Virus record (IMG/VR): IMGVR_UViG_3300005941_000003
Location: 181,964-245,963 of that record
Direction: 5' to 3' (one strand)
DNA: 64,000 nucleotides
The notes beneath the pieces were generated by a model. That model was given only the letters and a program-made list of their open reading frames with translations, searched no databases and was not told the origin of the DNA. The position numbers and the translations under genes are program-made. Positions 1 through 64,000 of the stretch are shown piece by piece. Within the stretch, counting starts at the first letter, position 1; every line of letters starts with the position of its first letter.

Positions 1-1
1 A

Positions 2-1225
2 ATGATTTTTCAAATTGATAAACTAATTGATAACCTAAAAAATAATAATTGGAATTATTTTTGGGATAGAATTAATATTGATGAATATGTCGCCAGACCT
101 ACAGCAATTTATATATACGCCGGGGGTAATGGTGACCTAGAATATGTACACATGCCATATAATAAATTTTTTCAAGATTTTATGGAAAAATACAAATTAA
201 AGATTACCAGTGAATTAAATAGAGAGATAAGAACAGGTAAAATATTTGAAAGACCTATAGTTTTTCAAACATGTGAAGGTTTTACATTAGAAGAAAATAC
301 TCAATTTATAAGAGATATTTTAAATGAATATACAGATAAAATACCGGATATTTTTAATAGAGTTATATTAATTCATTCAAGTTTTAACCATTCACTTGAT
401 ACATATAGAGTTAATAACGTTATAAGACTTCACGATATTGTATTCACCTTTGTTTATCTTGCAGGCAAATACCCTAAATATTTTGTTGATAAAGATTATA
501 GTATAATACCAACAGAAAAAAGTTTTAAAAAAATATTCGGATGTTTTATTACCAGAAATGCATATGATAGGGTAAAAATATACTATCATATAATTAAAAA
601 CTATAAAAATGATAGTGTTGCATATTGTCATAGTTCAGAAATACAAAAAGCATTAAATGATATATTTGATGATTATGACATTGATCAACACACAAATCAT
701 GATATGGTAAAAGTAAATCAAAATATTGACAATTTAAATAAAACCTATCAACAGTTTGTAATAACCGATTTACAAGAAAAAATGAAAGACGTATTTGTTG
801 ATGTTATTAGTGAAACTGTATTTTTTGAGGATAATAATGTTTGGGTTACAGAAAAAACAGTTACACCTATAACACTTGGTTTACCTTTTATTATTTCATC
901 AACCTCTGGAATTTATGAGTTGTTACATTATTTGGGATTTAAAACATTTTCAGATTTTTGGGACGAATCATTTGACGCTGAGACTGATCATATAGAACGT
1001 AATAAAAAATTTTTGAATACATTAGATTATATAGCAGAAACATATAATACCGAAGAAAAAAGAAAAGAAGCATACAAAAAGATGCTTCCAATTCTAGAAC
1101 ATAATCGCCAGCGTATGATTTATTTTTTTGAAAACCCAAGAGAAGTGTTAGGTTATATCAAACACACAGATAAAGCAATTGCAGAATTAGAATCTATATT
1201 AAAATCCGCATATCCAAATAGTTAA
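2..1225 (+). CDS. Hypothetical protein with C-terminal glycosyltransferase family 10-like region (may be 5'-incomplete)
   Basis: 407-aa AT-rich ORF; VISET..TEKT..PF..GFKTF..DES motif string typical of GT10-like phage proteins. Confidence 0.45.
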   Translation: MIFQIDKLIDNLKNNNWNYFWDRINIDEYVARPTAIYIYAGGNGDLEYVHMPYNKFFQDFMEKYKLKITSELNREIRTGKIFERPIVFQTCEGFTLEENTQFIRDILNEYTDKIPDIFNRVILIHSSFNHSLDTYRVNNVIRLHDIVFTFVYLAGKYPKYFVDKDYSIIPTEKSFKKIFGCFITRNAYDRVKIYYHIIKNYKNDSVAYCHSSEIQKALNDIFDDYDIDQHTNHDMVKVNQNIDNLNKTYQQFVITDLQEKMKDVFVDVISETVFFEDNNVWVTEKTVTPITLGLPFIISSTSGIYELLHYLGFKTFSDFWDESFDAETDHIERNKKFLNTLDYIAETYNTEEKRKEAYKKMLPILEHNRQRMIYFFENPREVLGYIKHTDKAIAELESILKSAYPNS

Positions 1226-1989
1226 TCTCTGCGTTCAATATCGTCTTCTGTTAGTTTATCTCCCATCCAAACTTCAATTACTTTAGCAGGAGTTTCTCCA
1301 ACATTTACTGCTTTGTGCCAGCATAATGCAGGTATATCAAAACTGTTTCCTTGTGGAACAATAAATGTTTGTTTGCCTTCATCATCTTCTACTGTTATTT
1401 CAATGACGCCTTCAATAACATGCCAGTGTTCACTACGATTAAAATGGCGCTGATCACTCAAAGATTTACCTGCTTCAAATTCTAGTTCTTTTACTTGCCA
1501 ACCGGGACCTTTATGTAGAACGGTATAAATGCCCCATGCACGTTCGGTCTTTGGTTTACTCCAGTTTTCAAGTATCCAAGACGAACTATTCATCTTTCGT
1601 GAACCGCCTACTTTCCAAGCAAATTCAACATCTTTATTATCGTGAAATGTTTTAAACTCTGGTACGTTTGTGTTAACGCGGTCTCCGCCATTTGCAAAGA
1701 CTACTTTCCACTTAGATCCTTTAGTTGATAGAACTTGCATAATAGCGGCACATGCAGTGCCATCATCGTCGTTGAACCCTATAACTTCATCAACCATTTC
1801 TAAGTGTTTGATAATATTTGCACGTTCCTCAAACGACATAAATGGTCTACCCTTTTTTCGAGTAAGCCAAGCGTCACTATTCACACCTACAATTAGATGG
1901 TCTCCCAACTCTTTGGCAGCTTTGAAATATTCGATATGTCCTGAATGCAGTGGGTCAAACCCACCAGTCACTAAAACTACTTTACTCAT
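1222..1989 (-). CDS. Cytidylyl/adenylyltransferase (HIGH family) fused to a mannose-6-phosphate isomerase-type cupin
   Basis: N-terminal GGFDPLHSGH; C-terminal cupin SLSDQRHFNRSEHW...WH. Confidence 0.8.
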   Translation of the reverse strand: MSKVVLVTGGFDPLHSGHIEYFKAAKELGDHLIVGVNSDAWLTRKKGRPFMSFEERANIIKHLEMVDEVIGFNDDDGTACAAIMQVLSTKGSKWKVVFANGGDRVNTNVPEFKTFHDNKDVEFAWKVGGSRKMNSSSWILENWSKPKTERAWGIYTVLHKGPGWQVKELEFEAGKSLSDQRHFNRSEHWHVIEGVIEITVEDDEGKQTFIVPQGNSFDIPALCWHKAVNVGETPAKVIEVWMGDKLTEDDIERRD

Positions 1990-3181
1990 TATTCACCTCA
2001 ACAAATGGTTTTGTACGTTCCCATAGCCATGGGTTGAATTCACCCCAATGCTCATTTCGTATTCTATTCACTGCGGCATCGGTGTTGACAAAATGTTTAA
2101 AGTCGCCTGTCTCATTTAATTCGTTCAGCATCCACTTGAATATAGAATAACCTGGGTAGTTGTCTGATATAGAATTTAAATATTCTGCTACTTCTTTTTT
2201 AACTTCGTCTGGTAGATTTCTAGGTAGCATCCAATCAGGACCATCCGCCATAACATAATGTGTCCAGCGCATTCCCTTTTGTAGTGAATAATCAATCAAC
2301 TCGTGGAACGAATTACAGTTGTAGATAGATGCAACACTATGGAAACTGATAGTGGTTTTGCTCTTAGTTGCTTTGCGAGTTTTTTCCCACTCCAAGAACC
2401 AATCAACTACTTCCTCTACTCTCTGCCAAGAACTACCTTTGCGTAGAAAATCGTTCAACTTACCATAACTGTCTACACTCAATTGCACGTTGACTTCTTT
2501 GCATTGATTTAGTAGACCGGTCAATTCTTCGTTTGGGGTAGTTGTGGTATTTGTTGCAATAAGTATCTTTAATTCAGGTAGATTACATTTCTTTAGAACA
2601 CTAATGAATTTCTCTTGCTCCATCAGAGGTTCGCCGCCGATCATTTTGATAAACTTTAGATTACTTAAATCGTAGTCTTCAATGATACTATTCTTTGCGA
2701 CAACACCACGTCTTGGTTCGCCGCCCCATCCTAGCTTTTTAGCATCTGCGTACCAGTTTGTACTTAATTCAGGTCCGCACATACGACATCTGTTATTGCA
2801 TACGTTACTCAGTGCAAGGTCGATGTTTGTTAGATAGTGATAATCTCTGTTTGAATTTTCTGCAAATTCAGCAGCATCAGGAATACCAAAGTTAATGAAA
2901 GGAGATGAAATGTCAGTACGCATACTGCTACCAGAAATTTCTTCGTCGCGATAACAGCTTGCACAACCTGGGTGCGCTTCATCGTTGCGCATCTTTTCAC
3001 GAAGATCAACCATGAAAGGGTGATTGAATGGATCAGGGTGATCAATTCTTAAATCTTCTGGTACTTCTTCTTGTCTGAAATAACAACATGGAAAAATCCC
3101 ACCATCTGGTCTAATAGCCAGATGATGGAATGGAAGTGGACATGCGTGTTTATGTTTTATTTGGAAATTTCTGTCTGCCAT
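1982..3181 (-). CDS. Radical SAM protein with N-terminal twitch-like Fe-S domain
   Basis: CNNRCRMC and GGEP; N-terminal CPLPF..PCC and CASC. Confidence 0.85.
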   Translation of the reverse strand: MADRNFQIKHKHACPLPFHHLAIRPDGGIFPCCYFRQEEVPEDLRIDHPDPFNHPFMVDLREKMRNDEAHPGCASCYRDEEISGSSMRTDISSPFINFGIPDAAEFAENSNRDYHYLTNIDLALSNVCNNRCRMCGPELSTNWYADAKKLGWGGEPRRGVVAKNSIIEDYDLSNLKFIKMIGGEPLMEQEKFISVLKKCNLPELKILIATNTTTTPNEELTGLLNQCKEVNVQLSVDSYGKLNDFLRKGSSWQRVEEVVDWFLEWEKTRKATKSKTTISFHSVASIYNCNSFHELIDYSLQKGMRWTHYVMADGPDWMLPRNLPDEVKKEVAEYLNSISDNYPGYSIFKWMLNELNETGDFKHFVNTDAAVNRIRNEHWGEFNPWLWERTKPFVEVNNE

Positions 3182-3210
3182 AATAAGTCCTATATTATAT
3201 ACGAACTTAT

Positions 3211-4005
3211 TTATGCAAACTTTACGTAGTTCAAACGAGTTTCTTTGATATCAGGTTCGCGCCATACTGTTTCGAAACTCTTTACTTTCGCGTTGATTTT
3301 GAATACGCCAGTGTGGTTTGCAATTGATTCTTTGGAAGTAAAGAAAGAAACACGATTGCCGTCAATAGTGATAGCAGATACATTATAGCCTCCGTATTGT
3401 TCTGATTTACGTTTGTTGATAATTTCAATCTCAGTGTCGATTACACCACCAGCGGCGCCGATGTGTGCGCTCAGTGCGCTACGATCCCGAAGCGATTTTG
3501 ATTCTTCTTCGCGCTTATCATAGAATGGCACGTATGCGACGATTCCGATATCTGAATAACTTACTTCGTCTTTTGCGATGAAACCATGAACACCGCGCTC
3601 AAACTCATTCATATTATCACTCAAAACTTTGAACATGAATTCAAGTTCGAGCCGTGCAATAATATCACGCGCCTGTTCGATTAGTTTTTCACTGATTTGA
3701 CCAGGGAATGACAGCAGTGCAGCAATTGTGATACTACGATTAGAATCGCGTTTCATAAGATAGCGAGTACTTTCAGTCCCGTCTATATTCATGTGTGTGA
3801 TATATTCATTTACCGGACTTGTGGCTTTGATATATTCACCATCATTGAAATCTATTGCCAACAAAGCGGCGGCAAGAGCCACTTCTTTCGGATGCTTTTT
3901 TTCTTTAAAATCTTGCAGTTCAGTATAGTGGTAACTATCTAAACAAGTATCAAAGCGTCCAAAATACTTAACGCCGCGTTCTCCTGGGATATGATCCATA
4001 CTCAT
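3211..4005 (-). CDS. Hypothetical phage protein (possible C-terminal OB fold)
   Basis: 264-aa ORF, coding-like, in series with neighbours. Confidence 0.55.
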   Translation of the reverse strand: MSMDHIPGERGVKYFGRFDTCLDSYHYTELQDFKEKKHPKEVALAAALLAIDFNDGEYIKATSPVNEYITHMNIDGTESTRYLMKRDSNRSITIAALLSFPGQISEKLIEQARDIIARLELEFMFKVLSDNMNEFERGVHGFIAKDEVSYSDIGIVAYVPFYDKREEESKSLRDRSALSAHIGAAGGVIDTEIEIINKRKSEQYGGYNVSAITIDGNRVSFFTSKESIANHTGVFKINAKVKSFETVWREPDIKETRLNYVKFA

Positions 4006-4009
4006 TGTT

Positions 4010-4216
4010 TTACTCGCAATCTATTGTCTTATTTACTTCACATTCAAGATAGTAGATATCTTCATAATATGAACCAAGAATAGTGTCACGTTCTATTTGA
4101 ACAATTGCTAACCACTGTCCTACGCGAACCGGATCAGTTACGAATACAGCAGATGTAACAGTTACAAACGTAACAGCAGCGATAATAACAAGGTCACGAA
4201 CATTCGAAAGATTCAT
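4010..4216 (-). CDS. Small hypothetical membrane protein
   Basis: 68 aa with N-terminal hydrophobic helix; abuts neighbouring ORFs. Confidence 0.55.
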   Translation of the reverse strand: MNLSNVRDLVIIAAVTFVTVTSAVFVTDPVRVGQWLAIVQIERDTILGSYYEDIYYLECEVNKTIDCE

Positions 4217-4218
4217 GA

Positions 4219-4494
4219 TTACACCCGAATTTTGTTAATGTTACGGAGATCAGCATCGTGATCGTCAACAATCTTCCCCGAAGGGAAGTAGAAGCGACGA
4301 GAACCGTTGCCTTCAATTTGATCGGTGTCGAGATAGCGATAACCACGATAGTTACCAGTTTCAAACAGAATAGCTTCCATCAGCGCACAAACACCTTCGC
4401 GTTCATCAGCAGTGGTGTTTTCAGCAGCGAGGAACGAGTTTGCCATACGCAGAATTTTGCCAACTTCAACAGTCTTACGAGCAACTTTAGCCAT
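4219..4494 (-). CDS. Small early hypothetical protein
   Basis: RBS AAGGAGA and its own early promoter upstream. Confidence 0.7.
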   Translation of the reverse strand: MAKVARKTVEVGKILRMANSFLAAENTTADEREGVCALMEAILFETGNYRGYRYLDTDQIEGNGSRRFYFPSGKIVDDHDADLRNINKIRV

Positions 4495-4524
4495 TGTGAG
4501 TCTCCTTCTCTTGACTACAGTATT

Positions 4525-4552
4525 AATATAGCATGATTCGTGTGATTGTCAA
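4525..4552 (-). promoter_or_regulatory. Early promoter TTGACA-N16-TATATT with CGAATCA in spacer
   Basis: TTGACAATCACACGAATCATGCTATATT; near-identical copies at 4869 and 32241. Confidence 0.8.
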
Positions 4553-4555
4553 GAA

Positions 4556-4840
4556 TTAAAAACCAATACTTTCACCATTTGCAATCTTTTCTACATAAGA
4601 AGAACCAAGAGTGCAGAGTTTAATTTCATCGCGCTTACCGCCAGCAGCAACACATTCGTCAACCATTTTGTTTGCCGCTTCCTGCATCATACGAGTGAAG
4701 CGTTGCTGATCTGCCACAGTGAGCGAACGGAACATGTCCGCCATCGTGCTTTCAAAGTAGCCTGCAGCGTATGCATGTGAGCCGTATACTTGACGACTGG
4801 CGTCGCTGAAGTCTTTTGCGTATTCTTTAAAGTCCTGCAT
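4556..4840 (-). CDS. Small early hypothetical protein
   Basis: RBS GAGAGGA and own promoter. Confidence 0.7.
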   Translation of the reverse strand: MQDFKEYAKDFSDASRQVYGSHAYAAGYFESTMADMFRSLTVADQQRFTRMMQEAANKMVDECVAAGGKRDEIKLCTLGSSYVEKIANGESIGF

Positions 4841-4868
4841 AGTGTGTCCTCTCTCTGACTACTCTATT

Positions 4869-4896
4869 AATATAGCATGATTCGTTGTATTGTCAA
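4869..4896 (-). promoter_or_regulatory. Early promoter (repeat copy) with GANTC
   Basis: TTGACAATACAACGAATCATGCTATATT. Confidence 0.8.
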
Positions 4897-4899
4897 GAA

Positions 4900-5097
4900 T
4901 TAATCGAATGCTACCTTGACAACATTGCCATCTGGATCGAACATAGTGCTTACACGACCTTTGCATTTGCTGCTAGTCCGGCAACGCCACCAACTGTCAG
5001 CTTGGTCCTGAGTGTCAACAAATACAGAACTCCACTCAAGAACCCCACTTGGGTTCTCGGCATTTAGACGATTGTATTGTGCGCGGAGTTCCCACAT
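4900..5097 (-). CDS. Small early hypothetical protein
   Basis: 65-aa ORF behind promoter and GAGAGAG RBS. Confidence 0.6.
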   Translation of the reverse strand: MWELRAQYNRLNAENPSGVLEWSSVFVDTQDQADSWWRCRTSSKCKGRVSTMFDPDGNVVKVAFD

Positions 5098-5124
5098 GTT
5101 TAACTCTCTCTTGATTACAAGACA

Positions 5125-5153
5125 GTTATATAGTGATTCGTTTTAACTGTCAA
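5125..5153 (-). promoter_or_regulatory. Early promoter TTGACA-N17-TATAAC with GANTC
   Basis: TTGACAGTTAAAACGAATCACTATATAAC. Confidence 0.75.
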
Positions 5154-5296
5154 CTATTAAAATGGTGGATCTTCTGGTACTTTATCTTCCAACTTTCCAC
5201 TCATAATGTCCCACACACGTTGCTTTTCCATATGTTCAACATAATGAGAGCGACGACCGTCCTTGATATATGAACATTCGTGCGATTGTCAAGTAG

Positions 5297-5303
5297 ATAA
5301 ATA
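5297..5303 (+). promoter_or_regulatory. T4-like late promoter core (ATAAATA) heading the biosynthetic cluster
   Basis: [A/C]TAAATA recurs just upstream of gene starts at 14525, 16852, 32281, 57590 (+) and 28604, 33953, 35941, 52816, 57221, 60142, 62056, 62320, 63493 (-); resembles the T4 gp55 promoter TATAAATA. Confidence 0.55.
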
Positions 5304-5328
5304 AAGTTAGAAGTTAATAGGAGTTACT

Positions 5329-6054
5329 ATGTTATACGCAAATGGATGCAGTTTTACATACGGTACAGGTCTTGCACTAAAAGATAAAGCATGGCCTTTT
5401 GAACTAGCAGAGTTGTTAGGTTTCGATAGAACAGAAACAGTCACGGAAGCACAACGAGGCGTGTCAAATCAATACATTGTACGCAATACGATCACGACAG
5501 TTAGTGAACTTATACAGAATGGTAAGAAGCCATTTGTTGCTATTGGGCTAACTGCACCCAGTAGACGCGAACATTTTATAAAGGAAAAGAATATTCTAAT
5601 TCACAATATTCCTGCACATGAGTATCATGGTAACATTATGTTAGATGAACAAACAAACAGAGATTTAGATTTGTTTAACACTCTATACATGAAACATTTC
5701 TGGTCACCAGTTTATGACTTTCATACATACTTGATGCATGTGGTACAGATACAAAACTTCTGCAAACAGAATGATCTAGAGTATGTTATATTCAATAGTT
5801 TGAACTTGACTCCAAATCTTCTTGAACCTACTAAGTTTACAGAACTTTGTGAGCAAGCGGACATGGGTCCGGTACTTGCACAATTAGATATGACACATAT
5901 ATATGAACAGCAGACATTCTTTACATACATGCACGACAACGAACTGTTCTTTGACCAAGAAGGCGATGAACGATACATGCATCCAAATGAACAAGCACAC
6001 AGTGAGTGGGCAAAGATCATATTCGATGATATCGAAAACACACGGAACATGTAA
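5329..6054 (+). CDS. SGNH/GDSL-hydrolase-like protein
   Basis: N-terminal ANGCSFT, central GVSN, C-terminal HPNEQAH. Confidence 0.6.
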   Translation: MLYANGCSFTYGTGLALKDKAWPFELAELLGFDRTETVTEAQRGVSNQYIVRNTITTVSELIQNGKKPFVAIGLTAPSRREHFIKEKNILIHNIPAHEYHGNIMLDEQTNRDLDLFNTLYMKHFWSPVYDFHTYLMHVVQIQNFCKQNDLEYVIFNSLNLTPNLLEPTKFTELCEQADMGPVLAQLDMTHIYEQQTFFTYMHDNELFFDQEGDERYMHPNEQAHSEWAKIIFDDIENTRNM

Positions 6055-6956
6055 TGCGTATTGCGGTCCTACTCACTGGTAGAATATTAGTTGATGTGGC
6101 AGGCCGTATACGCGAATGCTTCCCGGGAGCAGATTTCTATGGTCATACTTGGAGCGATGACGTTTCTCCAATAAAACTATCTGATATTATTGAAGAACAC
6201 GTAACTAAAAATACAAAAGAACCTATGAATGCGTCACCGGAGTTGTGGAAAAAACATATTAAAGTTAACAACAATGTACATTTAGTTGAAAATTATAAAT
6301 TTGTAAAAGGTATGGCATTAACTAGTTACAATGAATTGATAGACGACTATAGCAATATACAGCAACACATACCAGAAGGATGTTCGCCGTATTATATATC
6401 GCTTATGTCCCAGTTTTTAAGTTTGAAGTATGCGTTATCAGAACTTAAAAAAAGTTCTAAACAGTATGATATAGTAGTCAAATGGAGATGGGATTTAGTT
6501 GGTAATACGGATATGAGTGAATTCCTGTCAGCACAATTAGAAAATTTTGACGGTATGATGGTACCATGGCATGTAAAAGATGAGTGTGCCAAAGAGGCAC
6601 TTGATAGATTAAATAGTTTGGACAATGTGTCAATGAATTATATGCCTGAGCGAACTGGAGAAACTTGGTTTGCGTTAAAATGGAAAGATTTACATTTACT
6701 TGATACATTTTATAAGTCTTACAGTGATGTACTATTAGAGCGTATTCAATATGACAAACATAGTCCAGATGCAGAAGGTTATTTTGCACTAATGCTAAGT
6801 AGGAACAATATTAAAACAGCAGTGGCAGGACATGACCAAGGTATATGGTGTGATATCGTAAGACCGTATCATCCAAAAGACGTAGACGTTTTAGAATTAA
6901 AAGATGTAATACACAATGCTTGGTTTCAGGGAATAATAGATTTAGAAAAAAACTAA
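6054..6956 (+). CDS. Hypothetical, possibly glycosyltransferase-like protein
   Basis: MRIAVLLTGR...YDIVVKWRWDL pattern; overlaps upstream stop codon. Confidence 0.45.
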   Translation: MRIAVLLTGRILVDVAGRIRECFPGADFYGHTWSDDVSPIKLSDIIEEHVTKNTKEPMNASPELWKKHIKVNNNVHLVENYKFVKGMALTSYNELIDDYSNIQQHIPEGCSPYYISLMSQFLSLKYALSELKKSSKQYDIVVKWRWDLVGNTDMSEFLSAQLENFDGMMVPWHVKDECAKEALDRLNSLDNVSMNYMPERTGETWFALKWKDLHLLDTFYKSYSDVLLERIQYDKHSPDAEGYFALMLSRNNIKTAVAGHDQGIWCDIVRPYHPKDVDVLELKDVIHNAWFQGIIDLEKN

Positions 6957-6989
6957 GTATGGACTACTCTATAATTAAGGAGAATAGTA

Positions 6990-7112
6990 ATGAAACTATT
7001 GAATAAAATATGGGAAATTATCACATACCCATATACAGAATATAAACGAAAAAAAGCACTAAAGGCGCGTATTGAAGAACTACGAAAGCGTGATCCATTT
7101 ATCTACAAATAA
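6990..7112 (+). CDS. 40-aa small protein MKLLNKIWEIITYPYTEYKRKKALKARIEELRKRDPFIYK (below the ORF-track cutoff)
   Basis: AAGGAG RBS, ATG 6990, TAA 7110-7112; fills the gap before the carbamoyltransferase. Confidence 0.75.
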   Translation: MKLLNKIWEIITYPYTEYKRKKALKARIEELRKRDPFIYK

Positions 7113-7121
7113 GAGAAACGA

Positions 7122-8630
7122 ATGAGAATATTAGGTATTTCTGGCGCGTTGAATCATGACGCAGCCGTTTCAGTGATTGAAGATGGTAAGATACTATTTG
7201 CATCACACAGTGAACGCTACAGTAAGATCAAGAATGATGCATTGTTAAACGATGGTATCATCAATGAAGCGTTGTCATATGGTAAGCCAGACCGTATTGC
7301 TTGGTTTGAGCGACCATTAAAGAAGAAGTACCGTCAGTTTCTAGCTGGACAATACGAACTTGCATTCGCAGGAAGTGAGTGGCCTAAATGGTATTTAAAT
7401 AAAAACTTCCCGCAGTTGAATGGTATCAAGATAGACTATCAAGATCACCACTACACTCACGCCGCAAGTGGTTACTATACGAGTGATTTCGATGATGCAT
7501 GTGTTGTTGTGATAGATTCAATAGGTGAGTTTGAAACTCTTACTATATGGCATGCCGAGGGTGAGCGTATGACTAAGATTTTCTCTCAAGAATATCCACA
7601 TTCAATTGGTCTTTGGTATAGTGCAATGACACAGCGTTTGGGATTGAAACCACAAGAAGATGAATACATTCTTATGGGTATGGCAGCGTATGGGGATAGC
7701 CGTAGGTTCTTCAAAGAAATTGTAGACGAATTCATACTTGTTGAGGGTATAGGATACTCACCGGAAACATACTTCAAACACAATCTTCATCGTGGGTGTT
7801 TGTGGTGGAAGCCAGAGTTAACGAGTGAGCAAGACTTGTTCGACATTGCTGCTGGTACACAAGCAGTGTACGAATATCTATTAAAGAACATCATTGCATG
7901 GTGTGTTAGAAACATTCCAAGCAGAAATCTTGTGATGATGGGCGGCTGTGCGCTAAACTGTAGCGCAAACTCAAAGATCACATATCAATATGATAATGTG
8001 TGGATCATGCCAAATCCGGGAGATGCTGGTAGTTGTATCGGTGCGTCACAACAATACTTTGATGATAGAATCAAGTGGGAAACTCCTTATCTAGGACATG
8101 AGATTAAAGGTCTATATCCTGTACAGAAAAGTTTAGAAGCATTGCTACGCGGAGAGATTATTGGTATCGCAAATGGTCGTGCAGAGTTTGGTCCACGTGC
8201 GCTAGGTAACCGCACTCTTACGGCAGATCCACGCGGGGACGATATTAAAGATCGTATGAATGAAATCAAACGTAGACAAAAGTTCCGTCCTTTTGCTCCA
8301 ATGATTCTAGAAGAACATGTTCACGAATACTTTGATATGCCACGACACATAAACGAATCACCATATATGCAGTTTGTTGCAACATGTAGATTCCCAGAAC
8401 TGTTCCCAGCAATCATACACAAAGATGGAACATCACGCGTACAGACCGTCAATCGTGAGCAACATCCGGGTCTGTATGAACTGCTAACGAAGTTCTACGA
8501 AGCGACAGGATGTCCTATCCTAGTCAATACATCACTGAATATCAAAGGAATGCCGATAGTCAATGACGAACAAGACGCAGAAGATTTTGCGAAGCACTAT
8601 GGCATTTCAGTCTTTACATCCGACGAATAA
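7122..8630 (+). CDS. Carbamoyltransferase, NodU/CmcH (TobZ-like) family
   Basis: ILGIS..HDAA, HHYTH, GGCALNC, EFGPRALGNR, FRPFAP, NTSLN. Confidence 0.95.
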   Translation: MRILGISGALNHDAAVSVIEDGKILFASHSERYSKIKNDALLNDGIINEALSYGKPDRIAWFERPLKKKYRQFLAGQYELAFAGSEWPKWYLNKNFPQLNGIKIDYQDHHYTHAASGYYTSDFDDACVVVIDSIGEFETLTIWHAEGERMTKIFSQEYPHSIGLWYSAMTQRLGLKPQEDEYILMGMAAYGDSRRFFKEIVDEFILVEGIGYSPETYFKHNLHRGCLWWKPELTSEQDLFDIAAGTQAVYEYLLKNIIAWCVRNIPSRNLVMMGGCALNCSANSKITYQYDNVWIMPNPGDAGSCIGASQQYFDDRIKWETPYLGHEIKGLYPVQKSLEALLRGEIIGIANGRAEFGPRALGNRTLTADPRGDDIKDRMNEIKRRQKFRPFAPMILEEHVHEYFDMPRHINESPYMQFVATCRFPELFPAIIHKDGTSRVQTVNREQHPGLYELLTKFYEATGCPILVNTSLNIKGMPIVNDEQDAEDFAKHYGISVFTSDE

Positions 8631-8641
8631 TCTGTTATAAT
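8613..8641 (+). promoter_or_regulatory. Sigma70-type promoter TTTACA-N17-TGnTATAAT
   Basis: Consensus match upstream of the 8670 ORF. Confidence 0.6.
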
Positions 8642-8669
8642 ACAAGAAAATGAAACTATAAGGACAACT

Positions 8670-11486
8670 ATGGCCTACGACGGATTTTACCTAACATACA
8701 AAAACGATAGAGAGACGAATGATCGTTTCGACCGCGTTTCTGGGGATTACCCAAACTTCAAACTAGTAAAAATCAATCTTGAAGACATGAGCAATCCAAA
8801 GATTGTTGACGCCGTGATGAAGATTGCGTCACTTGTGAATACTAAACACTTTTGGGTTATTGATCCAGAGGTAGTACCAGGCGACGACTTTGATTTTAGT
8901 TACACTGCGACCGAATACGATGAAATGTATACGCAGCTTTGGAATGCAGATGAACGTGATATGTTCAAGCAAGTAGTAGGTGTAAAACTTTTCAACCGTC
9001 TTGATGTTCTAAACAAAGGCAGAGAGTATGTAGAAGATGCATACTATATGCGCGACGAATTTAAACTACATGAAAAAACTTTAACATATTCTCCAACAAA
9101 AGAGACGTATGATATTTTCTATTGGAAACGTAACTTTGGTAACGAGAACTTAAAGAAACTAAAAGCACGACATGATAATATCAATATTGTCATGGGTGAA
9201 AACATTATGCAGGTTCATGAAAAGTGTCGTGCGGTAGCGCGTACTGATTTCTACTATCTTGTATATCCTGATACAGATGTGAACGAAGATTTTGATTTCA
9301 GTTACAATTTCGAATTTGGATTAGATAAAGAAAATCAAAAAGTTGCGCTATGGCAAAAAGTAAATCCAGTAACCGGATATGCTAGAGAGTATCACGGCAT
9401 TGGTCTATTCCCGACACAACGTGACATGTTTGATGAAACCGCGTACAAAAAGTTTTACTTCAAAAAGGATGGGGTGTATGATGTACATCCTGCGTCGAAA
9501 GACATACCGTTTGAGCAACATCGTGTTGGTAGAATTGCAGAAATGGATGCAATGCTTGTACATGCGGTTGACACTGAAATGTTTTGGATGATTGATGAAC
9601 AAGTAGAACCTTATCAAGACTTAATTGATGAATTCTATCCTTTCAGTTATGACAGAGATAAGATTCATAACTTTAATGTAAAACTACCTAATGGTAAGAT
9701 TGTAAGAAACGGTGTGCGTCTTATCCCTAAAAACTATGATATGGATTTGCAGAAAGACATGGACATGGTAATGGGTGAAATGCAACCATTTGATATCGTA
9801 CACGGCAGATCAGTTGAGGAATGTATATCTAAATCAAAAACTCACAGATTTTGGATGGTCAACCCAGACCTAGATACAGTACAAGATATCAATAAACTAA
9901 TCGATGAAATTGGAGTTCCTGATCTATATGATATGGACTCCACTCAGATTTGGTCTTTTGCAGATATCAAAGGTGAGCGTGTTGGCTATGGCGGTCTTGC
10001 TCTATCAAGCAAGGCATATAACAAATATAATCTTTTACTAAAAGACGATATTATGATGAAGATACCAGAAGTGACACGTATCAAAGTTATTAAAACTCGT
10101 GATCCGTATCAAGCATATGTGCAAGCGGCAGGTGAAACATTCTATTGGGTAGTTGACACAATTGTTGAACTATTGGATGATTTCAAGTTCGACTACTATC
10201 CTGATATATTCAATATCGAAAACGTATTTGCATTTGCAAACGAATCTACAAACGAAACGACCACAGGTACATCTGGTGTGTATCTAGTTCACAGACCACA
10301 TCTATCTATCTATGAGTTATCAGAACGCGACTTCTCTTTTGATAGATTTAAAAATATGATATTCATTGATAAACCTGCAAGTAAAACAGTAGGCTATCCT
10401 GTATTTTATTTTGATGAAGGTCTATACAAAGAGAACACTGATTACTATAAGCAGTATGACTTTGTTGAAATTATAGACGCCACTGACGTTGGAGCAGCAT
10501 ACTTAAAAGCAGCAGAACTAGCACCTATGGGGTATTTCTGGGCGATAGATAATGATGTCAGAGTTAAAGACATGAACTTTGACCGCTCGTTCTATATTGA
10601 CAAGTTTCATAAATCACACTTCCACATGTGGCCAAAGGAAAACCCATACACTGGATTCGTACATCAATTTGGTGGATTGAAACTTATACCAGCAGAAGCA
10701 ATCAAAGAACTCAAACCAGACGCAGACAAAATTCGTAAGATGAATTTCAAAAACAAGCGTCCAGTAAGAGCAAAGACCCCACCATCTGCGGATATTCCGT
10801 ATGATGTTGTGTTCCTAAGTTACAACGAACCTTTTGCAGATGCTAATTACGAGAAACTATTACAGCGTGTACCAAATGCAAAACGCGTTCACGGTGTAAA
10901 GGGTATCTTTAACGCACACAAACAAGCAGCGGAGTTAGCCGATACACGTATGTTCTATGTTGTTGATGCGGACGCGATACTGTTAGATGAATTTAATATT
11001 GAATACATGCCAACGATTTGGGACGAGGATATCGTGCATACTTGGAAGTCTAAGAACCCAATTAACGACTTGATCTATGGTTATGGTGGACTAAAATTAT
11101 TCCCAACAAAACTTTTACGTGAAGCAACAGATTGGCATATCGACTTTACAACGTCTATCAGCGAAAAATTTAAACCAATGCCAACAGCAGCGAACTACAC
11201 TGCATTCAATACAGATCCCTTTAACACATGGAAGTCGGCATTCCGTGAATGTACTAAACTAGCGTCAAGTATTATTCAGCGAAGCAAAGTTGATGAAAAC
11301 AAAGAGCGTCTAGATATTTGGTGTAACGTCGGATCAGACAGACCATTCGGTGAAGACGCCATCAACGGCGCACGTGATGGTAGAAAGTTTGGCATTGCAA
11401 ATGCAGATAATCCAGATGAACTATCAAAGATTAACGACTTTGAATGGTTGAAAGCAACATTTGAGGAAAAATACAATGGTAAGTGA
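8670..11486 (+). CDS. 938-aa protein of tandem GT-A-like (glycosyltransferase-like) repeats
   Basis: Repeated FWVID/FYYLV/FWMID/FWMVN/FYWVVD/FWAID/FYVVDAD segments each followed by GxxLxP-like motifs; DxD (DAD) in the last unit. Confidence 0.6.
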   Translation: MAYDGFYLTYKNDRETNDRFDRVSGDYPNFKLVKINLEDMSNPKIVDAVMKIASLVNTKHFWVIDPEVVPGDDFDFSYTATEYDEMYTQLWNADERDMFKQVVGVKLFNRLDVLNKGREYVEDAYYMRDEFKLHEKTLTYSPTKETYDIFYWKRNFGNENLKKLKARHDNINIVMGENIMQVHEKCRAVARTDFYYLVYPDTDVNEDFDFSYNFEFGLDKENQKVALWQKVNPVTGYAREYHGIGLFPTQRDMFDETAYKKFYFKKDGVYDVHPASKDIPFEQHRVGRIAEMDAMLVHAVDTEMFWMIDEQVEPYQDLIDEFYPFSYDRDKIHNFNVKLPNGKIVRNGVRLIPKNYDMDLQKDMDMVMGEMQPFDIVHGRSVEECISKSKTHRFWMVNPDLDTVQDINKLIDEIGVPDLYDMDSTQIWSFADIKGERVGYGGLALSSKAYNKYNLLLKDDIMMKIPEVTRIKVIKTRDPYQAYVQAAGETFYWVVDTIVELLDDFKFDYYPDIFNIENVFAFANESTNETTTGTSGVYLVHRPHLSIYELSERDFSFDRFKNMIFIDKPASKTVGYPVFYFDEGLYKENTDYYKQYDFVEIIDATDVGAAYLKAAELAPMGYFWAIDNDVRVKDMNFDRSFYIDKFHKSHFHMWPKENPYTGFVHQFGGLKLIPAEAIKELKPDADKIRKMNFKNKRPVRAKTPPSADIPYDVVFLSYNEPFADANYEKLLQRVPNAKRVHGVKGIFNAHKQAAELADTRMFYVVDADAILLDEFNIEYMPTIWDEDIVHTWKSKNPINDLIYGYGGLKLFPTKLLREATDWHIDFTTSISEKFKPMPTAANYTAFNTDPFNTWKSAFRECTKLASSIIQRSKVDENKERLDIWCNVGSDRPFGEDAINGARDGRKFGIANADNPDELSKINDFEWLKATFEEKYNGK

Positions 11487-12429
11487 TATTCGCGCACGCC
11501 GCGCAGCAAGAGCAAATAAAAAGACTATTAAATCTAACGAAGAATTGTATGCGTCATTTGATGACACATCATTTCAAGATGAAATAGAATATACTACAGG
11601 TCCAGCGGTTGAAGAAGTAGTCAACGATGACACTTTAATGCTAAAAAATGCAATGAATAACGCCGGTGAAAACATTGTACCATATGATTACGTCAGAATG
11701 GCAAACACTTATTCTAAGATTAACGTTGAACAACAGTTGGGCAGCTATAGAAATGCTATGGAATTTTTAGCACACATTCAGCTTGCAGAGAATGATACTA
11801 TTGTTAAACGTTTGCAAGATTTGATTTACAACTATCCAAACTTTGATGTAAGTAGTTTTGTAAACACATCCGAAGCAAAGCTATACTCATGGGTTGTTAG
11901 TACAATGCGACATACACTTGGAAGAAAATATCTTGGTGCAGTTTATGTACTAGGTGGTGGTATCGGCATTCTGCCGGCAATGTTGCTTGATGCTGAAATG
12001 AACATCGAAACTATCAGAAACTTCGATATCAACGGTGCGTGTCAATTTATTGCAGATGAAATGATGCAACGGGAAGTATTAGCAGACTGGAAGTTTAAAT
12101 CCAGTACACAAGATATGTATGATATCGATTACGCTAAACATATCTTTATTACTAGATTACAGAACGGTGTTTTAAGCGCGCCATTTAGTGAAATACCCGG
12201 TACTATTATTAATACAAACGTAAGCCATTTGCATCATCCGATGGATTGGTACAACATGTTGCCTGACATGCGCAGAGTTATTATAGTAGGCGAAACCGAT
12301 CCTAGCTTACCAAACCCATTCCCGAATTCACAAACGTTCAATAAAAAATTCCCAATGTCGTTTGAAATCTATACTGGTGTTCTTACTGTCGGTGACAAGC
12401 AATACTATATGAAAATAGGTCACAAATAA
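11476..12429 (+). CDS. Class I SAM-methyltransferase-like protein (paralog of next gene)
   Basis: VYVLGGGIG, NFDIN, INTNVSH; ATG at 11476 preferred. Confidence 0.6.
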   Translation: MVSDIRARRAARANKKTIKSNEELYASFDDTSFQDEIEYTTGPAVEEVVNDDTLMLKNAMNNAGENIVPYDYVRMANTYSKINVEQQLGSYRNAMEFLAHIQLAENDTIVKRLQDLIYNYPNFDVSSFVNTSEAKLYSWVVSTMRHTLGRKYLGAVYVLGGGIGILPAMLLDAEMNIETIRNFDINGACQFIADEMMQREVLADWKFKSSTQDMYDIDYAKHIFITRLQNGVLSAPFSEIPGTIINTNVSHLHHPMDWYNMLPDMRRVIIVGETDPSLPNPFPNSQTFNKKFPMSFEIYTGVLTVGDKQYYMKIGHK

Positions 12430-12432
12430 AAT

Positions 12433-13428
12433 ATGAATGCATCTGATCTAATCAACCGTTATGCAATGTTATACGGTGACAAGTTCCCAACTATACGGGA
12501 ACTTGAACGTGCAATAAACTCAAGCGAACTGTCAAGTGTGTTTAAGCTAGTAGCAGATGCTACATCCTCAGAAGAAAAAGCACAATTGATTAACGATTTG
12601 CGTAACATAACAATTGAACGTCCAAACATACATTTACTTTTCAGACTTATGGAAGCAATTGATCCAGACAATGAAAAGATAGAATTGTTGCGACATAACA
12701 TTGTATTGAAATCTAAGATACACGAAACTATTGACGAAGTGACTATGGGACAATACTTGATTCCATCTGGTATCAGACGACTAACCAGTAAGTTTGATGG
12801 TCCTGCACTTACTGATGCTCTTAGTCAAGGACAGATTGAAAGTAAACTGTGGCTTGTTAATACTGTTGCAGAACTAGACTTGGACTTGGGAAAGATGGTA
12901 TATGTCTGTGCAGGTTGGTACGGTGTTCTAGCAGCGTTGATGTTTGAACGTATATCAAATCGCTTTGGTAAAGTATACAGCTTTGATATTGATCCAAGCA
13001 CAGAGAACCCAGCCGATCAGTTGAATAAAGAGTATGTTGAAGTTAGCAGTAGGTTCAAAGCAATCGTAAAAGATATTCATGAACTTACGTATAAGAATGA
13101 AATACACGATGTAATTTATTACAAGTATCACACCGAACAGTCTTATGAAATCAATATGACTGAGGTTGAAGCAGACGATGTTACTTGTGTAATCAATACG
13201 TCCTGTGAACACGTTGAGAACTTTGAAGAATGGTGGGATAATATTCCAAAAGGTATGCGTGTGATTATGCAGAACAACAACTTTGTAGAACATGACGATC
13301 ACACTGTGGTAAATACAATCAAAAGTGAACAGCGGTGGGTAGACAAACTAAACGTTTCGAAGTTACTATATCGTGGAACACTATCTCTCCCCAAATATAA
13401 TCGCTTCATGGTAATGGGAATAAAATAA
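12433..13428 (+). CDS. Class I SAM-dependent methyltransferase
   Basis: GQIESKLWL, VCAGWYG, SFDID, INTSCEH. Confidence 0.7.
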   Translation: MNASDLINRYAMLYGDKFPTIRELERAINSSELSSVFKLVADATSSEEKAQLINDLRNITIERPNIHLLFRLMEAIDPDNEKIELLRHNIVLKSKIHETIDEVTMGQYLIPSGIRRLTSKFDGPALTDALSQGQIESKLWLVNTVAELDLDLGKMVYVCAGWYGVLAALMFERISNRFGKVYSFDIDPSTENPADQLNKEYVEVSSRFKAIVKDIHELTYKNEIHDVIYYKYHTEQSYEINMTEVEADDVTCVINTSCEHVENFEEWWDNIPKGMRVIMQNNNFVEHDDHTVVNTIKSEQRWVDKLNVSKLLYRGTLSLPKYNRFMVMGIK

Positions 13429-14525
13429 TGATTTACGGACACAATGGATACAAAGATGTGCGCGTAGTACACTTAGAAATTACAGAAAAATGTCAGGCAA
13501 CTTGTCCTATGTGTGACAGAAATCAGAACGGCGGCGCAGACAATCCAAATTTGGGATTACATGAACTAAAACTTGATGATATCAAGCAGATCATGCATCC
13601 AGAATTTGTTCAACAACTTGATCGTATTTACATGTGCGGTAACTTTGGTGATCCTATTGTAGCAACCGATACTCTTGAAGTATTCGATTACTTTCGTTCA
13701 CAGAAGAAAGAATTGACTCTTGGTATGAATACGAATGGCGGCGCAAAGAAACCAGAATGGTGGGCTGAACTTGCAAAAGTATTAGGTAACTGGAGTTATG
13801 TAAAGTTTTCGTTTGATGGTTTGGGAGATACTAACCATATGTATCGTCAAGGTGTTAACTGGGATATTGCGATTGAAAATGCACAAGCGTTTATAGATGC
13901 TGGCGGCAAAGCACATTGGGATTATTTGATATTTGAACATAACGAACACCAAGTAGAAAAAGCCAGAGCAATGAGTGAAGCCATGGGGTTTCAAAAGTTT
14001 ATTCCAAAGAAGACAGGTCGTTTCTTTTCGACTATGAGAGTAGCAGGTAAAGACACCCACCAAGCAGTTAATCGCAAGGGCGAAGAAAAGCAATTACTTT
14101 CAAAACCAAAAGAAGTGAAGTATCAAAACAAAGAGATTGGTAAGATTGAAGAACTAACATCAAAGTATGGTTCTTTGGAAAAATACTTTGACAATGTTGA
14201 GATATCATGTAAAGTTGCAGCAGAGAAGAATATGTATCTAAGTGCAGAAGGGTTGGTTCTTCCGTGCTGTTGGGTCGCAGGTAACATGTATAAGTGGTGG
14301 CAGAAGCCGGGTGAAAATCAAGTGTGGGAACTAATTCAACAAAGTGGCGGCAAAGATGTATTCGATGCAAAGAAACACGGCATTGCTGGTGTAATGAACA
14401 ATGAATATTTTTCTTATCGACTAGAGGAATCTTGGAACAAACCAAATACACATGCAGGCAAGCCGATGGTATGTTCGCAAAAATGTGGTAAAGAGTTTGA
14501 TGCATTTGCAGCACAATTTAAATAA
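13428..14525 (+). CDS. Radical SAM protein with C-terminal SPASM/twitch-like Cys cluster
   Basis: CQATCPMC, GNFGDP, C-terminal C..PCC..CSQKC. Confidence 0.9.
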   Translation: MIYGHNGYKDVRVVHLEITEKCQATCPMCDRNQNGGADNPNLGLHELKLDDIKQIMHPEFVQQLDRIYMCGNFGDPIVATDTLEVFDYFRSQKKELTLGMNTNGGAKKPEWWAELAKVLGNWSYVKFSFDGLGDTNHMYRQGVNWDIAIENAQAFIDAGGKAHWDYLIFEHNEHQVEKARAMSEAMGFQKFIPKKTGRFFSTMRVAGKDTHQAVNRKGEEKQLLSKPKEVKYQNKEIGKIEELTSKYGSLEKYFDNVEISCKVAAEKNMYLSAEGLVLPCCWVAGNMYKWWQKPGENQVWELIQQSGGKDVFDAKKHGIAGVMNNEYFSYRLEESWNKPNTHAGKPMVCSQKCGKEFDAFAAQFK

Positions 14526-14559
14526 TAAATAAGTGCAGATATAATAAAGGCGAATATTA

Positions 14560-15990
14560 ATGACAAAATATAAAGGTATCAACGGAATGGAGGATCTACC
14601 ATCTCCGACATTCTGTATTCTTCCATGGGTGCATCTGAGTACAAGACCTGACGGATCAATGCGAGTGTGTTGTACAGCTAACGCAAGTAGTGTGGGTCCA
14701 ACAAATGATAAAGAACATGGAGGACAAGTAGGTATTCTTAAAGACGAAGAAGGTCGCCCTAACAACCTAAACGTTAGTGACTTTAAGTCTAGTTGGAATA
14801 GTTCCTATATGAAAAACGTGCGTAAGCAAATGCTAAACGGTGAGCAACCTCCTAGCTGCATCAAATGTTATAAAGAGGAAGCAGCAGGTCACAATTCTAA
14901 GCGTATGTGGGAAACACACTATTGGAGTCAACGAACAGATGTTGAGCAACTAGTAGCAGATACCGATGAAGACGGAAGTGTACCACCACAGCTTGCATAT
15001 ATTGATTTGCGTTTCGGTACAAAATGTCAGCTTGCATGTGTCATGTGTTCGCCGCATGATAGTTCTGGTTGGATTAAAGATCATAGTAAGATTTTTCCAC
15101 TTGTCAAGAACGAATCGCTAAAAGAAACAATGCAGTGGAAAGATAAAGGTTCTACTAACGGTAGTTCCTACAACTGGCATAAACAGAACCCAGTATTTTG
15201 GGAACAGTTTTATGAACAGATCCCTAACATGCAACAGCTATACTTTGCTGGCGGAGAAGCACTTATCATAGAAGAACACTACGAAATTCTAGAAGAATGC
15301 ATCCGTCAAGGACATGCAAAGAACTTGGAACTTCGTTATAACTCTAACGCAGTTGAATGGCGTGAAGACTTGTTTGAACTGTGGTCTCATTTTAAACTTG
15401 TACGTTTCCATTATTCAGTAGATAGCATTCATGAAATGAACGACTACATACGTTACCCAAGTGAGTGGAAACGCACAGAAGAAGTATTCAGAATACTTGA
15501 TAACACAGAGGATCACGTAGAGGTCACAGTGGCGTGTGCAGTACAAGCATTGAACATTTACTACCTACCAGACTTTATCAAGTGGAAACTTGAACAAGGG
15601 TTTAAGAAGATCAACATGTGGCCATTCGGCGCAGGTGGTGTGAACTATCACTTTGTATATCACCCACCGCATTTGAATGTAAAAGTACTCCCAGAATGGT
15701 TCAAGGCAGAAACTCGTAAGAAGTATGAAGAATTTTATCCTTGGTGGAAAGCAAACTGGGAGAAAGGCGTCCCAGAATGGCACAAAGGTAAAGTGACTTA
15801 TGAACAATGGGAACAAGCAGGATATGGACTAAAGCGTCTTGAAGGTATGTTGCAGTTTATGGAAAGTGAGGACTGGAGCAATCGTCTTCCCGAAATGAAA
15901 GAGTACCTAGCTCTATGTGATCGCCAACGTAATGTAAGTTTCAGTGCGACATTCCCAGAAATGGCAGACATATTTAAGGATGTAGAATAA
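14560..15990 (+). CDS. Radical SAM protein with N-terminal twitch-like domain
   Basis: FCILPW..VCC, CIKC, CQLACVMC, FAGGE. Confidence 0.9.
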   Translation: MTKYKGINGMEDLPSPTFCILPWVHLSTRPDGSMRVCCTANASSVGPTNDKEHGGQVGILKDEEGRPNNLNVSDFKSSWNSSYMKNVRKQMLNGEQPPSCIKCYKEEAAGHNSKRMWETHYWSQRTDVEQLVADTDEDGSVPPQLAYIDLRFGTKCQLACVMCSPHDSSGWIKDHSKIFPLVKNESLKETMQWKDKGSTNGSSYNWHKQNPVFWEQFYEQIPNMQQLYFAGGEALIIEEHYEILEECIRQGHAKNLELRYNSNAVEWREDLFELWSHFKLVRFHYSVDSIHEMNDYIRYPSEWKRTEEVFRILDNTEDHVEVTVACAVQALNIYYLPDFIKWKLEQGFKKINMWPFGAGGVNYHFVYHPPHLNVKVLPEWFKAETRKKYEEFYPWWKANWEKGVPEWHKGKVTYEQWEQAGYGLKRLEGMLQFMESEDWSNRLPEMKEYLALCDRQRNVSFSATFPEMADIFKDVE

Positions 15991-16850
15991 TGGCTGTAGA
16001 ATTTTCATTACAGGAATTAAAAGAACTGTATTTGAGTGATGAATTTATAAAAATATATGATGATGCATTTTCTGGTTTTCCCGGATCCCCCAAGTATCCT
16101 GAAATATTAGAGATTGACGGGTTCCCTGTTCATTTTGATCCAAACGCAGAAATGATAAATGTGTCATTCAGTGGTGGTGCCGACAGTAGTATGTTGACCG
16201 TTTTGCTGGCAAAGTTAATACAAAAATACAAGTTAAAAACAAAAATAACACCAGTATACATGGCGCGTTTTACATACTCTAAGCCTTGGTTAGAACCAAT
16301 GGCATTGGATGTATACAATTATATAAAGAATATGTTTCCGGATATCATTCAAGATATACAAACAGGTTTTATTCCCGAAATCTTTGAAACAACAGATTTC
16401 ACTTTCAAATACGAAAAGCAATATGAAGATTTCCCCAAAGAAGCAGGCCTAGATGCAATTTATGCTGGTTCATTCGGTGTATATATGGTGAAAAAGTTAG
16501 GTGCATCAAGAACATATTCTGGTACAACAATGAACCCGCCTCCAATAAATGAAGATGCGGAGATAATACCTTTCAGAGAAGAAGAAGTAATTATGTCTAC
16601 CAATCATTGGGTGATTGGTCCATTTCATATTAATCCCCTTGGTTATTTACGTAAAGACTTTACTATGGCAATGTACGAAAAGTATGATTTATATGACTTA
16701 TTAAAACTTACTCGCAGTTGCGAGGTCAATCTAGTAGGATTGGGCGAAGACTACAAGTATGTGGATGGTGTATATCCACCGGAGTGCGGTCATTGTTTTT
16801 TCTGTCTAGAGAAAAAATGGGGAATAGAAAATATGGGAAAATTCTTGTAA
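15990..16850 (+). CDS. QueC/ExsB-like PP-loop ATPase
   Basis: SFSGGADS, TRSCE, CGHCFFC. Confidence 0.75.
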   Translation: MAVEFSLQELKELYLSDEFIKIYDDAFSGFPGSPKYPEILEIDGFPVHFDPNAEMINVSFSGGADSSMLTVLLAKLIQKYKLKTKITPVYMARFTYSKPWLEPMALDVYNYIKNMFPDIIQDIQTGFIPEIFETTDFTFKYEKQYEDFPKEAGLDAIYAGSFGVYMVKKLGASRTYSGTTMNPPPINEDAEIIPFREEEVIMSTNHWVIGPFHINPLGYLRKDFTMAMYEKYDLYDLLKLTRSCEVNLVGLGEDYKYVDGVYPPECGHCFFCLEKKWGIENMGKFL

Positions 16851-16882
16851 AATAAATACGAATATAATTCTAAAGGCATACC

Positions 16883-17731
16883 ATGAGTGACAGAACATAC
16901 CGAATAGTAACTGAAATAAAAAATAACGAAGATTTTATAAAAATTAATTCTGCGTTTGATTCTAAGTACAATACACAAACGTATTATGCAGAATTGACCC
17001 TTATGGAAATCTGGGACAATTTCATGGTAAAAAATCATATAGATAATATATGGTGCGGCGATACTCATAATATGTTTGTCAATTTTTTAATCGATAAAAA
17101 AGTTGAGAGAATATTTAAGGATAAAAACATCACTAGAATTAGGTTATCAGACCCTGACTTAGACGAAGATGATGTGCGGAAACTATATGCATTGTACTTG
17201 TTGAAAATGGATTTGATTGGAGGGGGTACTATTCATGATCCGATTTGTATCTCGGCATTCCCAAATGGTTCGCACCCAATACATCCCGGAACGTCGAGAA
17301 TGCTACTGGCAGCAGAAGTAGATCAGAGGGTTCCAGTCATATTAACAAATTACAACGACACTCTAAATTACGATTGCGCTGACAAATTAATACCGATAGA
17401 ACAAATGTCTTTTGATTTTGAAGATAAAGGTTTTATATTTGTGGAAGACTACACTGACGATCCAAACCATCCAAAAGGGGATGCGTATTTTTCTGCGGCA
17501 AAGACACCAGTTGAAAATAATATATCGGTTAATTACAAGGAAATAATAAACGTTTCAAATGATTATCAAATGTATAATCATCCAAAAACACATGCTAAAA
17601 AGGACATAGAGTTTGTATTCAAGAGAAAACGACTTTACATAGATGGTATGGTAGTTGCTGAATTTAGAGACGTTGGACCATATCATCGATGGTTTGTTAC
17701 GATGCAAGATCAGAGGCTAATAGAATTATAA
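16883..17731 (+). CDS. Hypothetical protein
   Basis: 282-aa AT-rich ORF after a late-promoter motif. Confidence 0.6.
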   Translation: MSDRTYRIVTEIKNNEDFIKINSAFDSKYNTQTYYAELTLMEIWDNFMVKNHIDNIWCGDTHNMFVNFLIDKKVERIFKDKNITRIRLSDPDLDEDDVRKLYALYLLKMDLIGGGTIHDPICISAFPNGSHPIHPGTSRMLLAAEVDQRVPVILTNYNDTLNYDCADKLIPIEQMSFDFEDKGFIFVEDYTDDPNHPKGDAYFSAAKTPVENNISVNYKEIINVSNDYQMYNHPKTHAKKDIEFVFKRKRLYIDGMVVAEFRDVGPYHRWFVTMQDQRLIEL

Positions 17732-18816
17732 TGTCAATAATGAATAGAATTGATAAAATAGAACTTGAGATAACTAGCGATTGTAATGCTCTGTGTCCCG
17801 GGTGCGCTAGAACGCAACATTTGGATAAAATAACAGTGCAAGATTTTGTTCTTGAAGATTTGAAGCGTATATTACCTACAAGAGAATATATTGATGGGAA
17901 GATATTCAAATTCTGTGGTGTTCTGGGTGATCCTGCTGCAAACGTAGAATGTCTTCCAATGGTAAAATATCTAGTGGAGAATGGAGGTTGGTGCCAGTTG
18001 AGTACAAATGGTGGAATTCAACCTGCTGCTTGGTGGAGAGAGTTGGGTGAACTGTCAGCTAGAACAAATAGTGTTGACGTTTCATTTTGTATTGATGGCC
18101 ACGAAGAAACAAACCACATCTATCGTGTTGGTACAAAATTTAGTACAATAGATAGAAACATTCAGGCATATAGTGACGGTGGTAACGGTATTGCATCTGC
18201 GACTTGGATTTATATTGTTTTTGATCACAACGAACATGAACTAGATAAAGCGAGAGAACACGCAGAAAGACTTGGATTCAAGTTTGCAACTCGTACAGGT
18301 ATGCGCAACAGCTATCACAACTGGGTTTCTGTCACTAAAAAGAAAGATAAAGAAACCAAGAAGATTGTAGAGGAAGTTAAGACCATTACAACAACTGGTG
18401 CGAAGGAACACTCAAAGAAAAAAGAAGTTGAAAAGATTGATCAATTCATTAAAGCCTACAGTAAAGGTAAAGAGATAGATCAAGAAAAGAAACTAGAAAT
18501 GATTAAGAGTATCACCTGCAAGATGATACACGAAGCAGAGATATTCATTGCAGCAGATCAAACAGTATGGCCTTGCTGTTTCTTACATGATAGCGCAGTA
18601 AAAAATCAAGATGCAATTAACGATAAACTTGCACAGTTTGGTGATAACTGGAATAGTCTAAAGCATCATACACTTGAAGAAATACTGTCCCACGTTTGGT
18701 TTAGACAATTGATAAGACTAAGTTGGGATCCAGAACATGAAATGCATTTGAAACGTTGCGTAAGAAGTTGTGCATCTAATAAAGCATATCAAAACGAAAT
18801 AAATTATGAATCTTGA
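17731..18816 (+). CDS. Radical SAM protein, paralog of 13428-14525
   Basis: CNALCPGC, GVLGDP, FDHNEH, PCC; ATG 17731 overlaps upstream TAA. Confidence 0.9.
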   Translation: MSIMNRIDKIELEITSDCNALCPGCARTQHLDKITVQDFVLEDLKRILPTREYIDGKIFKFCGVLGDPAANVECLPMVKYLVENGGWCQLSTNGGIQPAAWWRELGELSARTNSVDVSFCIDGHEETNHIYRVGTKFSTIDRNIQAYSDGGNGIASATWIYIVFDHNEHELDKAREHAERLGFKFATRTGMRNSYHNWVSVTKKKDKETKKIVEEVKTITTTGAKEHSKKKEVEKIDQFIKAYSKGKEIDQEKKLEMIKSITCKMIHEAEIFIAADQTVWPCCFLHDSAVKNQDAINDKLAQFGDNWNSLKHHTLEEILSHVWFRQLIRLSWDPEHEMHLKRCVRSCASNKAYQNEINYES

Positions 18817-18841
18817 CATTTCAAGAACAATCGCGTATAAT
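18813..18841 (+). promoter_or_regulatory. Perfect sigma70 promoter TTGACA-N17-TATAAT, directly preceded by GAATC
   Basis: TTGACATTTCAAGAACAATCGCGTATAAT. Confidence 0.75.
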
Positions 18842-18863
18842 AGAGACTAAAGAGAGATTATTA

Positions 18864-20282
18864 ATGGCAAATGAATCAATACCATGTTTCTATAGTTTTC
18901 ATGGTCTAAACTATAAAAACGGATATGTAACCACATGTCCGACTCAAACAGACCAATTCTATCTCATTGAAGGTAGAGAAAACCTACCATCTAATATATT
19001 CAATTCTCCAGGTTTCAGATTGCATCGCAAAGAAATGGTTGCAGGACAATGGTCTGAAGGTTGCCATTTGTGTGAAGAAAATGAACGTTGCAATCTACGT
19101 TCCATGCGACATGATTTCACTGCGGGTCAATGTGATCCAAAACAGTATACAGTGTTTGAAGGTATTCCAACAGACATGTACAACTATGAAACAGGCGAAA
19201 TGGATTTTGCTGGATTGCGACATGTTGAAATACGTTTTAATAATAGTTGCAACATGGCGTGTTTACATTGCGACCAAGTATACTCTAGTGGTTGGGAAAC
19301 GAAATTAAAATCTTACGAACCAACTGAACTAGATCATAAGCACGGTCTGCATCAGATAACTGGTCTACGCCACACTGACCGACAAGGTAACAAACTACCA
19401 AGAATTGATTTAAAAATGGATGAAGTCGAAATGATCATTCGTGATCTAAATGAAAACTTCCCAAATATTATGAAGATTGATTTCTCTGGTGGCGAAGTAC
19501 TAAAACAAAAGCAATTTTTCCTTGCACTTGATCTACTTGCTGAACACCCTAATGCAAAGAATATGGAAATATTCTTCTATACAAACTTTAACGCGGACTT
19601 CGATCCAGTTTCACTTTCGGAAAAGCTATCTAAATTTAGAAATCTGTCATTGAACATTTCAGTTGATGCTGGTAGAAATATGTATTCATATTTCAGAGAC
19701 GGGTCTTGGGATAAACTTGTAGAAAATTTAAACAAGTTTATGTCAGTACACAAGAAACCATCGAATATAAAGACTATAATTACAACATCGATTTATCAAG
19801 TGTTAGGAATTGTAGATGTGTTTCAATCTCTAATGACCCTTGATGTTGATATTATCGACTGGGCGCCAGTGCAATCACCTAGACAATTAAATCCAGCGTT
19901 AATAACTTTACACCATAGAGATTATATTGTTGCAGAGTTTGATAAGGTAAAGAAACTTATCTATGAAAACAGGTCCCGCAGGAACAATGAAATAAAACAA
20001 GGTAAAAAACTGAGAGGCTTTTTCTACAGCGGTGACAAACCAAGTTACGATGAATTATCCCATTCTTTAGATCGTTCCCTTAAAGAAATGTCACAGTACG
20101 TATTATCGGGTGTAATTCAAGATGAAGCAAATTGGGAAGCATTTTTACACTATGCAGGTACTGTAGATGGAATATTCAAAAAAGATTTTAACCAATCTGC
20201 ATTTAAAGACTTTAGATTAATAAAGACGCCAGAAGGCAATCAGTTACAGCGTTTAACAAACGGACCAGAGACACAGGAGTAA
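18864..20282 (+). CDS. Radical SAM protein with N-terminal twitch-like domain
   Basis: PCFY..TTCP, CHLC, CNMACLHC, FSGGE; start moved to ATG 18864 downstream of the promoter. Confidence 0.85.
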   Translation: MANESIPCFYSFHGLNYKNGYVTTCPTQTDQFYLIEGRENLPSNIFNSPGFRLHRKEMVAGQWSEGCHLCEENERCNLRSMRHDFTAGQCDPKQYTVFEGIPTDMYNYETGEMDFAGLRHVEIRFNNSCNMACLHCDQVYSSGWETKLKSYEPTELDHKHGLHQITGLRHTDRQGNKLPRIDLKMDEVEMIIRDLNENFPNIMKIDFSGGEVLKQKQFFLALDLLAEHPNAKNMEIFFYTNFNADFDPVSLSEKLSKFRNLSLNISVDAGRNMYSYFRDGSWDKLVENLNKFMSVHKKPSNIKTIITTSIYQVLGIVDVFQSLMTLDVDIIDWAPVQSPRQLNPALITLHHRDYIVAEFDKVKKLIYENRSRRNNEIKQGKKLRGFFYSGDKPSYDELSHSLDRSLKEMSQYVLSGVIQDEANWEAFLHYAGTVDGIFKKDFNQSAFKDFRLIKTPEGNQLQRLTNGPETQE

Positions 20283-20285
20283 ATC

Positions 20286-21293
20286 ATGGGTAAAATTAGC
20301 CTAGACAAAATTAATGCACTATACGAAAAGTTCCCATATACATTGGGAGATGACACATCGCATTCACGTGTTGTCATTGAAAATATTATTCAAGATGAAT
20401 ACGATACGCTTATGAATTCAAAAGATGAAATTATGCAGGGCGACATGCGACAGAATTTAGCAATGACACAGTTTCATATGACACAAAAGTTCAAAGAGCA
20501 TCTTTACAGTGTTGGATTGAAAACACACATTGTAGACGGTCTCGCGATACCTATTAACCCATCATGGAGACGTGTCGGTCTTGACCTTTCGGGTGGAGCA
20601 GATAGTGCTGCAATGGCTCTTGTGTTGTGTAAGATAATTGAAGAAAACAATTATGACATTAAAATTGAAATTATAACATTTATGCGTTGTTGGGAGACAC
20701 GCCCATGGCAGTTTGACATTGCATTGCGTGTATATAATGAGTTGAAAGCTCGATTCCCAAATATTATTGGTGAACGACACCTAACATTTATTCCGCCGCA
20801 GATTGAACATGGTGCAATCGGTCCATTGACACATCCGTCACTGCAAGGTTCATCAGGTGATCAAGTAATCGTATACACATACAACAGATTTATGGCGCAC
20901 AATTTAAAACTTGATGCAGTATATAATGCAACAACAAAGAACCCAACAGTTGACACCCCCACCGAAGATCGTATGAAAACCCGCGATGTCAACGAAGAAG
21001 ATATAGAAATTAATCAGCTTGCGTATGTATCCGACAATGGTGTTAACTGGGCTTTAGAACCATTGCGTCTAGTTGAAAAAGACTGGGTATTACAACAGTA
21101 CCTAAACAACAACGAAATCGCGTTGTTTAACGCAACAAGAAGTTGTGAAGGTGATTGCAATCATCCCAATCTAATGGGTATGGATGCCAAGTGGTATCAA
21201 ATGCACGGTAACCCAGACAACGTGCCCGAATGCGGTGATTGTTTCTGGTGTCAAGAACGCAATTGGGCAAAGCAACAGTTAGGAATTTCGTAA
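20286..21293 (+). CDS. QueC/ExsB-like PP-loop ATPase (second copy)
   Basis: LSGGADS, TRSCE, CGDCFWC. Confidence 0.75.
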   Translation: MGKISLDKINALYEKFPYTLGDDTSHSRVVIENIIQDEYDTLMNSKDEIMQGDMRQNLAMTQFHMTQKFKEHLYSVGLKTHIVDGLAIPINPSWRRVGLDLSGGADSAAMALVLCKIIEENNYDIKIEIITFMRCWETRPWQFDIALRVYNELKARFPNIIGERHLTFIPPQIEHGAIGPLTHPSLQGSSGDQVIVYTYNRFMAHNLKLDAVYNATTKNPTVDTPTEDRMKTRDVNEEDIEINQLAYVSDNGVNWALEPLRLVEKDWVLQQYLNNNEIALFNATRSCEGDCNHPNLMGMDAKWYQMHGNPDNVPECGDCFWCQERNWAKQQLGIS

Positions 21294-21296
21294 TAG

Positions 21297-22616
21297 ATGT
21301 CTAAGACTTTTTGTCCTATTCCTTGGATGTTTATGGCAGCACGTTCTAACGGAGATGTTAGAGTGTGCTGTCAAGCCAATGTAACAAAGAATAAAGGTGT
21401 TATCAGAAAACCGGATGGAACAGCATATAATGCTGGTAGAGACGATTTAGTTGAGTCTCGCAATGCTGAAATGATGAAGGCAATGCGAGTAAACATGCTA
21501 AACGGAATCTGGAGTGAAGAATGTGGACGTTGCAGAAGTGAAGAAGAAAACGGTTTAGACTCACGCAGAAAATACGAAATAGACAAGAAGATGTATTCGT
21601 TTGAACGTGCAGTAAATGAAACTGCGGAAGATGGTACAATTGATGTTGACAAAACAGAAATCATGTTCTACGATTTGCGCTTCGGTAATTTCTGTAATCT
21701 AAAGTGTCGCATGTGTGGTCCAACTGATAGTGACTCTTGGTACGACGATTACATGAAACTAACAGGAACTGATTCATTTTGGGAAACAAGTGGACCAGTT
21801 AAGATTTATCCTAAAGGTAATAAGCTAGTAGCAGATGGTTACGACTGGCCTAACTATGAACCTTTCTGGGAATTCTTGGAAAAGAATGCAAAGAATATCA
21901 AACACGTATATTTTGCAGGCGGTGAACCAATGTTAATTGAGCGTCACTATGATTTTCTTGAACGTTGTGTTGATCAAGGTGTTGCAAAAAACATTGTTAT
22001 AGAGTATAATACAAATATGAGTACTCTACCAACACGCGTAACGGAATTATGGAAGAACTTTAAAATGGTTCAGATAGGTGCAAGTGTTGATGGTATGGGA
22101 CCTGTTCTAGAATATCAACGTAATCCAGCAAAATGGGATAAGACGCTTCGAAATCTAAAGACTGTAGATGGTTTGCCAATGAATATCATGTCTTGGTTGG
22201 CTGTTACTGTTACAGCATATAATGTTAATCATCTTATTGACTTTATGAAATGGAAATTACAAGAGAGTGAATTCAAGCGTATAAGCTCAACAAAGAAACG
22301 TCCTATAATGACGCACCATGTAGCGCATCACCCAAAGCATCTAAATATACGTGTTCTACCCGACAAGATGAAATCTGAACTTACACAGAAGTATGAAGAT
22401 TTTGTTGTCTGGGTTGAAGAACAGGGATTCCCAGAATATGTAATTGAGGCTGCCAAACACGCACGTGATAGCATATGTAGTTATATGAATAGCGATTCAT
22501 ATCACGCCGATCATTGGGATGAGTTTGTAGACTATACTAATAAATTAGATAAAATAAGAAACGAAAGTTTGATTGAAGTCGAACCTATGTTTAAGGAATA
22601 TATAAATGAGTTTTGA
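21297..22616 (+). CDS. Radical SAM protein with N-terminal twitch-like domain
   Basis: FCPIPW..VCC, CGRC, CNLKCRMC, FAGGEP. Confidence 0.9.
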   Translation: MSKTFCPIPWMFMAARSNGDVRVCCQANVTKNKGVIRKPDGTAYNAGRDDLVESRNAEMMKAMRVNMLNGIWSEECGRCRSEEENGLDSRRKYEIDKKMYSFERAVNETAEDGTIDVDKTEIMFYDLRFGNFCNLKCRMCGPTDSDSWYDDYMKLTGTDSFWETSGPVKIYPKGNKLVADGYDWPNYEPFWEFLEKNAKNIKHVYFAGGEPMLIERHYDFLERCVDQGVAKNIVIEYNTNMSTLPTRVTELWKNFKMVQIGASVDGMGPVLEYQRNPAKWDKTLRNLKTVDGLPMNIMSWLAVTVTAYNVNHLIDFMKWKLQESEFKRISSTKKRPIMTHHVAHHPKHLNIRVLPDKMKSELTQKYEDFVVWVEEQGFPEYVIEAAKHARDSICSYMNSDSYHADHWDEFVDYTNKLDKIRNESLIEVEPMFKEYINEF

Positions 22617-23877
22617 TACAGTTGACCTATTAACTGGCGATATCTTTCAGGTATCATGGGACCTTGGGCGCAGATGCAACTACGACTGTAGTTATTGCCC
22701 AGTACACAGACACGACAATTTTAGTCCACATGCAACATTGCAAGAGTTGAAGAACAGTACAGACTTCTTGTTCAAGTACATGGACACCTATCTAGAACAT
22801 AGAACACTAAAGGGTGCAAGTATTAGCTTCACCGGTGGTGAACCTACTGTAAACCCTAACTTTATTCCATTCATTGAATATCTTAAAAAAGCATATGCAG
22901 AACAATATGCAGATCGTTGGGATTCCTCATTTGCTTTAACAAGCAACGGTGCAATGAGTAAGAAGATGGCTAATGCTGTTATCGAACATTTCCATCACAT
23001 CACTGTTAGCTATCATGCAGAAAGTGATGACAAGCTAAAGAAGCAAGTGCGTGATCGTATTCTACAGTTCCATGAAGCAATGCATAGCAATCCTGAAGGC
23101 TTCTTCTCAGTGTCGGTAAACGTTATGTTTCACGCACAATACTTTGATGAATGTGTTGACCTTTGCAGATTCCTAGAGAAGCACAGCGTCAAATATGTTC
23201 CTCGTGTTATTGGCGAAGAACCAGAAAGTCCAAGCGATCAAGCACACCGTTATAATGATGCACAAATCCAATGGATGAAAGATTACTGGAATGACAAGAA
23301 CGCTGCATTGAACGATCCTACACCAAAAGATGTACAGATTGAATCACAACATGCAGTGACACAAGTTAATACTGAAGGTAAGTCAGAACCAAAGAAACTT
23401 GCTATGACTATTGGTCGTCCTTGCTGCGGATCACGCGAAATGTGTCTATCTAGTCAAGGTGATACTCGTAAGAGTACATTCGTTAATTTCAGAAACTTCA
23501 AGGGTTGGCATTGTTCTGTTAACTGGTTTTTCCTACACCTTGAACAACAGACTGATAGTGTATACCATCACCAAACGTGTCAAGCTAAATTTGATCAAAC
23601 TAGAGGTCGTTTAGGTAAGATTAGTGAAGGTGATAAGATTATAGATAAGTTAAAAGAACAACTTGCAGCAAAAGAAATGCCAACTGTTATCTGCCCAAAG
23701 CAAACATGCGGTTGTGGTCTTTGCGCACCAAAGAGTGCATTTAAAGAAAAGTATTTTGAAACACTAGATCGTCATATTGTAGATATGTCAATCTTTGATA
23801 ACAGTAAGAACGAAGTGAGTAAAGTTACTCCACTAATTCCCGGCGTAAACTTTGAAATGGATAGCGATATTCTATGA
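22606..23877 (+). CDS. Radical SAM protein
   Basis: CNYDCSYC, FTGGEP, C-terminal CPKQTCGCGLC. Confidence 0.9.
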   Translation: MSFDTVDLLTGDIFQVSWDLGRRCNYDCSYCPVHRHDNFSPHATLQELKNSTDFLFKYMDTYLEHRTLKGASISFTGGEPTVNPNFIPFIEYLKKAYAEQYADRWDSSFALTSNGAMSKKMANAVIEHFHHITVSYHAESDDKLKKQVRDRILQFHEAMHSNPEGFFSVSVNVMFHAQYFDECVDLCRFLEKHSVKYVPRVIGEEPESPSDQAHRYNDAQIQWMKDYWNDKNAALNDPTPKDVQIESQHAVTQVNTEGKSEPKKLAMTIGRPCCGSREMCLSSQGDTRKSTFVNFRNFKGWHCSVNWFFLHLEQQTDSVYHHQTCQAKFDQTRGRLGKISEGDKIIDKLKEQLAAKEMPTVICPKQTCGCGLCAPKSAFKEKYFETLDRHIVDMSIFDNSKNEVSKVTPLIPGVNFEMDSDIL

Positions 23878-25055
23878 CAAAAGAAATTCAAAAAGATGCA
23901 AACTACTGGTCACAATATGATTTCACTGAAATTCCATATCATGACTTAGTTAAAGTAGGACAGCGTACACTTTTATATAGAGATTTGTTTTCGGTGTCAT
24001 GGTTGCTAGGTCGTTTCTGTAACTACAAGTGTTCTTATTGTTGGCCTTATGCTCGTTCTGATCGTAAAGACCATCGCCCAACAGAACTATGTTTAGCGAC
24101 AATTGATGAAATAAAGAGGCAAGCCCGTGACAATGGTTTCAATAGTTTTCACTTTAGTCTTTCTGGGGGTGAGCCTACGTTTCACCCAGGATACCTTGAC
24201 ATTCTTAGACACCTTGCTGATGATGTTGGCAATACTAACTATACTTCTGTACATATGACAACAAACATGTCACGTAATTTAAAGTGGCATCAGGAATATT
24301 GTGATACAGTTGCAGCATTTCACCGTGCAAGTATCACTGCGTCATATCATAGCGAATATGCGAAGAAAGATGAATTTGCAGATAAACTTCTATTCTGTAT
24401 GGAACACGATGTTCAAGTGACAATCAATATGGTTCTTGTTCCTGAATGGTTTGATCGTGACTGGGAGAACGCAATGTACTTCCACAATCGTGGTATCAAC
24501 GTTACACTAAAGCCACAGTCTGATCCCACTGCATCATTCGTGGTTAAAGGTTATACAGACGAACAACTTGCTATCATGCGCAATGGTATGCCGCAACGCG
24601 CATATACTGATGAAATTCAAAAAGAAACTGGGGTGAAAGTTGTAAGACCTAAACCACACAAAAGCCTATGGACGATGGATGCAGAAAACGGTGACGACAA
24701 AAATGTTCCACCGATTATGCAAGTTGAGTTTGAGGATTCGACTGGTAAGAAATGGTATATGGATCAAGCAGAACGCTTCAATGCCTTTAACTTCAACAAG
24801 TTCAAAGGTTGGGAGTGTACAAGTGGGTTTAAGGGTATTGTTATTCGTGAACCAGATGGAACAATCAAACGTTCATATAGTTGTTCTGACCGACCACTTG
24901 GTTTCGTTGAGGGTGGGTTCAGACTTTTCGACTCGCCAAGACCATGTATCTCAGATAGTTGTGTATCAAGTGCAGACAGTAAGATACCAAAACGGGCACC
25001 GGGCGCGCAAGTGCCAATCTATCCCGGAGATCAAAGTTTTAAGTTCGGAATATAA
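23874..25055 (+). CDS. Radical SAM protein, paralog of the preceding gene
   Basis: CNYKCSYC, LSGGEP, FKGWEC, CISDSC. Confidence 0.9.
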   Translation: MTKEIQKDANYWSQYDFTEIPYHDLVKVGQRTLLYRDLFSVSWLLGRFCNYKCSYCWPYARSDRKDHRPTELCLATIDEIKRQARDNGFNSFHFSLSGGEPTFHPGYLDILRHLADDVGNTNYTSVHMTTNMSRNLKWHQEYCDTVAAFHRASITASYHSEYAKKDEFADKLLFCMEHDVQVTINMVLVPEWFDRDWENAMYFHNRGINVTLKPQSDPTASFVVKGYTDEQLAIMRNGMPQRAYTDEIQKETGVKVVRPKPHKSLWTMDAENGDDKNVPPIMQVEFEDSTGKKWYMDQAERFNAFNFNKFKGWECTSGFKGIVIREPDGTIKRSYSCSDRPLGFVEGGFRLFDSPRPCISDSCVSSADSKIPKRAPGAQVPIYPGDQSFKFGI

Positions 25056-25061
25056 GACAAT

Positions 25062-25086
25062 AAAAAACCCGCTTACGCGGGTTTTT
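25062..25086. terminator. Bidirectional rho-independent terminator
   Basis: AAAAAACCCGC-TTAC-GCGGGTTTTT between convergent genes. Confidence 0.85.
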
Positions 25087-25088
25087 CT

Positions 25089-25973
25089 TTACACTGCCAT
25101 TTCTGCTTTAATAAACGGGTGTGGGTCATACCCAACAATCTCAAAATCATCCATCGTAAAATCATCAATATTTTTAACATTTGGATTAATTTTTAGTTCA
25201 GGAAACAGACGTATATCCTCTGCCCGTGACAACTGTTCCTCAATGGCATTTTTATGGTTCATATAGATATGAGCATCACCGATTGTGTGAACAAACTCGC
25301 CAACCTTCAGATCACAAACTTGTGCAATCATATGTGTTAGTAGAGCATATGATGCAATGTTGAACGGAACACCTAGAAACAAATCTGCACTACGTTGATA
25401 TAGATTGCAAGACAGTTCGCCATCGTTGTTGACATAAAACTGTGAGAATGTATGACACGGCGGGAGCGCCATAGCATCGATATCAGACACGTTCCAAGCA
25501 CTTAGAATATGACGGCGTGACTGAGGATTTGTTTTAATCTGTTCGATTAGTTTAGCAAGTTGGTCAATGCCATTCCAGTTACGCCACTGAACGCCATATA
25601 CAGGTCCTAACTTCTTAACTGTGTCTGTGTTCTCATATCCTAGAGCAACCCCCTGTGCGTCTGCATTCGCAGTCCAAATAGTAGTTTTGCCTACAAGTTC
25701 TTCTCTTGGCTTTCCATAATGAATTTCAGCAAGTCTACGTTCATCGTCAGAACCCTCAATGAACCAAAGCAATTCACTTGCTACTGCATTGAAGTTTACT
25801 TTCTTTGTTGTAAGTAGGGGAAACCCACGGTTTAAATCAAATATGAGCCATGCCATAAAACGTGACTTTGTTCCTACACCTGTTCGTTCTTGATCACGAA
25901 CTTCACCTGTATCTAGTACAGTATACAGAAGGTCAAGGTAATCACCTTCTGCCCAGATTGATTTTGTTGTCAT
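25089..25973 (-). CDS. thyA: Thymidylate synthase
   Basis: RTGVGT, FPLLTTK, LGPVYGVQWR, MALPPCH, YQRSADLFLGVPFN; ATG 25973. Confidence 0.97.
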   Translation of the reverse strand: MTTKSIWAEGDYLDLLYTVLDTGEVRDQERTGVGTKSRFMAWLIFDLNRGFPLLTTKKVNFNAVASELLWFIEGSDDERRLAEIHYGKPREELVGKTTIWTANADAQGVALGYENTDTVKKLGPVYGVQWRNWNGIDQLAKLIEQIKTNPQSRRHILSAWNVSDIDAMALPPCHTFSQFYVNNDGELSCNLYQRSADLFLGVPFNIASYALLTHMIAQVCDLKVGEFVHTIGDAHIYMNHKNAIEEQLSRAEDIRLFPELKINPNVKNIDDFTMDDFEIVGYDPHPFIKAEMAV

Positions 25974-26491
25974 TAGTTTGCCTCCCATATTGAAAATTGT
26001 ATTCCCGGACCACTACGTGTTGCAGCTTCCGAGGTTGAGCTAACTATGCTCTTGTTCTCTATGTATTTGCTGATGTCACAAAATGTATCACAACGGTACT
26101 TACCATGTATGTCAGTTAGATATACTCTATCGCAAATTTTGTATGCAGCATCGTATAGCGTTTTACCACCTGTAATGAACACTTCTCGTCCTGGGTGACG
26201 GAACTCAATTGATAACAGAATGTCTTCTATTTTATCGTGAGTTGGGTCGTAGGTGTCAAACACACCTGGAAAGTTGAACATATTTTGGGAGGATACAACA
26301 TATTTTATTGCGTTGTCGCTGTTATGATAGTATGTGCCCGAACTTCTCCACGTGTTCGATCCCATAACGACGACATTACCTTCAGTTATTTTCTGAAAGT
26401 ATTTCATGTCTTTATCGTTCTTTGGCCATGGTAGACCATTCTTATAACCTATGCCGCCGTTTTCATCGGCAGCAATAATCATATTAATCAT
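25973..26491 (-). CDS. folA: Dihydrofolate reductase
   Basis: IG.KNGLPW...D.KYF, VVMG..TW, ITGG..LY, CDTF. Confidence 0.9.
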   Translation of the reverse strand: MINMIIAADENGGIGYKNGLPWPKNDKDMKYFQKITEGNVVVMGSNTWRSSGTYYHNSDNAIKYVVSSQNMFNFPGVFDTYDPTHDKIEDILLSIEFRHPGREVFITGGKTLYDAAYKICDRVYLTDIHGKYRCDTFCDISKYIENKSIVSSTSEAATRSGPGIQFSIWEAN

Positions 26492-26801
26492 TCTTTTTCT
26501 TATATTGTGCTTGGAAATGTGCGCTTAGAATTTGCTTTACGTTAAACGCAACATTGTTTTGAATTGCAGGCATATCGATGAACACTTCAATGTCTTCGAT
26601 CCTGTCAAATTGTTCCACTAGTTTGTCCCAGCTAAGATCATTTGATACTGGTAGTGGTTGTAGTAATTCATCTCCTTTGAGAATTACGCTTTGTCCGTTG
26701 TTTAGTTTAACAACAAGATTTTTTACGAATTGAGCAGGAATACTCATTGGGAAGATTTCTTCCATGATCCGCTCAAATTCTCCCTCTCTATCGTATTCCA
26801 T
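26484..26801 (-). CDS. Hypothetical protein
   Basis: 105-aa ORF in a tightly packed operon. Confidence 0.6.
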   Translation of the reverse strand: MEYDREGEFERIMEEIFPMSIPAQFVKNLVVKLNNGQSVILKGDELLQPLPVSNDLSWDKLVEQFDRIEDIEVFIDMPAIQNNVAFNVKQILSAHFQAQYKKKND

Positions 26802-27065
26802 TTATGAAAGATCGCCTTTGTTTTTCATGTTATCAGCATGTTCCAAAGCGGCAACAATTACTGCCGCCGCTTTGATAAGTTCATTGATGAATTCATCTGC
26901 ATGAGGTTGCATCGTAGTTGCTCTCCGTGCTTCCTGAGACAGGTAGTAAGATGCAATAGCTATCCAATCGTTTGGAGAATTGTTTGCATCTAATTCGCTA
27001 CCGGGCAAATTTAATTGTCTTTCGCGTTCTGTTTCAATAAGTTTTAAGATATCACTACGATGCAT
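26802..27065 (-). CDS. Small all-alpha protein, possibly MazG-like NTP pyrophosphohydrolase
   Basis: ERERQ...ELIKAAAVIVAALE pattern; near thyA/folA. Confidence 0.45.
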   Translation of the reverse strand: MHRSDILKLIETERERQLNLPGSELDANNSPNDWIAIASYYLSQEARRATTMQPHADEFINELIKAAAVIVAALEHADNMKNKGDLS

Positions 27066-27068
27066 ACT

Positions 27069-27716
27069 TTATGCCTCTACAGTTTTTGGTGGTCTGCCAC
27101 GACCGCGTTTTTTAGTAGGTTCACCATCTTCTGATGCTGGTGTAATAGTAACCTTTGATTCCTTGGGGGCGAGAGAAGGATCATACTTGTATGCTTCTGC
27201 ACGTTTGCGCTTTGCATCTTCTTCAAGTAATTGCGCCTGCACTAACAAGTTTTGTGCAATTTGCTTGTTCTCGTCCTTCTTAGATTCGTCTACATTAATA
27301 TCAACTTGGGATTCAGTTACAGTTTGAGTGGTATCGTTATCTGCGATTGCATCTTCTGAAACTTCAAATCCATCCATCTGTGCCAAAATATCATTTAGTG
27401 GAATACTAGTGTTTGAATTTGGTGTCATGATGATTTGTGAAGTAGGAATCTTAACCAAATGATTTTCTTTATGTAGTGTTTCTAGCATAGTAGTACCATG
27501 CCAAAATACTTTACGTGCAAGAACTTCATACAGGCTTTTTGCAGCCTGACCTTCATTCGATTCAACTGCTGCCATAAAATCTTGATGGTAGCGGTCTGGT
27601 AGTGAGTCACTATATACTACTAACGCGTTTTCTTTGTCGTCTGGCAGTTGTAGGAATGCGACACTCAGGCGTTGACCTGTACCTGAGTGTCTACCAACGT
27701 GTTTAAGAAAAGCCAT
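27069..27716 (-). CDS. Hypothetical protein with C-terminal AT-hook
   Basis: C-terminal KKRGRGRPPK. Confidence 0.65.
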   Translation of the reverse strand: MAFLKHVGRHSGTGQRLSVAFLQLPDDKENALVVYSDSLPDRYHQDFMAAVESNEGQAAKSLYEVLARKVFWHGTTMLETLHKENHLVKIPTSQIIMTPNSNTSIPLNDILAQMDGFEVSEDAIADNDTTQTVTESQVDINVDESKKDENKQIAQNLLVQAQLLEEDAKRKRAEAYKYDPSLAPKESKVTITPASEDGEPTKKRGRGRPPKTVEA

Positions 27717-27952
27717 TAAGCCTCACCGCCCTCTGCTGGCGCCGCTGCTTCTTCCGCCGCCGCTGTTTGTGCTGCAATGTGGTCAACAAATGCTTTGATT
27801 TTGTTTGCAACTGAACCTACTGCGGTTAGCTCTGATGCTTGGAATGCACCGCGCTTTGAGGCTAGATCAATGATTGCATAAACGTTTGCAAGATCGTTTA
27901 CGGTAACAGCAGGAGCCTGTGGTGCTTCTGCTACTTGTGCTTCTTCTGACAT
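27716..27952 (-). CDS. Small hypothetical protein
   Basis: AAGGAG RBS; IIDLASKRGAF core. Confidence 0.7.
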   Translation of the reverse strand: MSEEAQVAEAPQAPAVTVNDLANVYAIIDLASKRGAFQASELTAVGSVANKIKAFVDHIAAQTAAAEEAAAPAEGGEA

Positions 27953-28019
27953 ATGTTACTCCTTTGTCGTGATTTATTTAATATTATATATAATATGAAT
28001 TTGCACAATTCATACATAC

Positions 28020-28048
28020 ATTATAATTGATTTTGTGATTAATGTCAA
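28020..28048 (-). promoter_or_regulatory. Sigma70 promoter TTGACA-N17-TATAAT
   Basis: Exact consensus upstream of the operon running from 27952 to thyA. Confidence 0.7.
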
Positions 28049-28055
28049 GCGATTA

Positions 28056-28598
28056 TTATACAGCCATTCGGACGTATTCTTCTGGCCATTGAAGGTAGTT
28101 CAACCATTTTTCATCCTTAACTGTGATGTGGAAGTTCTTACGGTTCAATACTTGGTAGAAGTTTGGTCGTGTTGGTTTTTTCTTTGGTACAATACGCGCA
28201 TTGTTACCCTTACTATGGTTACACGGTTTACATGCAGTTGTAATATTTTCCCAGTTTGTTTTACCACCACGCGATTTTGGTAGGACGTGATCAAGTGTCA
28301 AGTCCTTTGCATGGAATAAATCACCACAATATTGGCATACAAAACCGTCACGAATGTATACATTCTGACGGCTAAAGTTTACTCCTGATTGTGAAATTGG
28401 TATATATTCTTTAACAGATACCACAGAGGGAACTTTAAACGTTTGCCGGGAAGTATGAATCTCCCAACCTTTGTACCATTCAAGCACGTTGACGCGCTCT
28501 AGTACAACAAGTTTCATTGCTTCCTGCCACGTTAGTGTAGAAAGTGGAGTCACTGCCAGCGGTGAACCGTCTGCATTTAATAATAGTGTATCGCTCAT
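28056..28598 (-). CDS. HNH endonuclease (McrA-like)
   Basis: RDGFVCQYCG, TLDHVLPKSRGG, WENITTACKPCNHSKG. Confidence 0.9.
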   Translation of the reverse strand: MSDTLLLNADGSPLAVTPLSTLTWQEAMKLVVLERVNVLEWYKGWEIHTSRQTFKVPSVVSVKEYIPISQSGVNFSRQNVYIRDGFVCQYCGDLFHAKDLTLDHVLPKSRGGKTNWENITTACKPCNHSKGNNARIVPKKKPTRPNFYQVLNRKNFHITVKDEKWLNYLQWPEEYVRMAV

Positions 28599-28653
28599 GT
28601 GAATATTTATCTTTCCAGTTGCTCAAGGTAGAGCAACTGGATGCTCTGCCCTT

Positions 28654-29994
28654 TTAATTTTTGTAGTAGGTGTACTCACCAAATGGTGGGATGATATGGT
28701 CGGAACCGTGAATAACAAACAGCGTATCGCAATACGCCTCATTGCCCCAAGACCCGAACGGATAACCATCTGTGAACATAACGAACTTGCTAGGGTTGAT
28801 ATCGTTTTCTTCCATGAAAGTCCAGTTACATTCAAAGTCAGTGCCACCACAGCCGATGATTTCGTATTCGCGAATTTCCTCAGCATTGAATGGGGTGAAC
28901 ACCTTAACTGATTCAGAGTAGACCTGAGTATCAAAAGTCCAAACAGTCAGTTTGAAACTTTGGAACTGTTGCATGATGCCGTAAATCTCACCCATGAAAT
29001 CTTTAATCATTTCGTGAGAGATAGAACCCGAAACGTCGATACCAATCGCAGCCTCAACCTCAACATCGTTGTCAAGACCCGGCAGATAGATACCCATAGT
29101 ACGGGACTTGCGAGATTGCCGCATCCAAGTGAAATCACTTTTCAGAACGCTTTGAATACTCAGATTGAGATATTCACGCCAGTCCATCTTTGGTTCGGTC
29201 ATCTCCTTAATGATACGCTTGATATCACCCGGCATGTTTCCAGCGCCTGCGGTTTGTGCAGCCTGTAGTACAGCCTGCTTCATTTGATCCTTAATCGCCT
29301 TTGCTTCTTCCTTCGAAATCTTGATAGGTGCCTTGCGACCAGTAGGATCGTTCTCGCCAGAACCTTGTCCGTCACCATCACCAAACAAGTGTTGGTCTAG
29401 AGTTTCCTTACCGCCGTGAGCATTGGGATTTTTCTTTTGCTCTTCCTTGAGGTCTGCATAGATTTCTTCAGTATACTTGTCGTAGTATTTACGATCATAC
29501 AGCGCCTGCTTTGGCATCTTACCAATACGTGCCTCGACACATGCTTGGTTGACTTTATAGTCAGCCGCGATGTTCCAGAGTTTGGGATCACGATTGCTAT
29601 CGTCAAAATCCATCAAACGACCACCTTCGCCGCAGTGTTCATACACGCAGTGCATAACCTCGTGACCAACCACGAAGTCAATTTCTTCGGGCGTTAGAGT
29701 ACGGAAGAAGTCTGGGTTGTAGTAGAAGTGTTTACCGTCTACCGCAGCAGTCGGACACCAACCACCAGTTTCAACCAGTTTCAGACGAGTAGCAAGAGTG
29801 CCGAAGAACGGATGCTTGATCAGCATACGAACACGACCAGATACAATCATCTCCTTAACTTGAAGATCAGTATAATCGAATTCTACAATATCGTCAGAGT
29901 CGGAATCGACCTCGATACCATTTTCTTTCAAGATATCATCAAGAACAGCGTTGAAATCGTCTTCTGTTTTGATAGTGTCAGGTTTGACTTGCAT
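28654..29994 (-). CDS. Metallopeptidase-VWA domain protein (DUF2201-like), MoxR partner
   Basis: HEVMH (HExxH), MIDAS DVSGS, GGTDF, FTDG; ATG 29994 after GAAAGGA RBS. Confidence 0.85.
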   Translation of the reverse strand: MQVKPDTIKTEDDFNAVLDDILKENGIEVDSDSDDIVEFDYTDLQVKEMIVSGRVRMLIKHPFFGTLATRLKLVETGGWCPTAAVDGKHFYYNPDFFRTLTPEEIDFVVGHEVMHCVYEHCGEGGRLMDFDDSNRDPKLWNIAADYKVNQACVEARIGKMPKQALYDRKYYDKYTEEIYADLKEEQKKNPNAHGGKETLDQHLFGDGDGQGSGENDPTGRKAPIKISKEEAKAIKDQMKQAVLQAAQTAGAGNMPGDIKRIIKEMTEPKMDWREYLNLSIQSVLKSDFTWMRQSRKSRTMGIYLPGLDNDVEVEAAIGIDVSGSISHEMIKDFMGEIYGIMQQFQSFKLTVWTFDTQVYSESVKVFTPFNAEEIREYEIIGCGGTDFECNWTFMEENDINPSKFVMFTDGYPFGSWGNEAYCDTLFVIHGSDHIIPPFGEYTYYKN

Positions 29995-30024
29995 ATGATT
30001 CGTCCTTTCAGTCATTACTCTATT

Positions 30025-30052
30025 AATATAGCAGAGGATGCGGATATGTCAA
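30025..30052 (-). promoter_or_regulatory. Early promoter TTGACA-N16-TATATT (no GANTC in spacer)
   Basis: TTGACATATCCGCATCCTCTGCTATATT followed by AATAGAGTA as in the other copies. Confidence 0.75.
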
Positions 30053-30056
30053 GAAT

Positions 30057-30689
30057 TTATTTTCCATCTGGTAATTCTGACCAATCTTCACGTGATATTA
30101 GTGGTTTGTTTTCCCAAGTATCAAAGTAACCCTCTTCCACTTCATAATAAAAAAAGTTTTGGTATGCCTTCTTCACTGGTTTATCAATGACCCTGATCAT
30201 AAGGTCACTGTCCTTCCAACCATCATTAGCAGCATGAAATGCATGTTTTGCCCACTTCCACCAATTCTTTTCACTCTTGCCTGTTCGCGATTGCATACTG
30301 ACAAAGTATAGTTTATAGTTGTTTACTTCCATAAGTGGCTCAGTCATGTGAATCCGAGCAGTTTTATTCAGGTGTACGATACCAGATACGGTTGGTTGAC
30401 GATATTCTGGGAACACCCATAACCTATTCAGTGTGCGGGCAACGTGTTGCGGCCATAGACCAGATGCCATCACACCGGACATCATTATTGGGCTATCATC
30501 GAACTTACTATAAACTACCGAATACCCTCTTTGGTCCGCAAGGTCCATATTTTTTTCGGTATAGTTGTCAACTAGCCAATTGTTTTTTTCTTGTAGGCAT
30601 ATAGAACGCACTCTTTCAAATTCAGGAGTGTTGTCCCAATATATTTCATGATAACAGTTTTCTGGTAAAATGTAATCTTGTTTTAACAT
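30057..30689 (-). CDS. Hypothetical protein (weak GNAT-like signature)
   Basis: AAGGAG RBS; RTLNRLWVFPEYR. Confidence 0.55.
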   Translation of the reverse strand: MLKQDYILPENCYHEIYWDNTPEFERVRSICLQEKNNWLVDNYTEKNMDLADQRGYSVVYSKFDDSPIMMSGVMASGLWPQHVARTLNRLWVFPEYRQPTVSGIVHLNKTARIHMTEPLMEVNNYKLYFVSMQSRTGKSEKNWWKWAKHAFHAANDGWKDSDLMIRVIDKPVKKAYQNFFYYEVEEGYFDTWENKPLISREDWSELPDGK

Positions 30690-30707
30690 TTTTACTCCTT
30701 TGATACT

Positions 30708-30747
30708 ATTATACTAAAAAAAGAGGGAGAAGTCAACGACCTCTCCC
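30708..30747 (-). terminator. MoxR terminator overlapping a TTGACT-N17-TATAAT promoter
   Basis: GGGAGAGGTC-GTT-GACTTCTCCC stem plus T-tract; -35 in the loop/stem, -10 at 30708-30713. Confidence 0.65.
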
Positions 30748-30777
30748 AAGTTCATAATCAACAGAAAGGATTTTTTA

Positions 30778-31905
30778 TTATGCGTTATGTGCTTCGATGA
30801 TCAGTTTGCCGTACTTTTTGAAGAATTCTTCAATGCACGGAACTTTACGCGGTTCAAGCGGAAGTTTGTAGACCTTCAGTGCAGTACGACCACCAAGAAC
30901 AGTCATTTCAGTTTCAAAGTTGTCCATCATGAAACGGAAGAAGTTGTCTGCCATCTTGTAGAGTTCGTCCATCTTTTCCTTACCGTTACGATCAACGAAG
31001 TCCTTGAGTTCGTAACACATAGAAGCGGTGAGCGAGAACATCGCAGAGATTTCTTTTGCTTCGCGAGGAAGAGTTTTGACTTTGCCGTTCAGAATGTCAG
31101 TCGGGTTAGGAAGTTTACCAGCAACCGCACGGTGTGCCATGAACTTGGTTGCGATACCATCGCCAACAGTACCTGCAATCAGGTCGTGTAGACGACTAAC
31201 AGAGATAGCCTCACCTTCCTGAGGAAGCATCTGCGAAACGAAAGTCCAAGAACGCGGCGTAGCGAATGAACGTGATGCAGTGCGCGGATCAAAGTTGAAC
31301 AAGTCCATCTTGTTCGAAGTCAGATAACCCACAACCTCAGCATCAATCTTGCTTTCAAGTGCCCAAGTCTGCCAATCTTCAAAGTCAACACCCATTTCAA
31401 GGTGAACAAAGCGGTTAGCAAGCGGTGACGGCATACGATACGCAACACCACGGTCGCTTTCACGGTTACCAGCAGCAACGATCAGGACGTTCTCAGGGAG
31501 ACGGTAGTTACCTAGACGACGGTTCAGAATTAGCTGATACGCAGCAGCTTGAACCGACTGCGGTGCTTGGTTCATTTCGTCCAAGAACAGAACAACACAA
31601 TCGAATTGATCAGCAAGTTCCTGAGTAGGAAGATCAGAGGGTGGAGCCCACTCCATGCGACCAGTAACTTCGTTGTAGAACGGAATACCGCGAAGATCAG
31701 TCGGTTCCATCAGAGCAAGACGCAGGTCGATCATATAACCGGCACGTTCTTGCGTGATGCTTTCGACAATCTCAGATTTACCGATACCGGGAGGACCCCA
31801 GATGAAGACAGGACGCTTGCGATTGAACGCATAGTTGATTTCAGCACGAACATCGCTCGGACGAACAACGCGAACATCCATATCCTGAGTAGAAACTTTT
31901 GCCAT
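30778..31905 (-). CDS. MoxR-family AAA+ ATPase
   Basis: Walker A GPPGIGKS, Walker B LFLDE, AAGNR, LANRF, TPRSW. Confidence 0.9.
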   Translation of the reverse strand: MAKVSTQDMDVRVVRPSDVRAEINYAFNRKRPVFIWGPPGIGKSEIVESITQERAGYMIDLRLALMEPTDLRGIPFYNEVTGRMEWAPPSDLPTQELADQFDCVVLFLDEMNQAPQSVQAAAYQLILNRRLGNYRLPENVLIVAAGNRESDRGVAYRMPSPLANRFVHLEMGVDFEDWQTWALESKIDAEVVGYLTSNKMDLFNFDPRTASRSFATPRSWTFVSQMLPQEGEAISVSRLHDLIAGTVGDGIATKFMAHRAVAGKLPNPTDILNGKVKTLPREAKEISAMFSLTASMCYELKDFVDRNGKEKMDELYKMADNFFRFMMDNFETEMTVLGGRTALKVYKLPLEPRKVPCIEEFFKKYGKLIIEAHNA

Positions 31906-31949
31906 TGTAGAGAACCTTTCTTTCTGTTTGTCTCTGTGATCACTTAACT

Positions 31950-31978
31950 GTTATACTGTGATTCGTTGATTCTGTCAA
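31950..31978 (-). promoter_or_regulatory. Early promoter with two GANTC sites
   Basis: TTGACAGAATCAACGAATCACAGTATAAC. Confidence 0.8.
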
Positions 31979-32211
31979 GAAGTTTTTTTGTTCAAGTAAG
32001 CCCAAACTTGCTCAAGAACTTCGGTGTCATATGCTTCACTGAAAGCGTTGACAGCTTGAAGTCGATCAAGTTCAAGTTCAATCTGTTTGAATGCATGTTC
32101 AACATTCACGGTGTTGATGAAACGGACGTTGTTATCAACGATGCGAGTAACAGCAGCGTTACCAGCAGCAGTGAACATTCCGAAATCTTGGGCTTCAACT
32201 TGAATTGTCAT
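31975..32211 (-). CDS. Small early hypothetical protein
   Basis: 78-aa ORF behind the repeated promoter. Confidence 0.65.
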   Translation of the reverse strand: MTIQVEAQDFGMFTAAGNAAVTRIVDNNVRFINTVNVEHAFKQIELELDRLQAVNAFSEAYDTEVLEQVWAYLNKKTS

Positions 32212-32240
32212 GTTTTCTTCTCTCTCTTGACTACTCTATT

Positions 32241-32268
32241 AATATAGCATGATTCGCTGTATTGTCAA
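32241..32268 (-). promoter_or_regulatory. Early promoter (repeat copy) with GANTC
   Basis: TTGACAATACAGCGAATCATGCTATATT. Confidence 0.8.
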
Positions 32269-32307
32269 GTTTTATCGCAACTAAATAGTGGCGTAGGAGT
32301 AAATTTA

Positions 32308-33246
32308 ATGAAAGAAAAATATCAATTCGAACGTCTAATAAAGAAACCGTGGCCATTTGGTAATACTCTTGTGAGATATGGTGCTGTTACACTAAATCAG
32401 TGGGAACCTGGGCCGATACCATATACATCACCTGATGATGTTGAACGATATAAAAAAAATGTAGATTTTTTAGTATCAAGGAACATAGGAGATTGGAGAT
32501 GGTTATCTGAACCTATTGAATATCATTATAACAATTACAATTTTAGACATCCAGTTGATTTTGATGATGATTTTGATTGGAGTACCAAGACCGTGTTCTT
32601 GGGGTGTTCGTATGTTGAGGGATGTGGTAACAAGTATGAAGAAACCATACCCAGCTATTATGGTTCGCTTACTGGAGAGAATATTGTGAACATGGGATTT
32701 AATTCTGCTAGTAATGACGCCATATTCTATAATGCGTTGTGGTTAGCAGATAAAAAACCAAAGAAAATAATTGTACTTTGGACATACTATGAACGTTTCA
32801 TGCATTTACACAAAATGAATGTTGGTGAAAACATATATGAGGATGTGACCCATTTCACTTCTGCTGTTTTAATTGGAGATGATGATTCTCATATATATAA
32901 CAAATTCTATACACCGGAACGTATGCTTGACAATTCACACAACCGTATACTAAAAGCAATAAACCAGAATGCATTGAGTGCGATATTTGGTGATAGTATA
33001 CATTTTTTTGATATTTTAGATCCGGAATTTTTCAACTTAGATGCATTTACATTATTACACACAAAAGACCAATTAGTAAAAGAGCTAACTGATGCCGGTG
33101 TACCTACGATGGAAATAGTCAATAAAGTGTACGCCAGAGATATATATGACATGGATCCGCCTGATATAAATCTATACGGTGGTCATATGGGACCTCTGGT
33201 AAACGAAACCGTTGCAAAACATATTATAGATGAAATCAATCGTTGA
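32308..33246 (+). CDS. SGNH-hydrolase-like hypothetical protein
   Basis: FLGCSYVEG, NMG..SASN, C-terminal GHMGP. Confidence 0.55.
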   Translation: MKEKYQFERLIKKPWPFGNTLVRYGAVTLNQWEPGPIPYTSPDDVERYKKNVDFLVSRNIGDWRWLSEPIEYHYNNYNFRHPVDFDDDFDWSTKTVFLGCSYVEGCGNKYEETIPSYYGSLTGENIVNMGFNSASNDAIFYNALWLADKKPKKIIVLWTYYERFMHLHKMNVGENIYEDVTHFTSAVLIGDDDSHIYNKFYTPERMLDNSHNRILKAINQNALSAIFGDSIHFFDILDPEFFNLDAFTLLHTKDQLVKELTDAGVPTMEIVNKVYARDIYDMDPPDINLYGGHMGPLVNETVAKHIIDEINR

Positions 33247-33604
33247 AACTTTTTAAGTCAACCCACGCGTCAAAATCTGAATCTAACAAAATAAATTCAC
33301 TTGCTATGGATTGTTCGAAAAGATAAAGAGTTCCACTACTGTGCAAATAGTATGGGCTGTACATGTATCGATCAAGTTGTAGCACTTGTTTATTGGATAC
33401 TTTACCTTGCTTACACGAAAGATTTAGTTTATAAACATCGAAATGCTTAGAAAGTAAATCTTTCCCAAATACTGTAACTCTGAAATGTTTTTCAGCATTT
33501 ACGCCGGAGATAAAAACATCGTTAATTCGAATGTCTTTTCTTCCGGCATATTTGCCAGTGTTGTGATCATTTAGATATTTTATGATATCATGTTTATTCA
33601 TCAA
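33236..33604 (-). CDS. Hypothetical protein
   Basis: 122-aa ORF overlapping the upstream gene end. Confidence 0.6.
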   Translation of the reverse strand: MMNKHDIIKYLNDHNTGKYAGRKDIRINDVFISGVNAEKHFRVTVFGKDLLSKHFDVYKLNLSCKQGKVSNKQVLQLDRYMYSPYYLHSSGTLYLFEQSIASEFILLDSDFDAWVDLKSFND

Positions 33605-33896
33605 ACTCGTCTAAATCTATCTTCTCGCCTTGGGTGAGAACATATACCTCGAACTTATCTGACTTAAATAACTTGTTAAGTCGCTGTGCAAGATTGATTG
33701 CATGGCCAGGGTTACTGAAGGATACTTTCTTATACTTAGGTCCTGGGAAGTTAACGAGGGAGTTTAAACTACGGAGGTTGATTGGCTCTCCATCAAAGAA
33801 AACCGCATAAATTGCTTCTGCCTTCAATACTTGCTCACTTCTGTAGCTTTTGTTATCTGTATGTTCAAGCAGAACTATTGGTTTGGGTCTTGCCAT
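33594..33896 (-). CDS. Conserved-looking phage hypothetical protein
   Basis: GAGGA RBS; PGPKYKKVSFSNPGHAINLA core. Confidence 0.7.
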   Translation of the reverse strand: MARPKPIVLLEHTDNKSYRSEQVLKAEAIYAVFFDGEPINLRSLNSLVNFPGPKYKKVSFSNPGHAINLAQRLNKLFKSDKFEVYVLTQGEKIDLDEFDE

Positions 33897-33985
33897 TGTG
33901 TCATCCTCGTATTACATCAATAGCGACTGTCATTTCTAACAATCGCTATCAGTATTTATCAAATATGTATTTTAATACGTAGTTA

Positions 33986-35014
33986 TTACACGTTATCCGC
34001 TTCATCTAAAACGCGATTAAATTCACGTAGACGTTTGACAACTGATTGGAAGTCAACGATTGTTGTCCAACGATCAATAAAGTATGTTAGTGAACCTTCT
34101 ACTCGTCCGAATGCATTTAGAACTTGAATAAGAACACCAAATGTGATTAACTGTGCAAAGTAACTATTTGCTAGTACTACTAGCGCAACGTTACCAGCAA
34201 GCATACCGAACGCTGTTTGCCATACGCTAAAGCCCATGTACCAGTTGAATAGACGATAGTAGTTACGTTTAACGGCTGCAAACATTGGGAACAAGTCTGA
34301 GGTCATACGCTCATTTAAATCGTCTTCGCTGTGTACTAGTTTCTTACGAAACTTTGCTTCGACTACTTGGTTGTTATATTCCAATCCTGGGAGTTTCAAA
34401 CCTAATAAGAATGAAAGTAGTGTACCACCGATACTTAGGGTAAGTGCAATCCATACTAAGAAGCCTGGGATAATCTTGTCGCCCCACACTGGTAAGCCTT
34501 CACTTAGATTCCATAGAATTGGTAAGAATGCTGCGAGTACGAAAATCTTCGATACAAAGCCAGTGAATAGACCCTGTAGCGTCTTGCCGAAAATCATCAA
34601 GTCTTCTTGAATACGCTGTGAACCACCTTCGATTGTAGCAGTTGATGCTTCCCAACGCTTCAAGTAATAATGAGTATTAGCTTCACGCCATGCAAATGTG
34701 TAACGCTGTGTTTGCCATGTTGAGTATGTCGCAATTGGAACGTAGATGATTAGAATTTCTAAGAAACTTGGAACAAGATTTCCAGAATCCATGTTCAATG
34801 ATGCGAAATCTATTAGTCTCGCAAAATTAAATCCCCAAAACAAATCCCAAAACTTTTCTTCTTGGAGAGTTTGCATTGCGTCATAGAAATCTCTGTTCCA
34901 CGCGTTGTAGTATACTAGAATTTGAACTGAATACCAACCTATGAATAGCAACCACGCCAACATTAGCCAAGCATACAGAAATTTATCTTTTGTCAAAAAG
35001 AAACTTTTGAGCAT
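33986..35014 (-). CDS. sbmA: SbmA/BacA-family peptide transporter
   Basis: Multi-TM; IEGGSQRIQED, LPGLEYNNQVVEAKFRKKLV..ED, NYYRLF, NAFGRV, W.TIV...KRLREF. Confidence 0.85.
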   Translation of the reverse strand: MLKSFFLTKDKFLYAWLMLAWLLFIGWYSVQILVYYNAWNRDFYDAMQTLQEEKFWDLFWGFNFARLIDFASLNMDSGNLVPSFLEILIIYVPIATYSTWQTQRYTFAWREANTHYYLKRWEASTATIEGGSQRIQEDLMIFGKTLQGLFTGFVSKIFVLAAFLPILWNLSEGLPVWGDKIIPGFLVWIALTLSIGGTLLSFLLGLKLPGLEYNNQVVEAKFRKKLVHSEDDLNERMTSDLFPMFAAVKRNYYRLFNWYMGFSVWQTAFGMLAGNVALVVLANSYFAQLITFGVLIQVLNAFGRVEGSLTYFIDRWTTIVDFQSVVKRLREFNRVLDEADNV

Positions 35015-35033
35015 AGTTTAGGCCTCCTTCGCT

Positions 35034-35915
35034 TTATAAACCTCCTTCGAGGTTTGTGCCTGAATATCCCCAAAAATTCTTATAGTGTGTTGCTATGCTG
35101 ATTAGACCTGGTTTTATGTTAAAGTCATTTGGTTGTAACCAATACATTGCGGCGTTGGGGATTTGAATGAATAGTTTTCTAACTTCTGGATCTTCTACGC
35201 CCAAATCTTGTAATAGTGTTAGTAGATTTGCTGCGGTACGTAGCGTTGATGATTCTACTTGTGTAGGATGCATACGTACAATTTGATCCGCTGGTGTGCC
35301 AGGTCCGTGAATACCGAAATAAACATCACCTATTAGATAACGAGTGTCTCCTCCTAGGAAAATAAGACCACATGCAGATGCGCACATTACTTTACCATCG
35401 AAACTTTCGTTTACTTTGGCAGTTGCGACACCCGGTGTGTATACTACATCCCCATCCTCGTTTAGTACTGGCGTATTTCTTACAACAGTTACAACATTGC
35501 GTAGCTTTACGTGTGCTGCGATGCATGAACCTTCTGCTAGATTGCCGCCCGGACTTTCAAGTATTAGTGTAAATGCTTCTGGCATCTGTGGGACTATCTT
35601 ATTGCAGTCTCCATCTTGAATACCACCAGTTAGTGAATATAAATTGTCACCTAGCTTTGTGAAAGTTACGCCTTCAACCTCTGCGGCTTCACCTTCTTTC
35701 GGGGAATTTAACTCTTTATACATTTCCAGATATTGATTGTAATATATACGAGTTTGATTCCAACCTAGCACAATCACAAGTACTACTAGTACGATCTTCA
35801 TTGGACTAGAAATGATATTTTGTATCAGTCTAACTAAGAAGTTTCCTTTGATCGATTCATAAATGAATTGAATTGCTATTTTTACGTACTGTATTGCCTT
35901 TGTAATTAGTGACAT
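35034..35915 (-). CDS. Membrane-anchored ClpP/crotonase-like (COG3904-like) protein
   Basis: N-terminal TM; LESPGGNL, CASACGLIFLGG, GIH. Confidence 0.65.
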   Translation of the reverse strand: MSLITKAIQYVKIAIQFIYESIKGNFLVRLIQNIISSPMKIVLVVLVIVLGWNQTRIYYNQYLEMYKELNSPKEGEAAEVEGVTFTKLGDNLYSLTGGIQDGDCNKIVPQMPEAFTLILESPGGNLAEGSCIAAHVKLRNVVTVVRNTPVLNEDGDVVYTPGVATAKVNESFDGKVMCASACGLIFLGGDTRYLIGDVYFGIHGPGTPADQIVRMHPTQVESSTLRTAANLLTLLQDLGVEDPEVRKLFIQIPNAAMYWLQPNDFNIKPGLISIATHYKNFWGYSGTNLEGGL

Positions 35916-35971
35916 AACGTCTTCTCCTAAGCATATTCTATATTTATGCTTTTTAGAGTTTTATACGAATA

Positions 35972-36256
35972 TTAATTTTGTTCCCACCAGTTTTGAGCAG
36001 GTTCTTGTTGCTGTTGCGCTTGAGCCGCTGCCATAGCTGCTTGGAAATCTTCTTTCGTCATACACTCTGTTGTTTTGTATAGTTTGTATTCAATGCTTAC
36101 TGGGTATCCATCTGGCACTGCCTCATATTGTGCATACTGTTGGCATGTTTCCATGTTTGGATATGGAATGAACTGATACAGTGGATTACCAAGTGGTACA
36201 TTGAATGCGCTGATGATAAAATGTCCTACGATTAGAACTGCGCCATAATCAATCAT
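35972..36256 (-). CDS. Hypothetical protein (signal/TM at N-terminus)
   Basis: GGAGG RBS; overlaps upstream stop. Confidence 0.6.
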   Translation of the reverse strand: MIDYGAVLIVGHFIISAFNVPLGNPLYQFIPYPNMETCQQYAQYEAVPDGYPVSIEYKLYKTTECMTKEDFQAAMAAAQAQQQQEPAQNWWEQN

Positions 36257-36444
36257 TTGAATTTACCTCCGTCAAATATAGTGATTGTAGATGATTTGTC
36301 TGCTTCCTTCAATTCAAGTAAAAGCATACTTATTTCTGTTTGCAACTCTTGTGCATCAGCAATTGGGATACGCACATGCTGTTCTTTTTTGATGGTAGAG
36401 TTGCGTACGGTTGCAAAAAAATCTTTGATCTTTTTAAACTTCAT
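36253..36444 (-). CDS. Small hypothetical protein
   Basis: 63-aa ORF in overlapping series. Confidence 0.6.
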   Translation of the reverse strand: MKFKKIKDFFATVRNSTIKKEQHVRIPIADAQELQTEISMLLLELKEADKSSTITIFDGGKFK

Positions 36445-36925
36445 CTTGTTTAGACCTCTTTAGGATTTCTGCTTCTAGTTGAGTTTTAGACTTGAATGGT
36501 CCTATATATTCGTATGTGCTTAATGTTTCTTGTTTCACACAGTACGCATTTTTCCAACCCGCACCAGGGAAGTGCAAGCCGTAGTAACCTGCTGCATAAA
36601 GAACATTACTCTTTTCTGTTTTCGTGTATACTGGAATATTGTTCTCTAGACGTTTGTTGAATGCACGATGTTTGCAAGGATAACCTTCAACCTCGTCTAA
36701 ATCTTTTCCATATTCTACTGCTTCGATTTTTTTGATTTGTTTTGATTCCAGAATTTTACTTCCAAACTTTGAAGTTAACGCACTAAGAGATAGTAGCTCG
36801 ACTACCAGTGCATCATTAGTGATTACCTCAAAGTTAGAAGAACTTGCTCTACGAATAGTACCAAGTTTTACGCCTGCATCTTCTACAATCCAAAATTTAT
36901 CTTTTATGATTTCAATTGTATACAT
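36434..36925 (-). CDS. Hypothetical phage protein
   Basis: Start MYTIEII at 36925; PVYTKTEKS..YAAGYY..YIGPFK. Confidence 0.65.
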   Translation of the reverse strand: MYTIEIIKDKFWIVEDAGVKLGTIRRASSSNFEVITNDALVVELLSLSALTSKFGSKILESKQIKKIEAVEYGKDLDEVEGYPCKHRAFNKRLENNIPVYTKTEKSNVLYAAGYYGLHFPGAGWKNAYCVKQETLSTYEYIGPFKSKTQLEAEILKRSKQDEV

Positions 36926-37638
36926 ATGTTTTTTAAATATTCCCACGTATCTTCCCAAGATTTGACGGAATATACATGTCCCTTATCTAGTGCGCGAACT
37001 GTTTGAGAAATGTCATAATCATTTCCGCCCGGTTGCGTCTTGTCACCAAAGAAATATATGTTATTGTTTGTATCAAAATCTTTGATGATTTGCTGCTTAC
37101 CTTTACCTATGGGCATAATATCCATACCAGTTTCTCCTGCAACTTGTGATTCTACATTGTGTTGTTTAGAGAAATTGAGATTAAATTCGTTTGATATGAA
37201 CCAGCGTTCTTTGTTTGCCGTATCCCATTCAACGTATTTTTTACGTTCTTCTGGTGTTGCTTTCCTGCCAACAATAGAAAAGTTCACTAAGCCCGGTCTG
37301 ACATCGAAATGCCAACCTGTGCGTGGTCGAAACTGTGAACGCATCAATACACTTTCGAGATACTTCCAAGGGCGCTCTGGTAATTCCCAGTCATTATTAT
37401 ATATGTTTACACCCTTTTCCCATACACTGTTTCCGCTGCAATTATATGATCTTGCAACAGAATTGAAAAGTTCTTCGCCAACTTGTTCAATGGTTTTTGG
37501 TGCATCGCTGCCAGTCGCAAGATACACATCATGCTCTTTAGAAAAGTTTAATAGCCATTCTTTGAATTCGTCGTTGATAGTACCTCTACTAGGAGTCAAG
37601 GTACCATCAACATCAAAGATAAATTTATGCACGGTCAT
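36904..37638 (-). CDS. HAD-IIB phosphomannomutase-like enzyme (eukaryotic PMM type)
   Basis: FDVDGTLT, NFSIVGR, FFGDKTQPGGNDY. Confidence 0.85.
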   Translation of the reverse strand: MTVHKFIFDVDGTLTPSRGTINDEFKEWLLNFSKEHDVYLATGSDAPKTIEQVGEELFNSVARSYNCSGNSVWEKGVNIYNNDWELPERPWKYLESVLMRSQFRPRTGWHFDVRPGLVNFSIVGRKATPEERKKYVEWDTANKERWFISNEFNLNFSKQHNVESQVAGETGMDIMPIGKGKQQIIKDFDTNNNIYFFGDKTQPGGNDYDISQTVRALDKGHVYSVKSWEDTWEYLKNICIQLKS

Positions 37639-37852
37639 TATATCTGAAATTGAGGCTCTGCGAATTCCGTATTGCCTGATTTTCTATGCTCACTGTGCTG
37701 CGAACTGAATCAATTCTTTGGTTCAATGCAGCAAGTTCTTTTCTTAATTCTACGATTTCTTCTGCGAGAGTTGTAACTGTTTCTGAAATAGAATTGGTTG
37801 CAACTTGCAATTGAATAATTTGCGATGCTAGATTTTGATATTCGTCATTCAT
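37625..37852 (-). CDS. Coiled-coil hypothetical protein
   Basis: Heptad-rich 75 aa; overlaps neighbours. Confidence 0.55.
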   Translation of the reverse strand: MNDEYQNLASQIIQLQVATNSISETVTTLAEEIVELRKELAALNQRIDSVRSTVSIENQAIRNSQSLNFRYNDRA

Positions 37853-38846
37853 GTGGGTACGCCTTATTTAGAATAGCTGCCATTTCATCGGGTGCTTTCG
37901 CTAGGTTCTGTAAATCCCATGCACCGCACCATTTTAAGAAGTTGATACCAACGCCATTTACGCGTTTCGGTTTGCTTGCTTCTGCAATAGTTTCGATGAA
38001 TGCCACTTTGAGTTCTTCTGGTTGTACAGTTAGGTCAATGAGAGTTCGATTGCGCTCATAATCTTCCCGTACTACATGTTCTTCACCATTGTGATCAGTC
38101 CAACGTTGTAGCATAAAGTTGTTCCAGTTGAAGCCGCCTGTCTTGCGATCTTCAAATGCTTCTGTCATGCCGACTTTGTTTTTACTTCCCTTCTTACGTG
38201 CACCAGGGTACGCAGAAAAGATGTTATCAGAAGTATCACCGCGAATACATTTTTCAAATAGAAGCCACTGTGGATCGGGTGCTGCAAGTCTCTCTTTAGT
38301 TTTCTTATCTTTGATTGGAGTCATGTCTTTATCATCCTTAAAGAAACCTTCAAGTGTGATGATACGGTTCTGTACACCATCGTAGATACGAACATTCGGA
38401 GCAAGTAGCTGTTGATAGTCACTGTCACTTGACACAATAATATGTTGATCGTTTGGATGTGAAGCAATGAATAGCGCAATCATGTCGTCCGCTTCTGCAT
38501 TTTTATTCTGTAGAAGGGTGACGTTAGTTTTCTTGTCCAAGAATTGTATAAGATCATCATATGCTTCAAACATAATCTTGTCTTCTTCTTGTTCACGAAT
38601 ACTCTTGGCTTCTTGTGCGGCTTTGCGCTGTGCCTTATATGGCTTGTAATAGTCTTTGCGCCAACTACGACCTTCAAGACAAAATACCGCGTGATCGGCA
38701 TTGAACTTTTGATAACACATTTTGACGCTAGACATCATAATGTGAAATGCAAGTCCAATCTTTGTGTCGATATCAGTGCCGCGCATTGCCACGTGTTTGG
38801 CGCGATGATACATGTTGAAGCTATCAACAAGAATAAATGTAGCCAT
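37845..38846 (-). CDS. rnh: T4 RNase H-like 5'-3' exonuclease (FEN family)
   Basis: ILVD, SWRKDYY.PYK, EADD, SSDSDY.QL, GDTSDNI. Confidence 0.9.
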   Translation of the reverse strand: MATFILVDSFNMYHRAKHVAMRGTDIDTKIGLAFHIMMSSVKMCYQKFNADHAVFCLEGRSWRKDYYKPYKAQRKAAQEAKSIREQEEDKIMFEAYDDLIQFLDKKTNVTLLQNKNAEADDMIALFIASHPNDQHIIVSSDSDYQQLLAPNVRIYDGVQNRIITLEGFFKDDKDMTPIKDKKTKERLAAPDPQWLLFEKCIRGDTSDNIFSAYPGARKKGSKNKVGMTEAFEDRKTGGFNWNNFMLQRWTDHNGEEHVVREDYERNRTLIDLTVQPEELKVAFIETIAEASKPKRVNGVGINFLKWCGAWDLQNLAKAPDEMAAILNKAYPHE

Positions 38847-38873
38847 AGTTTCCTCTTTAGTTGTGTTGAAAAT

Positions 38874-38902
38874 ACTTTAACATGTATACGATACTATGTC
38901 AA
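38874..38902 (-). promoter_or_regulatory. Sigma70-type promoter TTGACA-N17-TAAAGT for rnh
   Basis: Consensus-like, with TG extension. Confidence 0.55.
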
Positions 38903-39414
38903 GAATATTCTGCACGGTCGTCGTCCATTTTTAAGCGTTGAATAATTTGACCTTCTTTGCTGTCTACCATATAACTTTTTGGTTCACCGTTTTCGTCTTG
39001 TAGATCAGCAAGAACGATGTTTCTACATAAGTCGCTGAACCAGTTGTCAACGATCTGTTCTGGTTCAGTACCTTCATACCCACTGTTTGCTAGATACTCA
39101 ACAAACTGTTCGTTGAAGTCTAGTTCAAAGTAGCCAGCACCCGGTGTTTTTGGGTCCAAGTCAATGCTCAATACTTTAACGTATGGTTCGTTATCCAATG
39201 TCGCTACTGCTTTGTCGTATGCACCTTGATTGATATAGTTATATTTTATATCAATGTTCAACATGCCAATCTTGAAGTCCCGGCTTTCGGGATCTTCAAG
39301 ACGAACTAGTGCGCGTTCAAGTTCTTCACCTGAAAGCGCGTAGTTCAATTTAGCAATTTGTTTCTCTTTATCGGACAGAAACCAATTCTTAGGATTTAGA
39401 AAATAGCCTAGCAT
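38899..39414 (-). CDS. Hypothetical phage protein
   Basis: ATG 39414 just after the metK stop; EPYVKV..GYFELDFN..WF.DLC. Confidence 0.65.
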   Translation of the reverse strand: MLGYFLNPKNWFLSDKEKQIAKLNYALSGEELERALVRLEDPESRDFKIGMLNIDIKYNYINQGAYDKAVATLDNEPYVKVLSIDLDPKTPGAGYFELDFNEQFVEYLANSGYEGTEPEQIVDNWFSDLCRNIVLADLQDENGEPKSYMVDSKEGQIIQRLKMDDDRAEYS

Positions 39415-39415
39415 G

Positions 39416-40495
39416 TTACCAACCAATGCGTTCCCATGGAACGTCCTTATCACCGAAGTGCCCGTAAACACAATTCTTACTGTATTCGTGGAAGTTATAC
39501 ATATCAAAGCGACGAATAATACCAAGTGGTGTCAAGTCGATTTCACGTTCAATGAATTCCATAATACTACGGTCGTGACCATTCGATTCAACATAGATTG
39601 ATGTTGGTTCCTTAACACCGATAGCATAACTCAATTGGATTTTGCACCAATCAGCCATGTTATCCGCTACCACATTCTTTGCAAGCCAACGTGCCATGTA
39701 CGCTGCACTGCGATCAACCTTGGTTGGGTCTTTACCAGAGAACGCACCGCCACCGTGAGGTGCCATACCACCATATGTATCAACGATGATTTTACGTCCA
39801 GTGACACCAGCGTCACCATCCGGACCACCAATGACAAAATTACCAGTTGGATTAAGATGCCATATAGTTTTATCATCAATCAAATCACCGAGTACGTTTT
39901 GCGCTGCAAGTCTTGAAAGTTCACGCGCTGCTTCTACATTACCTTCAGTGTGTTGTGTAGACACAACAATCTGGTCAATACGCTTGACACGCCCGCCTTC
40001 GTATTGTACCGACACTTGAGACTTTGCATCCGGGCCTAAAATAGCACCACGATGATTTTTTAGTTCTTTTAGAATTTCATGTGAATAATAGATAGGCGCA
40101 GGCATTAGTGTTGGCGTTTCATTGGTGGCGTAACCAAACATAATACCCTGATCCCCTGCACCGAAGTCGTCAGTTCCAAGTGCAATGTCTGCGCTTTGTG
40201 AGTGAATTTCATTGTAGATGTTTAGATTTTCCCAATGAAATCCTTCTTGTTCATAACCAATCTCACGAACTTTATTTCGGACGATTTCTTTAACTTCTTC
40301 TTTCGATACATTAAAGTTTTTTACTTCGCCCGCCAACGTTACGTGATTGGTAGTTACAAGTGTTTCGATGGCAACGCGAGTAGTCTCGTCCCCATTCTTC
40401 AACCCAGCATCAACTAGGGCATCACTGATTTGGTCTGCAACCTTATCAGGGTGTCCATCGCTAACACTTTCGCTAGTAAAAATATAGTTGTTCAT
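39416..40495 (-). CDS. metK: S-adenosylmethionine synthetase
   Basis: FTSESVSDGHPDK, GAGDQG, GGGAFSGKDPTKVDRS. Confidence 0.98.
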   Translation of the reverse strand: MNNYIFTSESVSDGHPDKVADQISDALVDAGLKNGDETTRVAIETLVTTNHVTLAGEVKNFNVSKEEVKEIVRNKVREIGYEQEGFHWENLNIYNEIHSQSADIALGTDDFGAGDQGIMFGYATNETPTLMPAPIYYSHEILKELKNHRGAILGPDAKSQVSVQYEGGRVKRIDQIVVSTQHTEGNVEAARELSRLAAQNVLGDLIDDKTIWHLNPTGNFVIGGPDGDAGVTGRKIIVDTYGGMAPHGGGAFSGKDPTKVDRSAAYMARWLAKNVVADNMADWCKIQLSYAIGVKEPTSIYVESNGHDRSIMEFIEREIDLTPLGIIRRFDMYNFHEYSKNCVYGHFGDKDVPWERIGW

Positions 40496-40565
40496 TTATA
40501 ACTGCTTCCTTATATTGTTATATTGTTCTTCTGTGTGTACACCACGGAGATATCGTTTATTCTTA

Positions 40566-41438
40566 TCAAGTCCCCCAGGCGTTCCCGAATAGAGATATGT
40601 GGAGTCTTGGTGTAAATCTGTATCCTTTTTGCATACAGATGTTTGCGACCTCTTGGACTGTGATATCATATCCTTCACTGCGCCCGCCCATTGGCATAAG
40701 ATAAACCGGACAATCGATGCCATGACTGCGATATTCTGCAACAGCGCGATCAACTTCCTCCACGTCTGTACGATCAGAGACAACAAATTTGAGATACAGA
40801 TTAGTACCCAAAGTAGTGATATAATTGTGTACGACATCAGGTCTAATAGCGTCTTCCCAACGTTCTCCAGAAACGGAGAGTTTAGGCGAGCATGAAAATG
40901 TGAATTTAATTCTCTTTTGGTTTCCAATGTAAGTTCGTAGACTTTCATGTAGAAACTGTGTGGAGTTTGTTTCGAATGTGACATTTTTCAAGTCCTTCAT
41001 TTTCGGATGTTCGAATAGTTCGATGTAAAGTTTCTGCCAAGCAAGTAGAGGTTCACCGCCAGTTAGAATTAGATGAACATCTTGTCCGTTATCTTGGATC
41101 CACTTACCTTCAGGTGTTAGACTGAGTAGTTGTTCGACAACTTCATCAATCGTCTTATCCATAACAAGGTGTCTAAATTCTGGGTAGATGCTTGCATACG
41201 TGTCACAGCCAGTATGAATGATTGGTAGTTCTTCAAACTTAGTAACACGATCCAAGATGCCAGTATTTAGTAGTTCTTCAACCTCTGGGTTGTAGTGTGT
41301 TTTTTCTCGTCCGCGTGGCAACCCAAAGTTCTGACATCGAAAGTTACATCCGAAGGTGCGAAGAAATACGCTGGGAACCCCAACGTACTGTCCTTCACCT
41401 TGCAGCGAATAGAATGCTTCTGAATATCTTAGTTTCAT
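40566..41438 (-). CDS. queE: 7-carboxy-7-deazaguanine synthase (radical SAM)
   Basis: E.FYSLQGEG..G.PSVFLR..GCNFRC...CDT, TGGEP, ETN, SPKL, PRLH. Confidence 0.9.
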   Translation of the reverse strand: MKLRYSEAFYSLQGEGQYVGVPSVFLRTFGCNFRCQNFGLPRGREKTHYNPEVEELLNTGILDRVTKFEELPIIHTGCDTYASIYPEFRHLVMDKTIDEVVEQLLSLTPEGKWIQDNGQDVHLILTGGEPLLAWQKLYIELFEHPKMKDLKNVTFETNSTQFLHESLRTYIGNQKRIKFTFSCSPKLSVSGERWEDAIRPDVVHNYITTLGTNLYLKFVVSDRTDVEEVDRAVAEYRSHGIDCPVYLMPMGGRSEGYDITVQEVANICMQKGYRFTPRLHISLFGNAWGT

Positions 41439-41605
41439 TCTAATTCAATGCCTTCCAATGTGTTTAACACTTTTTGTTTTGCTTCTTCTAGCGTAGTTGC
41501 TTCTACTGTTGCAACAATGCGTGTACCATCTGATTCTAGATCAAAGTCTACAACGCTTTTGATTTTCAATGTAAGCGGCTGTTTAAAAATGATTGTATGT
41601 TTCAT
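41435..41605 (-). CDS. 56-aa hypothetical protein MKHTIIFKQP...
   Basis: ATG 41605 to TGA overlapping the queE start (ATGA). Confidence 0.55.
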   Translation of the reverse strand: MKHTIIFKQPLTLKIKSVVDFDLESDGTRIVATVEATTLEEAKQKVLNTLEGIELE

Positions 41606-41606
41606 A

Positions 41607-41726
41607 TTAAAAATATCCCATCATTGCTGAAATAGCAACAGGTCCGCCGACCATCATTAGCATAATAATCGTTAATGCTAGAGGAAGTCCTTTGCCTGTG
41701 CAGTAGTTTTCTTTATGGTCGTTCAT
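41607..41726 (-). CDS. 39-aa small membrane protein MNDHKENYCTGKGLPLALTII...
   Basis: ATG overlaps the folE stop (ATGA); single hydrophobic helix. Confidence 0.55.
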   Translation of the reverse strand: MNDHKENYCTGKGLPLALTIIMLMMVGGPVAISAMMGYF

Positions 41727-42424
41727 CGCGGTGCAAACTCCTGCTGTAGCTTAATGTTGTCAAAGAATTCTTGTTTAACATGTGGGTTATTGAAGAATGA
41801 ACCCTTTAGCACTGTTGTCTGTGTTAGTGAACTGTGTGCCATAATGCCACGATTTTCACAACAACCATGTGTCGCTTGAATGTAAACACCTACATCATTT
41901 GATCCAGTTGCTTTCATGATTTCACGTGCAATGTCCATTGCAAGTTCTTCTTGCAGTGTACCTCGTCTTGCACACCATTGTGCGATACGTGTATACTTGC
42001 TTAGACCAATCAATTTGTCTGCTGCAATGATACCAATGTATGCAACACCTTTAACTGGTTGGTGATGGTGTGAACAAACACTTGTGAGTTCACTGCGAAC
42101 AACTAGCATGCCTTCATATTTTTCGTTTGTGATATTGTCAGGTTCATTTGGAAATGCAGTTGCATTTGGAGCAGGATTGTATCGTCCTGACATAAGTTCG
42201 TTGACATACATCTTTGCAAGTCTACGACCTGTATCCATGCTATTTGGATCGGTATGACGATCAATTACGAGAGAATCTAGAATACCTTCGAATCCCTCGG
42301 TTAGTTCATCAATTATCATGTCATATTCTTCTGGCATAATGAAGTTTGCAATATTATCGCCTGCCCAATATCGTGCGCCAGCTTCTTCGATCCGGTGTTT
42401 AATAATTTCGGAAGTCTTTCTCAT
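41723..42424 (-). CDS. folE: GTP cyclohydrolase I
   Basis: CSHHH, IGLSKY.RI, RR..LQE, HGC...RG. Confidence 0.95.
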   Translation of the reverse strand: MRKTSEIIKHRIEEAGARYWAGDNIANFIMPEEYDMIIDELTEGFEGILDSLVIDRHTDPNSMDTGRRLAKMYVNELMSGRYNPAPNATAFPNEPDNITNEKYEGMLVVRSELTSVCSHHHQPVKGVAYIGIIAADKLIGLSKYTRIAQWCARRGTLQEELAMDIAREIMKATGSNDVGVYIQATHGCCENRGIMAHSSLTQTTVLKGSFFNNPHVKQEFFDNIKLQQEFAPR

Positions 42425-42455
42425 GTACTATGTTCCTTAGTTAGATGTGGTAATC

Positions 42456-42498
42456 CCACTCATGTTTTATTATAGCATGAGTGGATGTTAGAAGTCAA
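42456..42498 (-). promoter_or_regulatory. folE promoter TTGACT-N18-TATAAT with a 9-bp inverted repeat flanking the -10
   Basis: CCACTCATG (42456-42464) and CATGAGTGG (42476-42484). Confidence 0.6.
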
Positions 42499-43559
42499 TA
42501 GTTTTTTAGAATGTCAATAAGTTTTGTTGCGTGATAGAATTTCTGCACACGTTCTACTTCCTGTTTCATCAAAAACTGCATATCAGAATTTTTGCTCATT
42601 TGCATACGAATGTACGCTTTGATGTTTGCAATGTTCTTCTTTGCTGCTTCTAGGTTTGTAGTCCATTCACTTGGATATTTGAATGTCTCATCCCACATTT
42701 CACTGTAAGATAGACGATCCGGTACCATTGGTATTGCACCCACAACAAGACCTTCGTATACTGAGATACCAAGAGTTTCCTGTAAGTTTGCACTGAATAC
42801 CAATTTTGCTTTACCAAGTAACGTATGGTATTCTGGTTTGGTTAAATTAAGTTCTTGACATTTGATGAACTTATATTCGGGCATTTGTTCAGCAATGTAG
42901 TCAAAAATCTCGGGCTGTTTCTCAGGAGCAATTCTGTGAGGGAATAGAATAATGTCCTCTTTCGCCATATTCTTATACTCACTAAGTTCAGTTTCAATAT
43001 ATTCCATAGGCCATCCTACTTGTCTAATAGAGTGAAGTAGCTGCCTGTCGATATCACGGTCATCGTTCCAGAACGTATTTGTAAACAAGTCGATATGGAA
43101 CTTTGTTGCAAAGAAGTTGTCGTCATAACAATCATACATTGACATTTCCGCGTTACGAACCCATGGCTTATCACCGATTAAGCGACCTAGAAAATCTTGG
43201 GGATCATAGCTACCAGCATGCCAGAGTCCACCAATTCGGAGTTTTATCCCAAGCAATTCTGCCATATATTTCAACTGGATAACAGTGGGATTCCACGCAT
43301 CGGTATAGAGAAAGTAGTCACCATCTTTGATCTTACCTTCACAGAACAGTTTTGCTATTTGTTCTAACTGTGCGCTCTTATAGATATTTGTACCGCCAAA
43401 GTTGAGAAACGCTCCGGGAGTAGTTGCAGCGGGAATGTCTGTGGGACCTTCGATAACTGTAACGTCAATTCCGTTCTGTTTCAACAATGCGGGGAAATGC
43501 GTCTTCCATTGTTTGGTATAGCGGGATTCAACGCTTTCCAAGTCTATAAGATATAACAT
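42495..43559 (-). CDS. Glycosyltransferase (GT-B, GT4-like)
   Basis: FPHRIAPEKQP, ETLGISVYE (Ex7E), VPDRLSY. Confidence 0.75.
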   Translation of the reverse strand: MLYLIDLESVESRYTKQWKTHFPALLKQNGIDVTVIEGPTDIPAATTPGAFLNFGGTNIYKSAQLEQIAKLFCEGKIKDGDYFLYTDAWNPTVIQLKYMAELLGIKLRIGGLWHAGSYDPQDFLGRLIGDKPWVRNAEMSMYDCYDDNFFATKFHIDLFTNTFWNDDRDIDRQLLHSIRQVGWPMEYIETELSEYKNMAKEDIILFPHRIAPEKQPEIFDYIAEQMPEYKFIKCQELNLTKPEYHTLLGKAKLVFSANLQETLGISVYEGLVVGAIPMVPDRLSYSEMWDETFKYPSEWTTNLEAAKKNIANIKAYIRMQMSKNSDMQFLMKQEVERVQKFYHATKLIDILKNY

Positions 43560-43572
43560 TCTATTAAACCTT

Positions 43573-44106
43573 TCAGAGAATGTGTAGATGTTCTAGTGCT
43601 TCGTATCCAAACCAGATACCAAACGCGAGATATGCCAAATAACCAAATTTGAAAACATATCTCTTGTATTCACTATTTCTAGCAAATACAAATACTAATG
43701 CAGCAAGAACTGCTGCTACGCCAGCCAACAACCAATTGCTTGCTGGATTAAGTAAGAGTGCCGAAAAGATTTCAAAACTCTCACGTGCATACACAAAGAA
43801 CACAGTAGCAACCGCTATAACAATGCTACTTGCACTACGAATTTCTTCTAAGTGTTCCTTGATATGTGCAGTGATGTCCTTGCTTTTTACAAACAGATAA
43901 AAGAACAATACGCTAAGAATAGCATACATTGCCCATTCATAATCTTCAAGAACATCGTGTAGGAAATATGCAGCGAGTACGCCACCGATTAATCCCACAA
44001 AACCCGATGCATAGATGTTTGCAGATTTTGTATACTGCGTTAGCATCAAAGTGATGAATGCGATTTCTAAGCATTCAATTAATGTCACCACAAAACTTGT
44101 GATCAT
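43573..44106 (-). CDS. FTR1/EfeU-like iron permease (short form)
   Basis: Multi-TM with IECLE and RESFE (RExxE-type) motifs. Confidence 0.6.
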   Translation of the reverse strand: MITSFVVTLIECLEIAFITLMLTQYTKSANIYASGFVGLIGGVLAAYFLHDVLEDYEWAMYAILSVLFFYLFVKSKDITAHIKEHLEEIRSASSIVIAVATVFFVYARESFEIFSALLLNPASNWLLAGVAAVLAALVFVFARNSEYKRYVFKFGYLAYLAFGIWFGYEALEHLHIL

Positions 44107-44661
44107 TTATTCTTCCTTCAAAATAGAATACACGTTGTATCCGCGATCCCGCAATTTCTGCGCACCACCAAGGAACTCTAGATCCATGATAGCAAGTACG
44201 CCAACTACGTTTGCATCAAATTGCATGATTAACTTAGTAACTGCTTCAAGAGTGCCACCAGTTGCAATTACATCGTCAATGACAAGTACACGATCACGTG
44301 GATTCATTGCGTCAATTTGTAGATGCAATTCATCTTTACCGTATTCTAGTTCGTATGTAGTTGATACTGTTTCACCTGGAAGTTTCCCACGTTTCCGCGC
44401 CATCGCGAAGGGCTTACCGGTGATTGCACTAAGAGCACCTGCCATGGGAAATCCACGCGCATCAAGTCCTACAATACGATCAAACTCAATACCATTTGCA
44501 TTGATATAATTTTTAAACAGTGTTACTACTTTTAGTAGTCCCTGCGGATGATTAAAGATACTTGCCATATCTTGATACATCACTCCTTGTCGAGGATGAT
44601 CTGGTACTACGCGCACCATTGCTTGAATTTCTTCTTTAGTTGGATGTTCAATTACTGGCAT
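44107..44661 (-). CDS. apt: Adenine phosphoribosyltransferase
   Basis: GLDARGF, RKRGKLP, YELEYG, VIDDVIATGGT. Confidence 0.93.
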   Translation of the reverse strand: MPVIEHPTKEEIQAMVRVVPDHPRQGVMYQDMASIFNHPQGLLKVVTLFKNYINANGIEFDRIVGLDARGFPMAGALSAITGKPFAMARKRGKLPGETVSTTYELEYGKDELHLQIDAMNPRDRVLVIDDVIATGGTLEAVTKLIMQFDANVVGVLAIMDLEFLGGAQKLRDRGYNVYSILKEE

Positions 44662-45097
44662 ATTCGATTAACGCTCCGTTTTCACCATCTTCTGAGATTT
44701 CAATCTTTACGTCACGATTTGGATATCTGTTTGCAATTTGCATGTATAGATCATCGGACATCATTTCGCAAGATTTATAATCTAGATCAAGTACGTCTTC
44801 GTTGTACAACTTTTCAAGCCAGCGTTTGAATTGAATAAACTCAATATCGCGGTCATTGTGTGTGACAGTAACAGCCACACGAAAATGAAAAATATGACGG
44901 TGAGGGACGCCAAGAAATGATACGTCATCCCAATCACCTGTCGCTAGTTTAGGATCATCTTTTGCTGCTGGATAGCAGTGAATACCTTCACGTTTGAACG
45001 TAACCCAAATCCATCGCTTTGCTTCATTCATTGATTTTTCGATTGTCATATCTTGTTTGCGTCCTTCATCGCGCATATAATCGTAGTAGTTACTCAT
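44648..45097 (-). CDS. QueD/6-pyruvoyl-tetrahydropterin synthase-like T-fold protein
   Basis: GIH.Y, HRHIFHF, SCE, ISEDGENG; context with folE/queE. Confidence 0.7.
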   Translation of the reverse strand: MSNYYDYMRDEGRKQDMTIEKSMNEAKRWIWVTFKREGIHCYPAAKDDPKLATGDWDDVSFLGVPHRHIFHFRVAVTVTHNDRDIEFIQFKRWLEKLYNEDVLDLDYKSCEMMSDDLYMQIANRYPNRDVKIEISEDGENGALIEYASN

Positions 45098-45269
45098 TCA
45101 ATCCTAGCTCTTTTTCCATTGCTAGAATCTCTTGTTTTAGTCGGAGTTTTTGAACTTTTAAATCACTTACATCTAGACGTATACTATACTCTTTTTGTAC
45201 CTGATTGTCAAGATCACGGTGTTCTTTTTTTAGTTGTTCTAGTCTTTGTAGTTTTTTGTCTTTGGTCAT
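45090..45269 (-). CDS. DUF465/YdcH-like small coiled-coil protein
   Basis: L..EHRDLD....LK..KL.LK.EI; GAGGAGG RBS. Confidence 0.7.
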   Translation of the reverse strand: MTKDKKLQRLEQLKKEHRDLDNQVQKEYSIRLDVSDLKVQKLRLKQEILAMEKELGLNE

Positions 45270-45279
45270 AGTTTCCTCC

Positions 45280-46842
45280 TCAGCCAAATAAATCTGCTAC
45301 ACCTTCTGGTTCAGCATATTCTTTCTTCTTACCCTTGATAGCTTCGATGAATTCTTCTGTACGAATAGCTGGTTCTTCGAATTCCATACCTTCTGGAACT
45401 GTACTAGTGTCTTGGACGCGTGAACCTTCGCACTTGCGCAAAAAAGCGCGATAATCCGTCAATAGCTGCATAGGGTCTTTAGTTTTAGGATCAAATAGAA
45501 CCTCAACAAATTTAGCAAAGTAAAGAACTGTATCTGGTACAGATTCACTTAGAATAGAAGGTTTCTTTGGATCCAAGTTCATATTGGTAATGTCAATTTT
45601 ATCTCTTACCATTTCATATTCGTGATCGAACCTGCGTATTGCATCTTGCATTCCACGGATATGATATTCAGTGTTGTGTGCTTGAACAAGGATATAAGAT
45701 AGACTATCCCAACTTGATTTTGCTGGTTTACCGTTTCGATTTAGCATCCCCGGTTGCATGTAATTAATATCTCGCATGTTTAGGCGATCACCAATTTCAC
45801 CAGAATACATCCACGGCTGTTGGTCCCGGCTCAGGTCCTGACGCCATTTCAGTTGCTTGGTTTTATAACTCCAAGCATTGCCGTTCAAGTCGGGATAGTC
45901 ATACGCCAATCCTTTCGATGCTGTAATATAAGGAGATGCTGCATCAAAAGAGATTGTTATATTTGGATTTACATGCTCTCTTAGTTGTCGCTGGACCGCT
46001 GTTAACATAGCACCCCATGGGAGAACGCTAATACCAAGAGTGTGAATCCAAACATCATCTTGGTCAGCTTGGCCAAGAAGTCCATCATCACGCAAACGAA
46101 TTAGTCTGCGTAAAAGTAGTTCTGCATCACCAGCGTGGTCACCTGCCATAGCATAGCCTTCGAAGGCACGATCACCATACACTGATTTATCATTGAAATG
46201 TTTTACACCCTCATACCACATTTCACTTGTTTGCCAATTAGAGCCGTGAAGTGTGTTCAAGAACTTAGTCTTGCCGGGTGTGCGATTGTTAATGAAATAT
46301 TCATGATTGAAGATAGTTTTTTTCAAACAATCTTCTGGATCTTTAAGACCTGTGCGACCACGATACTGTGGTAGCCATGCCCAAAGAGGAATATCAAGTG
46401 TCATTGAATAGTCACAATATTCTTCAAGCCACTTTAGAATGTCATGTCTTACTTTCTTCCAGTCTGCACCGTCTTCAAAGTTTGTCCAATCAAGTTTCCA
46501 AGCGCCTGAACCGATTTGATACCCGCCACTATCGCCAACAAGAATAGTATGTTCACGATTACGATTAACAACCATGCCATCATCAATTTTTGATCCTTCT
46601 AGGTCTAGGTTCGCATGTCCCGCAGAGTATAGGCCATGTGAATAATACACATAGCCTTTCTCTTTGTCAAAGATGTTAAGACCATCTAGACCGTGTTCAA
46701 ATCCTTGTGGGATTCGCTCTGGCGGGAACATGTCAGTTGTGCCCGCATAATGCTGTGAGATTTTGCGAACATAAAAGTTTGAGATTGCGGGAAGAAAGAT
46801 TGCATACCCGCTATCTTTATTGTTCTTGCCAAAGTCTTTCAT
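45280..46842 (-). CDS. DpdA/TGT-like guanine transglycosylase
   Basis: GDSGGYQ, MTLDIP, HTLG, SFDAASP, C-terminal AHN; no TGT CxCxxC zinc motif; adjacent to QueD-like gene and clamp. Confidence 0.75.
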   Translation of the reverse strand: MKDFGKNNKDSGYAIFLPAISNFYVRKISQHYAGTTDMFPPERIPQGFEHGLDGLNIFDKEKGYVYYSHGLYSAGHANLDLEGSKIDDGMVVNRNREHTILVGDSGGYQIGSGAWKLDWTNFEDGADWKKVRHDILKWLEEYCDYSMTLDIPLWAWLPQYRGRTGLKDPEDCLKKTIFNHEYFINNRTPGKTKFLNTLHGSNWQTSEMWYEGVKHFNDKSVYGDRAFEGYAMAGDHAGDAELLLRRLIRLRDDGLLGQADQDDVWIHTLGISVLPWGAMLTAVQRQLREHVNPNITISFDAASPYITASKGLAYDYPDLNGNAWSYKTKQLKWRQDLSRDQQPWMYSGEIGDRLNMRDINYMQPGMLNRNGKPAKSSWDSLSYILVQAHNTEYHIRGMQDAIRRFDHEYEMVRDKIDITNMNLDPKKPSILSESVPDTVLYFAKFVEVLFDPKTKDPMQLLTDYRAFLRKCEGSRVQDTSTVPEGMEFEEPAIRTEEFIEAIKGKKKEYAEPEGVADLFG

Positions 46843-47598
46843 TTAGTTTCCTGATTTTGCTGGTAGAATGTATTCGTATAGACCAAGACCACTATCGACT
46901 TGGATCATCATCGCACCTTGATCTGAAATCTTAATGCTCATTGATGAAGTATCACCCAGCTTTAGAATTGTAAGAACTGTTGAAAGTGGAAAACTCCAAC
47001 CAGTCTTTAGTTCACCGTTTACATTACGTGCGAAAGTCAAGTCTGCTTTATCAGTTGACGCGTCACCGATTGTGAACTGTAGATCACCATCTACTGTTTT
47101 CACAGTGAACAGTGGATCATATGAACTTAGAATTGCTGCTGTTTGCTGCAAGTCTTTAACTGCTTGCTGTGATGGCATGATTTCAACATCCCATTTTGCG
47201 CCTTTGAAGTTTGCGGTCTTGATCTGTGCATCAACTAGTTCACTTACGATAACACGATAAGTTGAACTTAGAATGCCAGGAATAGTAAAGTTAAATTCGC
47301 TAGGAACTTCTTCGCCATTGCGTTCTTGGCGACCGATTTCTACTTGTGTAGTTACAACTTCGCCTTCATTGTTGCGGCTTTCATAACCTAGATAACCGCT
47401 TAGAACACCAAGACGACCTAGACCGAATTTACCTTCAAACGCTGCTACGCGTTCATGTAGTTTTGCACGAAGAACAACAGTACGATCATCGTCCATCGCG
47501 TCTAGAGTTGTGCTTTCTGCATCTGTAGTTACTTTTACTGCTTGGATGATACCAAGCGAGTGAGTGTGTTTTACAATATCTTTCAAAATGTCACGCAT
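46843..47598 (-). CDS. DNA polymerase sliding clamp (gp45/PCNA-like)
   Basis: 251 aa, beta/alpha pattern ending YEYILPA, near the DNA polymerase. Confidence 0.7.
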   Translation of the reverse strand: MRDILKDIVKHTHSLGIIQAVKVTTDAESTTLDAMDDDRTVVLRAKLHERVAAFEGKFGLGRLGVLSGYLGYESRNNEGEVVTTQVEIGRQERNGEEVPSEFNFTIPGILSSTYRVIVSELVDAQIKTANFKGAKWDVEIMPSQQAVKDLQQTAAILSSYDPLFTVKTVDGDLQFTIGDASTDKADLTFARNVNGELKTGWSFPLSTVLTILKLGDTSSMSIKISDQGAMMIQVDSGLGLYEYILPAKSGN

Positions 47599-47625
47599 TG
47601 CGTTCTCCTATATATTATTAGTATT

Positions 47626-47654
47626 ACTATATCACAAGTCGAAAAAGTTGTCAA
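47626..47654 (-). promoter_or_regulatory. Sigma70 promoter TTGACA-N17-TATAGT for the clamp gene
   Basis: Embedded in the 3' end of the methyltransferase gene. Confidence 0.6.
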
Positions 47655-48204
47655 ATGCTTTTTCAACATCAATCTTTTCACCAATCTTTGGGTTGTCTAC
47701 CCAATGAATTGTATTTGGTGGCATGGTATCAAAGCCCCACATAAACCAAGCATTGCCGAATGTAGGATTGCCCTTACCAGTAAAGTCAACACGGTTGTTG
47801 TACACTAGTGCCGACATACCATATTCCATAAACATCTTTCCTCTTGCGCCACCTTGAAAACTTGCTACTGGAAGTAGTAGCGCAAATGGTTTACCCAAGT
47901 CGTAGCAATGCCGAAAGAATTTATCTTTGAGACTGTATGGTGGGTTCGTTATGATCCCATCATAAACATCATTATGTTCACAAGTAAAGAAATCCCTACC
48001 ATTACTCCCAACAATGCTATAGCCCCACTTAGTAAATCCATCCAAAATGTTTGAAGAAATTCCGCTAGTTGCTTCATAGTATGTCTTATCTTTATTTAGG
48101 TATGGTAGCAATGGTAGGACCTGATCTACAGGAGTGTAACATTCATCACTCTCTGCGTTTCGTCCTAGACTTGATACTAGTTCTGTGTATGTTTTTTTAG
48201 CCAT
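47632..48204 (-). CDS. Amino (N6A/N4C) DNA methyltransferase-like protein
   Basis: DECYTP, DFF, IITNPPYS, FALLLP. Confidence 0.7.
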   Translation of the reverse strand: MAKKTYTELVSSLGRNAESDECYTPVDQVLPLLPYLNKDKTYYEATSGISSNILDGFTKWGYSIVGSNGRDFFTCEHNDVYDGIITNPPYSLKDKFFRHCYDLGKPFALLLPVASFQGGARGKMFMEYGMSALVYNNRVDFTGKGNPTFGNAWFMWGFDTMPPNTIHWVDNPKIGEKIDVEKAFDNFFDL

Positions 48205-51002
48205 TAGAAATCAAACAAGTTATCAAAAGTTTCGCTAGTGTTTGCGTCACTCAAATCCCATTTAAGAACACCAATAAGGTTATCAATCTTCTTGTCGATG
48301 ATAGTCGTTTCCATTAGATCGTGATCAAACGGAAGTTCTTGGAACCATTTTGGAATGCGAGTTTCGTCAATAGGATACGCAATACTTGTAATCTTCATTG
48401 GGTTGTCACGAAGTTTACATACGATAGTTTTCATACCATCAACAATTTCAAGAGAATAACGGTCGCTGTTCATCTGTCGAAGTGTATTCCAATTCAACGC
48501 CGCAGTAACGTGACCTGGCATAGTTACTTTCTTGTTTTCTTCTTCTACTTTACCAAGTTTAAAGTCTGCTGACTGCTTACTTTTAAACTTATCGACCATG
48601 TTTCTAAACTTAGTCAAGTTGTTAACACGCTTTGGCGTTCCCTTTTCCCAACCCGGCCTACTGCGGAATTCTTTCTTGAATTCTTTCACCATTCCGATAA
48701 CGTCACTTTCGTTACCAACAGTTAGTACTTTGATAAGAACTTGCATCAAGAAATCTTGCATGTAGTCTGGCGTATCCGAACGCTTCAAGTCAAGACCCAT
48801 TGCTTTTACTTTGCCGGGTTTCCCGTCTACATCACGGCGAACACCATCATCATCATAGATCAACATTGCATAACGTTTCTTCTTAATAAAGATAGCCATC
48901 GTTGCTGCGTTTTCTCGTCCTGCTGCAATAATCTCACCTTGCTTGCGAGGACAGTTAAAGAATACTTTCATGAAGTCTGGGAAACTTGCGTTCACTTGGT
49001 TCGCAATTTCATCATACAGCTTGAGAACAATTTCTTTGTCCCATGCGATTTCACCACTATCGATTTGATCTTTGTATACAGGATACATAGAATAATAGAT
49101 AGAGTCAGTGTCACCGTAAATTACTGCTGGACCTTTGTAGTCATAGTCACCTGCAATGATTTCATTGGTCTTTGATCCCATGTGGCGAGTAATACAACGC
49201 CCAGACAGTGTAGTTGACTGACCAATACGTTTATCGTAGAAACGACAACCTTGGTTAAGAATAGCACCGTATAGTGAGTTCAAGTTAATTTTCTTCACTA
49301 GCTGACGCTTATCCCAGAATGCAATTTCTTCTGCATTCCCACCAGCTTGTGCTTCTTTCTTCTTCGCTTGTAGTTGCTTACGTTCTGCATACCATCGCTC
49401 AAGCAAACTCGGAATGATGCCTTGTACGTCCTGCTTGAATACTGTACCGTTCGCACTAATCGTCCATGGTAGACCTGAGTTGTATACTAGGTCGTACATT
49501 TCTGCGCCAGTGATTTCGTGCGTACTGCCATCTTCCATGTCAAGATGCAACATATTTGTCTTGTCTTGCCCATTCATGAAACGAAATTCTTCGGTCGTGA
49601 ATGTATCTTCCCATGCTTGTGCAGCACCAAACCCTTTGTTCGTGCCGCCTCTGCGACCTGTCGCAATGCGACCACTGATCAGTTGGTCAGTGTATGTTGG
49701 TCGCAACTGTGCTGTAATAGTCTCGGGTGACATGTTTAGCGCACGAATGATTGCCGGATACAGTGAGTTAATATCGATACCAGATACCCATTTTTGAATA
49801 CCAATTTTTGGGTTAGCAACAAACGCGCCTGCTGCTTTTTGTGCTTCTGCTTCTGCTTCTTCTTCTGGTGTGGGCTCGTAATCATCATCTTCCGTAGCCC
49901 AATCACGGCGCTTGCGATCTGGAACTACCATACCTCGACGGTGTGCTTCGTTGATGATTGCTTGCTCTGTAACAGCAACAGCACCCATAGTCGTTTGAAT
50001 ATTAACTGTGTTATCGTGCGCAATCTCGTTTGCTAGATCAATGAAACGTAGCTTCTTGTCTAGGTTGTCAAGTAGTGCAACGTCCTGCCTGTTGTATTCT
50101 ACAAACTTATAGAAGTCTTGGTTATACAACTGGTCTAGAGTACCTTCATATGCAATCTTACGTTCGCCAAGTTCATATTCACCAATCGCATCTAGTGAAT
50201 AAGAATGCATTTCGTGATATGTATACTTGCGATAAAGTTCAAGATAGTCGAGGTGAATACGACCAAACAGATTATAACTGATTTGATCTTTACCGTATTT
50301 CACCATCATCTTTTCTTTAGGAATCAAATCCCACAAACATAGCTTACGAGTGTGTGACTTAGAAAGCACACGTGTGATACGCCGAACAGTGTATGGAATA
50401 TCAAAACCTTCACTGTTCCAACCAGATAAAACGTCTGCATCGTCAATAAGTGCTAGGAAGTCATTCAACATATCTGCTTCACTGAGATACAAAAATGTAT
50501 TCTCAAACTTGTCGCATAGTCGCTGTGCTTCTTCTAACCCTTCACCCTCACGCATATGTTTAGGTGGGATAACAAATGTTACAAGTTGATCAAGCCACTG
50601 TAAATGTGTAGTAATCGCAGTGATTGGCATAAATGGATCTTCGGGTGGAGCAAAGCCGCGTTCTGCGTCAAAGTCCACCTCGATGTCGAAAAATGCAACG
50701 TTTAGTTTTGGCGAGTCAACATTCAGATAGTTTTCAGCGAGACAGCGAATTTCTGGCTTGATATCACTTTCGTAGATTTTCTTACCAGAGTTGATACGCA
50801 ATTCTTTGTGCATATCTTTAAGGCGCTTTACTTTAATCTCGCGTACTTTTTCTCCATGAATACTTAGATGGTCACCTCGATCATCGCGAATGTAGAATTT
50901 TCTCCATGCTGGATAATCTTGATAAACACGTTTTCCGTTGACACGTTCAACCACTTGAACAATGTCTTTGTCTTTATTATAATATGCGTCTACGTATGAC
51001 AA
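48204..51002 (-). CDS. Family B DNA polymerase (gp43-like)
   Basis: FFDIE, GWNSEGFD, YNRQD, DINSLYP, KINLNSLYG, YGDTDS, KKRY; TTG start after AAGGAG. Confidence 0.97.
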   Translation of the reverse strand: MSYVDAYYNKDKDIVQVVERVNGKRVYQDYPAWRKFYIRDDRGDHLSIHGEKVREIKVKRLKDMHKELRINSGKKIYESDIKPEIRCLAENYLNVDSPKLNVAFFDIEVDFDAERGFAPPEDPFMPITAITTHLQWLDQLVTFVIPPKHMREGEGLEEAQRLCDKFENTFLYLSEADMLNDFLALIDDADVLSGWNSEGFDIPYTVRRITRVLSKSHTRKLCLWDLIPKEKMMVKYGKDQISYNLFGRIHLDYLELYRKYTYHEMHSYSLDAIGEYELGERKIAYEGTLDQLYNQDFYKFVEYNRQDVALLDNLDKKLRFIDLANEIAHDNTVNIQTTMGAVAVTEQAIINEAHRRGMVVPDRKRRDWATEDDDYEPTPEEEAEAEAQKAAGAFVANPKIGIQKWVSGIDINSLYPAIIRALNMSPETITAQLRPTYTDQLISGRIATGRRGGTNKGFGAAQAWEDTFTTEEFRFMNGQDKTNMLHLDMEDGSTHEITGAEMYDLVYNSGLPWTISANGTVFKQDVQGIIPSLLERWYAERKQLQAKKKEAQAGGNAEEIAFWDKRQLVKKINLNSLYGAILNQGCRFYDKRIGQSTTLSGRCITRHMGSKTNEIIAGDYDYKGPAVIYGDTDSIYYSMYPVYKDQIDSGEIAWDKEIVLKLYDEIANQVNASFPDFMKVFFNCPRKQGEIIAAGRENAATMAIFIKKKRYAMLIYDDDGVRRDVDGKPGKVKAMGLDLKRSDTPDYMQDFLMQVLIKVLTVGNESDVIGMVKEFKKEFRSRPGWEKGTPKRVNNLTKFRNMVDKFKSKQSADFKLGKVEEENKKVTMPGHVTAALNWNTLRQMNSDRYSLEIVDGMKTIVCKLRDNPMKITSIAYPIDETRIPKWFQELPFDHDLMETTIIDKKIDNLIGVLKWDLSDANTSETFDNLFDF

Positions 51003-51011
51003 AACTGCTCC

Positions 51012-51254
51012 TTAATGTGTGAATAGATAAACTGCGGTTTCGGGAATGTCATTGATCACGATAAGTTCGTTGGGATATCGTTGAAACGTCCAACGTGAAG
51101 TACTACCAACACGGTTGAGAGTTACCATTTTTGGAGTTTGCTTTACTACTGTACAAACGTCTATTTCACGTGTACCGATTGAAGCCACAACTACTGTATC
51201 TTTTCCGATATCTCTGCCGAACTTATCTTTGTGAACAATTGGTTCTTTTGCCAT
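51012..51254 (-). CDS. Small hypothetical protein
   Basis: 80-aa ORF coupled to the upstream gene. Confidence 0.65.
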   Translation of the reverse strand: MAKEPIVHKDKFGRDIGKDTVVVASIGTREIDVCTVVKQTPKMVTLNRVGSTSRWTFQRYPNELIVINDIPETAVYLFTH

Positions 51255-51514
51255 TACAGAGTACGGCCCACCGTTTCAAGAACAGTTTCAACATCTTCGA
51301 AATCTTGCTTTGCGCCTTGAAGATTTGCTTTATGTGCAATTGAGATAGCTTTGTTTAGAATTGATGGTTTGATATCAAGTTCTTCTGCGATTGCTTTTAC
51401 AGTATCACGAAGACCACCTTTAAGGTCATCAATCTCTTGTAGTACTGAGCAACCTTCGTTTACAAGTTGCGTTAGTTTTGCTTTTTCTTCTGATGTAATG
51501 TTGTCTAGTGACAT
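51254..51514 (-). CDS. DsbA(T4)/GapR-like dsDNA-binding protein
   Basis: 86-aa helical protein, EIDDLK..LRD.VK.IAEEL.IKP..LNK. Confidence 0.6.
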   Translation of the reverse strand: MSLDNITSEEKAKLTQLVNEGCSVLQEIDDLKGGLRDTVKAIAEELDIKPSILNKAISIAHKANLQGAKQDFEDVETVLETVGRTL

Positions 51515-51536
51515 GGTTATCTCCTCGTTAGATAAT

Positions 51537-51567
51537 AAAAAAGGGAACTCTGAATCGAGTTCCCTTT
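51537..51567 (-). terminator. Hairpin with T-tract (terminator-like) in the leader of the replication operon
   Basis: AAGGGAACTC-GATTCA-GAGTTCCCTT followed by TTTT; loop contains GANTC. Confidence 0.65.
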
Positions 51568-51596
51568 AATATAGCATACTACGAGTCGAGTGTCAA
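51568..51596 (-). promoter_or_regulatory. Early promoter TTGACA-N17-TATATT with GACTC in spacer
   Basis: TTGACACTCGACTCGTAGTATGCTATATT. Confidence 0.7.
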
Positions 51597-52589
51597 TTAC
51601 TTCTTTGACTTAACTGCCTTAGAAATTGCACTTTCCATAATCTTGTCTGCTTTTGCTGTTACTGCTTCTCCAACTTTTTTAGTATTAGGTGTGATAGCTT
51701 TTTTAATATCACCGATACCTTTTGTTGTAGTAGACCCCGCATTACCAAACTTTTGTTGTGCTTTATTGATTTGGTTACTTGCGATATTTGCCACGCCCTT
51801 TGCTAAACCACCAAGAACGCCTTCGTTTGTTGTCGCTAATTTCATCGCCGCGTTTGCAACTTTTAGAAGGCCTGCCTTACCAGTACCTAGCATATTAATG
51901 ATCTTTGCTTTGTTTGCTGCGTTAACTGCATCATATACTTTAACGATTGCTGATGCTGTGAACATATCAACTTTTGTTGAGCCGTCTACAAACTTGATTG
52001 AACGGGCTTGCTTTTCATCCACGATTTTACGTAGGTTAAACAATGCTGCACGACCTGCACGTTCTTCATCTGTTTTAACTTCGATGGAACCCATTGTTGT
52101 GTCTTCTTCTTTCATCTTTTTCTTGTGTGATGAACCACATGATTCTTCCATTTCTTCTGCTTCTGGTTCATTGTCCATTACCGCAGCATAATCTTCCATG
52201 TCACTGTCACTTGGCATTTCATCGTCTGCTGGTAGGTTCATGTCCATACCGCCCATTGCATCGTCTGCGCCCATGTCGCCACCTAGTTCAGGCTCATTCA
52301 TTGCACCCATGTCTGCCATAGGCTCGTCCATTGGCACTAGATCAGTTGACTCTGAACCATCTAGTTCTAGAGTATGTAGTCGTGCGAAAAGTGAGTCTGA
52401 CATGCGCGTGTATGCGTCATATGAACTATTGTGTTGCTTTGCAAACTGTAGTGCTAGGTCGTGGACTGCATCACGTGCATTTTTGCCTGATTGCACTTCT
52501 TGTGCTAGTTGTTCTGTTGCTCTATCTAGGTAATCTTCAAATTCGTCATTAGAGATTACAAAAGATTCGATTAGTTGTGACAGTTTCAT
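51597..52589 (-). CDS. Hypothetical late protein, acidic Met-rich linker (putative head-internal protein)
   Basis: MKLSQLIES N-terminus; KVDMFTASAIVKVYDAVN..NK module. Confidence 0.6.
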   Translation of the reverse strand: MKLSQLIESFVISNDEFEDYLDRATEQLAQEVQSGKNARDAVHDLALQFAKQHNSSYDAYTRMSDSLFARLHTLELDGSESTDLVPMDEPMADMGAMNEPELGGDMGADDAMGGMDMNLPADDEMPSDSDMEDYAAVMDNEPEAEEMEESCGSSHKKKMKEEDTTMGSIEVKTDEERAGRAALFNLRKIVDEKQARSIKFVDGSTKVDMFTASAIVKVYDAVNAANKAKIINMLGTGKAGLLKVANAAMKLATTNEGVLGGLAKGVANIASNQINKAQQKFGNAGSTTTKGIGDIKKAITPNTKKVGEAVTAKADKIMESAISKAVKSKK

Positions 52590-52600
52590 TTTTTTCTACC

Positions 52601-52810
52601 TTATCTTTTAATCATTGGATTTTTAACGGGCTTGTTATACACAAGATTACCTACATCTGAGCTATAACCCATTTCATACTGTTTTTTCTTTTTCTTGGAT
52701 CCATAAACAGATTTAATGGCGTCATCTTTCTTCGTGCCCGGTGTCATCGGCATCGCAACACCAGCAAAGGCGCCAGCAAAATTCTCGCTTATGATCTCTG
52801 AAATCTTCAT
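52601..52810 (-). CDS. Small late protein (putative head-internal)
   Basis: ATG 52810 after ATAAATA; MKISEIISE. Confidence 0.55.
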   Translation of the reverse strand: MKISEIISENFAGAFAGVAMPMTPGTKKDDAIKSVYGSKKKKKQYEMGYSSDVGNLVYNKPVKNPMIKR

Positions 52811-52821
52811 AGTAGTATTTA

Positions 52822-54015
52822 TCACTTTAAGTTAAGTTTGGGTTTACCGTCACGATCAACACTATTACCGTACTTTTTAACTTGATTGATAATCTCATTT
52901 GGTCCTACATCAACAGTTGTATTTACACCTTTAACGATACGACCAACACCAGCAGTTTCATTTACTTTCTTAACTGGGAAATAACCTTTAATAGTCTTAC
53001 CTAGTTGTTGTGCTGTTGCTGCGCGGTGGTTACCATCGATAACTGAATACTTGCCATCACTGTACTGAGGACCTACGATAATTGGACTTGACAAGTCTAC
53101 GCGATGATAATAGTCAATATCAATGACACGACCAAATGGGTCATCATAGTCAAAGAATTCTTCTTCGCTTGGGAACATGTCTGGTGTGAAGTCAGCTAGT
53201 TTCCAATCATGTGACTTGATGAACGCATCCATTTCATCGTTGTTGCCAGCATCGTGATGCATCTTTTGGAAGATACTTAACATTTCTTCGCCAGTTTCTT
53301 CATTAAATGCTTTTGCTGTTGCTGCATCTGCTTTTGGTCCGTCTGGGTGTCTTGGATTAACGCCAACAAGATCACCGTTCATTAAGTCTGATACGCTTGA
53401 TGCTTTACCAATCTTGTCTAGTAGTTTATGCAGCGGATCATTAGGATCATACGCAGTTTCATAATTTGATTTACCGCGAACTTCTGTACGTTTACCAGTC
53501 TTACTGTCTGTGATATGTAATACATCCATATCTTTACCACGTTCTAGCTGTAATTGCCAGCCTTCGTCCACTTTGACTGCACTATCGCTGTGAATTTCTG
53601 GGTGTACATTTGTACCTCCGATTTCTTTATACTCTGCGCCAAAACGATCAAGGATCGCCTTTACTCTATCAACTTGATCTTGGTTTGCAAGGGTCACAAC
53701 CATGTCACTTGCTCCCTGGCCCCATTCGTGTGGATCTTGCTGATTTAGTCGTGCAAAGTGCTGACCGAATTTATACCAATCCAAGTCACCAGATGTATCG
53801 ACTACAAGTGTATATGGTGGCATAGTAAGCAAGTCTTTTTGATAACCTTGTGGATCAGGTTCTTGTGCAACACTCTCCATATGCTTAAAATAGTTTACTT
53901 GCTTTTCGCGCTTTTCGGCACCAGCCTTAGTGTCGTAAGTGCCAAGATTTTTACCCTTTTTACTTACTAATCTATATTTGTCGCCTACTTTGCGAATTAC
54001 CTCATTGAATTTCAT
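52822..54015 (-). CDS. Modular late protein with a ParB/Srx-like module
   Basis: PIIV....VIDGNHR; several short modules. Confidence 0.6.
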   Translation of the reverse strand: MKFNEVIRKVGDKYRLVSKKGKNLGTYDTKAGAEKREKQVNYFKHMESVAQEPDPQGYQKDLLTMPPYTLVVDTSGDLDWYKFGQHFARLNQQDPHEWGQGASDMVVTLANQDQVDRVKAILDRFGAEYKEIGGTNVHPEIHSDSAVKVDEGWQLQLERGKDMDVLHITDSKTGKRTEVRGKSNYETAYDPNDPLHKLLDKIGKASSVSDLMNGDLVGVNPRHPDGPKADAATAKAFNEETGEEMLSIFQKMHHDAGNNDEMDAFIKSHDWKLADFTPDMFPSEEEFFDYDDPFGRVIDIDYYHRVDLSSPIIVGPQYSDGKYSVIDGNHRAATAQQLGKTIKGYFPVKKVNETAGVGRIVKGVNTTVDVGPNEIINQVKKYGNSVDRDGKPKLNLK

Positions 54016-54913
54016 TGTATGCTCTCGCTAGTTCCCTGCCATTTACGCCTTGGAATGCACGTGCAATATCAAATGCATAACCACCAACATCTTGACCACG
54101 TGGATCACTCTTTACGAGACGATCTAGTGCTGCCAATGCTGCTTTAAAAAACTTGTCTTTTTGCTTTGCTGCTAGTTTTGCTGTGTATTCATCACGATTG
54201 ACTGCTTCATTTGCAATTGCTTCACGTTCATCGCTTGTATCGCCAGTGACACGATATGTTTTACCGTTAACAGTAAACTCTTTCTTACCTGCTTTAATAG
54301 CATTCATACGTGCATCTGTAAATGGATTTGATTCAGCCACTCCTTGTTCGCCCATAATAGCACGATCAAGTTTGACGCCCGCTTTGTCTGCAATACGCTT
54401 TAGCTTTAGTGCATACTTGCCAGCTTTGAATGCTGCTTTTAATGCTGCTACTGTTGTTTGAGCAACCACTGCCATAACGATTAGATCAGTTAGTGGCGGA
54501 ATAGAACCTAGGTCTTCATCTAGTTCTGCACTTTCAACCGGAAACTCTTTGTTTGGTGTGCGGAAGTTTTTCTTACGCATAACAGTTTTTGCAACTAATT
54601 CTAGCATACCACTTTGCTTATTCCAGTTTAGAGCGAAAGGCAAGTTAATATCACTACTTAGGTCCTTCATAACTGCTTCCGCATCAGGTCCCATCTGAGC
54701 AATTGGCTTGCCCCATTTTTTGAATTCTTTGGCGAACAAGTTTCCTAGTTCTTTAATTGTGATTTGCTTGATGTTGCGTTCATCATTTACACGATCTAGG
54801 AAGTGGCGTGTAAATTCTACATCAATGCCAAGTTTTGCAAATACTTGGTCTAGTACTTTTTCTAGTGCGTCTAGTTGCGTCTTTGTTACGCCTTCAAATT
54901 CATCTATTCTCAT
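54002..54913 (-). CDS. Modular hypothetical late protein
   Basis: IDVEFTRHFLDRVND.RN..KTVMRKK.F module. Confidence 0.6.
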   Translation of the reverse strand: MRIDEFEGVTKTQLDALEKVLDQVFAKLGIDVEFTRHFLDRVNDERNIKQITIKELGNLFAKEFKKWGKPIAQMGPDAEAVMKDLSSDINLPFALNWNKQSGMLELVAKTVMRKKNFRTPNKEFPVESAELDEDLGSIPPLTDLIVMAVVAQTTVAALKAAFKAGKYALKLKRIADKAGVKLDRAIMGEQGVAESNPFTDARMNAIKAGKKEFTVNGKTYRVTGDTSDEREAIANEAVNRDEYTAKLAAKQKDKFFKAALAALDRLVKSDPRGQDVGGYAFDIARAFQGVNGRELARAYNEIQ

Positions 54914-54921
54914 TTATTTTC

Positions 54922-55770
54922 TCACTGGTTGTCTATTAGTATTAAGTTAAATGTGCTTGCGCAACTTGAGCCTGTATCACTGAATGCACGGATTTCAATA
55001 TCTGTTCGTTCTGTAAAACGTAGAGGAACAACATAATCTTTAATGTAACTATTTGCTTGAATTTCCACAACGTCTTTACAGTTCCAAGCACCATCGCCCG
55101 CAGCAAGAGGATCACGCACAAATACATAAGCAATAGTATCAGCATTTTGCTTGCCACTACTAACAGCCCATTGTGTTAGATATGCAGTCTTGCCCGCAGG
55201 AACAGTTACCATACTCATAAATGTTTGTCCAGCACCTGGAGCATTGTTTGCAATCTTTTTAATACGTGCAAGAACACGGTTGTCACTTGTTGCACGAATT
55301 AGTACGTTACCTTCGTTGTTGCCAGTTGCGCCTGCGTTGGCTACTAGCGCACGAAACACACGAATGAATGTAGTAGTGGTTGTACTGTTCATTGGAATAG
55401 TTTCGTTTACCTGTAGATAGTTTTCATCCAAGCCTTGTATGTTGATGGTTCTTGCGCCGTTACCTGTTGGGTTATCGGATGCATCGTCGCTTACTACAGT
55501 TACCGTTGATGGCGCAGTTAGATAGTTATACATCTCTTGTGTATCTGCATAATCCCAAACTGTGCAAATATCACCGTTTGGAACGTCACTTGTTCTGCCG
55601 AACTTTTCAATAAAACTTACACCGTCAATGTCACCATCTGCTACTTGAATACCCCAACCGTTTAGATTGGCAATAACACGCAATGCAGGATCTCCGGCAG
55701 CATTATACTCCATTGAATTCTGCACACCCATTAGGTTTGGGTCATTATTTGGATGTTGATAGTTACTCAT
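54922..55770 (-). CDS. Putative virion structural protein (beta-rich)
   Basis: GARTINIQGLDENY, F.RVFR, TVPAGKTAY, E.TDIEIR. Confidence 0.55.
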   Translation of the reverse strand: MSNYQHPNNDPNLMGVQNSMEYNAAGDPALRVIANLNGWGIQVADGDIDGVSFIEKFGRTSDVPNGDICTVWDYADTQEMYNYLTAPSTVTVVSDDASDNPTGNGARTINIQGLDENYLQVNETIPMNSTTTTTFIRVFRALVANAGATGNNEGNVLIRATSDNRVLARIKKIANNAPGAGQTFMSMVTVPAGKTAYLTQWAVSSGKQNADTIAYVFVRDPLAAGDGAWNCKDVVEIQANSYIKDYVVPLRFTERTDIEIRAFSDTGSSCASTFNLILIDNQ

Positions 55771-55780
55771 AGCTCACTCC

Positions 55781-57190
55781 TTACCACTTGCGGCACGACC
55801 AATATCGTGCTTTTGTTTTTGGTCCTGGGTTATCGCAGTTATGTCTTGCTCTAAATGACTTCCTACGTGCAGGATTCGATTTTTTGATTTTCATATCAGG
55901 ATCACCAAAGTTAACTTTGACTACATTACCCTTTTCGTTCTTTACATATACTTTGAATTTCTTAACATCGCCTTGCATAGGTTTGTTTAGAGGCACATCG
56001 CGACCTTGATATTCTGCTTCGAATATAGCATCATCGAATGTGCCATAGATTTCATCTGCGTTTTCTACAGTGATTTCATTTTCGCTTACCGGAACACAGT
56101 TTGGCACTTTTTTACCGTTCTTGTTCTTCATGCCAATTTGTTGATAGCCCTTCCAGCATGGACCCTTCGCTTCATTTACGATATCTGATATTTTCATTTC
56201 AGTTCCCTCTGATTTACGCTTTACCATATTTGTGGCAGTGCCATATTTTACTGCTTCCCAGTCTTTGCCATAACGCTTTTTGAATTCTGCATCTGGGAGA
56301 TCATCTGCATACTTATCACGTTTTTTAATCTCTTTCTTTGAAAGTTCACGTTCATCTAACTCGCCTGGGCGAGTACCAAATGTGTCGTGTACAAGTCTGT
56401 CTAATTTTTTATGAAATTCTAGTTCTTTCTTACGTGACGCGCCTCTGTTTGAGACTTTTCCTTCACGTAGAATACGTAGATCCCAAATGATTTCTGCTTC
56501 TAGTAGTAGTTCGAATGCACAATCTTCTTCCCAGTTTTCACTCACTGTGTTTGGACCCAGTTTCTTCTGGAACAGAGAAATAACTTCACGTGGAATATCG
56601 TTGCGACCGTATAAATCTTGCAGAATTTTAACTAGTTCTTTTTCATCTGCGTGTGCAATCATATTGCGAATTTGTGTCGCAGAGTTAATCGCTTCACCTT
56701 GAATAGAGAAAGTAAATGTTGGAGTAGTAACAACGTATGAATGATCACGTAGAGGTTTTGCATTTTTAACGCCAGGCCACTTTTGAACGTGTGCAGGTTC
56801 ACCGTTCTTTTTCATCTTTAGACCGTTTTGTGGGAAATCAAATCTTGGGTCTTCTAGCATATCTTTTTCTGATACTGCATATACAACGATAGTATTATCA
56901 GGATCAAATCTATCTGTAATCTCACTCGCTACATAGGGGACTTTGGTTTGTACGATTGCATTCGGATCAACACCAGCAAGCATCATCATCTTTTTCTTTT
57001 CATCAAACGCAAATGGTGATTTGTGTGCATCTGTTTTGTTTGAACTTGCAATATACACTTTTGCACCCGGAAACTGTTTCTTTAGATATTGATAAACTTT
57101 CCCATGTCCAATATGGAATGGGTGAAAGCGACCTGGGTAGATCACAACCAAGTTTGAATTTTCATTTTCAAATAAATCGTATAGTCTCAT
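55781..57190 (-). CDS. HIGH-family nucleotidyltransferase fused to basic C-terminal modules
   Basis: YPGRFHPFHIGH, SATQIR; CWKGY..VPNCVP; RKSFRARHNC..ARYWSC. Confidence 0.7.
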   Translation of the reverse strand: MRLYDLFENENSNLVVIYPGRFHPFHIGHGKVYQYLKKQFPGAKVYIASSNKTDAHKSPFAFDEKKKMMMLAGVDPNAIVQTKVPYVASEITDRFDPDNTIVVYAVSEKDMLEDPRFDFPQNGLKMKKNGEPAHVQKWPGVKNAKPLRDHSYVVTTPTFTFSIQGEAINSATQIRNMIAHADEKELVKILQDLYGRNDIPREVISLFQKKLGPNTVSENWEEDCAFELLLEAEIIWDLRILREGKVSNRGASRKKELEFHKKLDRLVHDTFGTRPGELDERELSKKEIKKRDKYADDLPDAEFKKRYGKDWEAVKYGTATNMVKRKSEGTEMKISDIVNEAKGPCWKGYQQIGMKNKNGKKVPNCVPVSENEITVENADEIYGTFDDAIFEAEYQGRDVPLNKPMQGDVKKFKVYVKNEKGNVVKVNFGDPDMKIKKSNPARRKSFRARHNCDNPGPKTKARYWSCRKW

Positions 57191-57253
57191 GCTGATTTCC
57201 CTTTAAAATAGCGTTATGTGTATTTATCATTAAATGCAGATATTAGTTACAAG

Positions 57254-57277
57254 AAAAAAACCCTGCCGAAGCAGGGT
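57254..57277 (-). terminator. Rho-independent terminator
   Basis: ACCCTGC-TTCG-GCAGGGT followed by a T-tract. Confidence 0.85.
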
Positions 57278-57307
57278 CTAGTTTAACTTATAATGTCATT
57301 AAGTTTA

Positions 57308-57526
57308 TTACCAGAATTTCCACCAAGGTTTCTTAGAAACTTTGTGTAACTCCATTGCTTCAAGTGCATCGTCGCAATGTTGAATCATTGCCCAACTTGA
57401 TAGCACTTGATGTTTTTTCTTTTGTTCAAGAACTTCTTCTTTCGTCCAGTATAGGTTTTCACCTTTAGAATTTTGAAATACTGCAACGATCTTTCGGTTA
57501 CGAACATCTACGTATAGAAATTTCAT
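57308..57526 (-). CDS. Small hypothetical protein with KKPWWKFW tail
   Basis: GGGAGA RBS; 72 aa. Confidence 0.65.
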   Translation of the reverse strand: MKFLYVDVRNRKIVAVFQNSKGENLYWTKEEVLEQKKKHQVLSSWAMIQHCDDALEAMELHKVSKKPWWKFW

Positions 57527-57618
57527 AATATTTCTCCCATCTCATATATATTTAAAGAGACAGGAGCGTAACTTAACTACTATGTTTATTATAAATATGT
57601 TATGTAACGGAGTATATC

Positions 57619-58134
57619 ATGGACGATTATGTATTAGAAATACCATCATTGAAGTATGACAAAGAACGAATTTTTGAATATCAACATAAATTAAATTGGC
57701 AACCAAACCCTCTTTATTCTAGAAGCGGAGTTGATACAAGTAAAATGAATTATTTTGATGTATACTTAGAAGACAAGGACGAAGTTTCTATATTCACTGA
57801 TATCTTAGACCAACTCTCACCAGAAATACGAGACATAAAACAATTCAAATACAATAAACTTCTCGCTGGCGGCGAAATGCCATTCCACAAAGACATATTT
57901 AGAAATGTAGTTCTGATGTTTCCACTCACAGATTATCCTGCGGATATAATATTCATAGATAAAAATAAGAATGAAATTGCACGACACACATATAGATGTC
58001 CCACTATTATAAATGCCAAAATCCGTCATGGAGTCCCGGACGTAAAAAAAGATAGGTATTTCCTTCAATTGAACATACCATATACGTGGGATGAAGTACT
58101 TTCAAACTACCATGACATTTTTTTAACTTCTTAA
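57619..58134 (+). CDS. 2OG-Fe(II) oxygenase/cupin-like protein
   Basis: HxD (FHKD), distal HGV and R. Confidence 0.6.
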   Translation: MDDYVLEIPSLKYDKERIFEYQHKLNWQPNPLYSRSGVDTSKMNYFDVYLEDKDEVSIFTDILDQLSPEIRDIKQFKYNKLLAGGEMPFHKDIFRNVVLMFPLTDYPADIIFIDKNKNEIARHTYRCPTIINAKIRHGVPDVKKDRYFLQLNIPYTWDEVLSNYHDIFLTS

Positions 58135-58328
58135 AATGTCAGTTTTTCACCAAAGATGTAAGGTTTTTTATTTTCTATTATAACCCATACATAGAGCAAT
58201 GATGCTACTAAAACTGACAAAACAATCAAGAATGGTAAAATAATTAGTGCTATAGCAAATATGGAAATTAGCAACGCTATCGCAGTAGCGATCAAAATTG
58301 ATCGAATTATATAATTATGTATTTTCAT
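58131..58328 (-). CDS. Small membrane protein
   Basis: Long hydrophobic stretch. Confidence 0.5.
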   Translation of the reverse strand: MKIHNYIIRSILIATAIALLISIFAIALIILPFLIVLSVLVASLLYVWVIIENKKPYIFGEKLTF

Positions 58329-58605
58329 TTTTTAAACTCTCCACCCATTTGTCATAACCAATTTCAAATGGTTCGATAGGAAATGCTAAAGTCCAAGTCT
58401 GCTGTGCTTCAATGGGTTCGGCGTACTGCATGTGTAGCAACACGATACCCCGCTTTGGTTTCCATTCGAATTCTACAGGATCAATGTCACTTTTATAACC
58501 TTCAGGTGTGCTACAAATTTTACGCGCAATCTGAATAAGTTCTTTTTGTTTGAACTTAGGCTTGTATGCTTGTTGTGGGAATTTTGTTTTATAGGGTCCG
58601 GTCAT
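58315..58605 (-). CDS. Hypothetical protein
   Basis: 96-aa ORF overlapping neighbours. Confidence 0.55.
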   Translation of the reverse strand: MTGPYKTKFPQQAYKPKFKQKELIQIARKICSTPEGYKSDIDPVEFEWKPKRGIVLLHMQYAEPIEAQQTWTLAFPIEPFEIGYDKWVESLKNENT

Positions 58606-60136
58606 CTTCTAATAATTTTCTCTTATAAGTGTTGACTAAAGTTGATTCTACCATGTCTTTTTCTAATAGGTATGTAGACAGGTCATCGAATTCTTTCCTT
58701 GACATTTTTAGTAAGTCATCGTATTCTAAATTTGGTTTATAAACTTTAACCAGTGGCCATAATCTATGCAAGTTAAATCCGCCCTGAATTGCTCGGTTAC
58801 TGCGCTTCACCGCTTCTATGTATCTTGCATATAGTTGCAGAGTTTCCTGTCTAGATTTCACAGGACCGATGTGATTATGCCATTCAAGCGGGTCATCTTT
58901 CCAATAAAATCCATACTTTTCGGATTCTAATTGATATTTACTCACATTTGGATATTGTTCCGGTATTATTAGTGTTTTGGGATCTTGTATTATCAGTGGA
59001 TGTGGGACAACTTGATTTACTAAATTGTTTTCGTCTAAAATCCATTTTAGTGTTTCTTCGTGTGATTCGTAGGTTTCATGTGGTAAACCAATAAGTAATG
59101 TGATGGCTACTTTAACTTTGTCCTTCCAATCTACTGATGTGAGCCTATGAAGTAGCTCTTTTACTTTATCTGGGTGAATGCCCTTACCAATTTCTTTTGC
59201 CGCTTGATAGTGAAATGTTTCTACTCCAAAAAATGTAGACGTTAACCCCATTTCCTGTAACTGTTGAATTTGATCTTGGTGTGCGTTCAACAAGTCAAGT
59301 CTCAAAAATGCAGAAAAGTTCATTTTAAATGGCAATGAAGAAAAAGTTTTGTACAATTCATCTAGTTTGTATTGGCTATCGTTGAAAGTATCATCCACAA
59401 AGATGTACTTATCCATGCCATACTTTTCGTAATTTTCTATTAACTCATCCCGTAACAGCGATTGATCTTTTATGTAATCTAACTTCTTCTTACCTTTAAG
59501 CGCAAAACTACAAAATTTACAATTGAATATGCAACCTCTGCCTATTTCTAGTATGGGAACTTCATTTTTCAATATGTAGTCATGTTCCACATATGAAGTT
59601 TTACTTTTTGAGAAAAAACTCTGTTCACCCACTACATTATTATAAATTGAAGTATTTCTAACAATACTATTTTCTAACGGTTTCGGCGTATTATTGAACA
59701 CGTGTTCTAGATATTTTTTAGAATCACTTTCTGAAAAGCCTTCGAAAATGGCATCAACTTTGGGGAAGTTTTCTCTCAGAAAAATTCTCACACTAGGACC
59801 ACCAGCTATGACTTTTATGTTTGGGTTTATATTTTTTGAAAATTCAATTATTAGTTTTGAAATTTTAGAAAGCTGTTGCAAGATATGGTTTGGATAAAAT
59901 TCCCAATATGCTGCGCCAATCCCAACAACTTTGGTATCAGATGAAACATATTTTTTGATTGCTCTCTCTAATTCTTCATGGCTCATATTGTATATGTAAT
60001 CAATTACTTGAGTTGAAAAACCTATAGAACGAAAATGTGAGGCTATACTATAAGATCCCCAACTGCGAGATCCCAGCCCATTCATATCAACTCTACTTTC
60101 CGAGAATATAACAATATCTGACATTTTTGAATTCAT
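58589..60136 (-). CDS. Cobalamin (B12)-binding radical SAM protein
   Basis: N-terminal B12-binding-like region (IAGGP), RGCIFNCKFC, VDDTFN, GVET, IGLPHET. Confidence 0.88.
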   Translation of the reverse strand: MNSKMSDIVIFSESRVDMNGLGSRSWGSYSIASHFRSIGFSTQVIDYIYNMSHEELERAIKKYVSSDTKVVGIGAAYWEFYPNHILQQLSKISKLIIEFSKNINPNIKVIAGGPSVRIFLRENFPKVDAIFEGFSESDSKKYLEHVFNNTPKPLENSIVRNTSIYNNVVGEQSFFSKSKTSYVEHDYILKNEVPILEIGRGCIFNCKFCSFALKGKKKLDYIKDQSLLRDELIENYEKYGMDKYIFVDDTFNDSQYKLDELYKTFSSLPFKMNFSAFLRLDLLNAHQDQIQQLQEMGLTSTFFGVETFHYQAAKEIGKGIHPDKVKELLHRLTSVDWKDKVKVAITLLIGLPHETYESHEETLKWILDENNLVNQVVPHPLIIQDPKTLIIPEQYPNVSKYQLESEKYGFYWKDDPLEWHNHIGPVKSRQETLQLYARYIEAVKRSNRAIQGGFNLHRLWPLVKVYKPNLEYDDLLKMSRKEFDDLSTYLLEKDMVESTLVNTYKRKLLEDDRTL

Positions 60137-60161
60137 ATTGATATTTAGCTACTGCCAAATA

Positions 60162-61244
60162 TCATTCCCAGCACCATGGCATTAAATTTTTACTATTCAA
60201 GTTTCGTTTGGCGTCCAATGTTTCTAGATAGTTTTTTAATTTTTTATTTAGAGTATCATCGTACTCGTGGTGGTTTTCTATGTAGTAATCTATGTTTTTA
60301 ACACCTATAGGCTTCAAATTTTTTAGTGCATTAAAGCCTAGATAATTTGGATTATGTAAAATGTTATTTCTGCGTCTTATATGATTTTGTTTACAAAACT
60401 CTATGATTTCATTATGTTGATATAGATTTAACGCACTCCAAGTTATATTAAACGCTAGATTCCAATTGTTCTCTTTTATAATGTCAACATTTTTTAAATA
60501 TTGATCCCAATCGGTTGGGTATCTTATGTAGTTTGCTAACTCACCTACACCATCTAAACTTAACATTATTGATATTTTTCGGAAACGCTTTAACAATTCT
60601 ATCCATTTGTTGTTCAACCCGTTCCCATTGCTGACGAATATTAATTCAGTATTTTCAGTATTCCATACATTAGCCGAAAGTCGTTCTATGAAATCAAACG
60701 TATTCTTGCTATAAAATGGTTCACCGCCCAATAGGTTTATCTCAATTGCGGTGTTTCTGCATTCATTTAATATGTCGTCAATGTCTGATGTTTTTCGGGT
60801 AAAATGTTCTACAATATTTGTATCATTGAATTGGTTGTAAATGTCTAAATCTTCGTTCCATTTACTGCTGTTACTAGGGTTACACATTATACATTTTAGA
60901 TTACAAACGTTATCAAACCGTAGATCCCATACTAATTTTTTGGTTTCAAAGTGGTTTATATGTCTGTACCACATGCTCTGCCTGTAGCTGCGTTCTCCGG
61001 CGCTTTCGTCTAGTTTACAAATCGTACAGGTGGAAGGCCAACGCTTTTCTAGAAAAGCATTTTGGGTTTCTTCTATAATTTTATGATTTTTTAATTCTTT
61101 ATAGGTATCAACATACTCTGGTGGGGTAACAGTTGACATGCAACAAGGCTTAACAGAGTAACCTTTTGGGTCTTTTACTACGTATTGGTTGATAAAAGGC
61201 AGAGAACATCCGTAGTGTTCTTGCAACTGTTTTAAATCTTTCAT
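60162..61244 (-). CDS. Radical SAM protein with N-terminal twitch-like domain
   Basis: CSLPF..PCC, CTIC, CNLKCIMC, LGGEP; true start ATG 61244 (the track's extension runs through tRNA-Glu). Confidence 0.88.
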   Translation of the reverse strand: MKDLKQLQEHYGCSLPFINQYVVKDPKGYSVKPCCMSTVTPPEYVDTYKELKNHKIIEETQNAFLEKRWPSTCTICKLDESAGERSYRQSMWYRHINHFETKKLVWDLRFDNVCNLKCIMCNPSNSSKWNEDLDIYNQFNDTNIVEHFTRKTSDIDDILNECRNTAIEINLLGGEPFYSKNTFDFIERLSANVWNTENTELIFVSNGNGLNNKWIELLKRFRKISIMLSLDGVGELANYIRYPTDWDQYLKNVDIIKENNWNLAFNITWSALNLYQHNEIIEFCKQNHIRRRNNILHNPNYLGFNALKNLKPIGVKNIDYYIENHHEYDDTLNKKLKNYLETLDAKRNLNSKNLMPWCWE

Positions 61245-61282
61245 GATGATATATCTTTCATGATGATATTTAGTATAATGAT

Positions 61283-61357
61283 TGGTAGCCCGTAGGGGAA
61301 TCGAACCCCTCTTTCTAGGTTGAAAACCTAGCGTCCTAACCGATAGACGAACGGGCC
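61283..61357 (-). tRNA. tRNA-Glu(TTC)
   Basis: Cloverleaf, CTAGG-TTTTCAA-CCTAG, GTTCGA, encoded CCA. Confidence 0.93.
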
Positions 61358-61429
61358 ATAAAAGATATACTATAACTGTTATCACTTTCCACAAACGGTA
61401 CCGGTATTTGTCATAGTATATCTTATTAA

Positions 61430-61504
61430 TGGCGGACTGTACGGGAATCGAACCCGTCTCCCTCGCGTGACAGGCGAGAATTCTAACCGATAAACCAACA
61501 GTCC
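61430..61504 (-). tRNA. tRNA-Asp(GTC)
   Basis: CTCGC-CTGTCAC-GCGAG, G73, CCA. Confidence 0.93.
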
Positions 61505-61513
61505 TTTATTTAA

Positions 61514-61540
61514 TGCTCTAACCAACTGAGCTACAACCGC
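61514..61540 (-). pseudogene. Orphan tRNA 5' fragment (acceptor strand and D-arm)
   Basis: GCGGTTGTAGCTCAGTTGGTTAGAGCA then abrupt AT-rich sequence. Confidence 0.7.
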
Positions 61541-61549
61541 AATTAAAAA

Positions 61550-61626
<77 letters not shown>

Positions 61627-61766
61627 GTGTTTAAAAATTTAGAATGTCTTGGGAAGTTTCGGTGATACGCACTTCATACTCTAAGTAAGGTTACGTCACA
61701 TAAATGTAGTTTAAATGTTAGTCTCTCCTAACAGTCACGCCGTCAACTGACGTTTGGAAACTTTAA

Positions 61767-62027
61767 TTATACACGCTTTGCTGTATATTGGAACACACCA
61801 TAATTTAATGGCGCGCCGAATTTCTTTCTTGCTTTCGCAAGTGCTGCTTCTTCGTTTGCTTCAATAACTGAACCTAGATTTTCAACACCAGCAGTGATGT
61901 TAAATGTAAACATTGGCGCAGCCTCTGCTTCGACAGTTTTTGTAATTGTTTTTTTACGTGTAGATACGTTTTTAGTAGGAGCCGCTTTCGCCGACACTCT
62001 TTTTGCTAAACCTGTACGCTTGATCAT
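61767..62027 (-). CDS. Small basic hypothetical protein (86 aa)
   Basis: ATG 62027, GGGAGA RBS, late-promoter motif at 62056; K/R-rich N-terminus. Confidence 0.65.
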   Translation of the reverse strand: MIKRTGLAKRVSAKAAPTKNVSTRKKTITKTVEAEAAPMFTFNITAGVENLGSVIEANEEAALAKARKKFGAPLNYGVFQYTAKRV

Positions 62028-62081
62028 GACTTTCTCCCATAAAGAACTTATACGGTATTTATCTGATTTGAGAAAGTGAAA

Positions 62082-62157
62082 TGGTGGGAGATAAGAGACT
62101 CGAACTCCTGACATTCTCGGTGTAAACGAGACGCTCTACCAACTGAGCTAATCTCCC
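62082..62157 (-). tRNA. tRNA-Val(TAC)
   Basis: TCTCG-TTTACAC-CGAGA, CCA. Confidence 0.93.
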
Positions 62158-62235
62158 TAAAGCAGTGACTTTTGTGATTGTTTCAACGGGAAGTATGTTA
62201 CCCGAATGGCATAGTCAAATCATATGCTAGGAATT

Positions 62236-62310
62236 TGGAGCGGGCGATGAGATTCGAACTCACGACCCTCACCTTGGCAAGGTGACGCTCTACCACTGAG
62301 CTACGCCCGC
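62236..62310 (-). tRNA. tRNA-Gly(GCC)
   Basis: TCACC-TTGCCAA-GGTGA, U73, CCA. Confidence 0.95.
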
Positions 62311-62327
62311 TTATACGTTTATTTATA

Positions 62328-63068
62328 CTATTCTTTCTTTTTAATCAATGATATGATCATTCCTGCTAAATCTGGGAAAGGATAGGTTGCCAAATACGGT
62401 TTTTCGTGATGAATTGCATGATAACCATCGCCTCCTGCAATAAATGCAAGTAATATGTTGTCTTTCGGTCCATTTTCATTGTGTAAAAGAGAATTCACTA
62501 GTGAACCCATACTTAACGCAAGAAACGGAGGGAAAAAGTATAAAGCATAAAGCAACTTAGGATCAATCAATGAAACTATTGCAATATGAAAAAGTATAAT
62601 ATATACATAGTATGTATGAAAGAATACTATACCTTTTTCTGATTTAAGTTTTTCAGATTCTTCGGAGATAGCCACACCCTGTGGGTAATCAAACCATGAT
62701 ATAAAAAATACTTTTAAAATACCTTTATACGTTGGTGAATGTGGATCATATTGTGTATCTGAGTATTTGTGATGCGCTAGATGCATTCTTCTCCACTCTA
62801 ATACACTACCGATAGATAATACTGTTGTTAAGTAACATAAAACATAGTGCCAAAAGATGTTTAGTTTAAAACTTCTATGGCTGAAATATCTATGGTGACC
62901 TACAATTTGACCAATTATAGCTAACACATAGCCGACTAAAAGACTGTATACCCATTGTTCTAATGTTAAAAAATAAAAAGAAAATGGTAAACTTAGTACC
63001 ATAGCATATTGAAACCAGCCATGTCTAGTATATGTAGTTTCTTTTGTGAACGGCAAGCGATACTTCAT
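62328..63068 (-). CDS. Membrane fatty-acid desaturase (delta-9-like)
   Basis: His boxes HHRYFSH, HLAHH, HAIHH; DPHSP; TM helices. Confidence 0.9.
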   Translation of the reverse strand: MKYRLPFTKETTYTRHGWFQYAMVLSLPFSFYFLTLEQWVYSLLVGYVLAIIGQIVGHHRYFSHRSFKLNIFWHYVLCYLTTVLSIGSVLEWRRMHLAHHKYSDTQYDPHSPTYKGILKVFFISWFDYPQGVAISEESEKLKSEKGIVFFHTYYVYIILFHIAIVSLIDPKLLYALYFFPPFLALSMGSLVNSLLHNENGPKDNILLAFIAGGDGYHAIHHEKPYLATYPFPDLAGMIISLIKKKE

Positions 63069-63087
63069 ACAATTTCCAGTATATGTT

Positions 63088-63161
63088 TGGTGGAGAATAC
63101 GAGAATCGAACTCGTGATTCTAGAATGCAAATCTAGCGTGATCCCGCTTCACCAATTCCCC
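63088..63161 (-). tRNA. tRNA-Ala(TGC)
   Basis: CTAGA-TTTGCAT-TCTAG, G3:U70 pair, CCA. Confidence 0.9.
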
Positions 63162-63261
63162 ACTTTTCTGAAATTTGCCTTTCTATTAAAGGCGTAACTT
63201 CATTTTTATATTTACTGTGAACCATTTCATGATGATTTGGACACAGAGGTATTAAATTTTT
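63162..63261 (-). pseudogene. C-terminal remnant of an HNH endonuclease gene
   Basis: Spacer translates to KNLIPLCPNHHEMVHSKYKNEVTPLIERQISEK with no start codon for the N-terminal part. Confidence 0.7.
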
Positions 63262-63346
63262 TGGTGCGGATAGAGGGACTTGAACCCCCACGAGTTACCC
63301 CGCTAGAACCTAAATCTAGTGCGTCTACCAATTTCGCCATATCCGC
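63262..63346 (-). tRNA. tRNA-Leu(TAG)
   Basis: CTAGA-TTTAGGT-TCTAG, long variable arm, CCA. Confidence 0.95.
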
Positions 63347-63356
63347 ATAAGAAGAA

Positions 63357-63474
63357 TGGTGCCCTCACACGGACTCGAACCGCGGACCTGATGATTACGA
63401 AAACACACCTTGTGAACCTATCGTTATCGCGTGTGCTTTCAAATCAACTGCTCTACCAACTGAGCTATAAGGGC
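63357..63474 (-). tRNA. tRNA-Thr (TGT or CGT) interrupted by a 42-nt hairpin in the anticodon loop (63399-63440)
   Basis: GCCCTTA acceptor, D-arm, GTTCGA T-arm and ACCA intact; removing the insert restores GTTGA-TTTGTAA-TCATC. Confidence 0.85.
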
Positions 63475-63543
63475 ATTATCTTCGTATATAATTATTTAGC
63501 ATTTAGAACGAAAAGTTGTTCCTAATACGCTAAAATTTAAATT

Positions 63544-63736
63544 TTATCTATACGATCTACCTTTACCTATGTTTTTGTTTTTATAGGTTTCCGTCTGACT
63601 GTGACAATTTGGGCAAATTAATCGTAAGTTTTCAGGTGTATTGTTTTTGTGATTGCCATCAATATGATCGCATTCTAAAACGATTGGTTTACCCTGCCAT
63701 TCGCTTATACCACAACATTCACATGAATAACCTCGT
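63544..63736 (-). pseudogene. N-terminally truncated HNH endonuclease
   Basis: CECCG..W....LECDHIDGNHKNN.PENLRLICPNCHSQT; no credible start; fused to a tRNA 5' half. Confidence 0.8.
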
Positions 63737-63762
63737 TGCTCTACCAACTGAGCTATAAGGGC
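63737..63762 (-). repeat. 26-nt exact duplicate of the tRNA-Thr 5' half (other copy 63449-63474)
   Basis: GCCCTTATAGCTCAGTTGGTAGAGCA at both sites. Confidence 0.9.
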
Positions 63763-63767
63763 CAATT

Positions 63768-63857
63768 TGGCGGAGAGGGTGGGATTTGAACCCACGGTAG
63801 ACTTTCGCCTACGCCGGTTTTCAAGACCGGTGCAATCAACCACTCTGCCACCCCTCC
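63768..63857 (-). tRNA. tRNA-Ser(TGA)
   Basis: CCGGT-CTTGAAA-ACCGG, long variable arm, G73, CCA. Confidence 0.95.
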
Positions 63858-63862
63858 AATAT

Positions 63863-63938
63863 TGGCTCCCAGAGACGGGCTCGAACCGCCGACCCAATGA
63901 TTAACAGTCATTTGCTCTACCGACTGAGCTATCTGGGA
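63863..63938 (-). tRNA. tRNA-Asn(GTT)
   Basis: AATGA-CTGTTAA-TCATT, G73, CCA. Confidence 0.95.
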
Positions 63939-64000
63939 ATAAAAATTTGTCTATTGTTCACCAGGCAATAGACAAAAACGGCTTTGTATAGGTGACCCTC

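Follow-up and report, generated by a model that had tools for sequence, protein, structure and literature searches.

Why do several strong promoters of an uncultured marine jumbo phage carry the same GANTC-containing word at one fixed distance from the -10 element, and does this word tie phage gene expression to the GcrA/CcrM epigenetic cell-cycle machinery of an alphaproteobacterial host? The question arose from an earlier note on five promoters (4525, 4869, 5125, 31950 and 32241), which reported that CGAATCA is present in each with GAATC exactly 4 nt upstream of the -10 hexamer despite a spacer of 16 or 17 nt, that the 31950 copy has two sites, that the replication promoter at 51568 has GACTC and that the 18813 promoter is preceded by GAATC. 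From this, the note inferred that early phage transcription may depend on host methylation state or GcrA, and that this points to an alphaproteobacterial host.

The phage genome

The window, i.e. the whole 64,000-nt stretch of DNA analysed here, represents bases 181964-245963 of a 245,963-bp IMG/VR viral record. A second record of 342,181 bp was shown to be the same phage at 99.999% identity, is rated 92% complete and was used as the reference genome. The genome has a GC content of 39% and encodes a family-B DNA polymerase, a T4-like capsid protein, 28 tRNA genes and about 470 ORFs. The phage is an uncultured jumbo myovirus-like phage of the broad Rak2/PA5oct/Atu_ph07 group. It was found only in marine and estuarine metagenomes, and no near-identical DNA was found in isolate phages.

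Identification of box promoters

Inspection of the window confirmed the observation of the earlier note for all five named promoters, and the signal proved stronger than had been described. CGAATCA lies on the minus strand at 4534-4540, 4878-4884, 5134-5140, 31959-31965 and 32250-32256, in each case with TTGACA 6 or 7 nt upstream and a TATA-type -10 exactly 4 nt downstream. The promoters fall into two classes. Class A reads TTGACA, 6 variable bases, CGAATCATGC, TATATT (16-nt spacer), followed by a conserved leader down to the ribosome site, while class B reads TTGACA, 7 bases, CGAATCAC, 2 bases, TATAAC (17-nt spacer). The features of the window are as follows.

4525..4552 (-): class A box promoter; -35 TTGACA 4552-4547, box CGAATCA 4540-4534, TGC plus -10 TATATT 4530-4525; drives the 91-aa ORF 4494-4219
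4869..4896 (-): class A box promoter; -35 4896-4891, box 4884-4878, -10 TATATT 4874-4869; drives the 94-aa ORF 4840-4556
5125..5153 (-): class B box promoter; -35 5153-5148, 17-nt spacer, box 5140-5134, -10 TATAAC 5130-5125; drives the 65-aa ORF 5097-4900
31950..31978 (-): class B box promoter with two GAATC; -35 31978-31973, extra GAATC 31972-31968, box 31965-31959, -10 TATAAC 31955-31950; drives the 375-aa CobS-like ATPase 31905-30778
32241..32268 (-): class A box promoter; -35 32268-32263, box 32256-32250, -10 TATATT 32246-32241; drives the 78-aa ORF 32211-31975
5265..5292 (-): natural box-minus variant; TTGACA 5292-5287, CGAATG (not GANTC) 5280-5275, -10-like TATATC 5270-5265, upstream of a 24-codon ORF
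29996..30052 (-): class A-type promoter without the spacer box; TTGACA 30052-30047, -10 30030-30025, with CGAATCA at 30002-29996, between the ribosome site and the ATG of the 453-aa gene
51568..51596 (-): sigma-70-like promoter with GACTC at 51587-51583, followed at once by a terminator-like hairpin
18808..18841 (+): consensus promoter; TTGACA 18813-18818, TATAAT 18836-18841, with GAATC at 18808-18812
61283..63938 (-): array of 9 phage tRNA genes, part of the set of 28

In the whole genome, 24 promoters were identified with a perfect TTGACA, N6 or N7, CGAATC, N4 and TATA, all on one strand and 20 to 50 nt upstream of start codons, whereas base composition predicts about 0.1 copies of TTGACA-N6/7-CGAATC and nine comparison phages have 0 or 1. 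The pattern was absent in Atu_ph07, Phosso, Vibrio 2.275.O, Yersinia Yen9-04, PA5oct, GAP32 and XbC2, and a single orthologous GAATC-N4 promoter was present in two roseophages, representing only a weak precedent. Among sigma-70-like promoter candidates, 24 have GANTC starting exactly 9 nt before the -10 hexamer, and no other offset exceeds 4.

The two further sites of the earlier note were not upheld. GACTC in the 51596 promoter lies 9 nt before the -10, and GAATC at 18808-18812 lies just upstream of the -35, outside the published GcrA positions. Both are off the shared position and are compatible with chance; the former is probably not part of the system and the latter is probably chance.

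Conservation of the box

When the 24 promoters were aligned on the box, positions -22 to -17 (CGAATC) were invariant in 24 of 24, position -23 was shown to be a purine and -16 to be A in 20, while positions -29 to -24 were close to random. A scan of IMG/VR in which only the -35, the -10 and the leader were fixed returned the box in the true relatives, one of these being a CGATTC variant that keeps GANTC. In the flanks of related IMG/VR contigs, 24 further distinct box promoters were found with different neighbouring bases, 23 as CGAATC and 1 as CGATTC. The box is therefore under selection and is not a relic of duplication. The alternative that the promoters are recent copies of one cassette, with a functionless box conserved only by descent, draws on the long cassette shared by class A promoters from the -35 to the ribosome site. 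However, this explanation is close to excluded by the position-specific conservation, by the retention of the box in diverged relatives and by the finding that two promoter classes differing in spacer length, -10 and leader share the box at the same distance from the -10.

Correspondence with published GcrA sites

The published consensus of GcrA is TGATTCG, more broadly YGAKTCK (Haakonsen 2015), and the GcrA DNA-binding domain was crystallised on TGATTCG (Wu 2018). On the template strand, 20 of the 24 phage boxes read TGATTCG, 3 read CGATTCG and 1 reads AGATTCG. Sites in the direct GcrA regulon were reported as 'narrowly centered around -20', or at +2 to +30 (Haakonsen 2015), while upstream sites bound by a monomer were placed at -20 +/- 1 or -30 +/- 2 in the -35/-10 spacer (Wu 2023), with +5 to +30 as the downstream range. 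As GAATC ends 4 nt before the -10 hexamer, it lies at -21 to -17 if the hexamer is at -12 to -7. The start site (a G in 22 of 24) is only predicted; RNA contigs from metatranscriptomes covered only part of one gene from relatives and gave no 5' ends, and the agreement with -20 +/- 1 is thus left undecided. The GcrA-RNA polymerase cryo-EM scaffold reads TTGACA-N6-CG(m6A)ATC-N5-TATAAT on the non-template strand, and the phage box, starting 7 nt after the -35, has the same orientation and the same distance from the -35. The box has no dyad or repeat partner, consistent with a monomeric reader such as GcrA.

In the 30052 promoter, which lacks the spacer box, CGAATCA lies at about +18 to +24, inside the downstream window of GcrA, and two diverged relatives keep this copy although their spacers differ. 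Only 8 of the 24 box promoters have T at -7, the others reading TATAAC, TATAAA or TATACA, whereas box-less promoters in the same genome almost all end in T. This would suit a cofactor that binds sigma region 2 and promotes opening (Haakonsen 2015). These -10 elements also resemble the Caulobacter GCtANAWC and the Sinorhizobium CTATAT consensus, a resemblance regarded as a lead only, as class B promoters of relatives mostly read TATAGT.

These findings also bear on the principal rival explanation, in which the box is the site of a different sequence-specific factor, i.e. a phage-encoded activator of a middle-gene class, a repressor that shuts off early genes or a host factor other than GcrA. 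Identity with the GcrA word would then be coincidence, and the host need not be an alphaproteobacterium. Conservation beyond GANTC would be expected of any protein site, the weak -10 elements point to an activator without indicating which one, and most genes behind the box promoters encode small proteins of unknown function that could include such a factor. Conversely, a random conserved 7-mer equals TGATTCG in either orientation about once in 8000 cases, and this explanation requires a coincidence in word, place and orientation. The -35 is retained, unlike in sigma-appropriation systems. No MotA (PF09114) or AsiA (PF09010) homologue was matched in the 92%-complete genome, although these searches had no positive control and so do not settle whether the phage encodes them. 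CtrA boxes (TTAA-N7-TTAA) were not enriched, and only 8 copies of the T4-type late motif TATAAATA lie upstream of genes, so that it does not define a class here.

Distribution of GANTC across the genome

A count of GANTC genome-wide against promoters, which the earlier note had put forward as a check, showed that the signal is positional and that the raw-count idea is wrong. CGAATCA alone is not enriched in the window (9 found, 10 expected), and GANTC is about two-fold depleted overall (113 against 225 expected in the window; 657 against 1207 in the genome). Coding DNA was found to contain 586 GANTC against 1139 expected from composition, while non-coding DNA contains 71 against 68. Compared with shuffles that keep protein sequence and codon usage, genes have 590 against 817 (z = -10), representing the strongest depletion among nine palindromic words tested. 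All four variants are depleted (0.63-0.78), while fifteen one-mismatch neighbours lie at 0.89-1.35. The target of selection is therefore the degenerate word GANTC, which is what a GANTC-specific enzyme sees, and not just the 7-mer; this word is selected against in genes but kept in promoters. Non-coding DNA, representing 6% of the genome, holds 35 of the 160 YGAKTCK sites.

This is the bias described for CcrM-bearing alphaproteobacteria, in which GANTC is at least two-fold under-represented overall and relatively enriched between genes, the pattern being attenuated in other proteobacteria (Gonzalez 2014). A different factor reading the 7-mer does not explain why GAGTC and GACTC, which are not in the box, are also purged from genes. 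However, the bias is not universal among phages of such hosts, with observed/expected values of 1.11 in Phosso, 0.75 in Atu_ph07, and 0.71 and 0.58 in roseophages V10 and MD18, compared with 0.76-1.02 in five gammaproteobacterial phages. Atu_ph07 and Phosso show no box, no positional peak and no non-coding enrichment.

GANTC depletion could also result from a HinfI-type restriction system. In a second rival explanation, considered unlikely, the site is methylation-dependent but GcrA-independent: an orphan or restriction-linked GANTC methylase of the host would modify the spacer, m6A would tune RNA polymerase binding directly or through another reader, and depletion elsewhere would reflect restriction avoidance. 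The GANTC-specific depletion in genes and the absence of a phage methylase are compatible with this view, and GANTC systems occur outside alphaproteobacteria, as exemplified by HinfI and the Helicobacter M.HpyAIV. Nevertheless, it does not explain the fixed orientation, nor the flanking C (invariant) and A (20 of 24) that make the GcrA 7-mer, and a phage under GANTC restriction would not be expected to keep 24 or more sites. The tRNA-His type and the closest relatives, described below, point instead to alphaproteobacteria.

Clues to the host

To explore the identity of the host, phage relatives, tRNA genes and bacterial assemblies were examined. The best DNA polymerase matches are Sinorhizobium phage Phosso (49%) and Agrobacterium phage Atu_ph07 (46%), ahead of Vibrio and Yersinia phages (42-44%). 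The helicase shows Phosso at 60% against Pseudomonas PA5oct at 53%, and of 45 proteins shared with four reference phages, 41 are closest to Phosso or Atu_ph07. Conversely, the major capsid protein is as close to PA5oct as to Phosso. Relatives of the SleB-type hydrolase have mixed hosts, with roseophages prominent but not decisive.

The phage tRNA-His, located outside the window at L071:11025-11100 (-), has T at -1 (no templated G-1), a U1.G72 wobble, A73 and a 9-nt D-loop. A related contig keeps these features through a compensatory change at pair 7:66, and the phage has no HisRS, so a host enzyme must charge this tRNA. Bacterial tRNA-His carries G-1 and C73, except in a subgroup of alphaproteobacteria that has no G-1 and has A73, G1.U72 and a 9-nt D-loop, this subgroup being the Rhodobacteraceae/Rhizobiales/Caulobacterales/Hyphomonadaceae clade plus most SAR11. 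Three of four phages of such hosts (Atu_ph07, Ruegeria phage V10 and Phaeobacter phage MD18) carry the type without G-1, while Phosso carries the standard type despite its Sinorhizobium host, and the only gammaproteobacterial phage with a tRNA-His (XbC2) has a templated G at -1. The marker therefore leans towards an alphaproteobacterial host but is imperfect, and U1.G72 differs from the canonical G1.U72. The U15/G48 trait of tRNA-Glu, reported as specific to the same clade, was rejected as a marker, as it also occurs in the Xanthomonas phage XbC2.

Other approaches did not identify a host. The class A pattern had no hit in the bacterial assemblies searched, a looser pattern gave chance hits across all phyla, and the Rhodobacteraceae hit was shown to be an ArsR operator. 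Gene composition, a thymidylate synthase look-up and BLAST of tRNA-His against phages were uninformative. GcrA and CcrM are reported as conserved in nearly all alphaproteobacteria, and promoters of this kind require a cell encoding both, i.e. an alphaproteobacterium outside Rickettsiales. With the closest isolates, tRNA-His and the GANTC bias on one side, and the box-less relatives, the capsid protein and U1.G72 on the other, an alphaproteobacterial host is considered likely, although the evidence does not decide the matter.

A search of the genome for gcrA and ccrM homologues, also suggested in the earlier note, returned no GcrA (PF07750) and no CcrM-family methylase (PF01555) in the 92%-complete genome or in seven related contigs. 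Methylation of phage DNA would therefore depend on a host enzyme that in the model species is present only briefly, CcrM acting only late in the cell cycle. How and when the boxes would become methylated is thus not known, representing a difficulty for a GcrA/CcrM model, yet the same feature is what would make the box a sensor or a timer.

Genes controlled by box promoters

The box promoters drive small proteins without known families, the CobS-like ATPase, an AAA ATPase followed by a UvsW-like helicase, the phosphatase and kinase parts of polynucleotide kinase-phosphatase, a SleB-type hydrolase and an FG-GAP protein with a peptidoglycan-binding domain. None lies in the structural-gene region. 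This looks like an early or middle class, but timing was not examined, including the 'early' expression assumed in the earlier note.

Interpretation

The interpretation offered by the earlier note is partly supported. The explanation favoured here, with moderate confidence, is that these are sigma-70 promoters carrying a single, oriented binding site for the host cofactor GcrA (template strand TGATTCG, a GANTC site methylated by CcrM), centred about 19-20 bp upstream of the start site. In this model, the host RNA polymerase-sigma-70-GcrA holoenzyme would bind the perfect -35, the GcrA DNA-binding domain would dock on the methylated box on the face opposite the polymerase, and its sigma-region-2 contact would help open a -10 that is often imperfect. 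About 24 phage transcription units, encoding small unknown proteins and replication and repair genes, would then fire only where GcrA is present and the phage DNA carries m6A at GANTC, coupling phage expression to the S-phase and methylation state of the host. The anatomy of the promoters, its conservation, the statistics and the match to published GcrA sites are demonstrated by the present analysis, whereas host class, methylation, GcrA binding, start site and timing are inferred; neither methylation of the sites nor dependence of activity on GcrA was measured. Recognition of the box by another, perhaps phage-encoded, factor is regarded as possible but less likely; it would explain why relatives with proven alphaproteobacterial hosts lack the box.

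A more far-reaching reading, advanced only tentatively, is that a lytic jumbo phage without its own methylase or GcrA uses the CcrM mark and GcrA of its host as a combined sensor and timer. The box promoters would fire only on methylated phage DNA in S-phase cells that contain GcrA and would fall silent as unmethylated copies accumulate during phage replication, while the genome-wide purge of GANTC would keep the scarce methylase and GcrA focused on the promoter sites. This would be the first phage regulon run by a host epigenetic cell-cycle module, and would give a sequence-only host marker for a whole family of uncultured marine jumbo phages.

If the favoured reading holds, a phage has copied the architecture of its host's cell-cycle promoters and would make its own early or replication genes depend on host DNA methylation and an S-phase sigma cofactor, representing a new way for a virus to sense host physiology and a simple way to switch off a gene class as new, unmethylated genomes accumulate. 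While GcrA boxes in host promoters are known, full-text literature searches found no paper on phage promoters with GANTC or GcrA boxes. The motif may predict alphaproteobacterial hosts for uncultured marine jumbo phages, and the natural promoter variants (box present, degenerate or moved downstream) provide a compact set for testing how GcrA works, with the box-minus variant at 5265..5292 useful as a built-in mutant control.

Comparison with known systems

The closest system is represented by the GcrA-activated, CcrM-methylated sigma-70 promoters of Caulobacter crescentus with the box upstream of the start, the type in the GcrA-TACU cryo-EM structure (PcsM). Shared features are the sigma-70 elements (in all 24 phage promoters a perfect TTGACA, a 16-17 nt spacer and TATA at -12 to -9), a single non-palindromic TGATTCG/YGAKTCK site in the spacer, with the position subject to the predicted start site, the consensus on the template strand and a box starting 7 nt after TTGACA. 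The phage promoters differ in that they form a family of 24 or more near-identical sites in a phage genome, that the box is 4, not 5, nt from the -10, and that the context is AT-rich with a perfect TTGACA and a TG-extended -10.

The GANTC distribution of CcrM-bearing alphaproteobacterial genomes (Gonzalez et al. 2014) is similar in its about two-fold under-representation overall, depletion in coding sequence and relative enrichment in intergenic DNA, but the present case is a phage genome.

Phage T4 middle promoters (MotA box plus AsiA sigma appropriation) likewise represent a phage promoter class defined by an extra conserved box upstream of a sigma-70 -10, driving replication and nucleotide-metabolism genes. 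The MotA box, however, replaces the -35 at about -30 and needs the phage proteins MotA and AsiA, whereas here the -35 is a perfect TTGACA and the box lies at -22 to -16.

Finally, in methylation-sensitive phage promoters that read host Dam (GATC), such as Mu mom and P1 cre, host adenine methylation at a site in or near a phage promoter sets promoter activity, linking phage expression to the replication or methylation state of its DNA. The methylase and word differ (Dam and GATC in gammaproteobacteria), the effect works by blocking a repressor or by direct polymerase effects rather than through a sigma cofactor, and those cases involve single promoters, not a regulon.

Leader and promoter-associated sequences

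Further sequence elements associated with promoters and their transcripts were located at the following positions:
window 4830-4870 and all box promoters (positions +1 to +15), conserved initial transcribed sequence
window 4658-4852, part of the 94-aa gene matched by metatranscriptome contigs
window 51540-51596 (-), promoter followed by a hairpin

The conserved initial transcribed sequence reads G-T-A-(A/G)-T-C-A and continues as a purine-rich run to the ribosome site, with its TCA located exactly 22 nt downstream of the TCA of the box in both promoter classes. This element is not a GANTC site, and could represent a start-site or leader element, or a second contact. Marine metatranscriptome contigs from three studies were shown to match part of the 94-aa gene at about 98-99% identity, yet run on into unrelated flanking sequence, the gene being a mobile or mosaic module shared with other phages. 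At window 51540-51596, a consensus-like promoter (TTGACA, 17-nt spacer, TATATT) is followed only 4 nt after the -10 by a GC-rich hairpin and a T run, with GATTC in the loop, which could be an attenuator or, alternatively, the terminator of the gene upstream.

A radical-SAM island and tRNA genes

Additional gene content of the phage includes:
window 1982-3181 (-) and 7122-25055 (+), island with radical-SAM/SPASM proteins
L071:12737-12811 (-) (G001 132737-132811, outside the window), predicted tRNA with anticodon CTA
L071:11025-11100 (-) (G001 131025-131100), tRNA-His

Here, G001 is the reference genome of the phage and L071 a locus thereof. The island encompasses a carbamoyltransferase (7122-8630) and at least seven radical-SAM/SPASM proteins, mixed with large unknown proteins such as the 938-aa ORF at 8670-11486. 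Such an island is unusual for a phage and may represent a DNA-hypermodification or natural-product pathway.

Within the second tRNA cluster, ARAGORN calls a tRNA with anticodon CTA (labelled Pyl), i.e. an amber-suppressor-type tRNA; read-through of TAG in phage genes was not examined. The phage tRNA-His was shown to lack G-1 and to possess A73, a 9-nt D-loop and an unusual U1.G72 pair. These features are kept in a relative (contig L161) through a compensatory change at 7:66, while the phage encodes no HisRS.

Related promoters in other sequences

Promoters resembling those of this phage were observed at:
L315:4236-4262 (+), a contig binned in a MAG
Ruegeria phage V10 at 90110 (+) (locus L188)
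Phaeobacter phage MD18 at 89704 (-) (locus L196)

L315, a 6-kb, 41% GC contig binned in a MAG named Alphaproteobacteria bacterium UBA2723, carries a phage-like box promoter (TTGACA, N7, CGAATCA, TGT, TATAAA, ribosome site, ATG), as well as one protein with 31% identity to a protein of this phage, and may be a binned phage fragment. Furthermore, the two roseophages V10 and MD18 share one orthologous promoter (TTGACA, N8, GAATC, N4, TAGAA), in which the bases flanking GAATC differ between them, representing a possible precedent for a GANTC site at this position in phages of Rhodobacteraceae.

Follow-up and report, generated by a model that had tools for sequence, protein, structure and literature searches.

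Radical SAM (rSAM) enzymes combined with sugar and methyl transfer are described from RiPP, proteusin and mycofactocin pathways, where rSAM/SPASM enzymes, a GT2 and a methyltransferase act on a peptide. Aminoglycoside and nucleoside antibiotic clusters use a related palette, with TobZ-type carbamoyltransferases, twitch rSAMs like BtrN, BlsE-like rSAMs, aminotransferases, and C- and O-methyltransferases. In phages, comparable LPS-like gene clusters occur in cyanomyophages. One 2017 paper counts 12 rSAM genes in a marine phage genome similar to the one studied here, but our literature search found no published description of the system reported below.

We examined a 64,000-nucleotide stretch (the window; positions 181,964 to 245,963 of IMG/VR record IMGVR_UViG_3300005941_000003) from a ~342-kb T4/Rak2-related huge phage found in marine, aquatic and algae-associated metagenomes. 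A first-pass annotation, made from sequence alone, had flagged a ~20-kb biosynthetic cluster at 5329-25055 with seven rSAM enzymes, and proposed that it builds an unusual glycan or a hypermodification on virion proteins, DNA or the host envelope, or a small molecule. The observation is confirmed, although its boundaries proved too narrow, and the interpretation is partly supported. Phage origin is confirmed by a Gp23-type capsid gene, a family-B DNA polymerase and baseplate genes.

Gene content of the run

Seventeen plus-strand ORFs run through the flagged region with gaps of 39 nt or less and several overlaps (Table 1), and two independent gene callers on identical public contigs call the same genes, including the 40-aa ORF. 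The gene families had been read correctly in the first pass, and the run behaves as one system. All seven rSAMs have an intact CX3CX2C motif, and six pass the PF04055 cut-off; the exception, the 17689 gene (genes are named here by their start position), scores 19.7 bits but is a paralogue of the 13428 gene. Three of the seven pass the 170-bit cut-off of NF033640, an uncharacterised N-terminal-twitch (N_Twi) family.

The two QueC-like proteins have an SGGADS PP-loop, a C-terminal CxxCxxC and QueC-bearing viral look-alike clusters, but Pfam QueC itself is not hit. The methyltransferase-like (MT-like) 12433 protein has a class-I MT fold by look-alike structure only. The 8670 protein has four internal repeats, the C-terminal of which models as GT-A (pLDDT 87); its solved-structure matches at E <= 0.001 are GT-A glycosyltransferases, apart from the nucleotidyltransferase HddC at rank 2, but TM is only 0.28-0.45, so the GT-A assignment rests on low scores. 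The GT-like reading of the 6054 protein is a lead only, with TM 0.52-0.62 to clusters carrying GT8, GT34 or GT92.

The claim that late-promoter motifs punctuate the run was partly confirmed. The T4 consensus TATAAATA is absent from the region, but a genome-specific motif, GATAAATAC, is about 26-fold enriched upstream of genes. It heads the baseplate operon and the island described below, and sits upstream of the 5329 and 16883 genes and, more weakly, of the 14560 gene.

Table 1. Features of the run, the whole island and related features (window coordinates).
Position	Strand	Feature	Remarks
-36,239..25,055		Whole island	~61 kb; record coordinates 145,724-207,018
1222..3181	-	Same island, outside the run	Cytidylyltransferase-like plus mannose-6-P-isomerase-type cupin protein (1222-1989); N-terminal-twitch rSAM (1982-3181, 238 bits)
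5295..5304	+	Promoter-like motif AGATAAATAA	25 nt upstream of the first gene; of the genome-wide GATAAATAC class
5329..6054	+	DUF6071 / SGNH-like hydrolase or acyl-esterase	241 aa; 34.8 bits (cut-off 27); N-terminal G-C-S-x-x-x-G and C-terminal HPN block; variable accessory gene
6054..6956	+	Viral DUF7796-like protein, possibly GT-A-like	300 aa; paralogue at genome 174438-175376 (-); structural look-alikes only
6990..7112	+	Conserved microprotein	40 aa; invariant C-terminus ELRKRDPFIYK; coupled to the carbamoyltransferase
7122..8630	+	NodU/CmcH/TobZ-family carbamoyltransferase	Kae1-like N-terminal plus YrdC-like C-terminal domain; both Pfam domains, 141 and 180 bits
8670..11486	+	Protein with about four tandem GT-A-like domains	938 aa; C-terminal domain (residues about 712-934) best preserved, keeps a DxD motif
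11461..12429	+	Methyltransferase-like paralogue of the 12433 gene	322 aa from the TTG start; 317 aa from the ATG at 11476, as called in public records
12433..13428	+	Class-I SAM-methyltransferase-like protein	331 aa; virus-specific family; core gene
13428..14525	+	Core rSAM	Cys-rich C-terminal (SPASM/twitch-like) region
14524..14547	+	Promoter-like motifs AATAAATAA and GATATAATAA	Intergenic, upstream of the 14560 gene
14560..15990	+	Core N-terminal-twitch rSAM	NF033640, 423.7 bits; most conserved gene of the system
15990..16850	+	QueC-like PP-loop ATPase	
16851..16859	+	Promoter-like motif AATAAATAC	Followed by TATAATT; upstream of the 16883 gene
16883..17731	+	Protein of unknown function	282 aa; not conserved, found in 1 of 77 related loci
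17689..18816	+	rSAM	Paralogue of the 13428 gene
18813..20282	+	N-terminal-twitch rSAM	NF033640, 191.7 bits
20286..21293	+	Second QueC-like PP-loop ATPase	Paralogue of the 15990 gene
21297..22616	+	N-terminal-twitch rSAM	NF033640, 369.7 bits; up to 52% identical to copies in Bdellovibrionota assemblies, 43% on a 3-Mb contig
22606..23877	+	rSAM	CNYxCSYC motif; Cys-rich C-terminus
23874..25055	+	Core rSAM	Paralogue of the 22606 gene
25062..25087	.	GC-rich hairpin	A/T runs on both sides; acts as a two-way terminator between the island and the convergent thyA gene
58589..61394	-	Second, small rSAM pair	B12-binding rSAM (58589-60136); N-terminal-twitch rSAM (60162-61394)

The run is the 3' third of a larger island

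The cluster is not 20 kb, but continues about 36 kb upstream of the window. The full island directly follows the baseplate wedge gene and a 2912-aa virion structural gene, on the same strand. It holds 17 of the 19 rSAM genes in the 246-kb record, so the first-pass count of seven understates the total. The record has 13 NF033640 genes, and the CX3CX2C motif is present throughout the rSAM set. Nucleotide-sugar synthesis and tailoring genes lie in the upstream part: two UDP-Glc/GDP-Man dehydrogenases, an SDR epimerase/dehydratase, a cupin isomerase, DegT and class-I aminotransferases, a TylC3-type C-methyltransferase, a TylF O-methyltransferase, a kinase-like protein, and NTP and cytidylyl transferases. 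With these are transferases of a divergent GT-A type, decorating enzymes (the carbamoyltransferase with its microprotein partner, SGNH-like and MT-like proteins), and the PP-loop ATPases. None of the 63 island proteins has two or more TM-like segments. The phage also carries an A-type Fe-S carrier.

The core is conserved in related phages and in bacteria

The first-pass annotation would have been refuted had gene content and order not been conserved in relatives, but a core is syntenic in about 70 of 77 non-identical related phage loci. Of the 77, the GT-A-like family is found in 68, the MT-like family in 70, the 13428 family in 76, the 14560 family in 77, PP-loop genes in 47-52 and the 23874 family in 58, and the same order appears in 353-kb and 472-kb contigs. 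Relatives share the DNA polymerase at 57-72% identity and carry 4-18 NF033640 matches each. The 14560 orthologue is more conserved than the polymerase, at 81-84% identity, and the 23874 orthologue is about 70-81% identical. Most of the nucleotide-sugar genes, however, are specific to this phage's island and are not seen within 10 kb of the core in other relatives, and relatives carry Asp/Asn-hydroxylase-type and TauD-type oxygenases next to the core that could act on proteins.

The three core rSAMs also lie together in chromosomes of Bdellovibrionota, which are predatory bacteria. Their orthologues (46%, 62% and 64% identical for 13428, 14560 and 23874) are adjacent in a complete 2.9-Mb Bacteriovoracaceae chromosome and in a 328-kb Halobacteriovoraceae contig, where their neighbours are GT2 genes, a PMT_2-type GT-C, a QueC-like gene, an MT-like gene and the same GT-A-like family. 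A Bdellovibrionales contig adds NeuB, a CMP-sugar-type cytidylyltransferase and a carbamoyltransferase.

The 40-aa peptide travels with the carbamoyltransferase rather than with the rSAMs, even where no rSAM is nearby, and is absent within 25 kb of the three core rSAMs in the Bacteriovoracaceae chromosome. The DUF6071 family sits next to the peptide and carbamoyltransferase in another locus, L173, and in Ralstonia phage RsoM2USA, which has a mini-module. Carbamoyltransferase homologues occur in 145 phage records in the collection searched, most of them Synechococcus and Prochlorococcus phages.

Discussion

We tentatively favour, at somewhat less than even confidence, a late-expressed, cytoplasmic pathway that builds a hypermodified glycan, probably on virion proteins. 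The family assignments, the rSAM inventory, the position of the island and its shared motif, the synteny of the core and the lack of proteins with multiple TM-like segments are shown by our analysis, whereas the product, its acceptor, the catalytic steps and the timing of expression are inferred, the last only from a motif shared with the baseplate operon. In this view, activated sugars are made in the cytoplasm by soluble enzymes, and the rSAMs carry out the steps that need C-H activation, such as epimerisation, deoxygenation or dehydration, oxidation, and C-C or C-methyl bond formation. The QueC-like ATPases would adenylate carboxylates, for example turning uronic acids into amides or nitriles, and methyl, carbamoyl and acyl groups would be added. 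Because no island protein has two or more TM-like segments, assembly by the GT-A proteins would be cytoplasmic, most likely on baseplate, fibre or capsid proteins made at the same late time. The invariant core (GT-A-like, MT-like, 13428, 14560, PP-loop and 23874 genes) would make a common scaffold, which the variable rSAM paralogues would diversify between phages. The glycan option put forward in the first pass gains support from the nucleotide-sugar genes upstream and from the GT2, GT-C, NeuB and CMP-transferase neighbours in bacteria. The rSAM families have no characterised close relative, however: the best PDB profile hits are 33-50 bits and fold TM-scores are 0.45 or less, and the nearest solved neighbours include both peptide-modifying enzymes (TvgB, SkfB, CteB, SuiB, anSME, YydG) and sugar- or nucleotide-modifying ones (BlsE, DesII, viperin, MoaA, BtrN twitch).

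An unlikely alternative, though the strongest of those considered, is that the rSAM, oxygenase, MT, GT-A and carbamoyltransferase set post-translationally modifies a phage protein or a short precursor peptide, with sugars as only one of several decorations. The nearest solved relatives of all three core rSAM families include peptide maturases, the top fold hit of the GT-A domain is the peptide S-glycosyltransferase SunS, a conserved 40-aa ORF with an invariant aromatic C-terminus sits inside the module, and the Asp/Asn-hydroxylase-type oxygenases lie next to the core in relatives. Against this, neither family searches nor structure-based comparison found an RRE, and the N-terminus of the N_Twi enzymes is an Fe-S twitch domain. 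The microprotein has no Cys, is invariant rather than hypervariable and does not track the rSAMs, and the island and its bacterial counterparts hold many nucleotide-sugar and GT genes.

Remodelling of the host envelope is somewhat less likely still. The phage could make unusual activated sugars that the host's own membrane machinery puts into lipopolysaccharide, capsule or another surface glycan, to block superinfection or alter the cell surface. The GT-C (PMT_2), LPG_synthase_TM, GT2 and NeuB genes beside the bacterial counterparts are typical of surface glycoconjugates, and the cyanomyophage LPS-like clusters and the prevalence of the carbamoyltransferase in cyanophage records fit this reading. 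However, the island has no flippase, polymerase, ligase, priming phosphoglycosyl transferase or any polytopic membrane protein, it sits with baseplate genes and shares a promoter-like motif with them, and a lytic huge phage gains little from late surface conversion.

A diffusible aminoglycoside-, nucleoside- or cofactor-like metabolite acting on the host or on competitors is doubtful. The enzyme palette matches that of the antibiotic clusters described above, but no exporter-like membrane protein was seen among the 63 island proteins, and family searches of the 56 larger ones turned up no scaffold-forming enzyme (for example a 2-deoxy-scyllo-inosose synthase) and no resistance gene. Multi-domain GT-A proteins suggest decoration of a polymer or macromolecule, and the island lies next to structural genes.

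Hypermodification of DNA to a glycosylated or 7-deazapurine-type base that protects the genome from restriction is the least likely reading: although QueC-like ATPases and weakly QueE-like rSAMs are present, thyA and DHFR adjoin the island and a QueD homologue exists elsewhere in the 342-kb record, no TGT/DpdA was found in the 92%-complete record or in four relatives, no hydroxymethylase candidate was found, the QueC-like proteins do not reach Pfam QueC, the only ThyA-family gene is a single canonical thymidylate synthase (catalytic Cys, PFNIAS Asn, full-length match) next to DHFR, and the bacterial counterparts are glycan loci.

Gene content and family assignments

The finding consists of 17 plus-strand ORFs between positions 5329 and 25055, with gaps of 39 nt or less and several overlaps, and our assignments agree with the gene list of the first-pass annotation. 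Genes are named below by their start positions. All seven radical SAM (rSAM) genes of the finding, and all 19 in the 245,963-bp IMG/VR record, have the CX3CX2C motif of the SAM-cleaving [4Fe-4S] cluster. Six of the seven pass the Pfam gathering cut-off for PF04055 (29.5 bits), at 30.1-51.7 bits, and the 17689 gene scores 19.7 bits but is a paralogue of 13428. Three of them exceed the curated cut-off of 170 bits, across the whole model, for NCBIfam NF033640 ("twitch domain-containing radical SAM protein"; N_Twi hereafter), 14560 at 423.7, 21297 at 369.7 and 18813 at 191.7 bits, and thirteen genes in the record do so. The auxiliary-cluster (twitch) domain ahead of the rSAM core is predicted from sequence: C19, C100 and C103 are invariant, C37 and C38 are nearly so, and profile positions 7-83 align to the twitch domain of BtrN.

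The carbamoyltransferase scores over the cut-offs for both Carbam_trans_N (Kae1-like, 141.4 bits) and Carbam_trans_C (YrdC-like, 180 bits) and matches phrog_1601 at E 3.7e-100, but reaches only 148.5 bits against an equivalog cut-off of 1000 bits for NodU (NF041651), so it is a member of the NodU/CmcH/TobZ family and not a NodU orthologue. The two PP-loop ATPases have an SGGADS loop, at residues 61 and 102, and a QueC-like C-terminal CxxCxxC, but neither gave a Pfam QueC (PF06508) hit at E <= 0.01, and only look-alike clusters carry that domain. The C-terminal domain of the 8670 protein was modelled with AlphaFold2 at pLDDT 87, and its solved-structure matches at E <= 0.001 are GT-A glycosyltransferases (SunS, RmlT, TarP/TarS, ppGalNAc-T and PBCV-1 A64R, 2p6w), apart from the nucleotidyltransferase HddC at rank 2, although TM-scores are low (0.28-0.45). 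The two aspartates of a DxD motif, D65 and D67, are invariant, whereas Pfam GT2 scores only 18 bits, below its cut-off, and a profile search of the PDB with this family returned nothing. PDB sequence searches with single proteins likewise gave nothing useful. The 5329 protein is over the cut-off for DUF6071, a family placed with the SGNH/GDSL hydrolases, and a GDS-like N-terminal block and a C-terminal DxxH/HPN block can be read in its sequence.

Coordinates of the features. Genes of the finding are given by start position; G, C and L numbers are our labels for genome records, contigs and loci (G001, the 342-kb record; L082, a stretch of the phage record; L166, a locus with a homologue of the SDR-like protein; L169 and L170, related phages; L173 and L174, further loci with the microprotein; L175, RsoM2USA).
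Frame	Coordinates	Strand	Feature
window	5295-5304		GATAAATAC motif
window	5329	+	DUF6071 / SGNH-like
window	6054	+	viral family whose predicted structure resembles GT-A families (a lead only)
window	6990-7112	+	40-aa ORF (microprotein)
window	7122	+	carbamoyltransferase
window	8670	+	938-aa protein with about four internal repeats
window	11461	+	paralogue of 12433
window	12433	+	protein with a class-I methyltransferase-like predicted fold
window	13428	+	rSAM
window	14560	+	rSAM (NF033640)
window	15990	+	PP-loop ATPase, QueC-like
window	16851-16859		GATAAATAC motif
window	16883	+	unknown protein
window	17689	+	rSAM
window	18813	+	rSAM (NF033640)
window	20286	+	PP-loop ATPase, QueC-like, paralogue of 15990
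window	21297	+	rSAM (NF033640)
window	22606	+	rSAM
window	23874	+	rSAM
window	25062-25087		GC-rich hairpin between the last gene and the convergent thyA gene
window	28654-30015	-	453-aa HNH endonuclease (phrog_1314)
window	55781-57190		469-aa cytidylyltransferase-like protein
window	57590-57597		GATAAATAC motif
window	58589-63068	-	second small gene group with two rSAM genes
window	62328-63068	-	fatty-acid-desaturase-family protein of that group
record	90,422-107,188	-	six paralogous large proteins (409-1514 aa)
record	121,892-122,488	-	198-aa SDR-like protein
record	132,258-145,667	+	baseplate genes
record	145,724	+	start of the island
record	163,872-164,480 (L082:18872-19477)		DegT-family aminotransferase ORF
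record	183,188	+	end of the first plus-strand array
record	207,018 (window 25055)	+	end of the island
G001:C1	74304-74603		A-type Fe-S cluster carrier gene, about 3 kb beyond the window's end
L166	8232-8807		homologue of the SDR-like protein
L169	18055-19894		Asp/Asn-hydroxylase-type and TauD-type 2OG oxygenases (with L170)
L170	19542-20183		Asp/Asn-hydroxylase-type and TauD-type 2OG oxygenases (with L169)
L173	10001-10114		microprotein
L174	10001-10126		microprotein
L175	13891-13998	-	microprotein, in an annotation gap
OZ242254.1	1.405-1.430 Mb		Bdellovibrionota multi-rSAM / GT2 cluster

Extent of the island

The observation of the first-pass annotation holds, but the cluster it described as about 20 kb with seven rSAM enzymes is much larger. 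The record holds 19 rSAM genes, and our ORF map shows one plus-strand array that starts at the baseplate genes, is followed by a 4-kb reverse-strand block which itself holds another N_Twi rSAM and a sugar-nucleotidyl-transferase/cupin gene, and then resumes on the plus strand to the end of the finding. The upstream part encodes nucleotide-sugar chemistry: a cupin sugar isomerase, a DegT-type aminotransferase fragment, a TylC3-type NDP-hexose C-methyltransferase, a TylF-type O-methyltransferase, two UDP-glucose/GDP-mannose dehydrogenases, an SDR epimerase/dehydratase, an APH-like kinase, a MobA-like nucleotidyltransferase, a class-I/II aminotransferase, a GDSL-like protein and a redoxin. The DegT ORF is only 202 aa and covers positions 24-115 of the 360-position profile, so it may be truncated or split, and eight upstream genes had no family hit. 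Ten more rSAM genes are interspersed among these genes, and several families of the finding (8670, 6054 and the N_Twi family) have paralogues upstream.

The window is bases 181,964-245,963 of the 245,963-bp record. Identical sequence occurs on 341-342-kb contigs from many samples, and the genome is therefore about 342 kb. It is that of a tailed phage, as shown by a Gp23-type major capsid gene, a family-B DNA polymerase 49% identical to that of Sinorhizobium phage Phosso and 46% to that of Atu_ph07, and a baseplate wedge gene and a 2912-aa virion structural gene with relatives in PA5oct- and Rak2-like jumbo phages. DNA runs that hold the sequence are labelled marine, aquatic and algae metagenomes.

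Promoter-like motifs

The T4 late consensus, TATAAATA, has 2 matches in the window and none in the region of the finding, which is below chance, and a sigma-70-type scan was at chance level. A different motif, GATAAATAC, is the most enriched 7- to 9-mer upstream of genes in this genome, with ATAAATA occurring in 30 of 116 upstream regions, about 26-fold over expectation. It lies 20-35 nt before start codons and heads the baseplate operon, the island, the 5329 and 16883 genes and, more weakly, the 14560 gene, and it is likely this phage's late-type promoter. Late expression is thus plausible but inferred, and no RNA run was listed. A second class, TATAAT[AT], is about 10-fold enriched and precedes the genes at 8670, 14560 and 16883, and a related TATAATT lies upstream of 6990.

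Conservation in related phages

The 14560 protein has 2,531 homologues at E <= 1e-5 in a set of 5.8 billion proteins, of which the best 120 are all at least 80% identical. IMG/VR holds 219 loci, of which 80 were retrieved. The five long records that we examined share the DNA polymerase at 57-72% (100% for the copy of the same phage) and carry 4-18 NF033640 matches each. This is a clade of large phages, and in it the 14560 orthologue (81-84%) is more conserved than the polymerase.

Families found within 10 kb of the 14560-type gene in 77 non-identical loci.
Family	Loci with it
GT-A-like	68
MT-like	70
13428 rSAM	76
PP-loop	47-52
22606/23874 rSAM	57-58
SGNH-like	0
6054-like	0
16883-like	1
carbamoyltransferase	2

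The last four families are largely specific to this phage and its closest kin, although the carbamoyltransferase count is an underestimate, because that gene often lies beyond the 10-kb flank and appears again, in the same order, in 353-kb and 472-kb contigs. Gene order is kept, running (peptide, carbamoyltransferase), GT-A-like, MT-like, rSAMs, N_Twi-14560, PP-loop, further rSAMs, and rSAM-23874 at the end, with a varying number of intervening rSAM paralogues. Conservation of content and order had been set beforehand as the test of a coherent system, and the loci satisfy it. Related phages also carry Asp/Asn-hydroxylase-type and TauD-type 2OG oxygenases next to their rSAM arrays, further oxidative tailoring enzymes not present in this window's stretch.

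Among cultured phages, megablast of the 20 kb and tblastn of the 22606 rSAM gave no match, and the 14560 rSAM gave only 22% hits. The cultured 344-kb jumbo Ralstonia phage RsoM2USA (MG752970.1), however, carries a mini-module at genes 199-203: a DUF6071-like gene, an N_Twi rSAM 51% identical to an island paralogue, an unannotated microprotein ending RKQDPFIYK, a second DUF6071-like gene and a carbamoyltransferase (51%). It has one rSAM instead of 17, and no counterparts of the three core rSAMs, the PP-loop genes or the GT-A-like genes were seen in the 28-kb stretch examined. The five genes are all annotated as hypothetical and are not mentioned in the genome paper.

Bacterial counterparts

A search of bacterial genomes with a single N_Twi paralogue found nothing, but a scan of one genome per prokaryotic species with a six-paralogue alignment found relatives overwhelmingly in Bdellovibrionota (Bdellovibrionales, Bacteriovoracaceae, Halobacteriovoraceae and Oligoflexia), some on complete chromosomes and megabase contigs and often in arrays of up to 10 rSAM genes. 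Orthologues of three core rSAMs are adjacent there, 13428 at 46%, 14560 at 62% and 23874 at 64% identity, for example in OZ242254.1 and PASP01000006.1, together with further N_Twi paralogues. In OZ242254.1 (2.9 Mb), ten rSAM genes in a row are followed by GT2 genes, a PMT_2-type GT-C and an FAD amine-oxidase-like gene. In a 328-kb Halobacteriovoraceae contig the three core rSAMs sit with four GT2 genes, a QueC-like gene, an MT-like gene (35% to 12433) and the same GT-A-like family (37%), and a Bdellovibrionales contig adds NeuB, a CMP-sugar-type cytidylyltransferase, LPG_synthase_TM and a carbamoyltransferase.

The phage island is thus a viral relative of an unstudied bacterial glycoconjugate locus, which amounts to kinship and not to an explanation. 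The bacterial loci add membrane glycosylation proteins (PMT_2 GT-C, LPG_synthase_TM), classical GT2s and the FAD amine-oxidase-like gene, whereas the phage island has none of these and is fused to a nucleotide-sugar toolbox. The concentration of NF033640 rSAMs in these predatory bacteria (our bacterial genome loci L088-L165) may hint at the phage's host or at cluster-level gene exchange. Some MAG contigs with 72-77% orthologues (Crocinitomicaceae, Neisseriaceae, "MED685") also carry a few other genes of this phage and may be mis-binned phage fragments. Homologues of the SDR-like protein encoded far from the island (35-43%; 25% for the L166 copy) sit inside several bacterial rSAM clusters, so it is a possible unlinked member of the pathway.

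A microprotein beside the carbamoyltransferase

The 40-aa ORF belongs to a real gene family, with 41 clusters on contigs of up to 472 kb, and the C-terminus ELRKRDPFIYK is invariant in all 21 aligned members. A pattern scan of 3.16 Mb of six-frame translation hit nothing else. The ORF gave no tblastn hit in cultured phages, and it was a regular-expression scan that found it in RsoM2USA. It sits directly beside the carbamoyltransferase in this phage, in loci L074, L079, L148, L161, L169 and L173, and in RsoM2USA, where only the DUF6071-like gene 200 separates the two. The family always sits beside phage or bacterial carbamoyltransferase genes. In a 122-kb phage contig the pair occurs with no rSAM nearby. 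It is therefore more likely a partner or acceptor of the carbamoyltransferase than an rSAM precursor peptide.

Interpretation and comparison with known systems

The interpretation offered by the first-pass annotation, a multi-step pathway for an unusual glycan, hypermodification or small molecule, is partly supported: the system is coherent and conserved, it is most likely directed at glycans, and it is probably virion-associated. Most of the family memberships, the extent of the island, the conserved gene order and the bacterial counterparts come directly from the sequence comparisons, whereas the GT-A-like and SGNH-like assignments, the chemistry of the enzymes, cluster binding by the twitch domains, late timing, the acceptor and the still unidentified product are inferred. 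Position next to the baseplate genes and the shared promoter-like motif favour virion decoration, a reading that we hold only tentatively. Candidate acceptors include the six paralogous large proteins encoded directly downstream of the major capsid gene, which are candidate fibre or decoration proteins and the first of which carries the GATAAATAG motif.

The rSAM families themselves are far from every solved enzyme (33-50 bits; TM 0.45 or less), and their neighbours include both peptide maturases and sugar or nucleotide enzymes. A fold search with the 14560 model matched only generic rSAM folds and cannot separate peptide from sugar substrates, so fold alone does not settle the substrate. We seriously considered the 40-aa ORF as a RiPP precursor, but no family search or structure-based comparison found an RRE, and this only small ORF travels with the carbamoyltransferase, occurs without any rSAM nearby and is absent near the three core rSAMs in OZ242254.1. 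A surface-polysaccharide assembly locus would need a membrane priming transferase, a flippase or transporter, and a polymerase or ligase, but none of the 63 island proteins has two or more TM-like segments in a crude hydropathy scan, from which we take the phage pathway to be cytoplasmic and to lack its own envelope-assembly steps. A 7-deazaguanine or glycosylated-DNA modification is unlikely, because TGT/DpdA (PF01702) is absent from the 92%-complete G001 and from the four relatives G002-G005, and the only ThyA-family gene is a canonical thymidylate synthase next to DHFR. A QueD homologue lies far away, in G001 only.

The closest relatives are the uncharacterised Bdellovibrionota loci, and the closest described concept is virus-encoded virion glycosylation, as in the fibril glycans of Mimivirus, the capsid glycans of chlorovirus PBCV-1 with its GT-A enzyme A64R, and glycosylated mycobacteriophage virions. 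There, too, the virus carries its own nucleotide-sugar enzymes, GT-A transferases and methyltransferases to decorate virion proteins in the cytoplasm, but none of those systems is known to contain rSAM enzymes, PP-loop ATPases or a carbamoyltransferase, whereas 17 rSAMs dominate the island described here. Aminoglycoside and nucleoside antibiotic pathways (TobZ; BtrN and related twitch rSAMs; BlsE; DesII) use the same enzyme families on sugars, namely a YrdC/Kae1-type O-carbamoyltransferase, rSAMs with auxiliary-cluster domains, aminotransferases, and C- and O-methyltransferases. That similarity is at superfamily level only (27-50 bits), the twitch domain is N-terminal rather than C-terminal, there is no scaffold-forming cyclase, and the setting is a phage structural-gene neighbourhood. 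Full-text literature searches found no description of the system, the only related item being the T4-like marine viral genome TARA_ERS488813_N000010 (183 kb), with 12 rSAM genes and an A-type Fe-S carrier (Nishimura et al. 2017, PMC5332604). That paper counts them only as Fe-S-related auxiliary genes, and describes no cluster structure, family assignment, synteny, bacterial counterpart or function. One relative found here is 181,934 bp long. The phage studied here also has an A-type carrier, as does G002, and it could supply clusters to the 19 phage rSAM enzymes.

Virus-encoded glycan machinery is thus already known, but there is a real chance that the chemistry and the rSAM families are new. 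In a more far-reaching reading, which the evidence allows but which we consider doubtful, huge aquatic phages and predatory Bdellovibrionota share an undescribed biosynthetic system in which an expanded family of N_Twi rSAMs, with two further rSAM lineages, QueC-like adenylating enzymes and a divergent GT-A family, carries out serial radical C-H chemistry on sugars, to give a new class of hypermodified glycan or a glyco-conjugate on virion proteins. One enzyme, of the 14560 type, would make an invariant scaffold under stronger constraint than the DNA polymerase, and the microprotein would be an obligate partner or acceptor of the phage carbamoyltransferase. This would be the first viral glycan (or macromolecule-decorating) pathway built around rSAM chemistry, and would give a function to NF033640 and two other rSAM lineages that currently have none. 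The 14560 family alone has more than 2,500 homologues in public metagenomes. The same exact protein lies on ~342-kb contigs in dozens of marine and aquatic assemblies, and the core is more conserved than the replication genes, so it is likely to matter for infectivity, host recognition or virion stability in an abundant, uncultured phage clade. The link to Bdellovibrionota chromosomes raises a testable question about the host and about cluster-level gene exchange, and the mini-module of RsoM2USA gives an experimental entry point.

Other genes of the window

A second small group of genes lies away from the island, and comprises a B12-binding rSAM, another N_Twi rSAM and the desaturase-family protein. 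The 469-aa cytidylyltransferase-like protein has the GATAAATAC motif upstream. The HNH endonuclease lies among nucleotide-metabolism genes, downstream of thyA/DHFR.

What the first reader, a model, noticed from the sequence alone, without database searches (positions are those of the whole stretch)
14560..22616. Expansion of radical SAM proteins with the auxiliary Fe-S domain at the N-terminus
Seen: five genes (1982, 14560, 18864, 21297, 60162) have Cx(2)P[WF]...CC...CxxC-type motifs before the CxxxCxxC motif (less regular in 18864). Known: twitch/SPASM domains are normally C-terminal, and an N-terminal-twitch family of unknown function exists mainly in environmental sequences. Inference: phage-driven paralog diversification, as expected for variable substrates or an arms race.
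Basis: partly seen in the sequence, partly recalled or inferred. Interest (0 to 1): 0.6.

Follow-up and report, generated by a model that had tools for sequence, protein, structure and literature searches.

The report
Phage array of N-twitch radical SAM enzymes
An uncultured 342-kb marine phage carries 14 old, diverged copies of a radical SAM enzyme whose extra iron-sulfur domain sits at the front of the protein, inside a roughly 60-kb sugar-modifying gene island; matching copies in bacterial chromosomes argue against a phage arms race.

Summary
All five named genes score above the curated cut-off of NCBIfam NF033640 (N_Twi_rSAM). The 246-kb virus record holds 13 such genes and the 342-kb version of the same phage holds 14. 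It also has five radical SAM (rSAM) genes with C-terminal twitch/SPASM-type cysteines and one B12-rSAM.

Four N-terminal cysteines are conserved. The domain's only significant match among solved structures is the twitch domain of BtrN, with all four cysteines aligned.

- The paralogues are old, 17-35% identical to each other.
- Each has orthologues in related jumbo phages (63-69%). Several have one-to-one orthologues in chromosomal arrays of bacteria grouped with Bdellovibrionales-titled MAGs (42-61%).
- Between strains, gene 14560-15990 shows 8 synonymous and 0 non-synonymous changes.

The context is a sugar-tailoring island: nucleotidyltransferases, dehydrogenases, an epimerase/dehydratase, aminotransferases, C- and O-methyltransferases, a carbamoyltransferase, and GT10-like glycosyltransferases recognised only by predicted fold. 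PP-loop ATPases abut the N-twitch genes. The phage also encodes SAM synthetase and A-type Fe-S carriers.

Most likely these are two-cluster tailoring enzymes of an unusual glycan. The substrate is inferred, not shown. rSAM-rich marine phages were already reported in 2017.

The parts
14560..15990 (+). N-twitch radical SAM paralogue, 476 aa. It is the best match to the family model. Its orthogroup is shared with related phages and with bacterial contigs.
   Evidence: NF033640 424 bits. Invariant C19/C37/C100/C103 plus C156/C160/C163 and GGE231-233. Orthogroup with 100% support including G002:C50 and G003:C35. 8 synonymous and 0 non-synonymous strain SNPs. At least 219 IMG/VR contigs encode a relative; the 80 kept are at least 80% identical in the best segment.
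18813..20282 (+). N-twitch radical SAM paralogue, 489 aa from TTG 18813 or 472 aa from ATG 18864. This is the 'less regular' copy.
   Evidence: NF033640 192 bits. All four N-terminal Cys kept, with a single Cys at the CC position. Orthogroup with L014 and L015 at 100% support. Gene calls of 472 and 489 aa.
21297..22616 (+). N-twitch radical SAM paralogue, 439 aa. This is the copy that was modelled.
   Evidence: NF033640 370 bits. AF2 model pLDDT 94.6, pTM 0.90, with an N-terminal beta-hairpin followed by helices. Core residues 121-404 match anSME at Z 13.5, CteB 12.3, BlsE 12.2. More than 100 orthologue clusters at 63-70% identity.
1982..3181 (-). N-twitch radical SAM paralogue, 399 aa.
   Evidence: NF033640 238 bits; Pfam SPASM at residues 14-76. 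Orthogroup with L014 and L015 copies.
60162..61244 (-). N-twitch radical SAM paralogue, 360 aa. The longest ORF runs to 61394 but overlaps tRNA-Glu. It sits next to a B12-rSAM gene.
   Evidence: NF033640 215 bits. tRNA-Glu at 61283-61357(-). The ENA gene call is 360 aa.
15990..16850 (+). PP-loop ATPase partner, 286 aa, with SGGADS and a C-terminal Cys4 motif. Its start overlaps the stop of the N-twitch gene by one base.
   Evidence: Invariant SGGxDS and SC...CxxCxxC.E..W in 10 homologues. 9 of 10 family members directly abut an N-twitch gene. Weak PP-loop hits in PDB to CarA, NAD synthetase and GMP synthase.
20286..21293 (+). PP-loop ATPase partner, 335 aa, lying between two N-twitch genes with 3-base gaps.
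   Evidence: SGGADS at residue 102. Atlas neighbours are viral QueC-like and PAPS-reductase-like clusters: feature score 0.97-0.98, TM 0.65-0.74. Adjacency.
13428..14525 (+). Radical SAM, 365 aa, with its extra cysteines at the C-terminus (C261, C280, C281, C349, C353). This is the usual domain order.
   Evidence: Pfam Radical_SAM. Its best NCBIfam hit is the core of NF033640 only. Cys positions. Bacterial homologues lie beside the 14560 orthologue.
17689..18816 (+). Radical SAM, 375 aa (361 aa from ATG 17731), paralogue of 13428-14525 with the same C-terminal Cys pattern.
   Evidence: Gene call.
22606..23877 (+). Radical SAM, 423 aa, with a Cys-rich SPASM-like C-terminus.
   Evidence: Pfam Radical_SAM 47 bits. 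Cys at 273-373.
23874..25055 (+). Radical SAM, 393 aa, with four C-terminal Cys. It is the last gene of the + strand island.
   Evidence: Pfam. Cys positions. 58-61% identical homologues lie next to the 14560 orthologue on bacterial contigs.
58589..60136 (-). B12-binding radical SAM, 515 aa, adjacent to the fifth N-twitch gene.
   Evidence: Pfam Radical_SAM plus B12-binding. NCBIfam B12-rSAM families, all below cut-off.
2..1225 (+). Virus-only family without Pfam, NCBIfam or PHROG match (three paralogues in the phage), predicted to be a GT-B-fold, GT10-like glycosyltransferase.
   Evidence: No Pfam, NCBIfam or PHROG hit. AF2 pLDDT 85.9. Best structural match is H. pylori alpha-1,3-fucosyltransferase at Z 10.4 with 246 residues aligned; most other rows are GT-B glycosyltransferases. 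Relatives are fused to DegT, an SDR epimerase or a methyltransferase.
1222..1989 (-). Cytidylyltransferase plus a cupin (mannose-6-phosphate isomerase C-terminal type).
   Evidence: Pfam.
5329..6054 (+). DUF6071 protein. Its N-terminus (G-C-S-F-T-Y-G) resembles a GDSL/SGNH hydrolase motif.
   Evidence: Pfam DUF6071. Sequence. The SGNH resemblance is read from the sequence and is an inference.
7122..8630 (+). Carbamoyltransferase (NodU/CmcH type).
   Evidence: Pfam Carbam_trans_N and Carbam_trans_C, 141 and 180 bits.
8670..13428 (+). Three proteins of unknown function: one of 938 aa, then a paralogue pair of 322 and 331 aa. All are conserved in related phages.
   Evidence: No Pfam, NCBIfam or PHROG hits. 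Family membership.
16883..17731 (+). Unknown 282-aa protein inside the rSAM run. It is under strong constraint between strains.
   Evidence: No family hit. 9 synonymous and 0 non-synonymous SNPs.
25089..26491 (-). Thymidylate synthase and dihydrofolate reductase on the opposite strand. They mark the right-hand boundary of the island.
   Evidence: Pfam Thymidylat_synt 342 bits. DHFR_1. The same boundary is seen in related phage L014.
39416..40495 (-). Phage-encoded S-adenosylmethionine synthetase, a likely SAM supply for about 20 rSAM enzymes and the methyltransferases.
   Evidence: All three Pfam S-AdoMet_synt domains. The supply role is inferred.
62328..63068 (-). Fatty-acid-desaturase-like di-iron oxygenase near the B12-rSAM and N-twitch pair. 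In related phage L015 it is contiguous with the main island.
   Evidence: Pfam FA_desaturase. L015 gene order.

Best explanation
The genes encode two-cluster radical SAM enzymes of the N_Twi_rSAM family.

**Enzyme mechanism.** The CxxxCxxC cluster with the GGE motif binds SAM and cleaves it to a 5'-deoxyadenosyl radical, which abstracts a hydrogen from the substrate. An N-terminal twitch domain, homologous to the C-terminal twitch of BtrN, holds an auxiliary [4Fe-4S] cluster on four cysteines. Because that cluster would be fully Cys-ligated, it most likely serves as an electron acceptor or relay, as in BtrN and anSME, rather than as a substrate ligand. This part is inferred by homology.

**Pathway role.** The 14 copies are not a recent burst. 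They are an old multigene family in which each paralogue is a separately conserved enzyme. They work as tailoring steps in a roughly 60-kb, mostly one-strand island of a 342-kb jumbo myovirus. The island makes and decorates unusual sugars or a glycan. It contains:
- nucleotidyltransferases, UDP-sugar dehydrogenases and an SDR epimerase/dehydratase
- DegT and class I/II aminotransferases
- C- and O-methyltransferases and a carbamoyltransferase
- cupins and GT10-like glycosyltransferases

PP-loop ATPases with a C-terminal four-Cys motif are gene-coupled to the N-twitch enzymes. They probably adenylate a carboxylate or carbonyl on the same intermediates.

**Support functions.** The phage backs this chemistry with its own SAM synthetase, two A-type Fe-S carriers and a peroxiredoxin.

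**Origin.** Whole multi-paralogue modules are shared with chromosomal arrays of bacteria grouped with Bdellovibrionales-titled MAGs. This points to en-bloc gene exchange and possibly to the host.

**Shown:** family membership, cysteine conservation, twitch homology, age and orthology of the paralogues, purifying selection, gene context.
**Inferred:** cluster binding and role, a sugar or glycan substrate, the PP-loop chemistry, the target of glycosylation, the host.
For: **Family and domain**
- NF033640 scores of 192-424 bits for all five genes, and 13 genes above cut-off in the record. 14 in the 92%-complete record.
- Invariant N-terminal Cys.
- The N-terminal domain profile has one significant PDB hit, the BtrN twitch domain (E 5e-8), with the four Cys aligned, including BtrN C169, C232 and C235.
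- The AF2 model is confident (pLDDT 94.6). Its N-terminus starts with a beta-hairpin followed by helices. Its core is closest to the SPASM/twitch enzymes anSME, CteB, BlsE and SkfB at Z 12-13.5.
- A protein of the same phage (L009:18067-18981) has the same domain at its C-terminus.

**Age and selection**
- 17-35% identity between paralogues.
- Orthogroups shared among phages.
- One-to-one pairs with the contiguous array in bacterial genome G028.
- 8 synonymous and 0 non-synonymous changes in gene 14560-15990 between strains.

**Sugar context in the phage**
- DegT, Methyltransf_13/14, TylF, two UDPG/GDP-mannose dehydrogenases, an SDR epimerase/dehydratase, NTP_transf_3, cupin, Aminotran_1_2 and CTP_transf plus mannose-6-phosphate isomerase C-terminal domain.
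- Carbamoyltransferase.
- GT10-like fold of the family that includes window 2-1225. Its relatives are fused to DegT, an SDR or a methyltransferase.

**Sugar context in bacteria**
- NTP-transferase, an APH-type kinase, GT2 and GDSL/SGNH proteins beside the G028 array.
- A double-GT2 protein of 982 aa beside the conserved trio on G003:C35.

**PP-loop coupling**
- 9 of 10 PP-loop genes abut an N-twitch gene.

**Support genes**
- MetK, two PF01521 Fe-S carriers, AhpC.
Against: - No substrate is identified and no member of NF033640 has a known reaction that I could find.
- Classical GT2 was not found in the 246-kb record. The glycosyltransferase call rests on a fold match of Z 10.4, not on sequence.
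- The closest solved structures by core include peptide- and protein-modifying enzymes (anSME, CteB, SkfB, SuiB) as well as the sugar enzyme BlsE.
- Related phages add Asp/Arg hydroxylase and TauD genes, which can also act on proteins.
- The PP-loop partners were found in the phage contigs and in G003:C275, a contig of undetermined origin, but not in the four bacterial loci sampled.
- No RNA data were found.
- Cluster binding is untested.
Confidence: 0.6

Rival explanations
1. The N-twitch rSAMs are peptide or protein maturases. They would install crosslinks, epimerisations or oxidations on a ribosomal peptide or on virion proteins, such as the giant structural proteins encoded just upstream of the island.
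For: - The closest solved cores are anSME (Z 13.5), CteB, SkfB and SuiB, all peptide- or protein-modifying SPASM/twitch enzymes.
- The island starts right after ORFs of 1435 and 2912 aa; the 2912-aa ORF matches a virion-structural PHROG.
- Related phages carry Asp/Arg beta-hydroxylase and TauD genes in the same island.
- A bacterial array contains an 808-aa protein with an Asp_Arg_Hydrox domain.
Against: - No RRE/PqqD-type domain was reported by Pfam or NCBIfam. The N-terminus is taken up by the twitch domain.
- No plausible precursor-peptide ORF was seen where I looked (window 3900-7200), and genes in the island overlap or are a few bases apart.
- Recognisable neighbours are mostly nucleotide-sugar enzymes, in both phage and bacteria.
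- The only PDB match of the N-terminal domain is BtrN, which acts on an aminocyclitol.
Confidence: 0.15
2. The island modifies nucleotides or phage DNA (hypermodified bases or glycosylated DNA), with the rSAMs and PP-loop ATPases acting on a base or nucleotide.
For: - The island abuts thymidylate synthase and DHFR.
- The PP-loop partners resemble viral QueC-like clusters.
- Weak sub-threshold hits to viperin and QueE models.
- The GT-B model also resembles T4 alpha-glucosyltransferase at Z 9.0-9.3.
- Cytidylyltransferases are present.
Against: - No TGT/DpdA and no QueC family match in the 246-kb record.
- ThyA and DHFR lie on the opposite strand and look like the usual T4-type nucleotide module.
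- One-to-one orthologues sit in bacterial chromosomes between housekeeping genes, next to GT2, a nucleotidyltransferase and SGNH genes.
- The sugar C- and O-methyltransferases, DegT and the dehydrogenases point to deoxy- or amino-sugar pathways.
Confidence: 0.1
3. One reading: the copies arose by duplication inside phages and diversify quickly under an arms race with the host.
For: - Cassette content and order differ between related phages.
- A few recent tandem pairs exist: 170541/173236, 152034/153826 and L014 15264/16366.
- Atlas structural neighbours are viral.
- rSAM cassettes are reported in hypervariable 'host recognition clusters' of pelagimyophages (PMC7029224).
Against: - Paralogues are 17-35% identical and scattered on the tree like shuffled labels.
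- One-to-one bacterial orthologues exist.
- 8:0 and 9:0 synonymous to non-synonymous changes in two genes, and no indels, between strains.
- Identical proteins recur in about 60-68 blocks of the assembly collection.
Confidence: 0.1

Closest known systems
NCBIfam NF033640, N_Twi_rSAM (twitch domain-containing radical SAM protein)
   Same: Full-length matches above the curated cut-off for all five genes and for 13-14 genes in the phage. Same order: twitch domain first, then the rSAM core.
   Different: The family has no assigned reaction. New here are the copy number per genome, the phage setting, the coupling to PP-loop ATPases and the sugar-pathway context.
BtrN (2-deoxy-scyllo-inosamine dehydrogenase), the founding twitch-domain enzyme (PDB 4m7s/4m7t)
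   Same: It is the only significant PDB match of the N-terminal domain (E 5e-8). Four Cys align with four Cys of BtrN's twitch domain. From my own knowledge of the BtrN structure paper, these ligate its auxiliary [4Fe-4S] cluster. Its substrate is carbohydrate-like.
   Different: In BtrN the twitch domain follows the rSAM core; here it precedes it. The cores are not especially close, and BtrN is not among the top core matches. No evidence of the same reaction.
SPASM/twitch enzymes anSME, CteB, SkfB, SuiB and BlsE
   Same: Best structural matches of the rSAM core, Z 11.6-13.5 over about 210-225 residues. BlsE acts on a sugar nucleoside.
   Different: Foldseek TM-scores are only 0.31-0.36, E down to 5e-7. 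There are 4 rather than 7-8 auxiliary Cys, no RRE domain, and sequence identity is 14-19%.
rSAM-rich marine T4-like phage genomes with Fe-S carrier genes (Nishimura et al. 2017, PMC5332604), and rSAM cassettes in pelagimyophage host-recognition clusters (PMC7029224)
   Same: An environmental T4-like genome of 183 kb with an A-type carrier gene and 12 rSAM genes was already reported. rSAM cassettes in hypervariable regions next to structural genes were noted. Here the numbers are 14 plus 6 rSAM genes, two A-type carriers and a position after giant virion protein genes.
   Different: In the passages I read, those papers did not describe the N-terminal twitch, the orthology with bacterial arrays, the PP-loop coupling or the sugar-pathway context. 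I could not compare the sequences.
QueC and other PP-loop ATP pyrophosphatases (for the partner genes)
   Same: SGGxDS motif plus a C-terminal SC...CxxCxxC motif. From my own knowledge, this motif resembles the Zn site of QueC. Atlas neighbours are viral QueC-like clusters.
   Different: The Pfam QueC model finds nothing in the record at E 0.1 or better. No other queuosine or deazaguanine genes. PDB profile hits cover only the PP-loop motif.

Membership tests
NF033640 N_Twi_rSAM | Whole-protein HMM score at or above the curated cut-off of 170 bits | tested here: met
   238, 424, 192, 370 and 215 bits for the five window genes. 13 genes above cut-off in the record. 14 in the 342-kb record.
NF033640 N_Twi_rSAM | Cys-bearing twitch domain located N-terminal to the CxxxCxxC motif | tested here: met
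   C19, C37, C100 and C103 precede C156/C160/C163 and are invariant in 13 paralogues. Three are invariant and one is kept in at least 90% of 58 sequences.
Radical SAM superfamily | CxxxCxxC cluster motif and GGE SAM-binding motif in a partial TIM-barrel core | tested here: met
   Pfam PF04055 above cut-off in all five genes. Invariant CxxxCxxC and GGE. Predicted core matches solved rSAM enzymes at Z 11-13.5.
Twitch domain (as in BtrN) | Homology to a solved twitch domain, with the cluster-ligating Cys conserved | tested here: met
   The profile of the N-terminal domain hits only BtrN residues 163-238 (E 5e-8), with four Cys aligned. The model begins with a beta-hairpin (strands 12-15 and 20-22) followed by helices.
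Twitch domain (as in BtrN) | Actually binds one auxiliary [4Fe-4S] cluster | not testable with these tools
   Needs iron and sulfide analysis, EPR or Moessbauer spectroscopy, or a structure of purified protein.
SPASM domain (two auxiliary clusters) | Seven to eight conserved Cys, including the CxxCxxxxxCxxxC block | tested here: not met
   Only four conserved Cys lie outside the rSAM motif. The Pfam SPASM hits are marginal, 21-22 bits, and cover the N-terminal domain only.
RiPP rSAM/SPASM maturases | RRE (PqqD-like) recognition domain and an adjacent precursor peptide gene | tested here: not met
   No RRE family reported by Pfam or NCBIfam; every named RiPP maturase model scores far below its cut-off. 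No candidate precursor ORF in window 3900-7200, and genes are tightly packed. Small ORFs elsewhere in the island were not searched exhaustively.
QueC (for the PP-loop partners) | Match to the QueC family model and presence of the deazaguanine pathway | tested here: not met
   PF06508 finds nothing in the record at E 0.1 or better. No TGT/DpdA. Only the SGGxDS motif and a Cys4 motif are shared.
GT10-like GT-B glycosyltransferase (for window 2-1225 and its paralogues) | GT-B fold with best similarity to GT10 fucosyltransferases | tested here: inconclusive
   Best match is H. pylori alpha-1,3-FucT at Z 10.4 with 246 residues aligned. FUT9 scores 9.0 and most other rows are GT-B enzymes. Foldseek E-values are only 2e-3 or weaker and there is no Pfam GT10 hit.

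The most novel reading that the evidence does not exclude
The N-twitch rSAMs, with their PP-loop partners, form a previously uncharacterised toolkit of radical carbohydrate-tailoring enzymes. Each paralogue would perform a different radical step (oxidation, epimerisation, deoxygenation, C-C or C-N bond formation) on nucleotide-sugar or glycan intermediates. A jumbo phage and bacteria grouped with Bdellovibrionales-titled MAGs would exchange this toolkit as whole modules to build a heavily decorated surface or virion glycan.
Probability: 0.35. Interest if true: 0.75.

Novelty: new member of a known kind. Interest (0 to 1): 0.55.

Why it matters
- The family is curated by name only. A single genome with 14 diverged, individually conserved paralogues next to recognisable sugar-pathway enzymes gives a concrete set of substrates to try, and so a route to new radical SAM chemistry.
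- The one-to-one orthology with chromosomal arrays means the function could be studied by knock-out and glycan analysis if a cultivable bacterium with such an array is found, although the phage itself is uncultured.
- A phage that brings its own SAM synthetase and Fe-S carriers along with about 20 rSAM genes shows how far jumbo phages can go in importing oxygen-sensitive metabolism.
- The shared modules offer a host hypothesis for a widespread marine phage group: at least 219 IMG/VR contigs carry one orthogroup.
- It corrects the 'arms race' reading. These are stable, constrained enzymes.

Tried and rejected
- **Near-identical DNA in GenBank phages:** none.
- **tblastn of two paralogues against 50,697 phage records:** only 3-4 weak hits at 22-30% identity.
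- **The genome search on ENA and NCBI loci:** those records are not held.
- **Literature:** no paper names NF033640 or N_Twi_rSAM, and none holds all of 'radical SAM', 'jumbo', 'phage' and 'paralogs'.
- **Deazaguanine DNA modification:** considered because of the QueC-like partners. No QueC model match and no TGT/DpdA in the record.
- **Classical GT2:** not found in the record.
- **Pfam, NCBIfam and PHROGs on the interleaved unknown genes:** nothing useful.
- **PDB profile search with the GT-like family:** no meaningful hit.
- **PDB profile search with the PP-loop family:** only the PP-loop motif matched.
- **Complex prediction for N-twitch 14560-15990 with PP-loop 15990-16850:** no answer (score 0.16, mark 0.32). 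This is neither for nor against binding.
- **Sequencing runs:** no RNA run holds the stretch, so expression could not be checked.
- **Model coordinates:** not available to scripts, so Cys-Cys distances in the model could not be measured.
- **Census outside one bacterial phylum:** not possible, because I had handles only in that phylum.

Full report
**1. What the sequence is.** The window is the last 64 kb of a 245,963-bp IMG/VR virus record (G000:C1:181964-245963; linear, CheckV 67%).
- The record encodes a tail sheath, portal, large terminase, ribonucleotide reductase and an SbcC-like nuclease.
- Its terminase is 55% identical to that of Pseudomonas jumbo phage PA5oct and 52% to Agrobacterium phage Atu_ph07. 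It is therefore an uncultured jumbo myovirus of the wider T4-like assemblage.
- The same phage occurs on contigs of 341-342 kb. One IMG/VR record of 342,181 bp is rated 92% complete.
- The stretch is near-identical in 13 marine metagenome runs. A 1.5%-diverged strain occurs in two further studies.

**2. The observation.**
- Pfam sees Radical_SAM in all five and a marginal SPASM hit at the N-terminus of two.
- The record holds 13 such genes. Eight lie just upstream of the window. The 342-kb record has a fourteenth.
- In the alignment of the 13 paralogues, four Cys before the rSAM motif are invariant (C19, C37, C100, C103 in the 14560 gene). So are C156/C160/C163 and GGE231-233. With 58 sequences from several phages and bacteria, three N-terminal Cys stay invariant and one is kept in at least 90%.
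- The copy at 18864 is indeed less regular but keeps all four Cys.
- The long ORF 60162-61394 overlaps tRNA-Glu, so the gene starts at 61244.

**3. Is the N-terminal domain a twitch domain?**
- A profile of the N-terminal roughly 100 residues finds exactly one significant family among all PDB sequences: the C-terminal twitch domain of BtrN (residues 163-238, E 5e-8). The four Cys align with four BtrN Cys, including C169, C232 and C235. From my own knowledge of the BtrN structure, these ligate its auxiliary [4Fe-4S] cluster.
- An AlphaFold2 model of the 21297 gene is confident (pLDDT 94.6, pTM 0.90). It starts with a beta-hairpin followed by helices.
- Its core (residues 121-404) aligns best with the SPASM/twitch enzymes anSME (Z 13.5), CteB, BlsE and SkfB. 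The Foldseek TM-scores to these enzymes are only 0.33-0.36.
- The same phage also encodes a 304-aa rSAM (L009:18067-18981) whose C-terminal tail aligns with the N-terminal domain of the others, all four Cys included. Both domain orders therefore coexist in one genome.
- The other non-B12 rSAMs of the island carry their extra Cys at the C-terminus.
Cluster binding itself is untested.

**4. Age and origin of the copies.**
- The paralogues share only 17-35% identity.
- On a maximum-likelihood tree of 48 proteins from this phage and six related contigs, its 13 copies need 12 label changes, no fewer than shuffled labels. They fall into orthogroups with 98-100% support that are shared by 3-6 genomes. 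Only a few tandem pairs look younger.
- Orthologues of the 21297 gene at 63-70% identity fill more than 100 protein clusters, on contigs of up to 357 kb.
- At least 219 IMG/VR contigs encode a relative of the 14560 gene; the 80 kept are at least 80% identical in the best segment.
- Four 'MAGs' recovered by similarity carry 14-22 matches to the family model each. One, G001, contains a 349.5-kb contig that is a related phage.
- In a sample of 151 genomes of the phylum of G002, whose record is titled Pseudobdellovibrionaceae, 31 have the family. Counts per genome reach at least 11, some on megabase-sized contigs.
- In G028, a 2.66-Mb contig, six N-twitch and four other rSAM genes lie within 22 kb, near BipA, Dus and an aldehyde dehydrogenase.
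- G002:C50 is bacterial (polyphosphate kinase, PEPCK, M13 peptidase) and ends in an array of nine N-twitch genes.
- A tree that adds these sequences pairs individual phage paralogues with individual bacterial ones:
  - 157083 with G028_24560 (100)
  - 159354 with G028_25994 (99)
  - 153826 with G028_27343 and G028_28803 (100)
  - 196523 with G002:C50 and G003:C35 copies (100)
- Identities for these pairs are 42-50% and 57-61%.
- The four phage genes at 152-160.6 kb mirror a contiguous bacterial block. The paralogues had therefore already diverged from one another before these phage and bacterial copies separated, and modules moved en bloc. The direction of transfer is not resolved.

**5. Selection.** The 1.5%-diverged strain differs at 87-88 positions over 5,941 bases, with no indels. 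Forty of about 90 variant positions were listed, apparently those up to 18028 in order of position. Among them:

| Gene | Synonymous | Non-synonymous |
|---|---|---|
| N-twitch 14560-15990 | 8 | 0 |
| Unknown 16883-17731 | 9 | 0 |
| PP-loop 15990-16850 | 9 | 6 |
| rSAM 17731-18816 | 5 | 3 |

This argues against arms-race diversification of the N-twitch gene.

**6. Context.** From about genome position 145.7 to 207 kb nearly all genes are on one strand, often overlapping by 1-8 bases. The run follows ORFs of 1435 and 2912 aa; the 2912-aa ORF matches a virion-structural PHROG.
- Recognisable genes upstream of the window:
  - a DegT aminotransferase
  - an NDP-hexose C-methyltransferase type (Methyltransf_13/14)
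  - a TylF O-methyltransferase
  - two UDP-glucose/GDP-mannose dehydrogenases
  - an SDR epimerase/dehydratase
  - NTP_transf_3
  - a cupin
  - an AhpC peroxiredoxin
  - a class I/II aminotransferase
- In the window there are a cytidylyltransferase-cupin, a carbamoyltransferase and DUF6071.
- No classical GT2 was found. However, a family without Pfam, NCBIfam or PHROG match that has three paralogues (window 2-1225 is one) models confidently (pLDDT 85.9). Its best match is H. pylori alpha-1,3-fucosyltransferase (Z 10.4), followed mostly by GT-B glycosyltransferases. Relatives are fused to DegT, an SDR epimerase or a methyltransferase.
- Two window genes (15990-16850 and 20286-21293) belong to a PP-loop ATPase family with invariant SGGxDS and a C-terminal SC...CxxCxxC motif. 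Nine of its ten members in the sampled contigs directly abut an N-twitch gene.
- The bacterial arrays sit beside a nucleotidyltransferase, an APH-type kinase, GT2 and GDSL/SGNH proteins, and beside a double-GT2 protein.
- Elsewhere the phage encodes SAM synthetase (window 39416-40495). Just beyond the window's end it encodes two A-type Fe-S carrier proteins.

**7. Most likely function.** The enzymes are two-cluster rSAMs. The auxiliary cluster is held by four Cys and is probably an electron relay, as in BtrN and anSME. They act as separate tailoring steps on unusual sugars or a glycan, some together with a PP-loop adenylating enzyme. This rests on homology and on gene context in two independent settings, phage and bacterial chromosome. 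It is not demonstrated. Whether the product decorates the virion, the host surface or something else is open.

**8. Rivals.**
- **Peptide or protein maturation** is favoured by the closest solved cores and by hydroxylase genes in relatives. It lacks an RRE domain and a precursor gene.
- **Nucleotide or DNA modification** is suggested by the ThyA/DHFR neighbours and the QueC-like partners. It lacks DpdA and QueC and does not fit the bacterial chromosomal context.

**9. Novelty.** The family is curated (NF033640). A marine T4-like genome with an A-type carrier and 12 rSAM genes was reported in 2017 (PMC5332604). rSAM cassettes in pelagimyophage hypervariable clusters were noted in 2020 (PMC7029224). 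I did not find these points described elsewhere:
- that these genes are N-twitch enzymes
- their number per genome
- the PP-loop coupling
- the sugar-pathway setting with GT10-like transferases recognised only by fold
- the one-to-one orthology with bacterial arrays
- the evidence for purifying selection

I therefore class it as a new member of a known kind, with real value as an entry point for enzyme discovery.

**10. Limits.**
- No expression data.
- No answer from the complex prediction.
- No census outside one bacterial phylum.
- The SNP list was truncated to 40 of about 90 positions.
- The trees are a quick IQ-TREE run and a FastTree run, with many long branches.

Noticed in passing
window 61283-63938 (-): An array of nine tRNA genes (Glu, Asp, Pro, Val, Gly, Ala, Leu, Ser, Asn) interleaved with the FA-desaturase-like gene. 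tRNA-Glu overlaps the 5' extension of ORF 60162-61394.
   Followed up: partly
window 39416-40495 (-): A phage-encoded S-adenosylmethionine synthetase with all three Pfam domains. It fits the SAM demand of about 20 rSAM enzymes and several methyltransferases.
   Followed up: partly
L038:5142-5815 (same phage, about 5 kb beyond the window's end on the 341-kb ENA contig): Two adjacent A-type Fe-S carrier genes (PF01521, IscA/HesB type). A similar pairing of a carrier gene with 12 rSAM genes was reported for a marine T4-like genome (PMC5332604).
   Followed up: partly
window 33986-35014 (-): An SbmA/BacA-like inner-membrane transporter gene (259 bits), unusual in a phage. From my own knowledge, some family members import peptides or cobalamin, which would be relevant to the B12-rSAM. 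This link is speculative.
   Followed up: no
window 15990-16850 (+): Between strains the PP-loop gene has 6 non-synonymous and 9 synonymous changes, while its neighbours have 0:8 and 0:9. It looks markedly less constrained.
   Followed up: no
L009:18067-18981 (genome 178067-178981): A 304-aa rSAM with the same twitch domain at its C-terminus. Both domain orders occur in one genome, which suggests a domain swap or permutation within the family.
   Followed up: partly
G001:C34 (L019, L023-L027); G002-G004: A 349.5-kb related phage contig sits inside a deposited bacterial 'MAG'. Several Bdellovibrionales-titled MAGs carry N-twitch arrays, some on bacterial contigs. This suggests either a host link or mis-binning.
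   Followed up: partly
L013:7034-8851 (genome 152034-153851): This 605-aa N-twitch paralogue carries an insertion of about 125 residues inside the rSAM core that the other copies lack.
   Followed up: no
window 28654-31905 (-): A DUF2201 metallopeptidase/VWA-like protein and an AAA_5 ATPase lie close together (with a 210-aa ORF between them), resembling a MoxR/VWA-type pair.
   Followed up: no
G154 (IMGVR_UViG_3300027757_000397): In the 342-kb record the rSAM island spans both contig ends (319-342 kb and 1-30 kb). The assembly is therefore opened inside the island, consistent with a circularly permuted genome.
   Followed up: no
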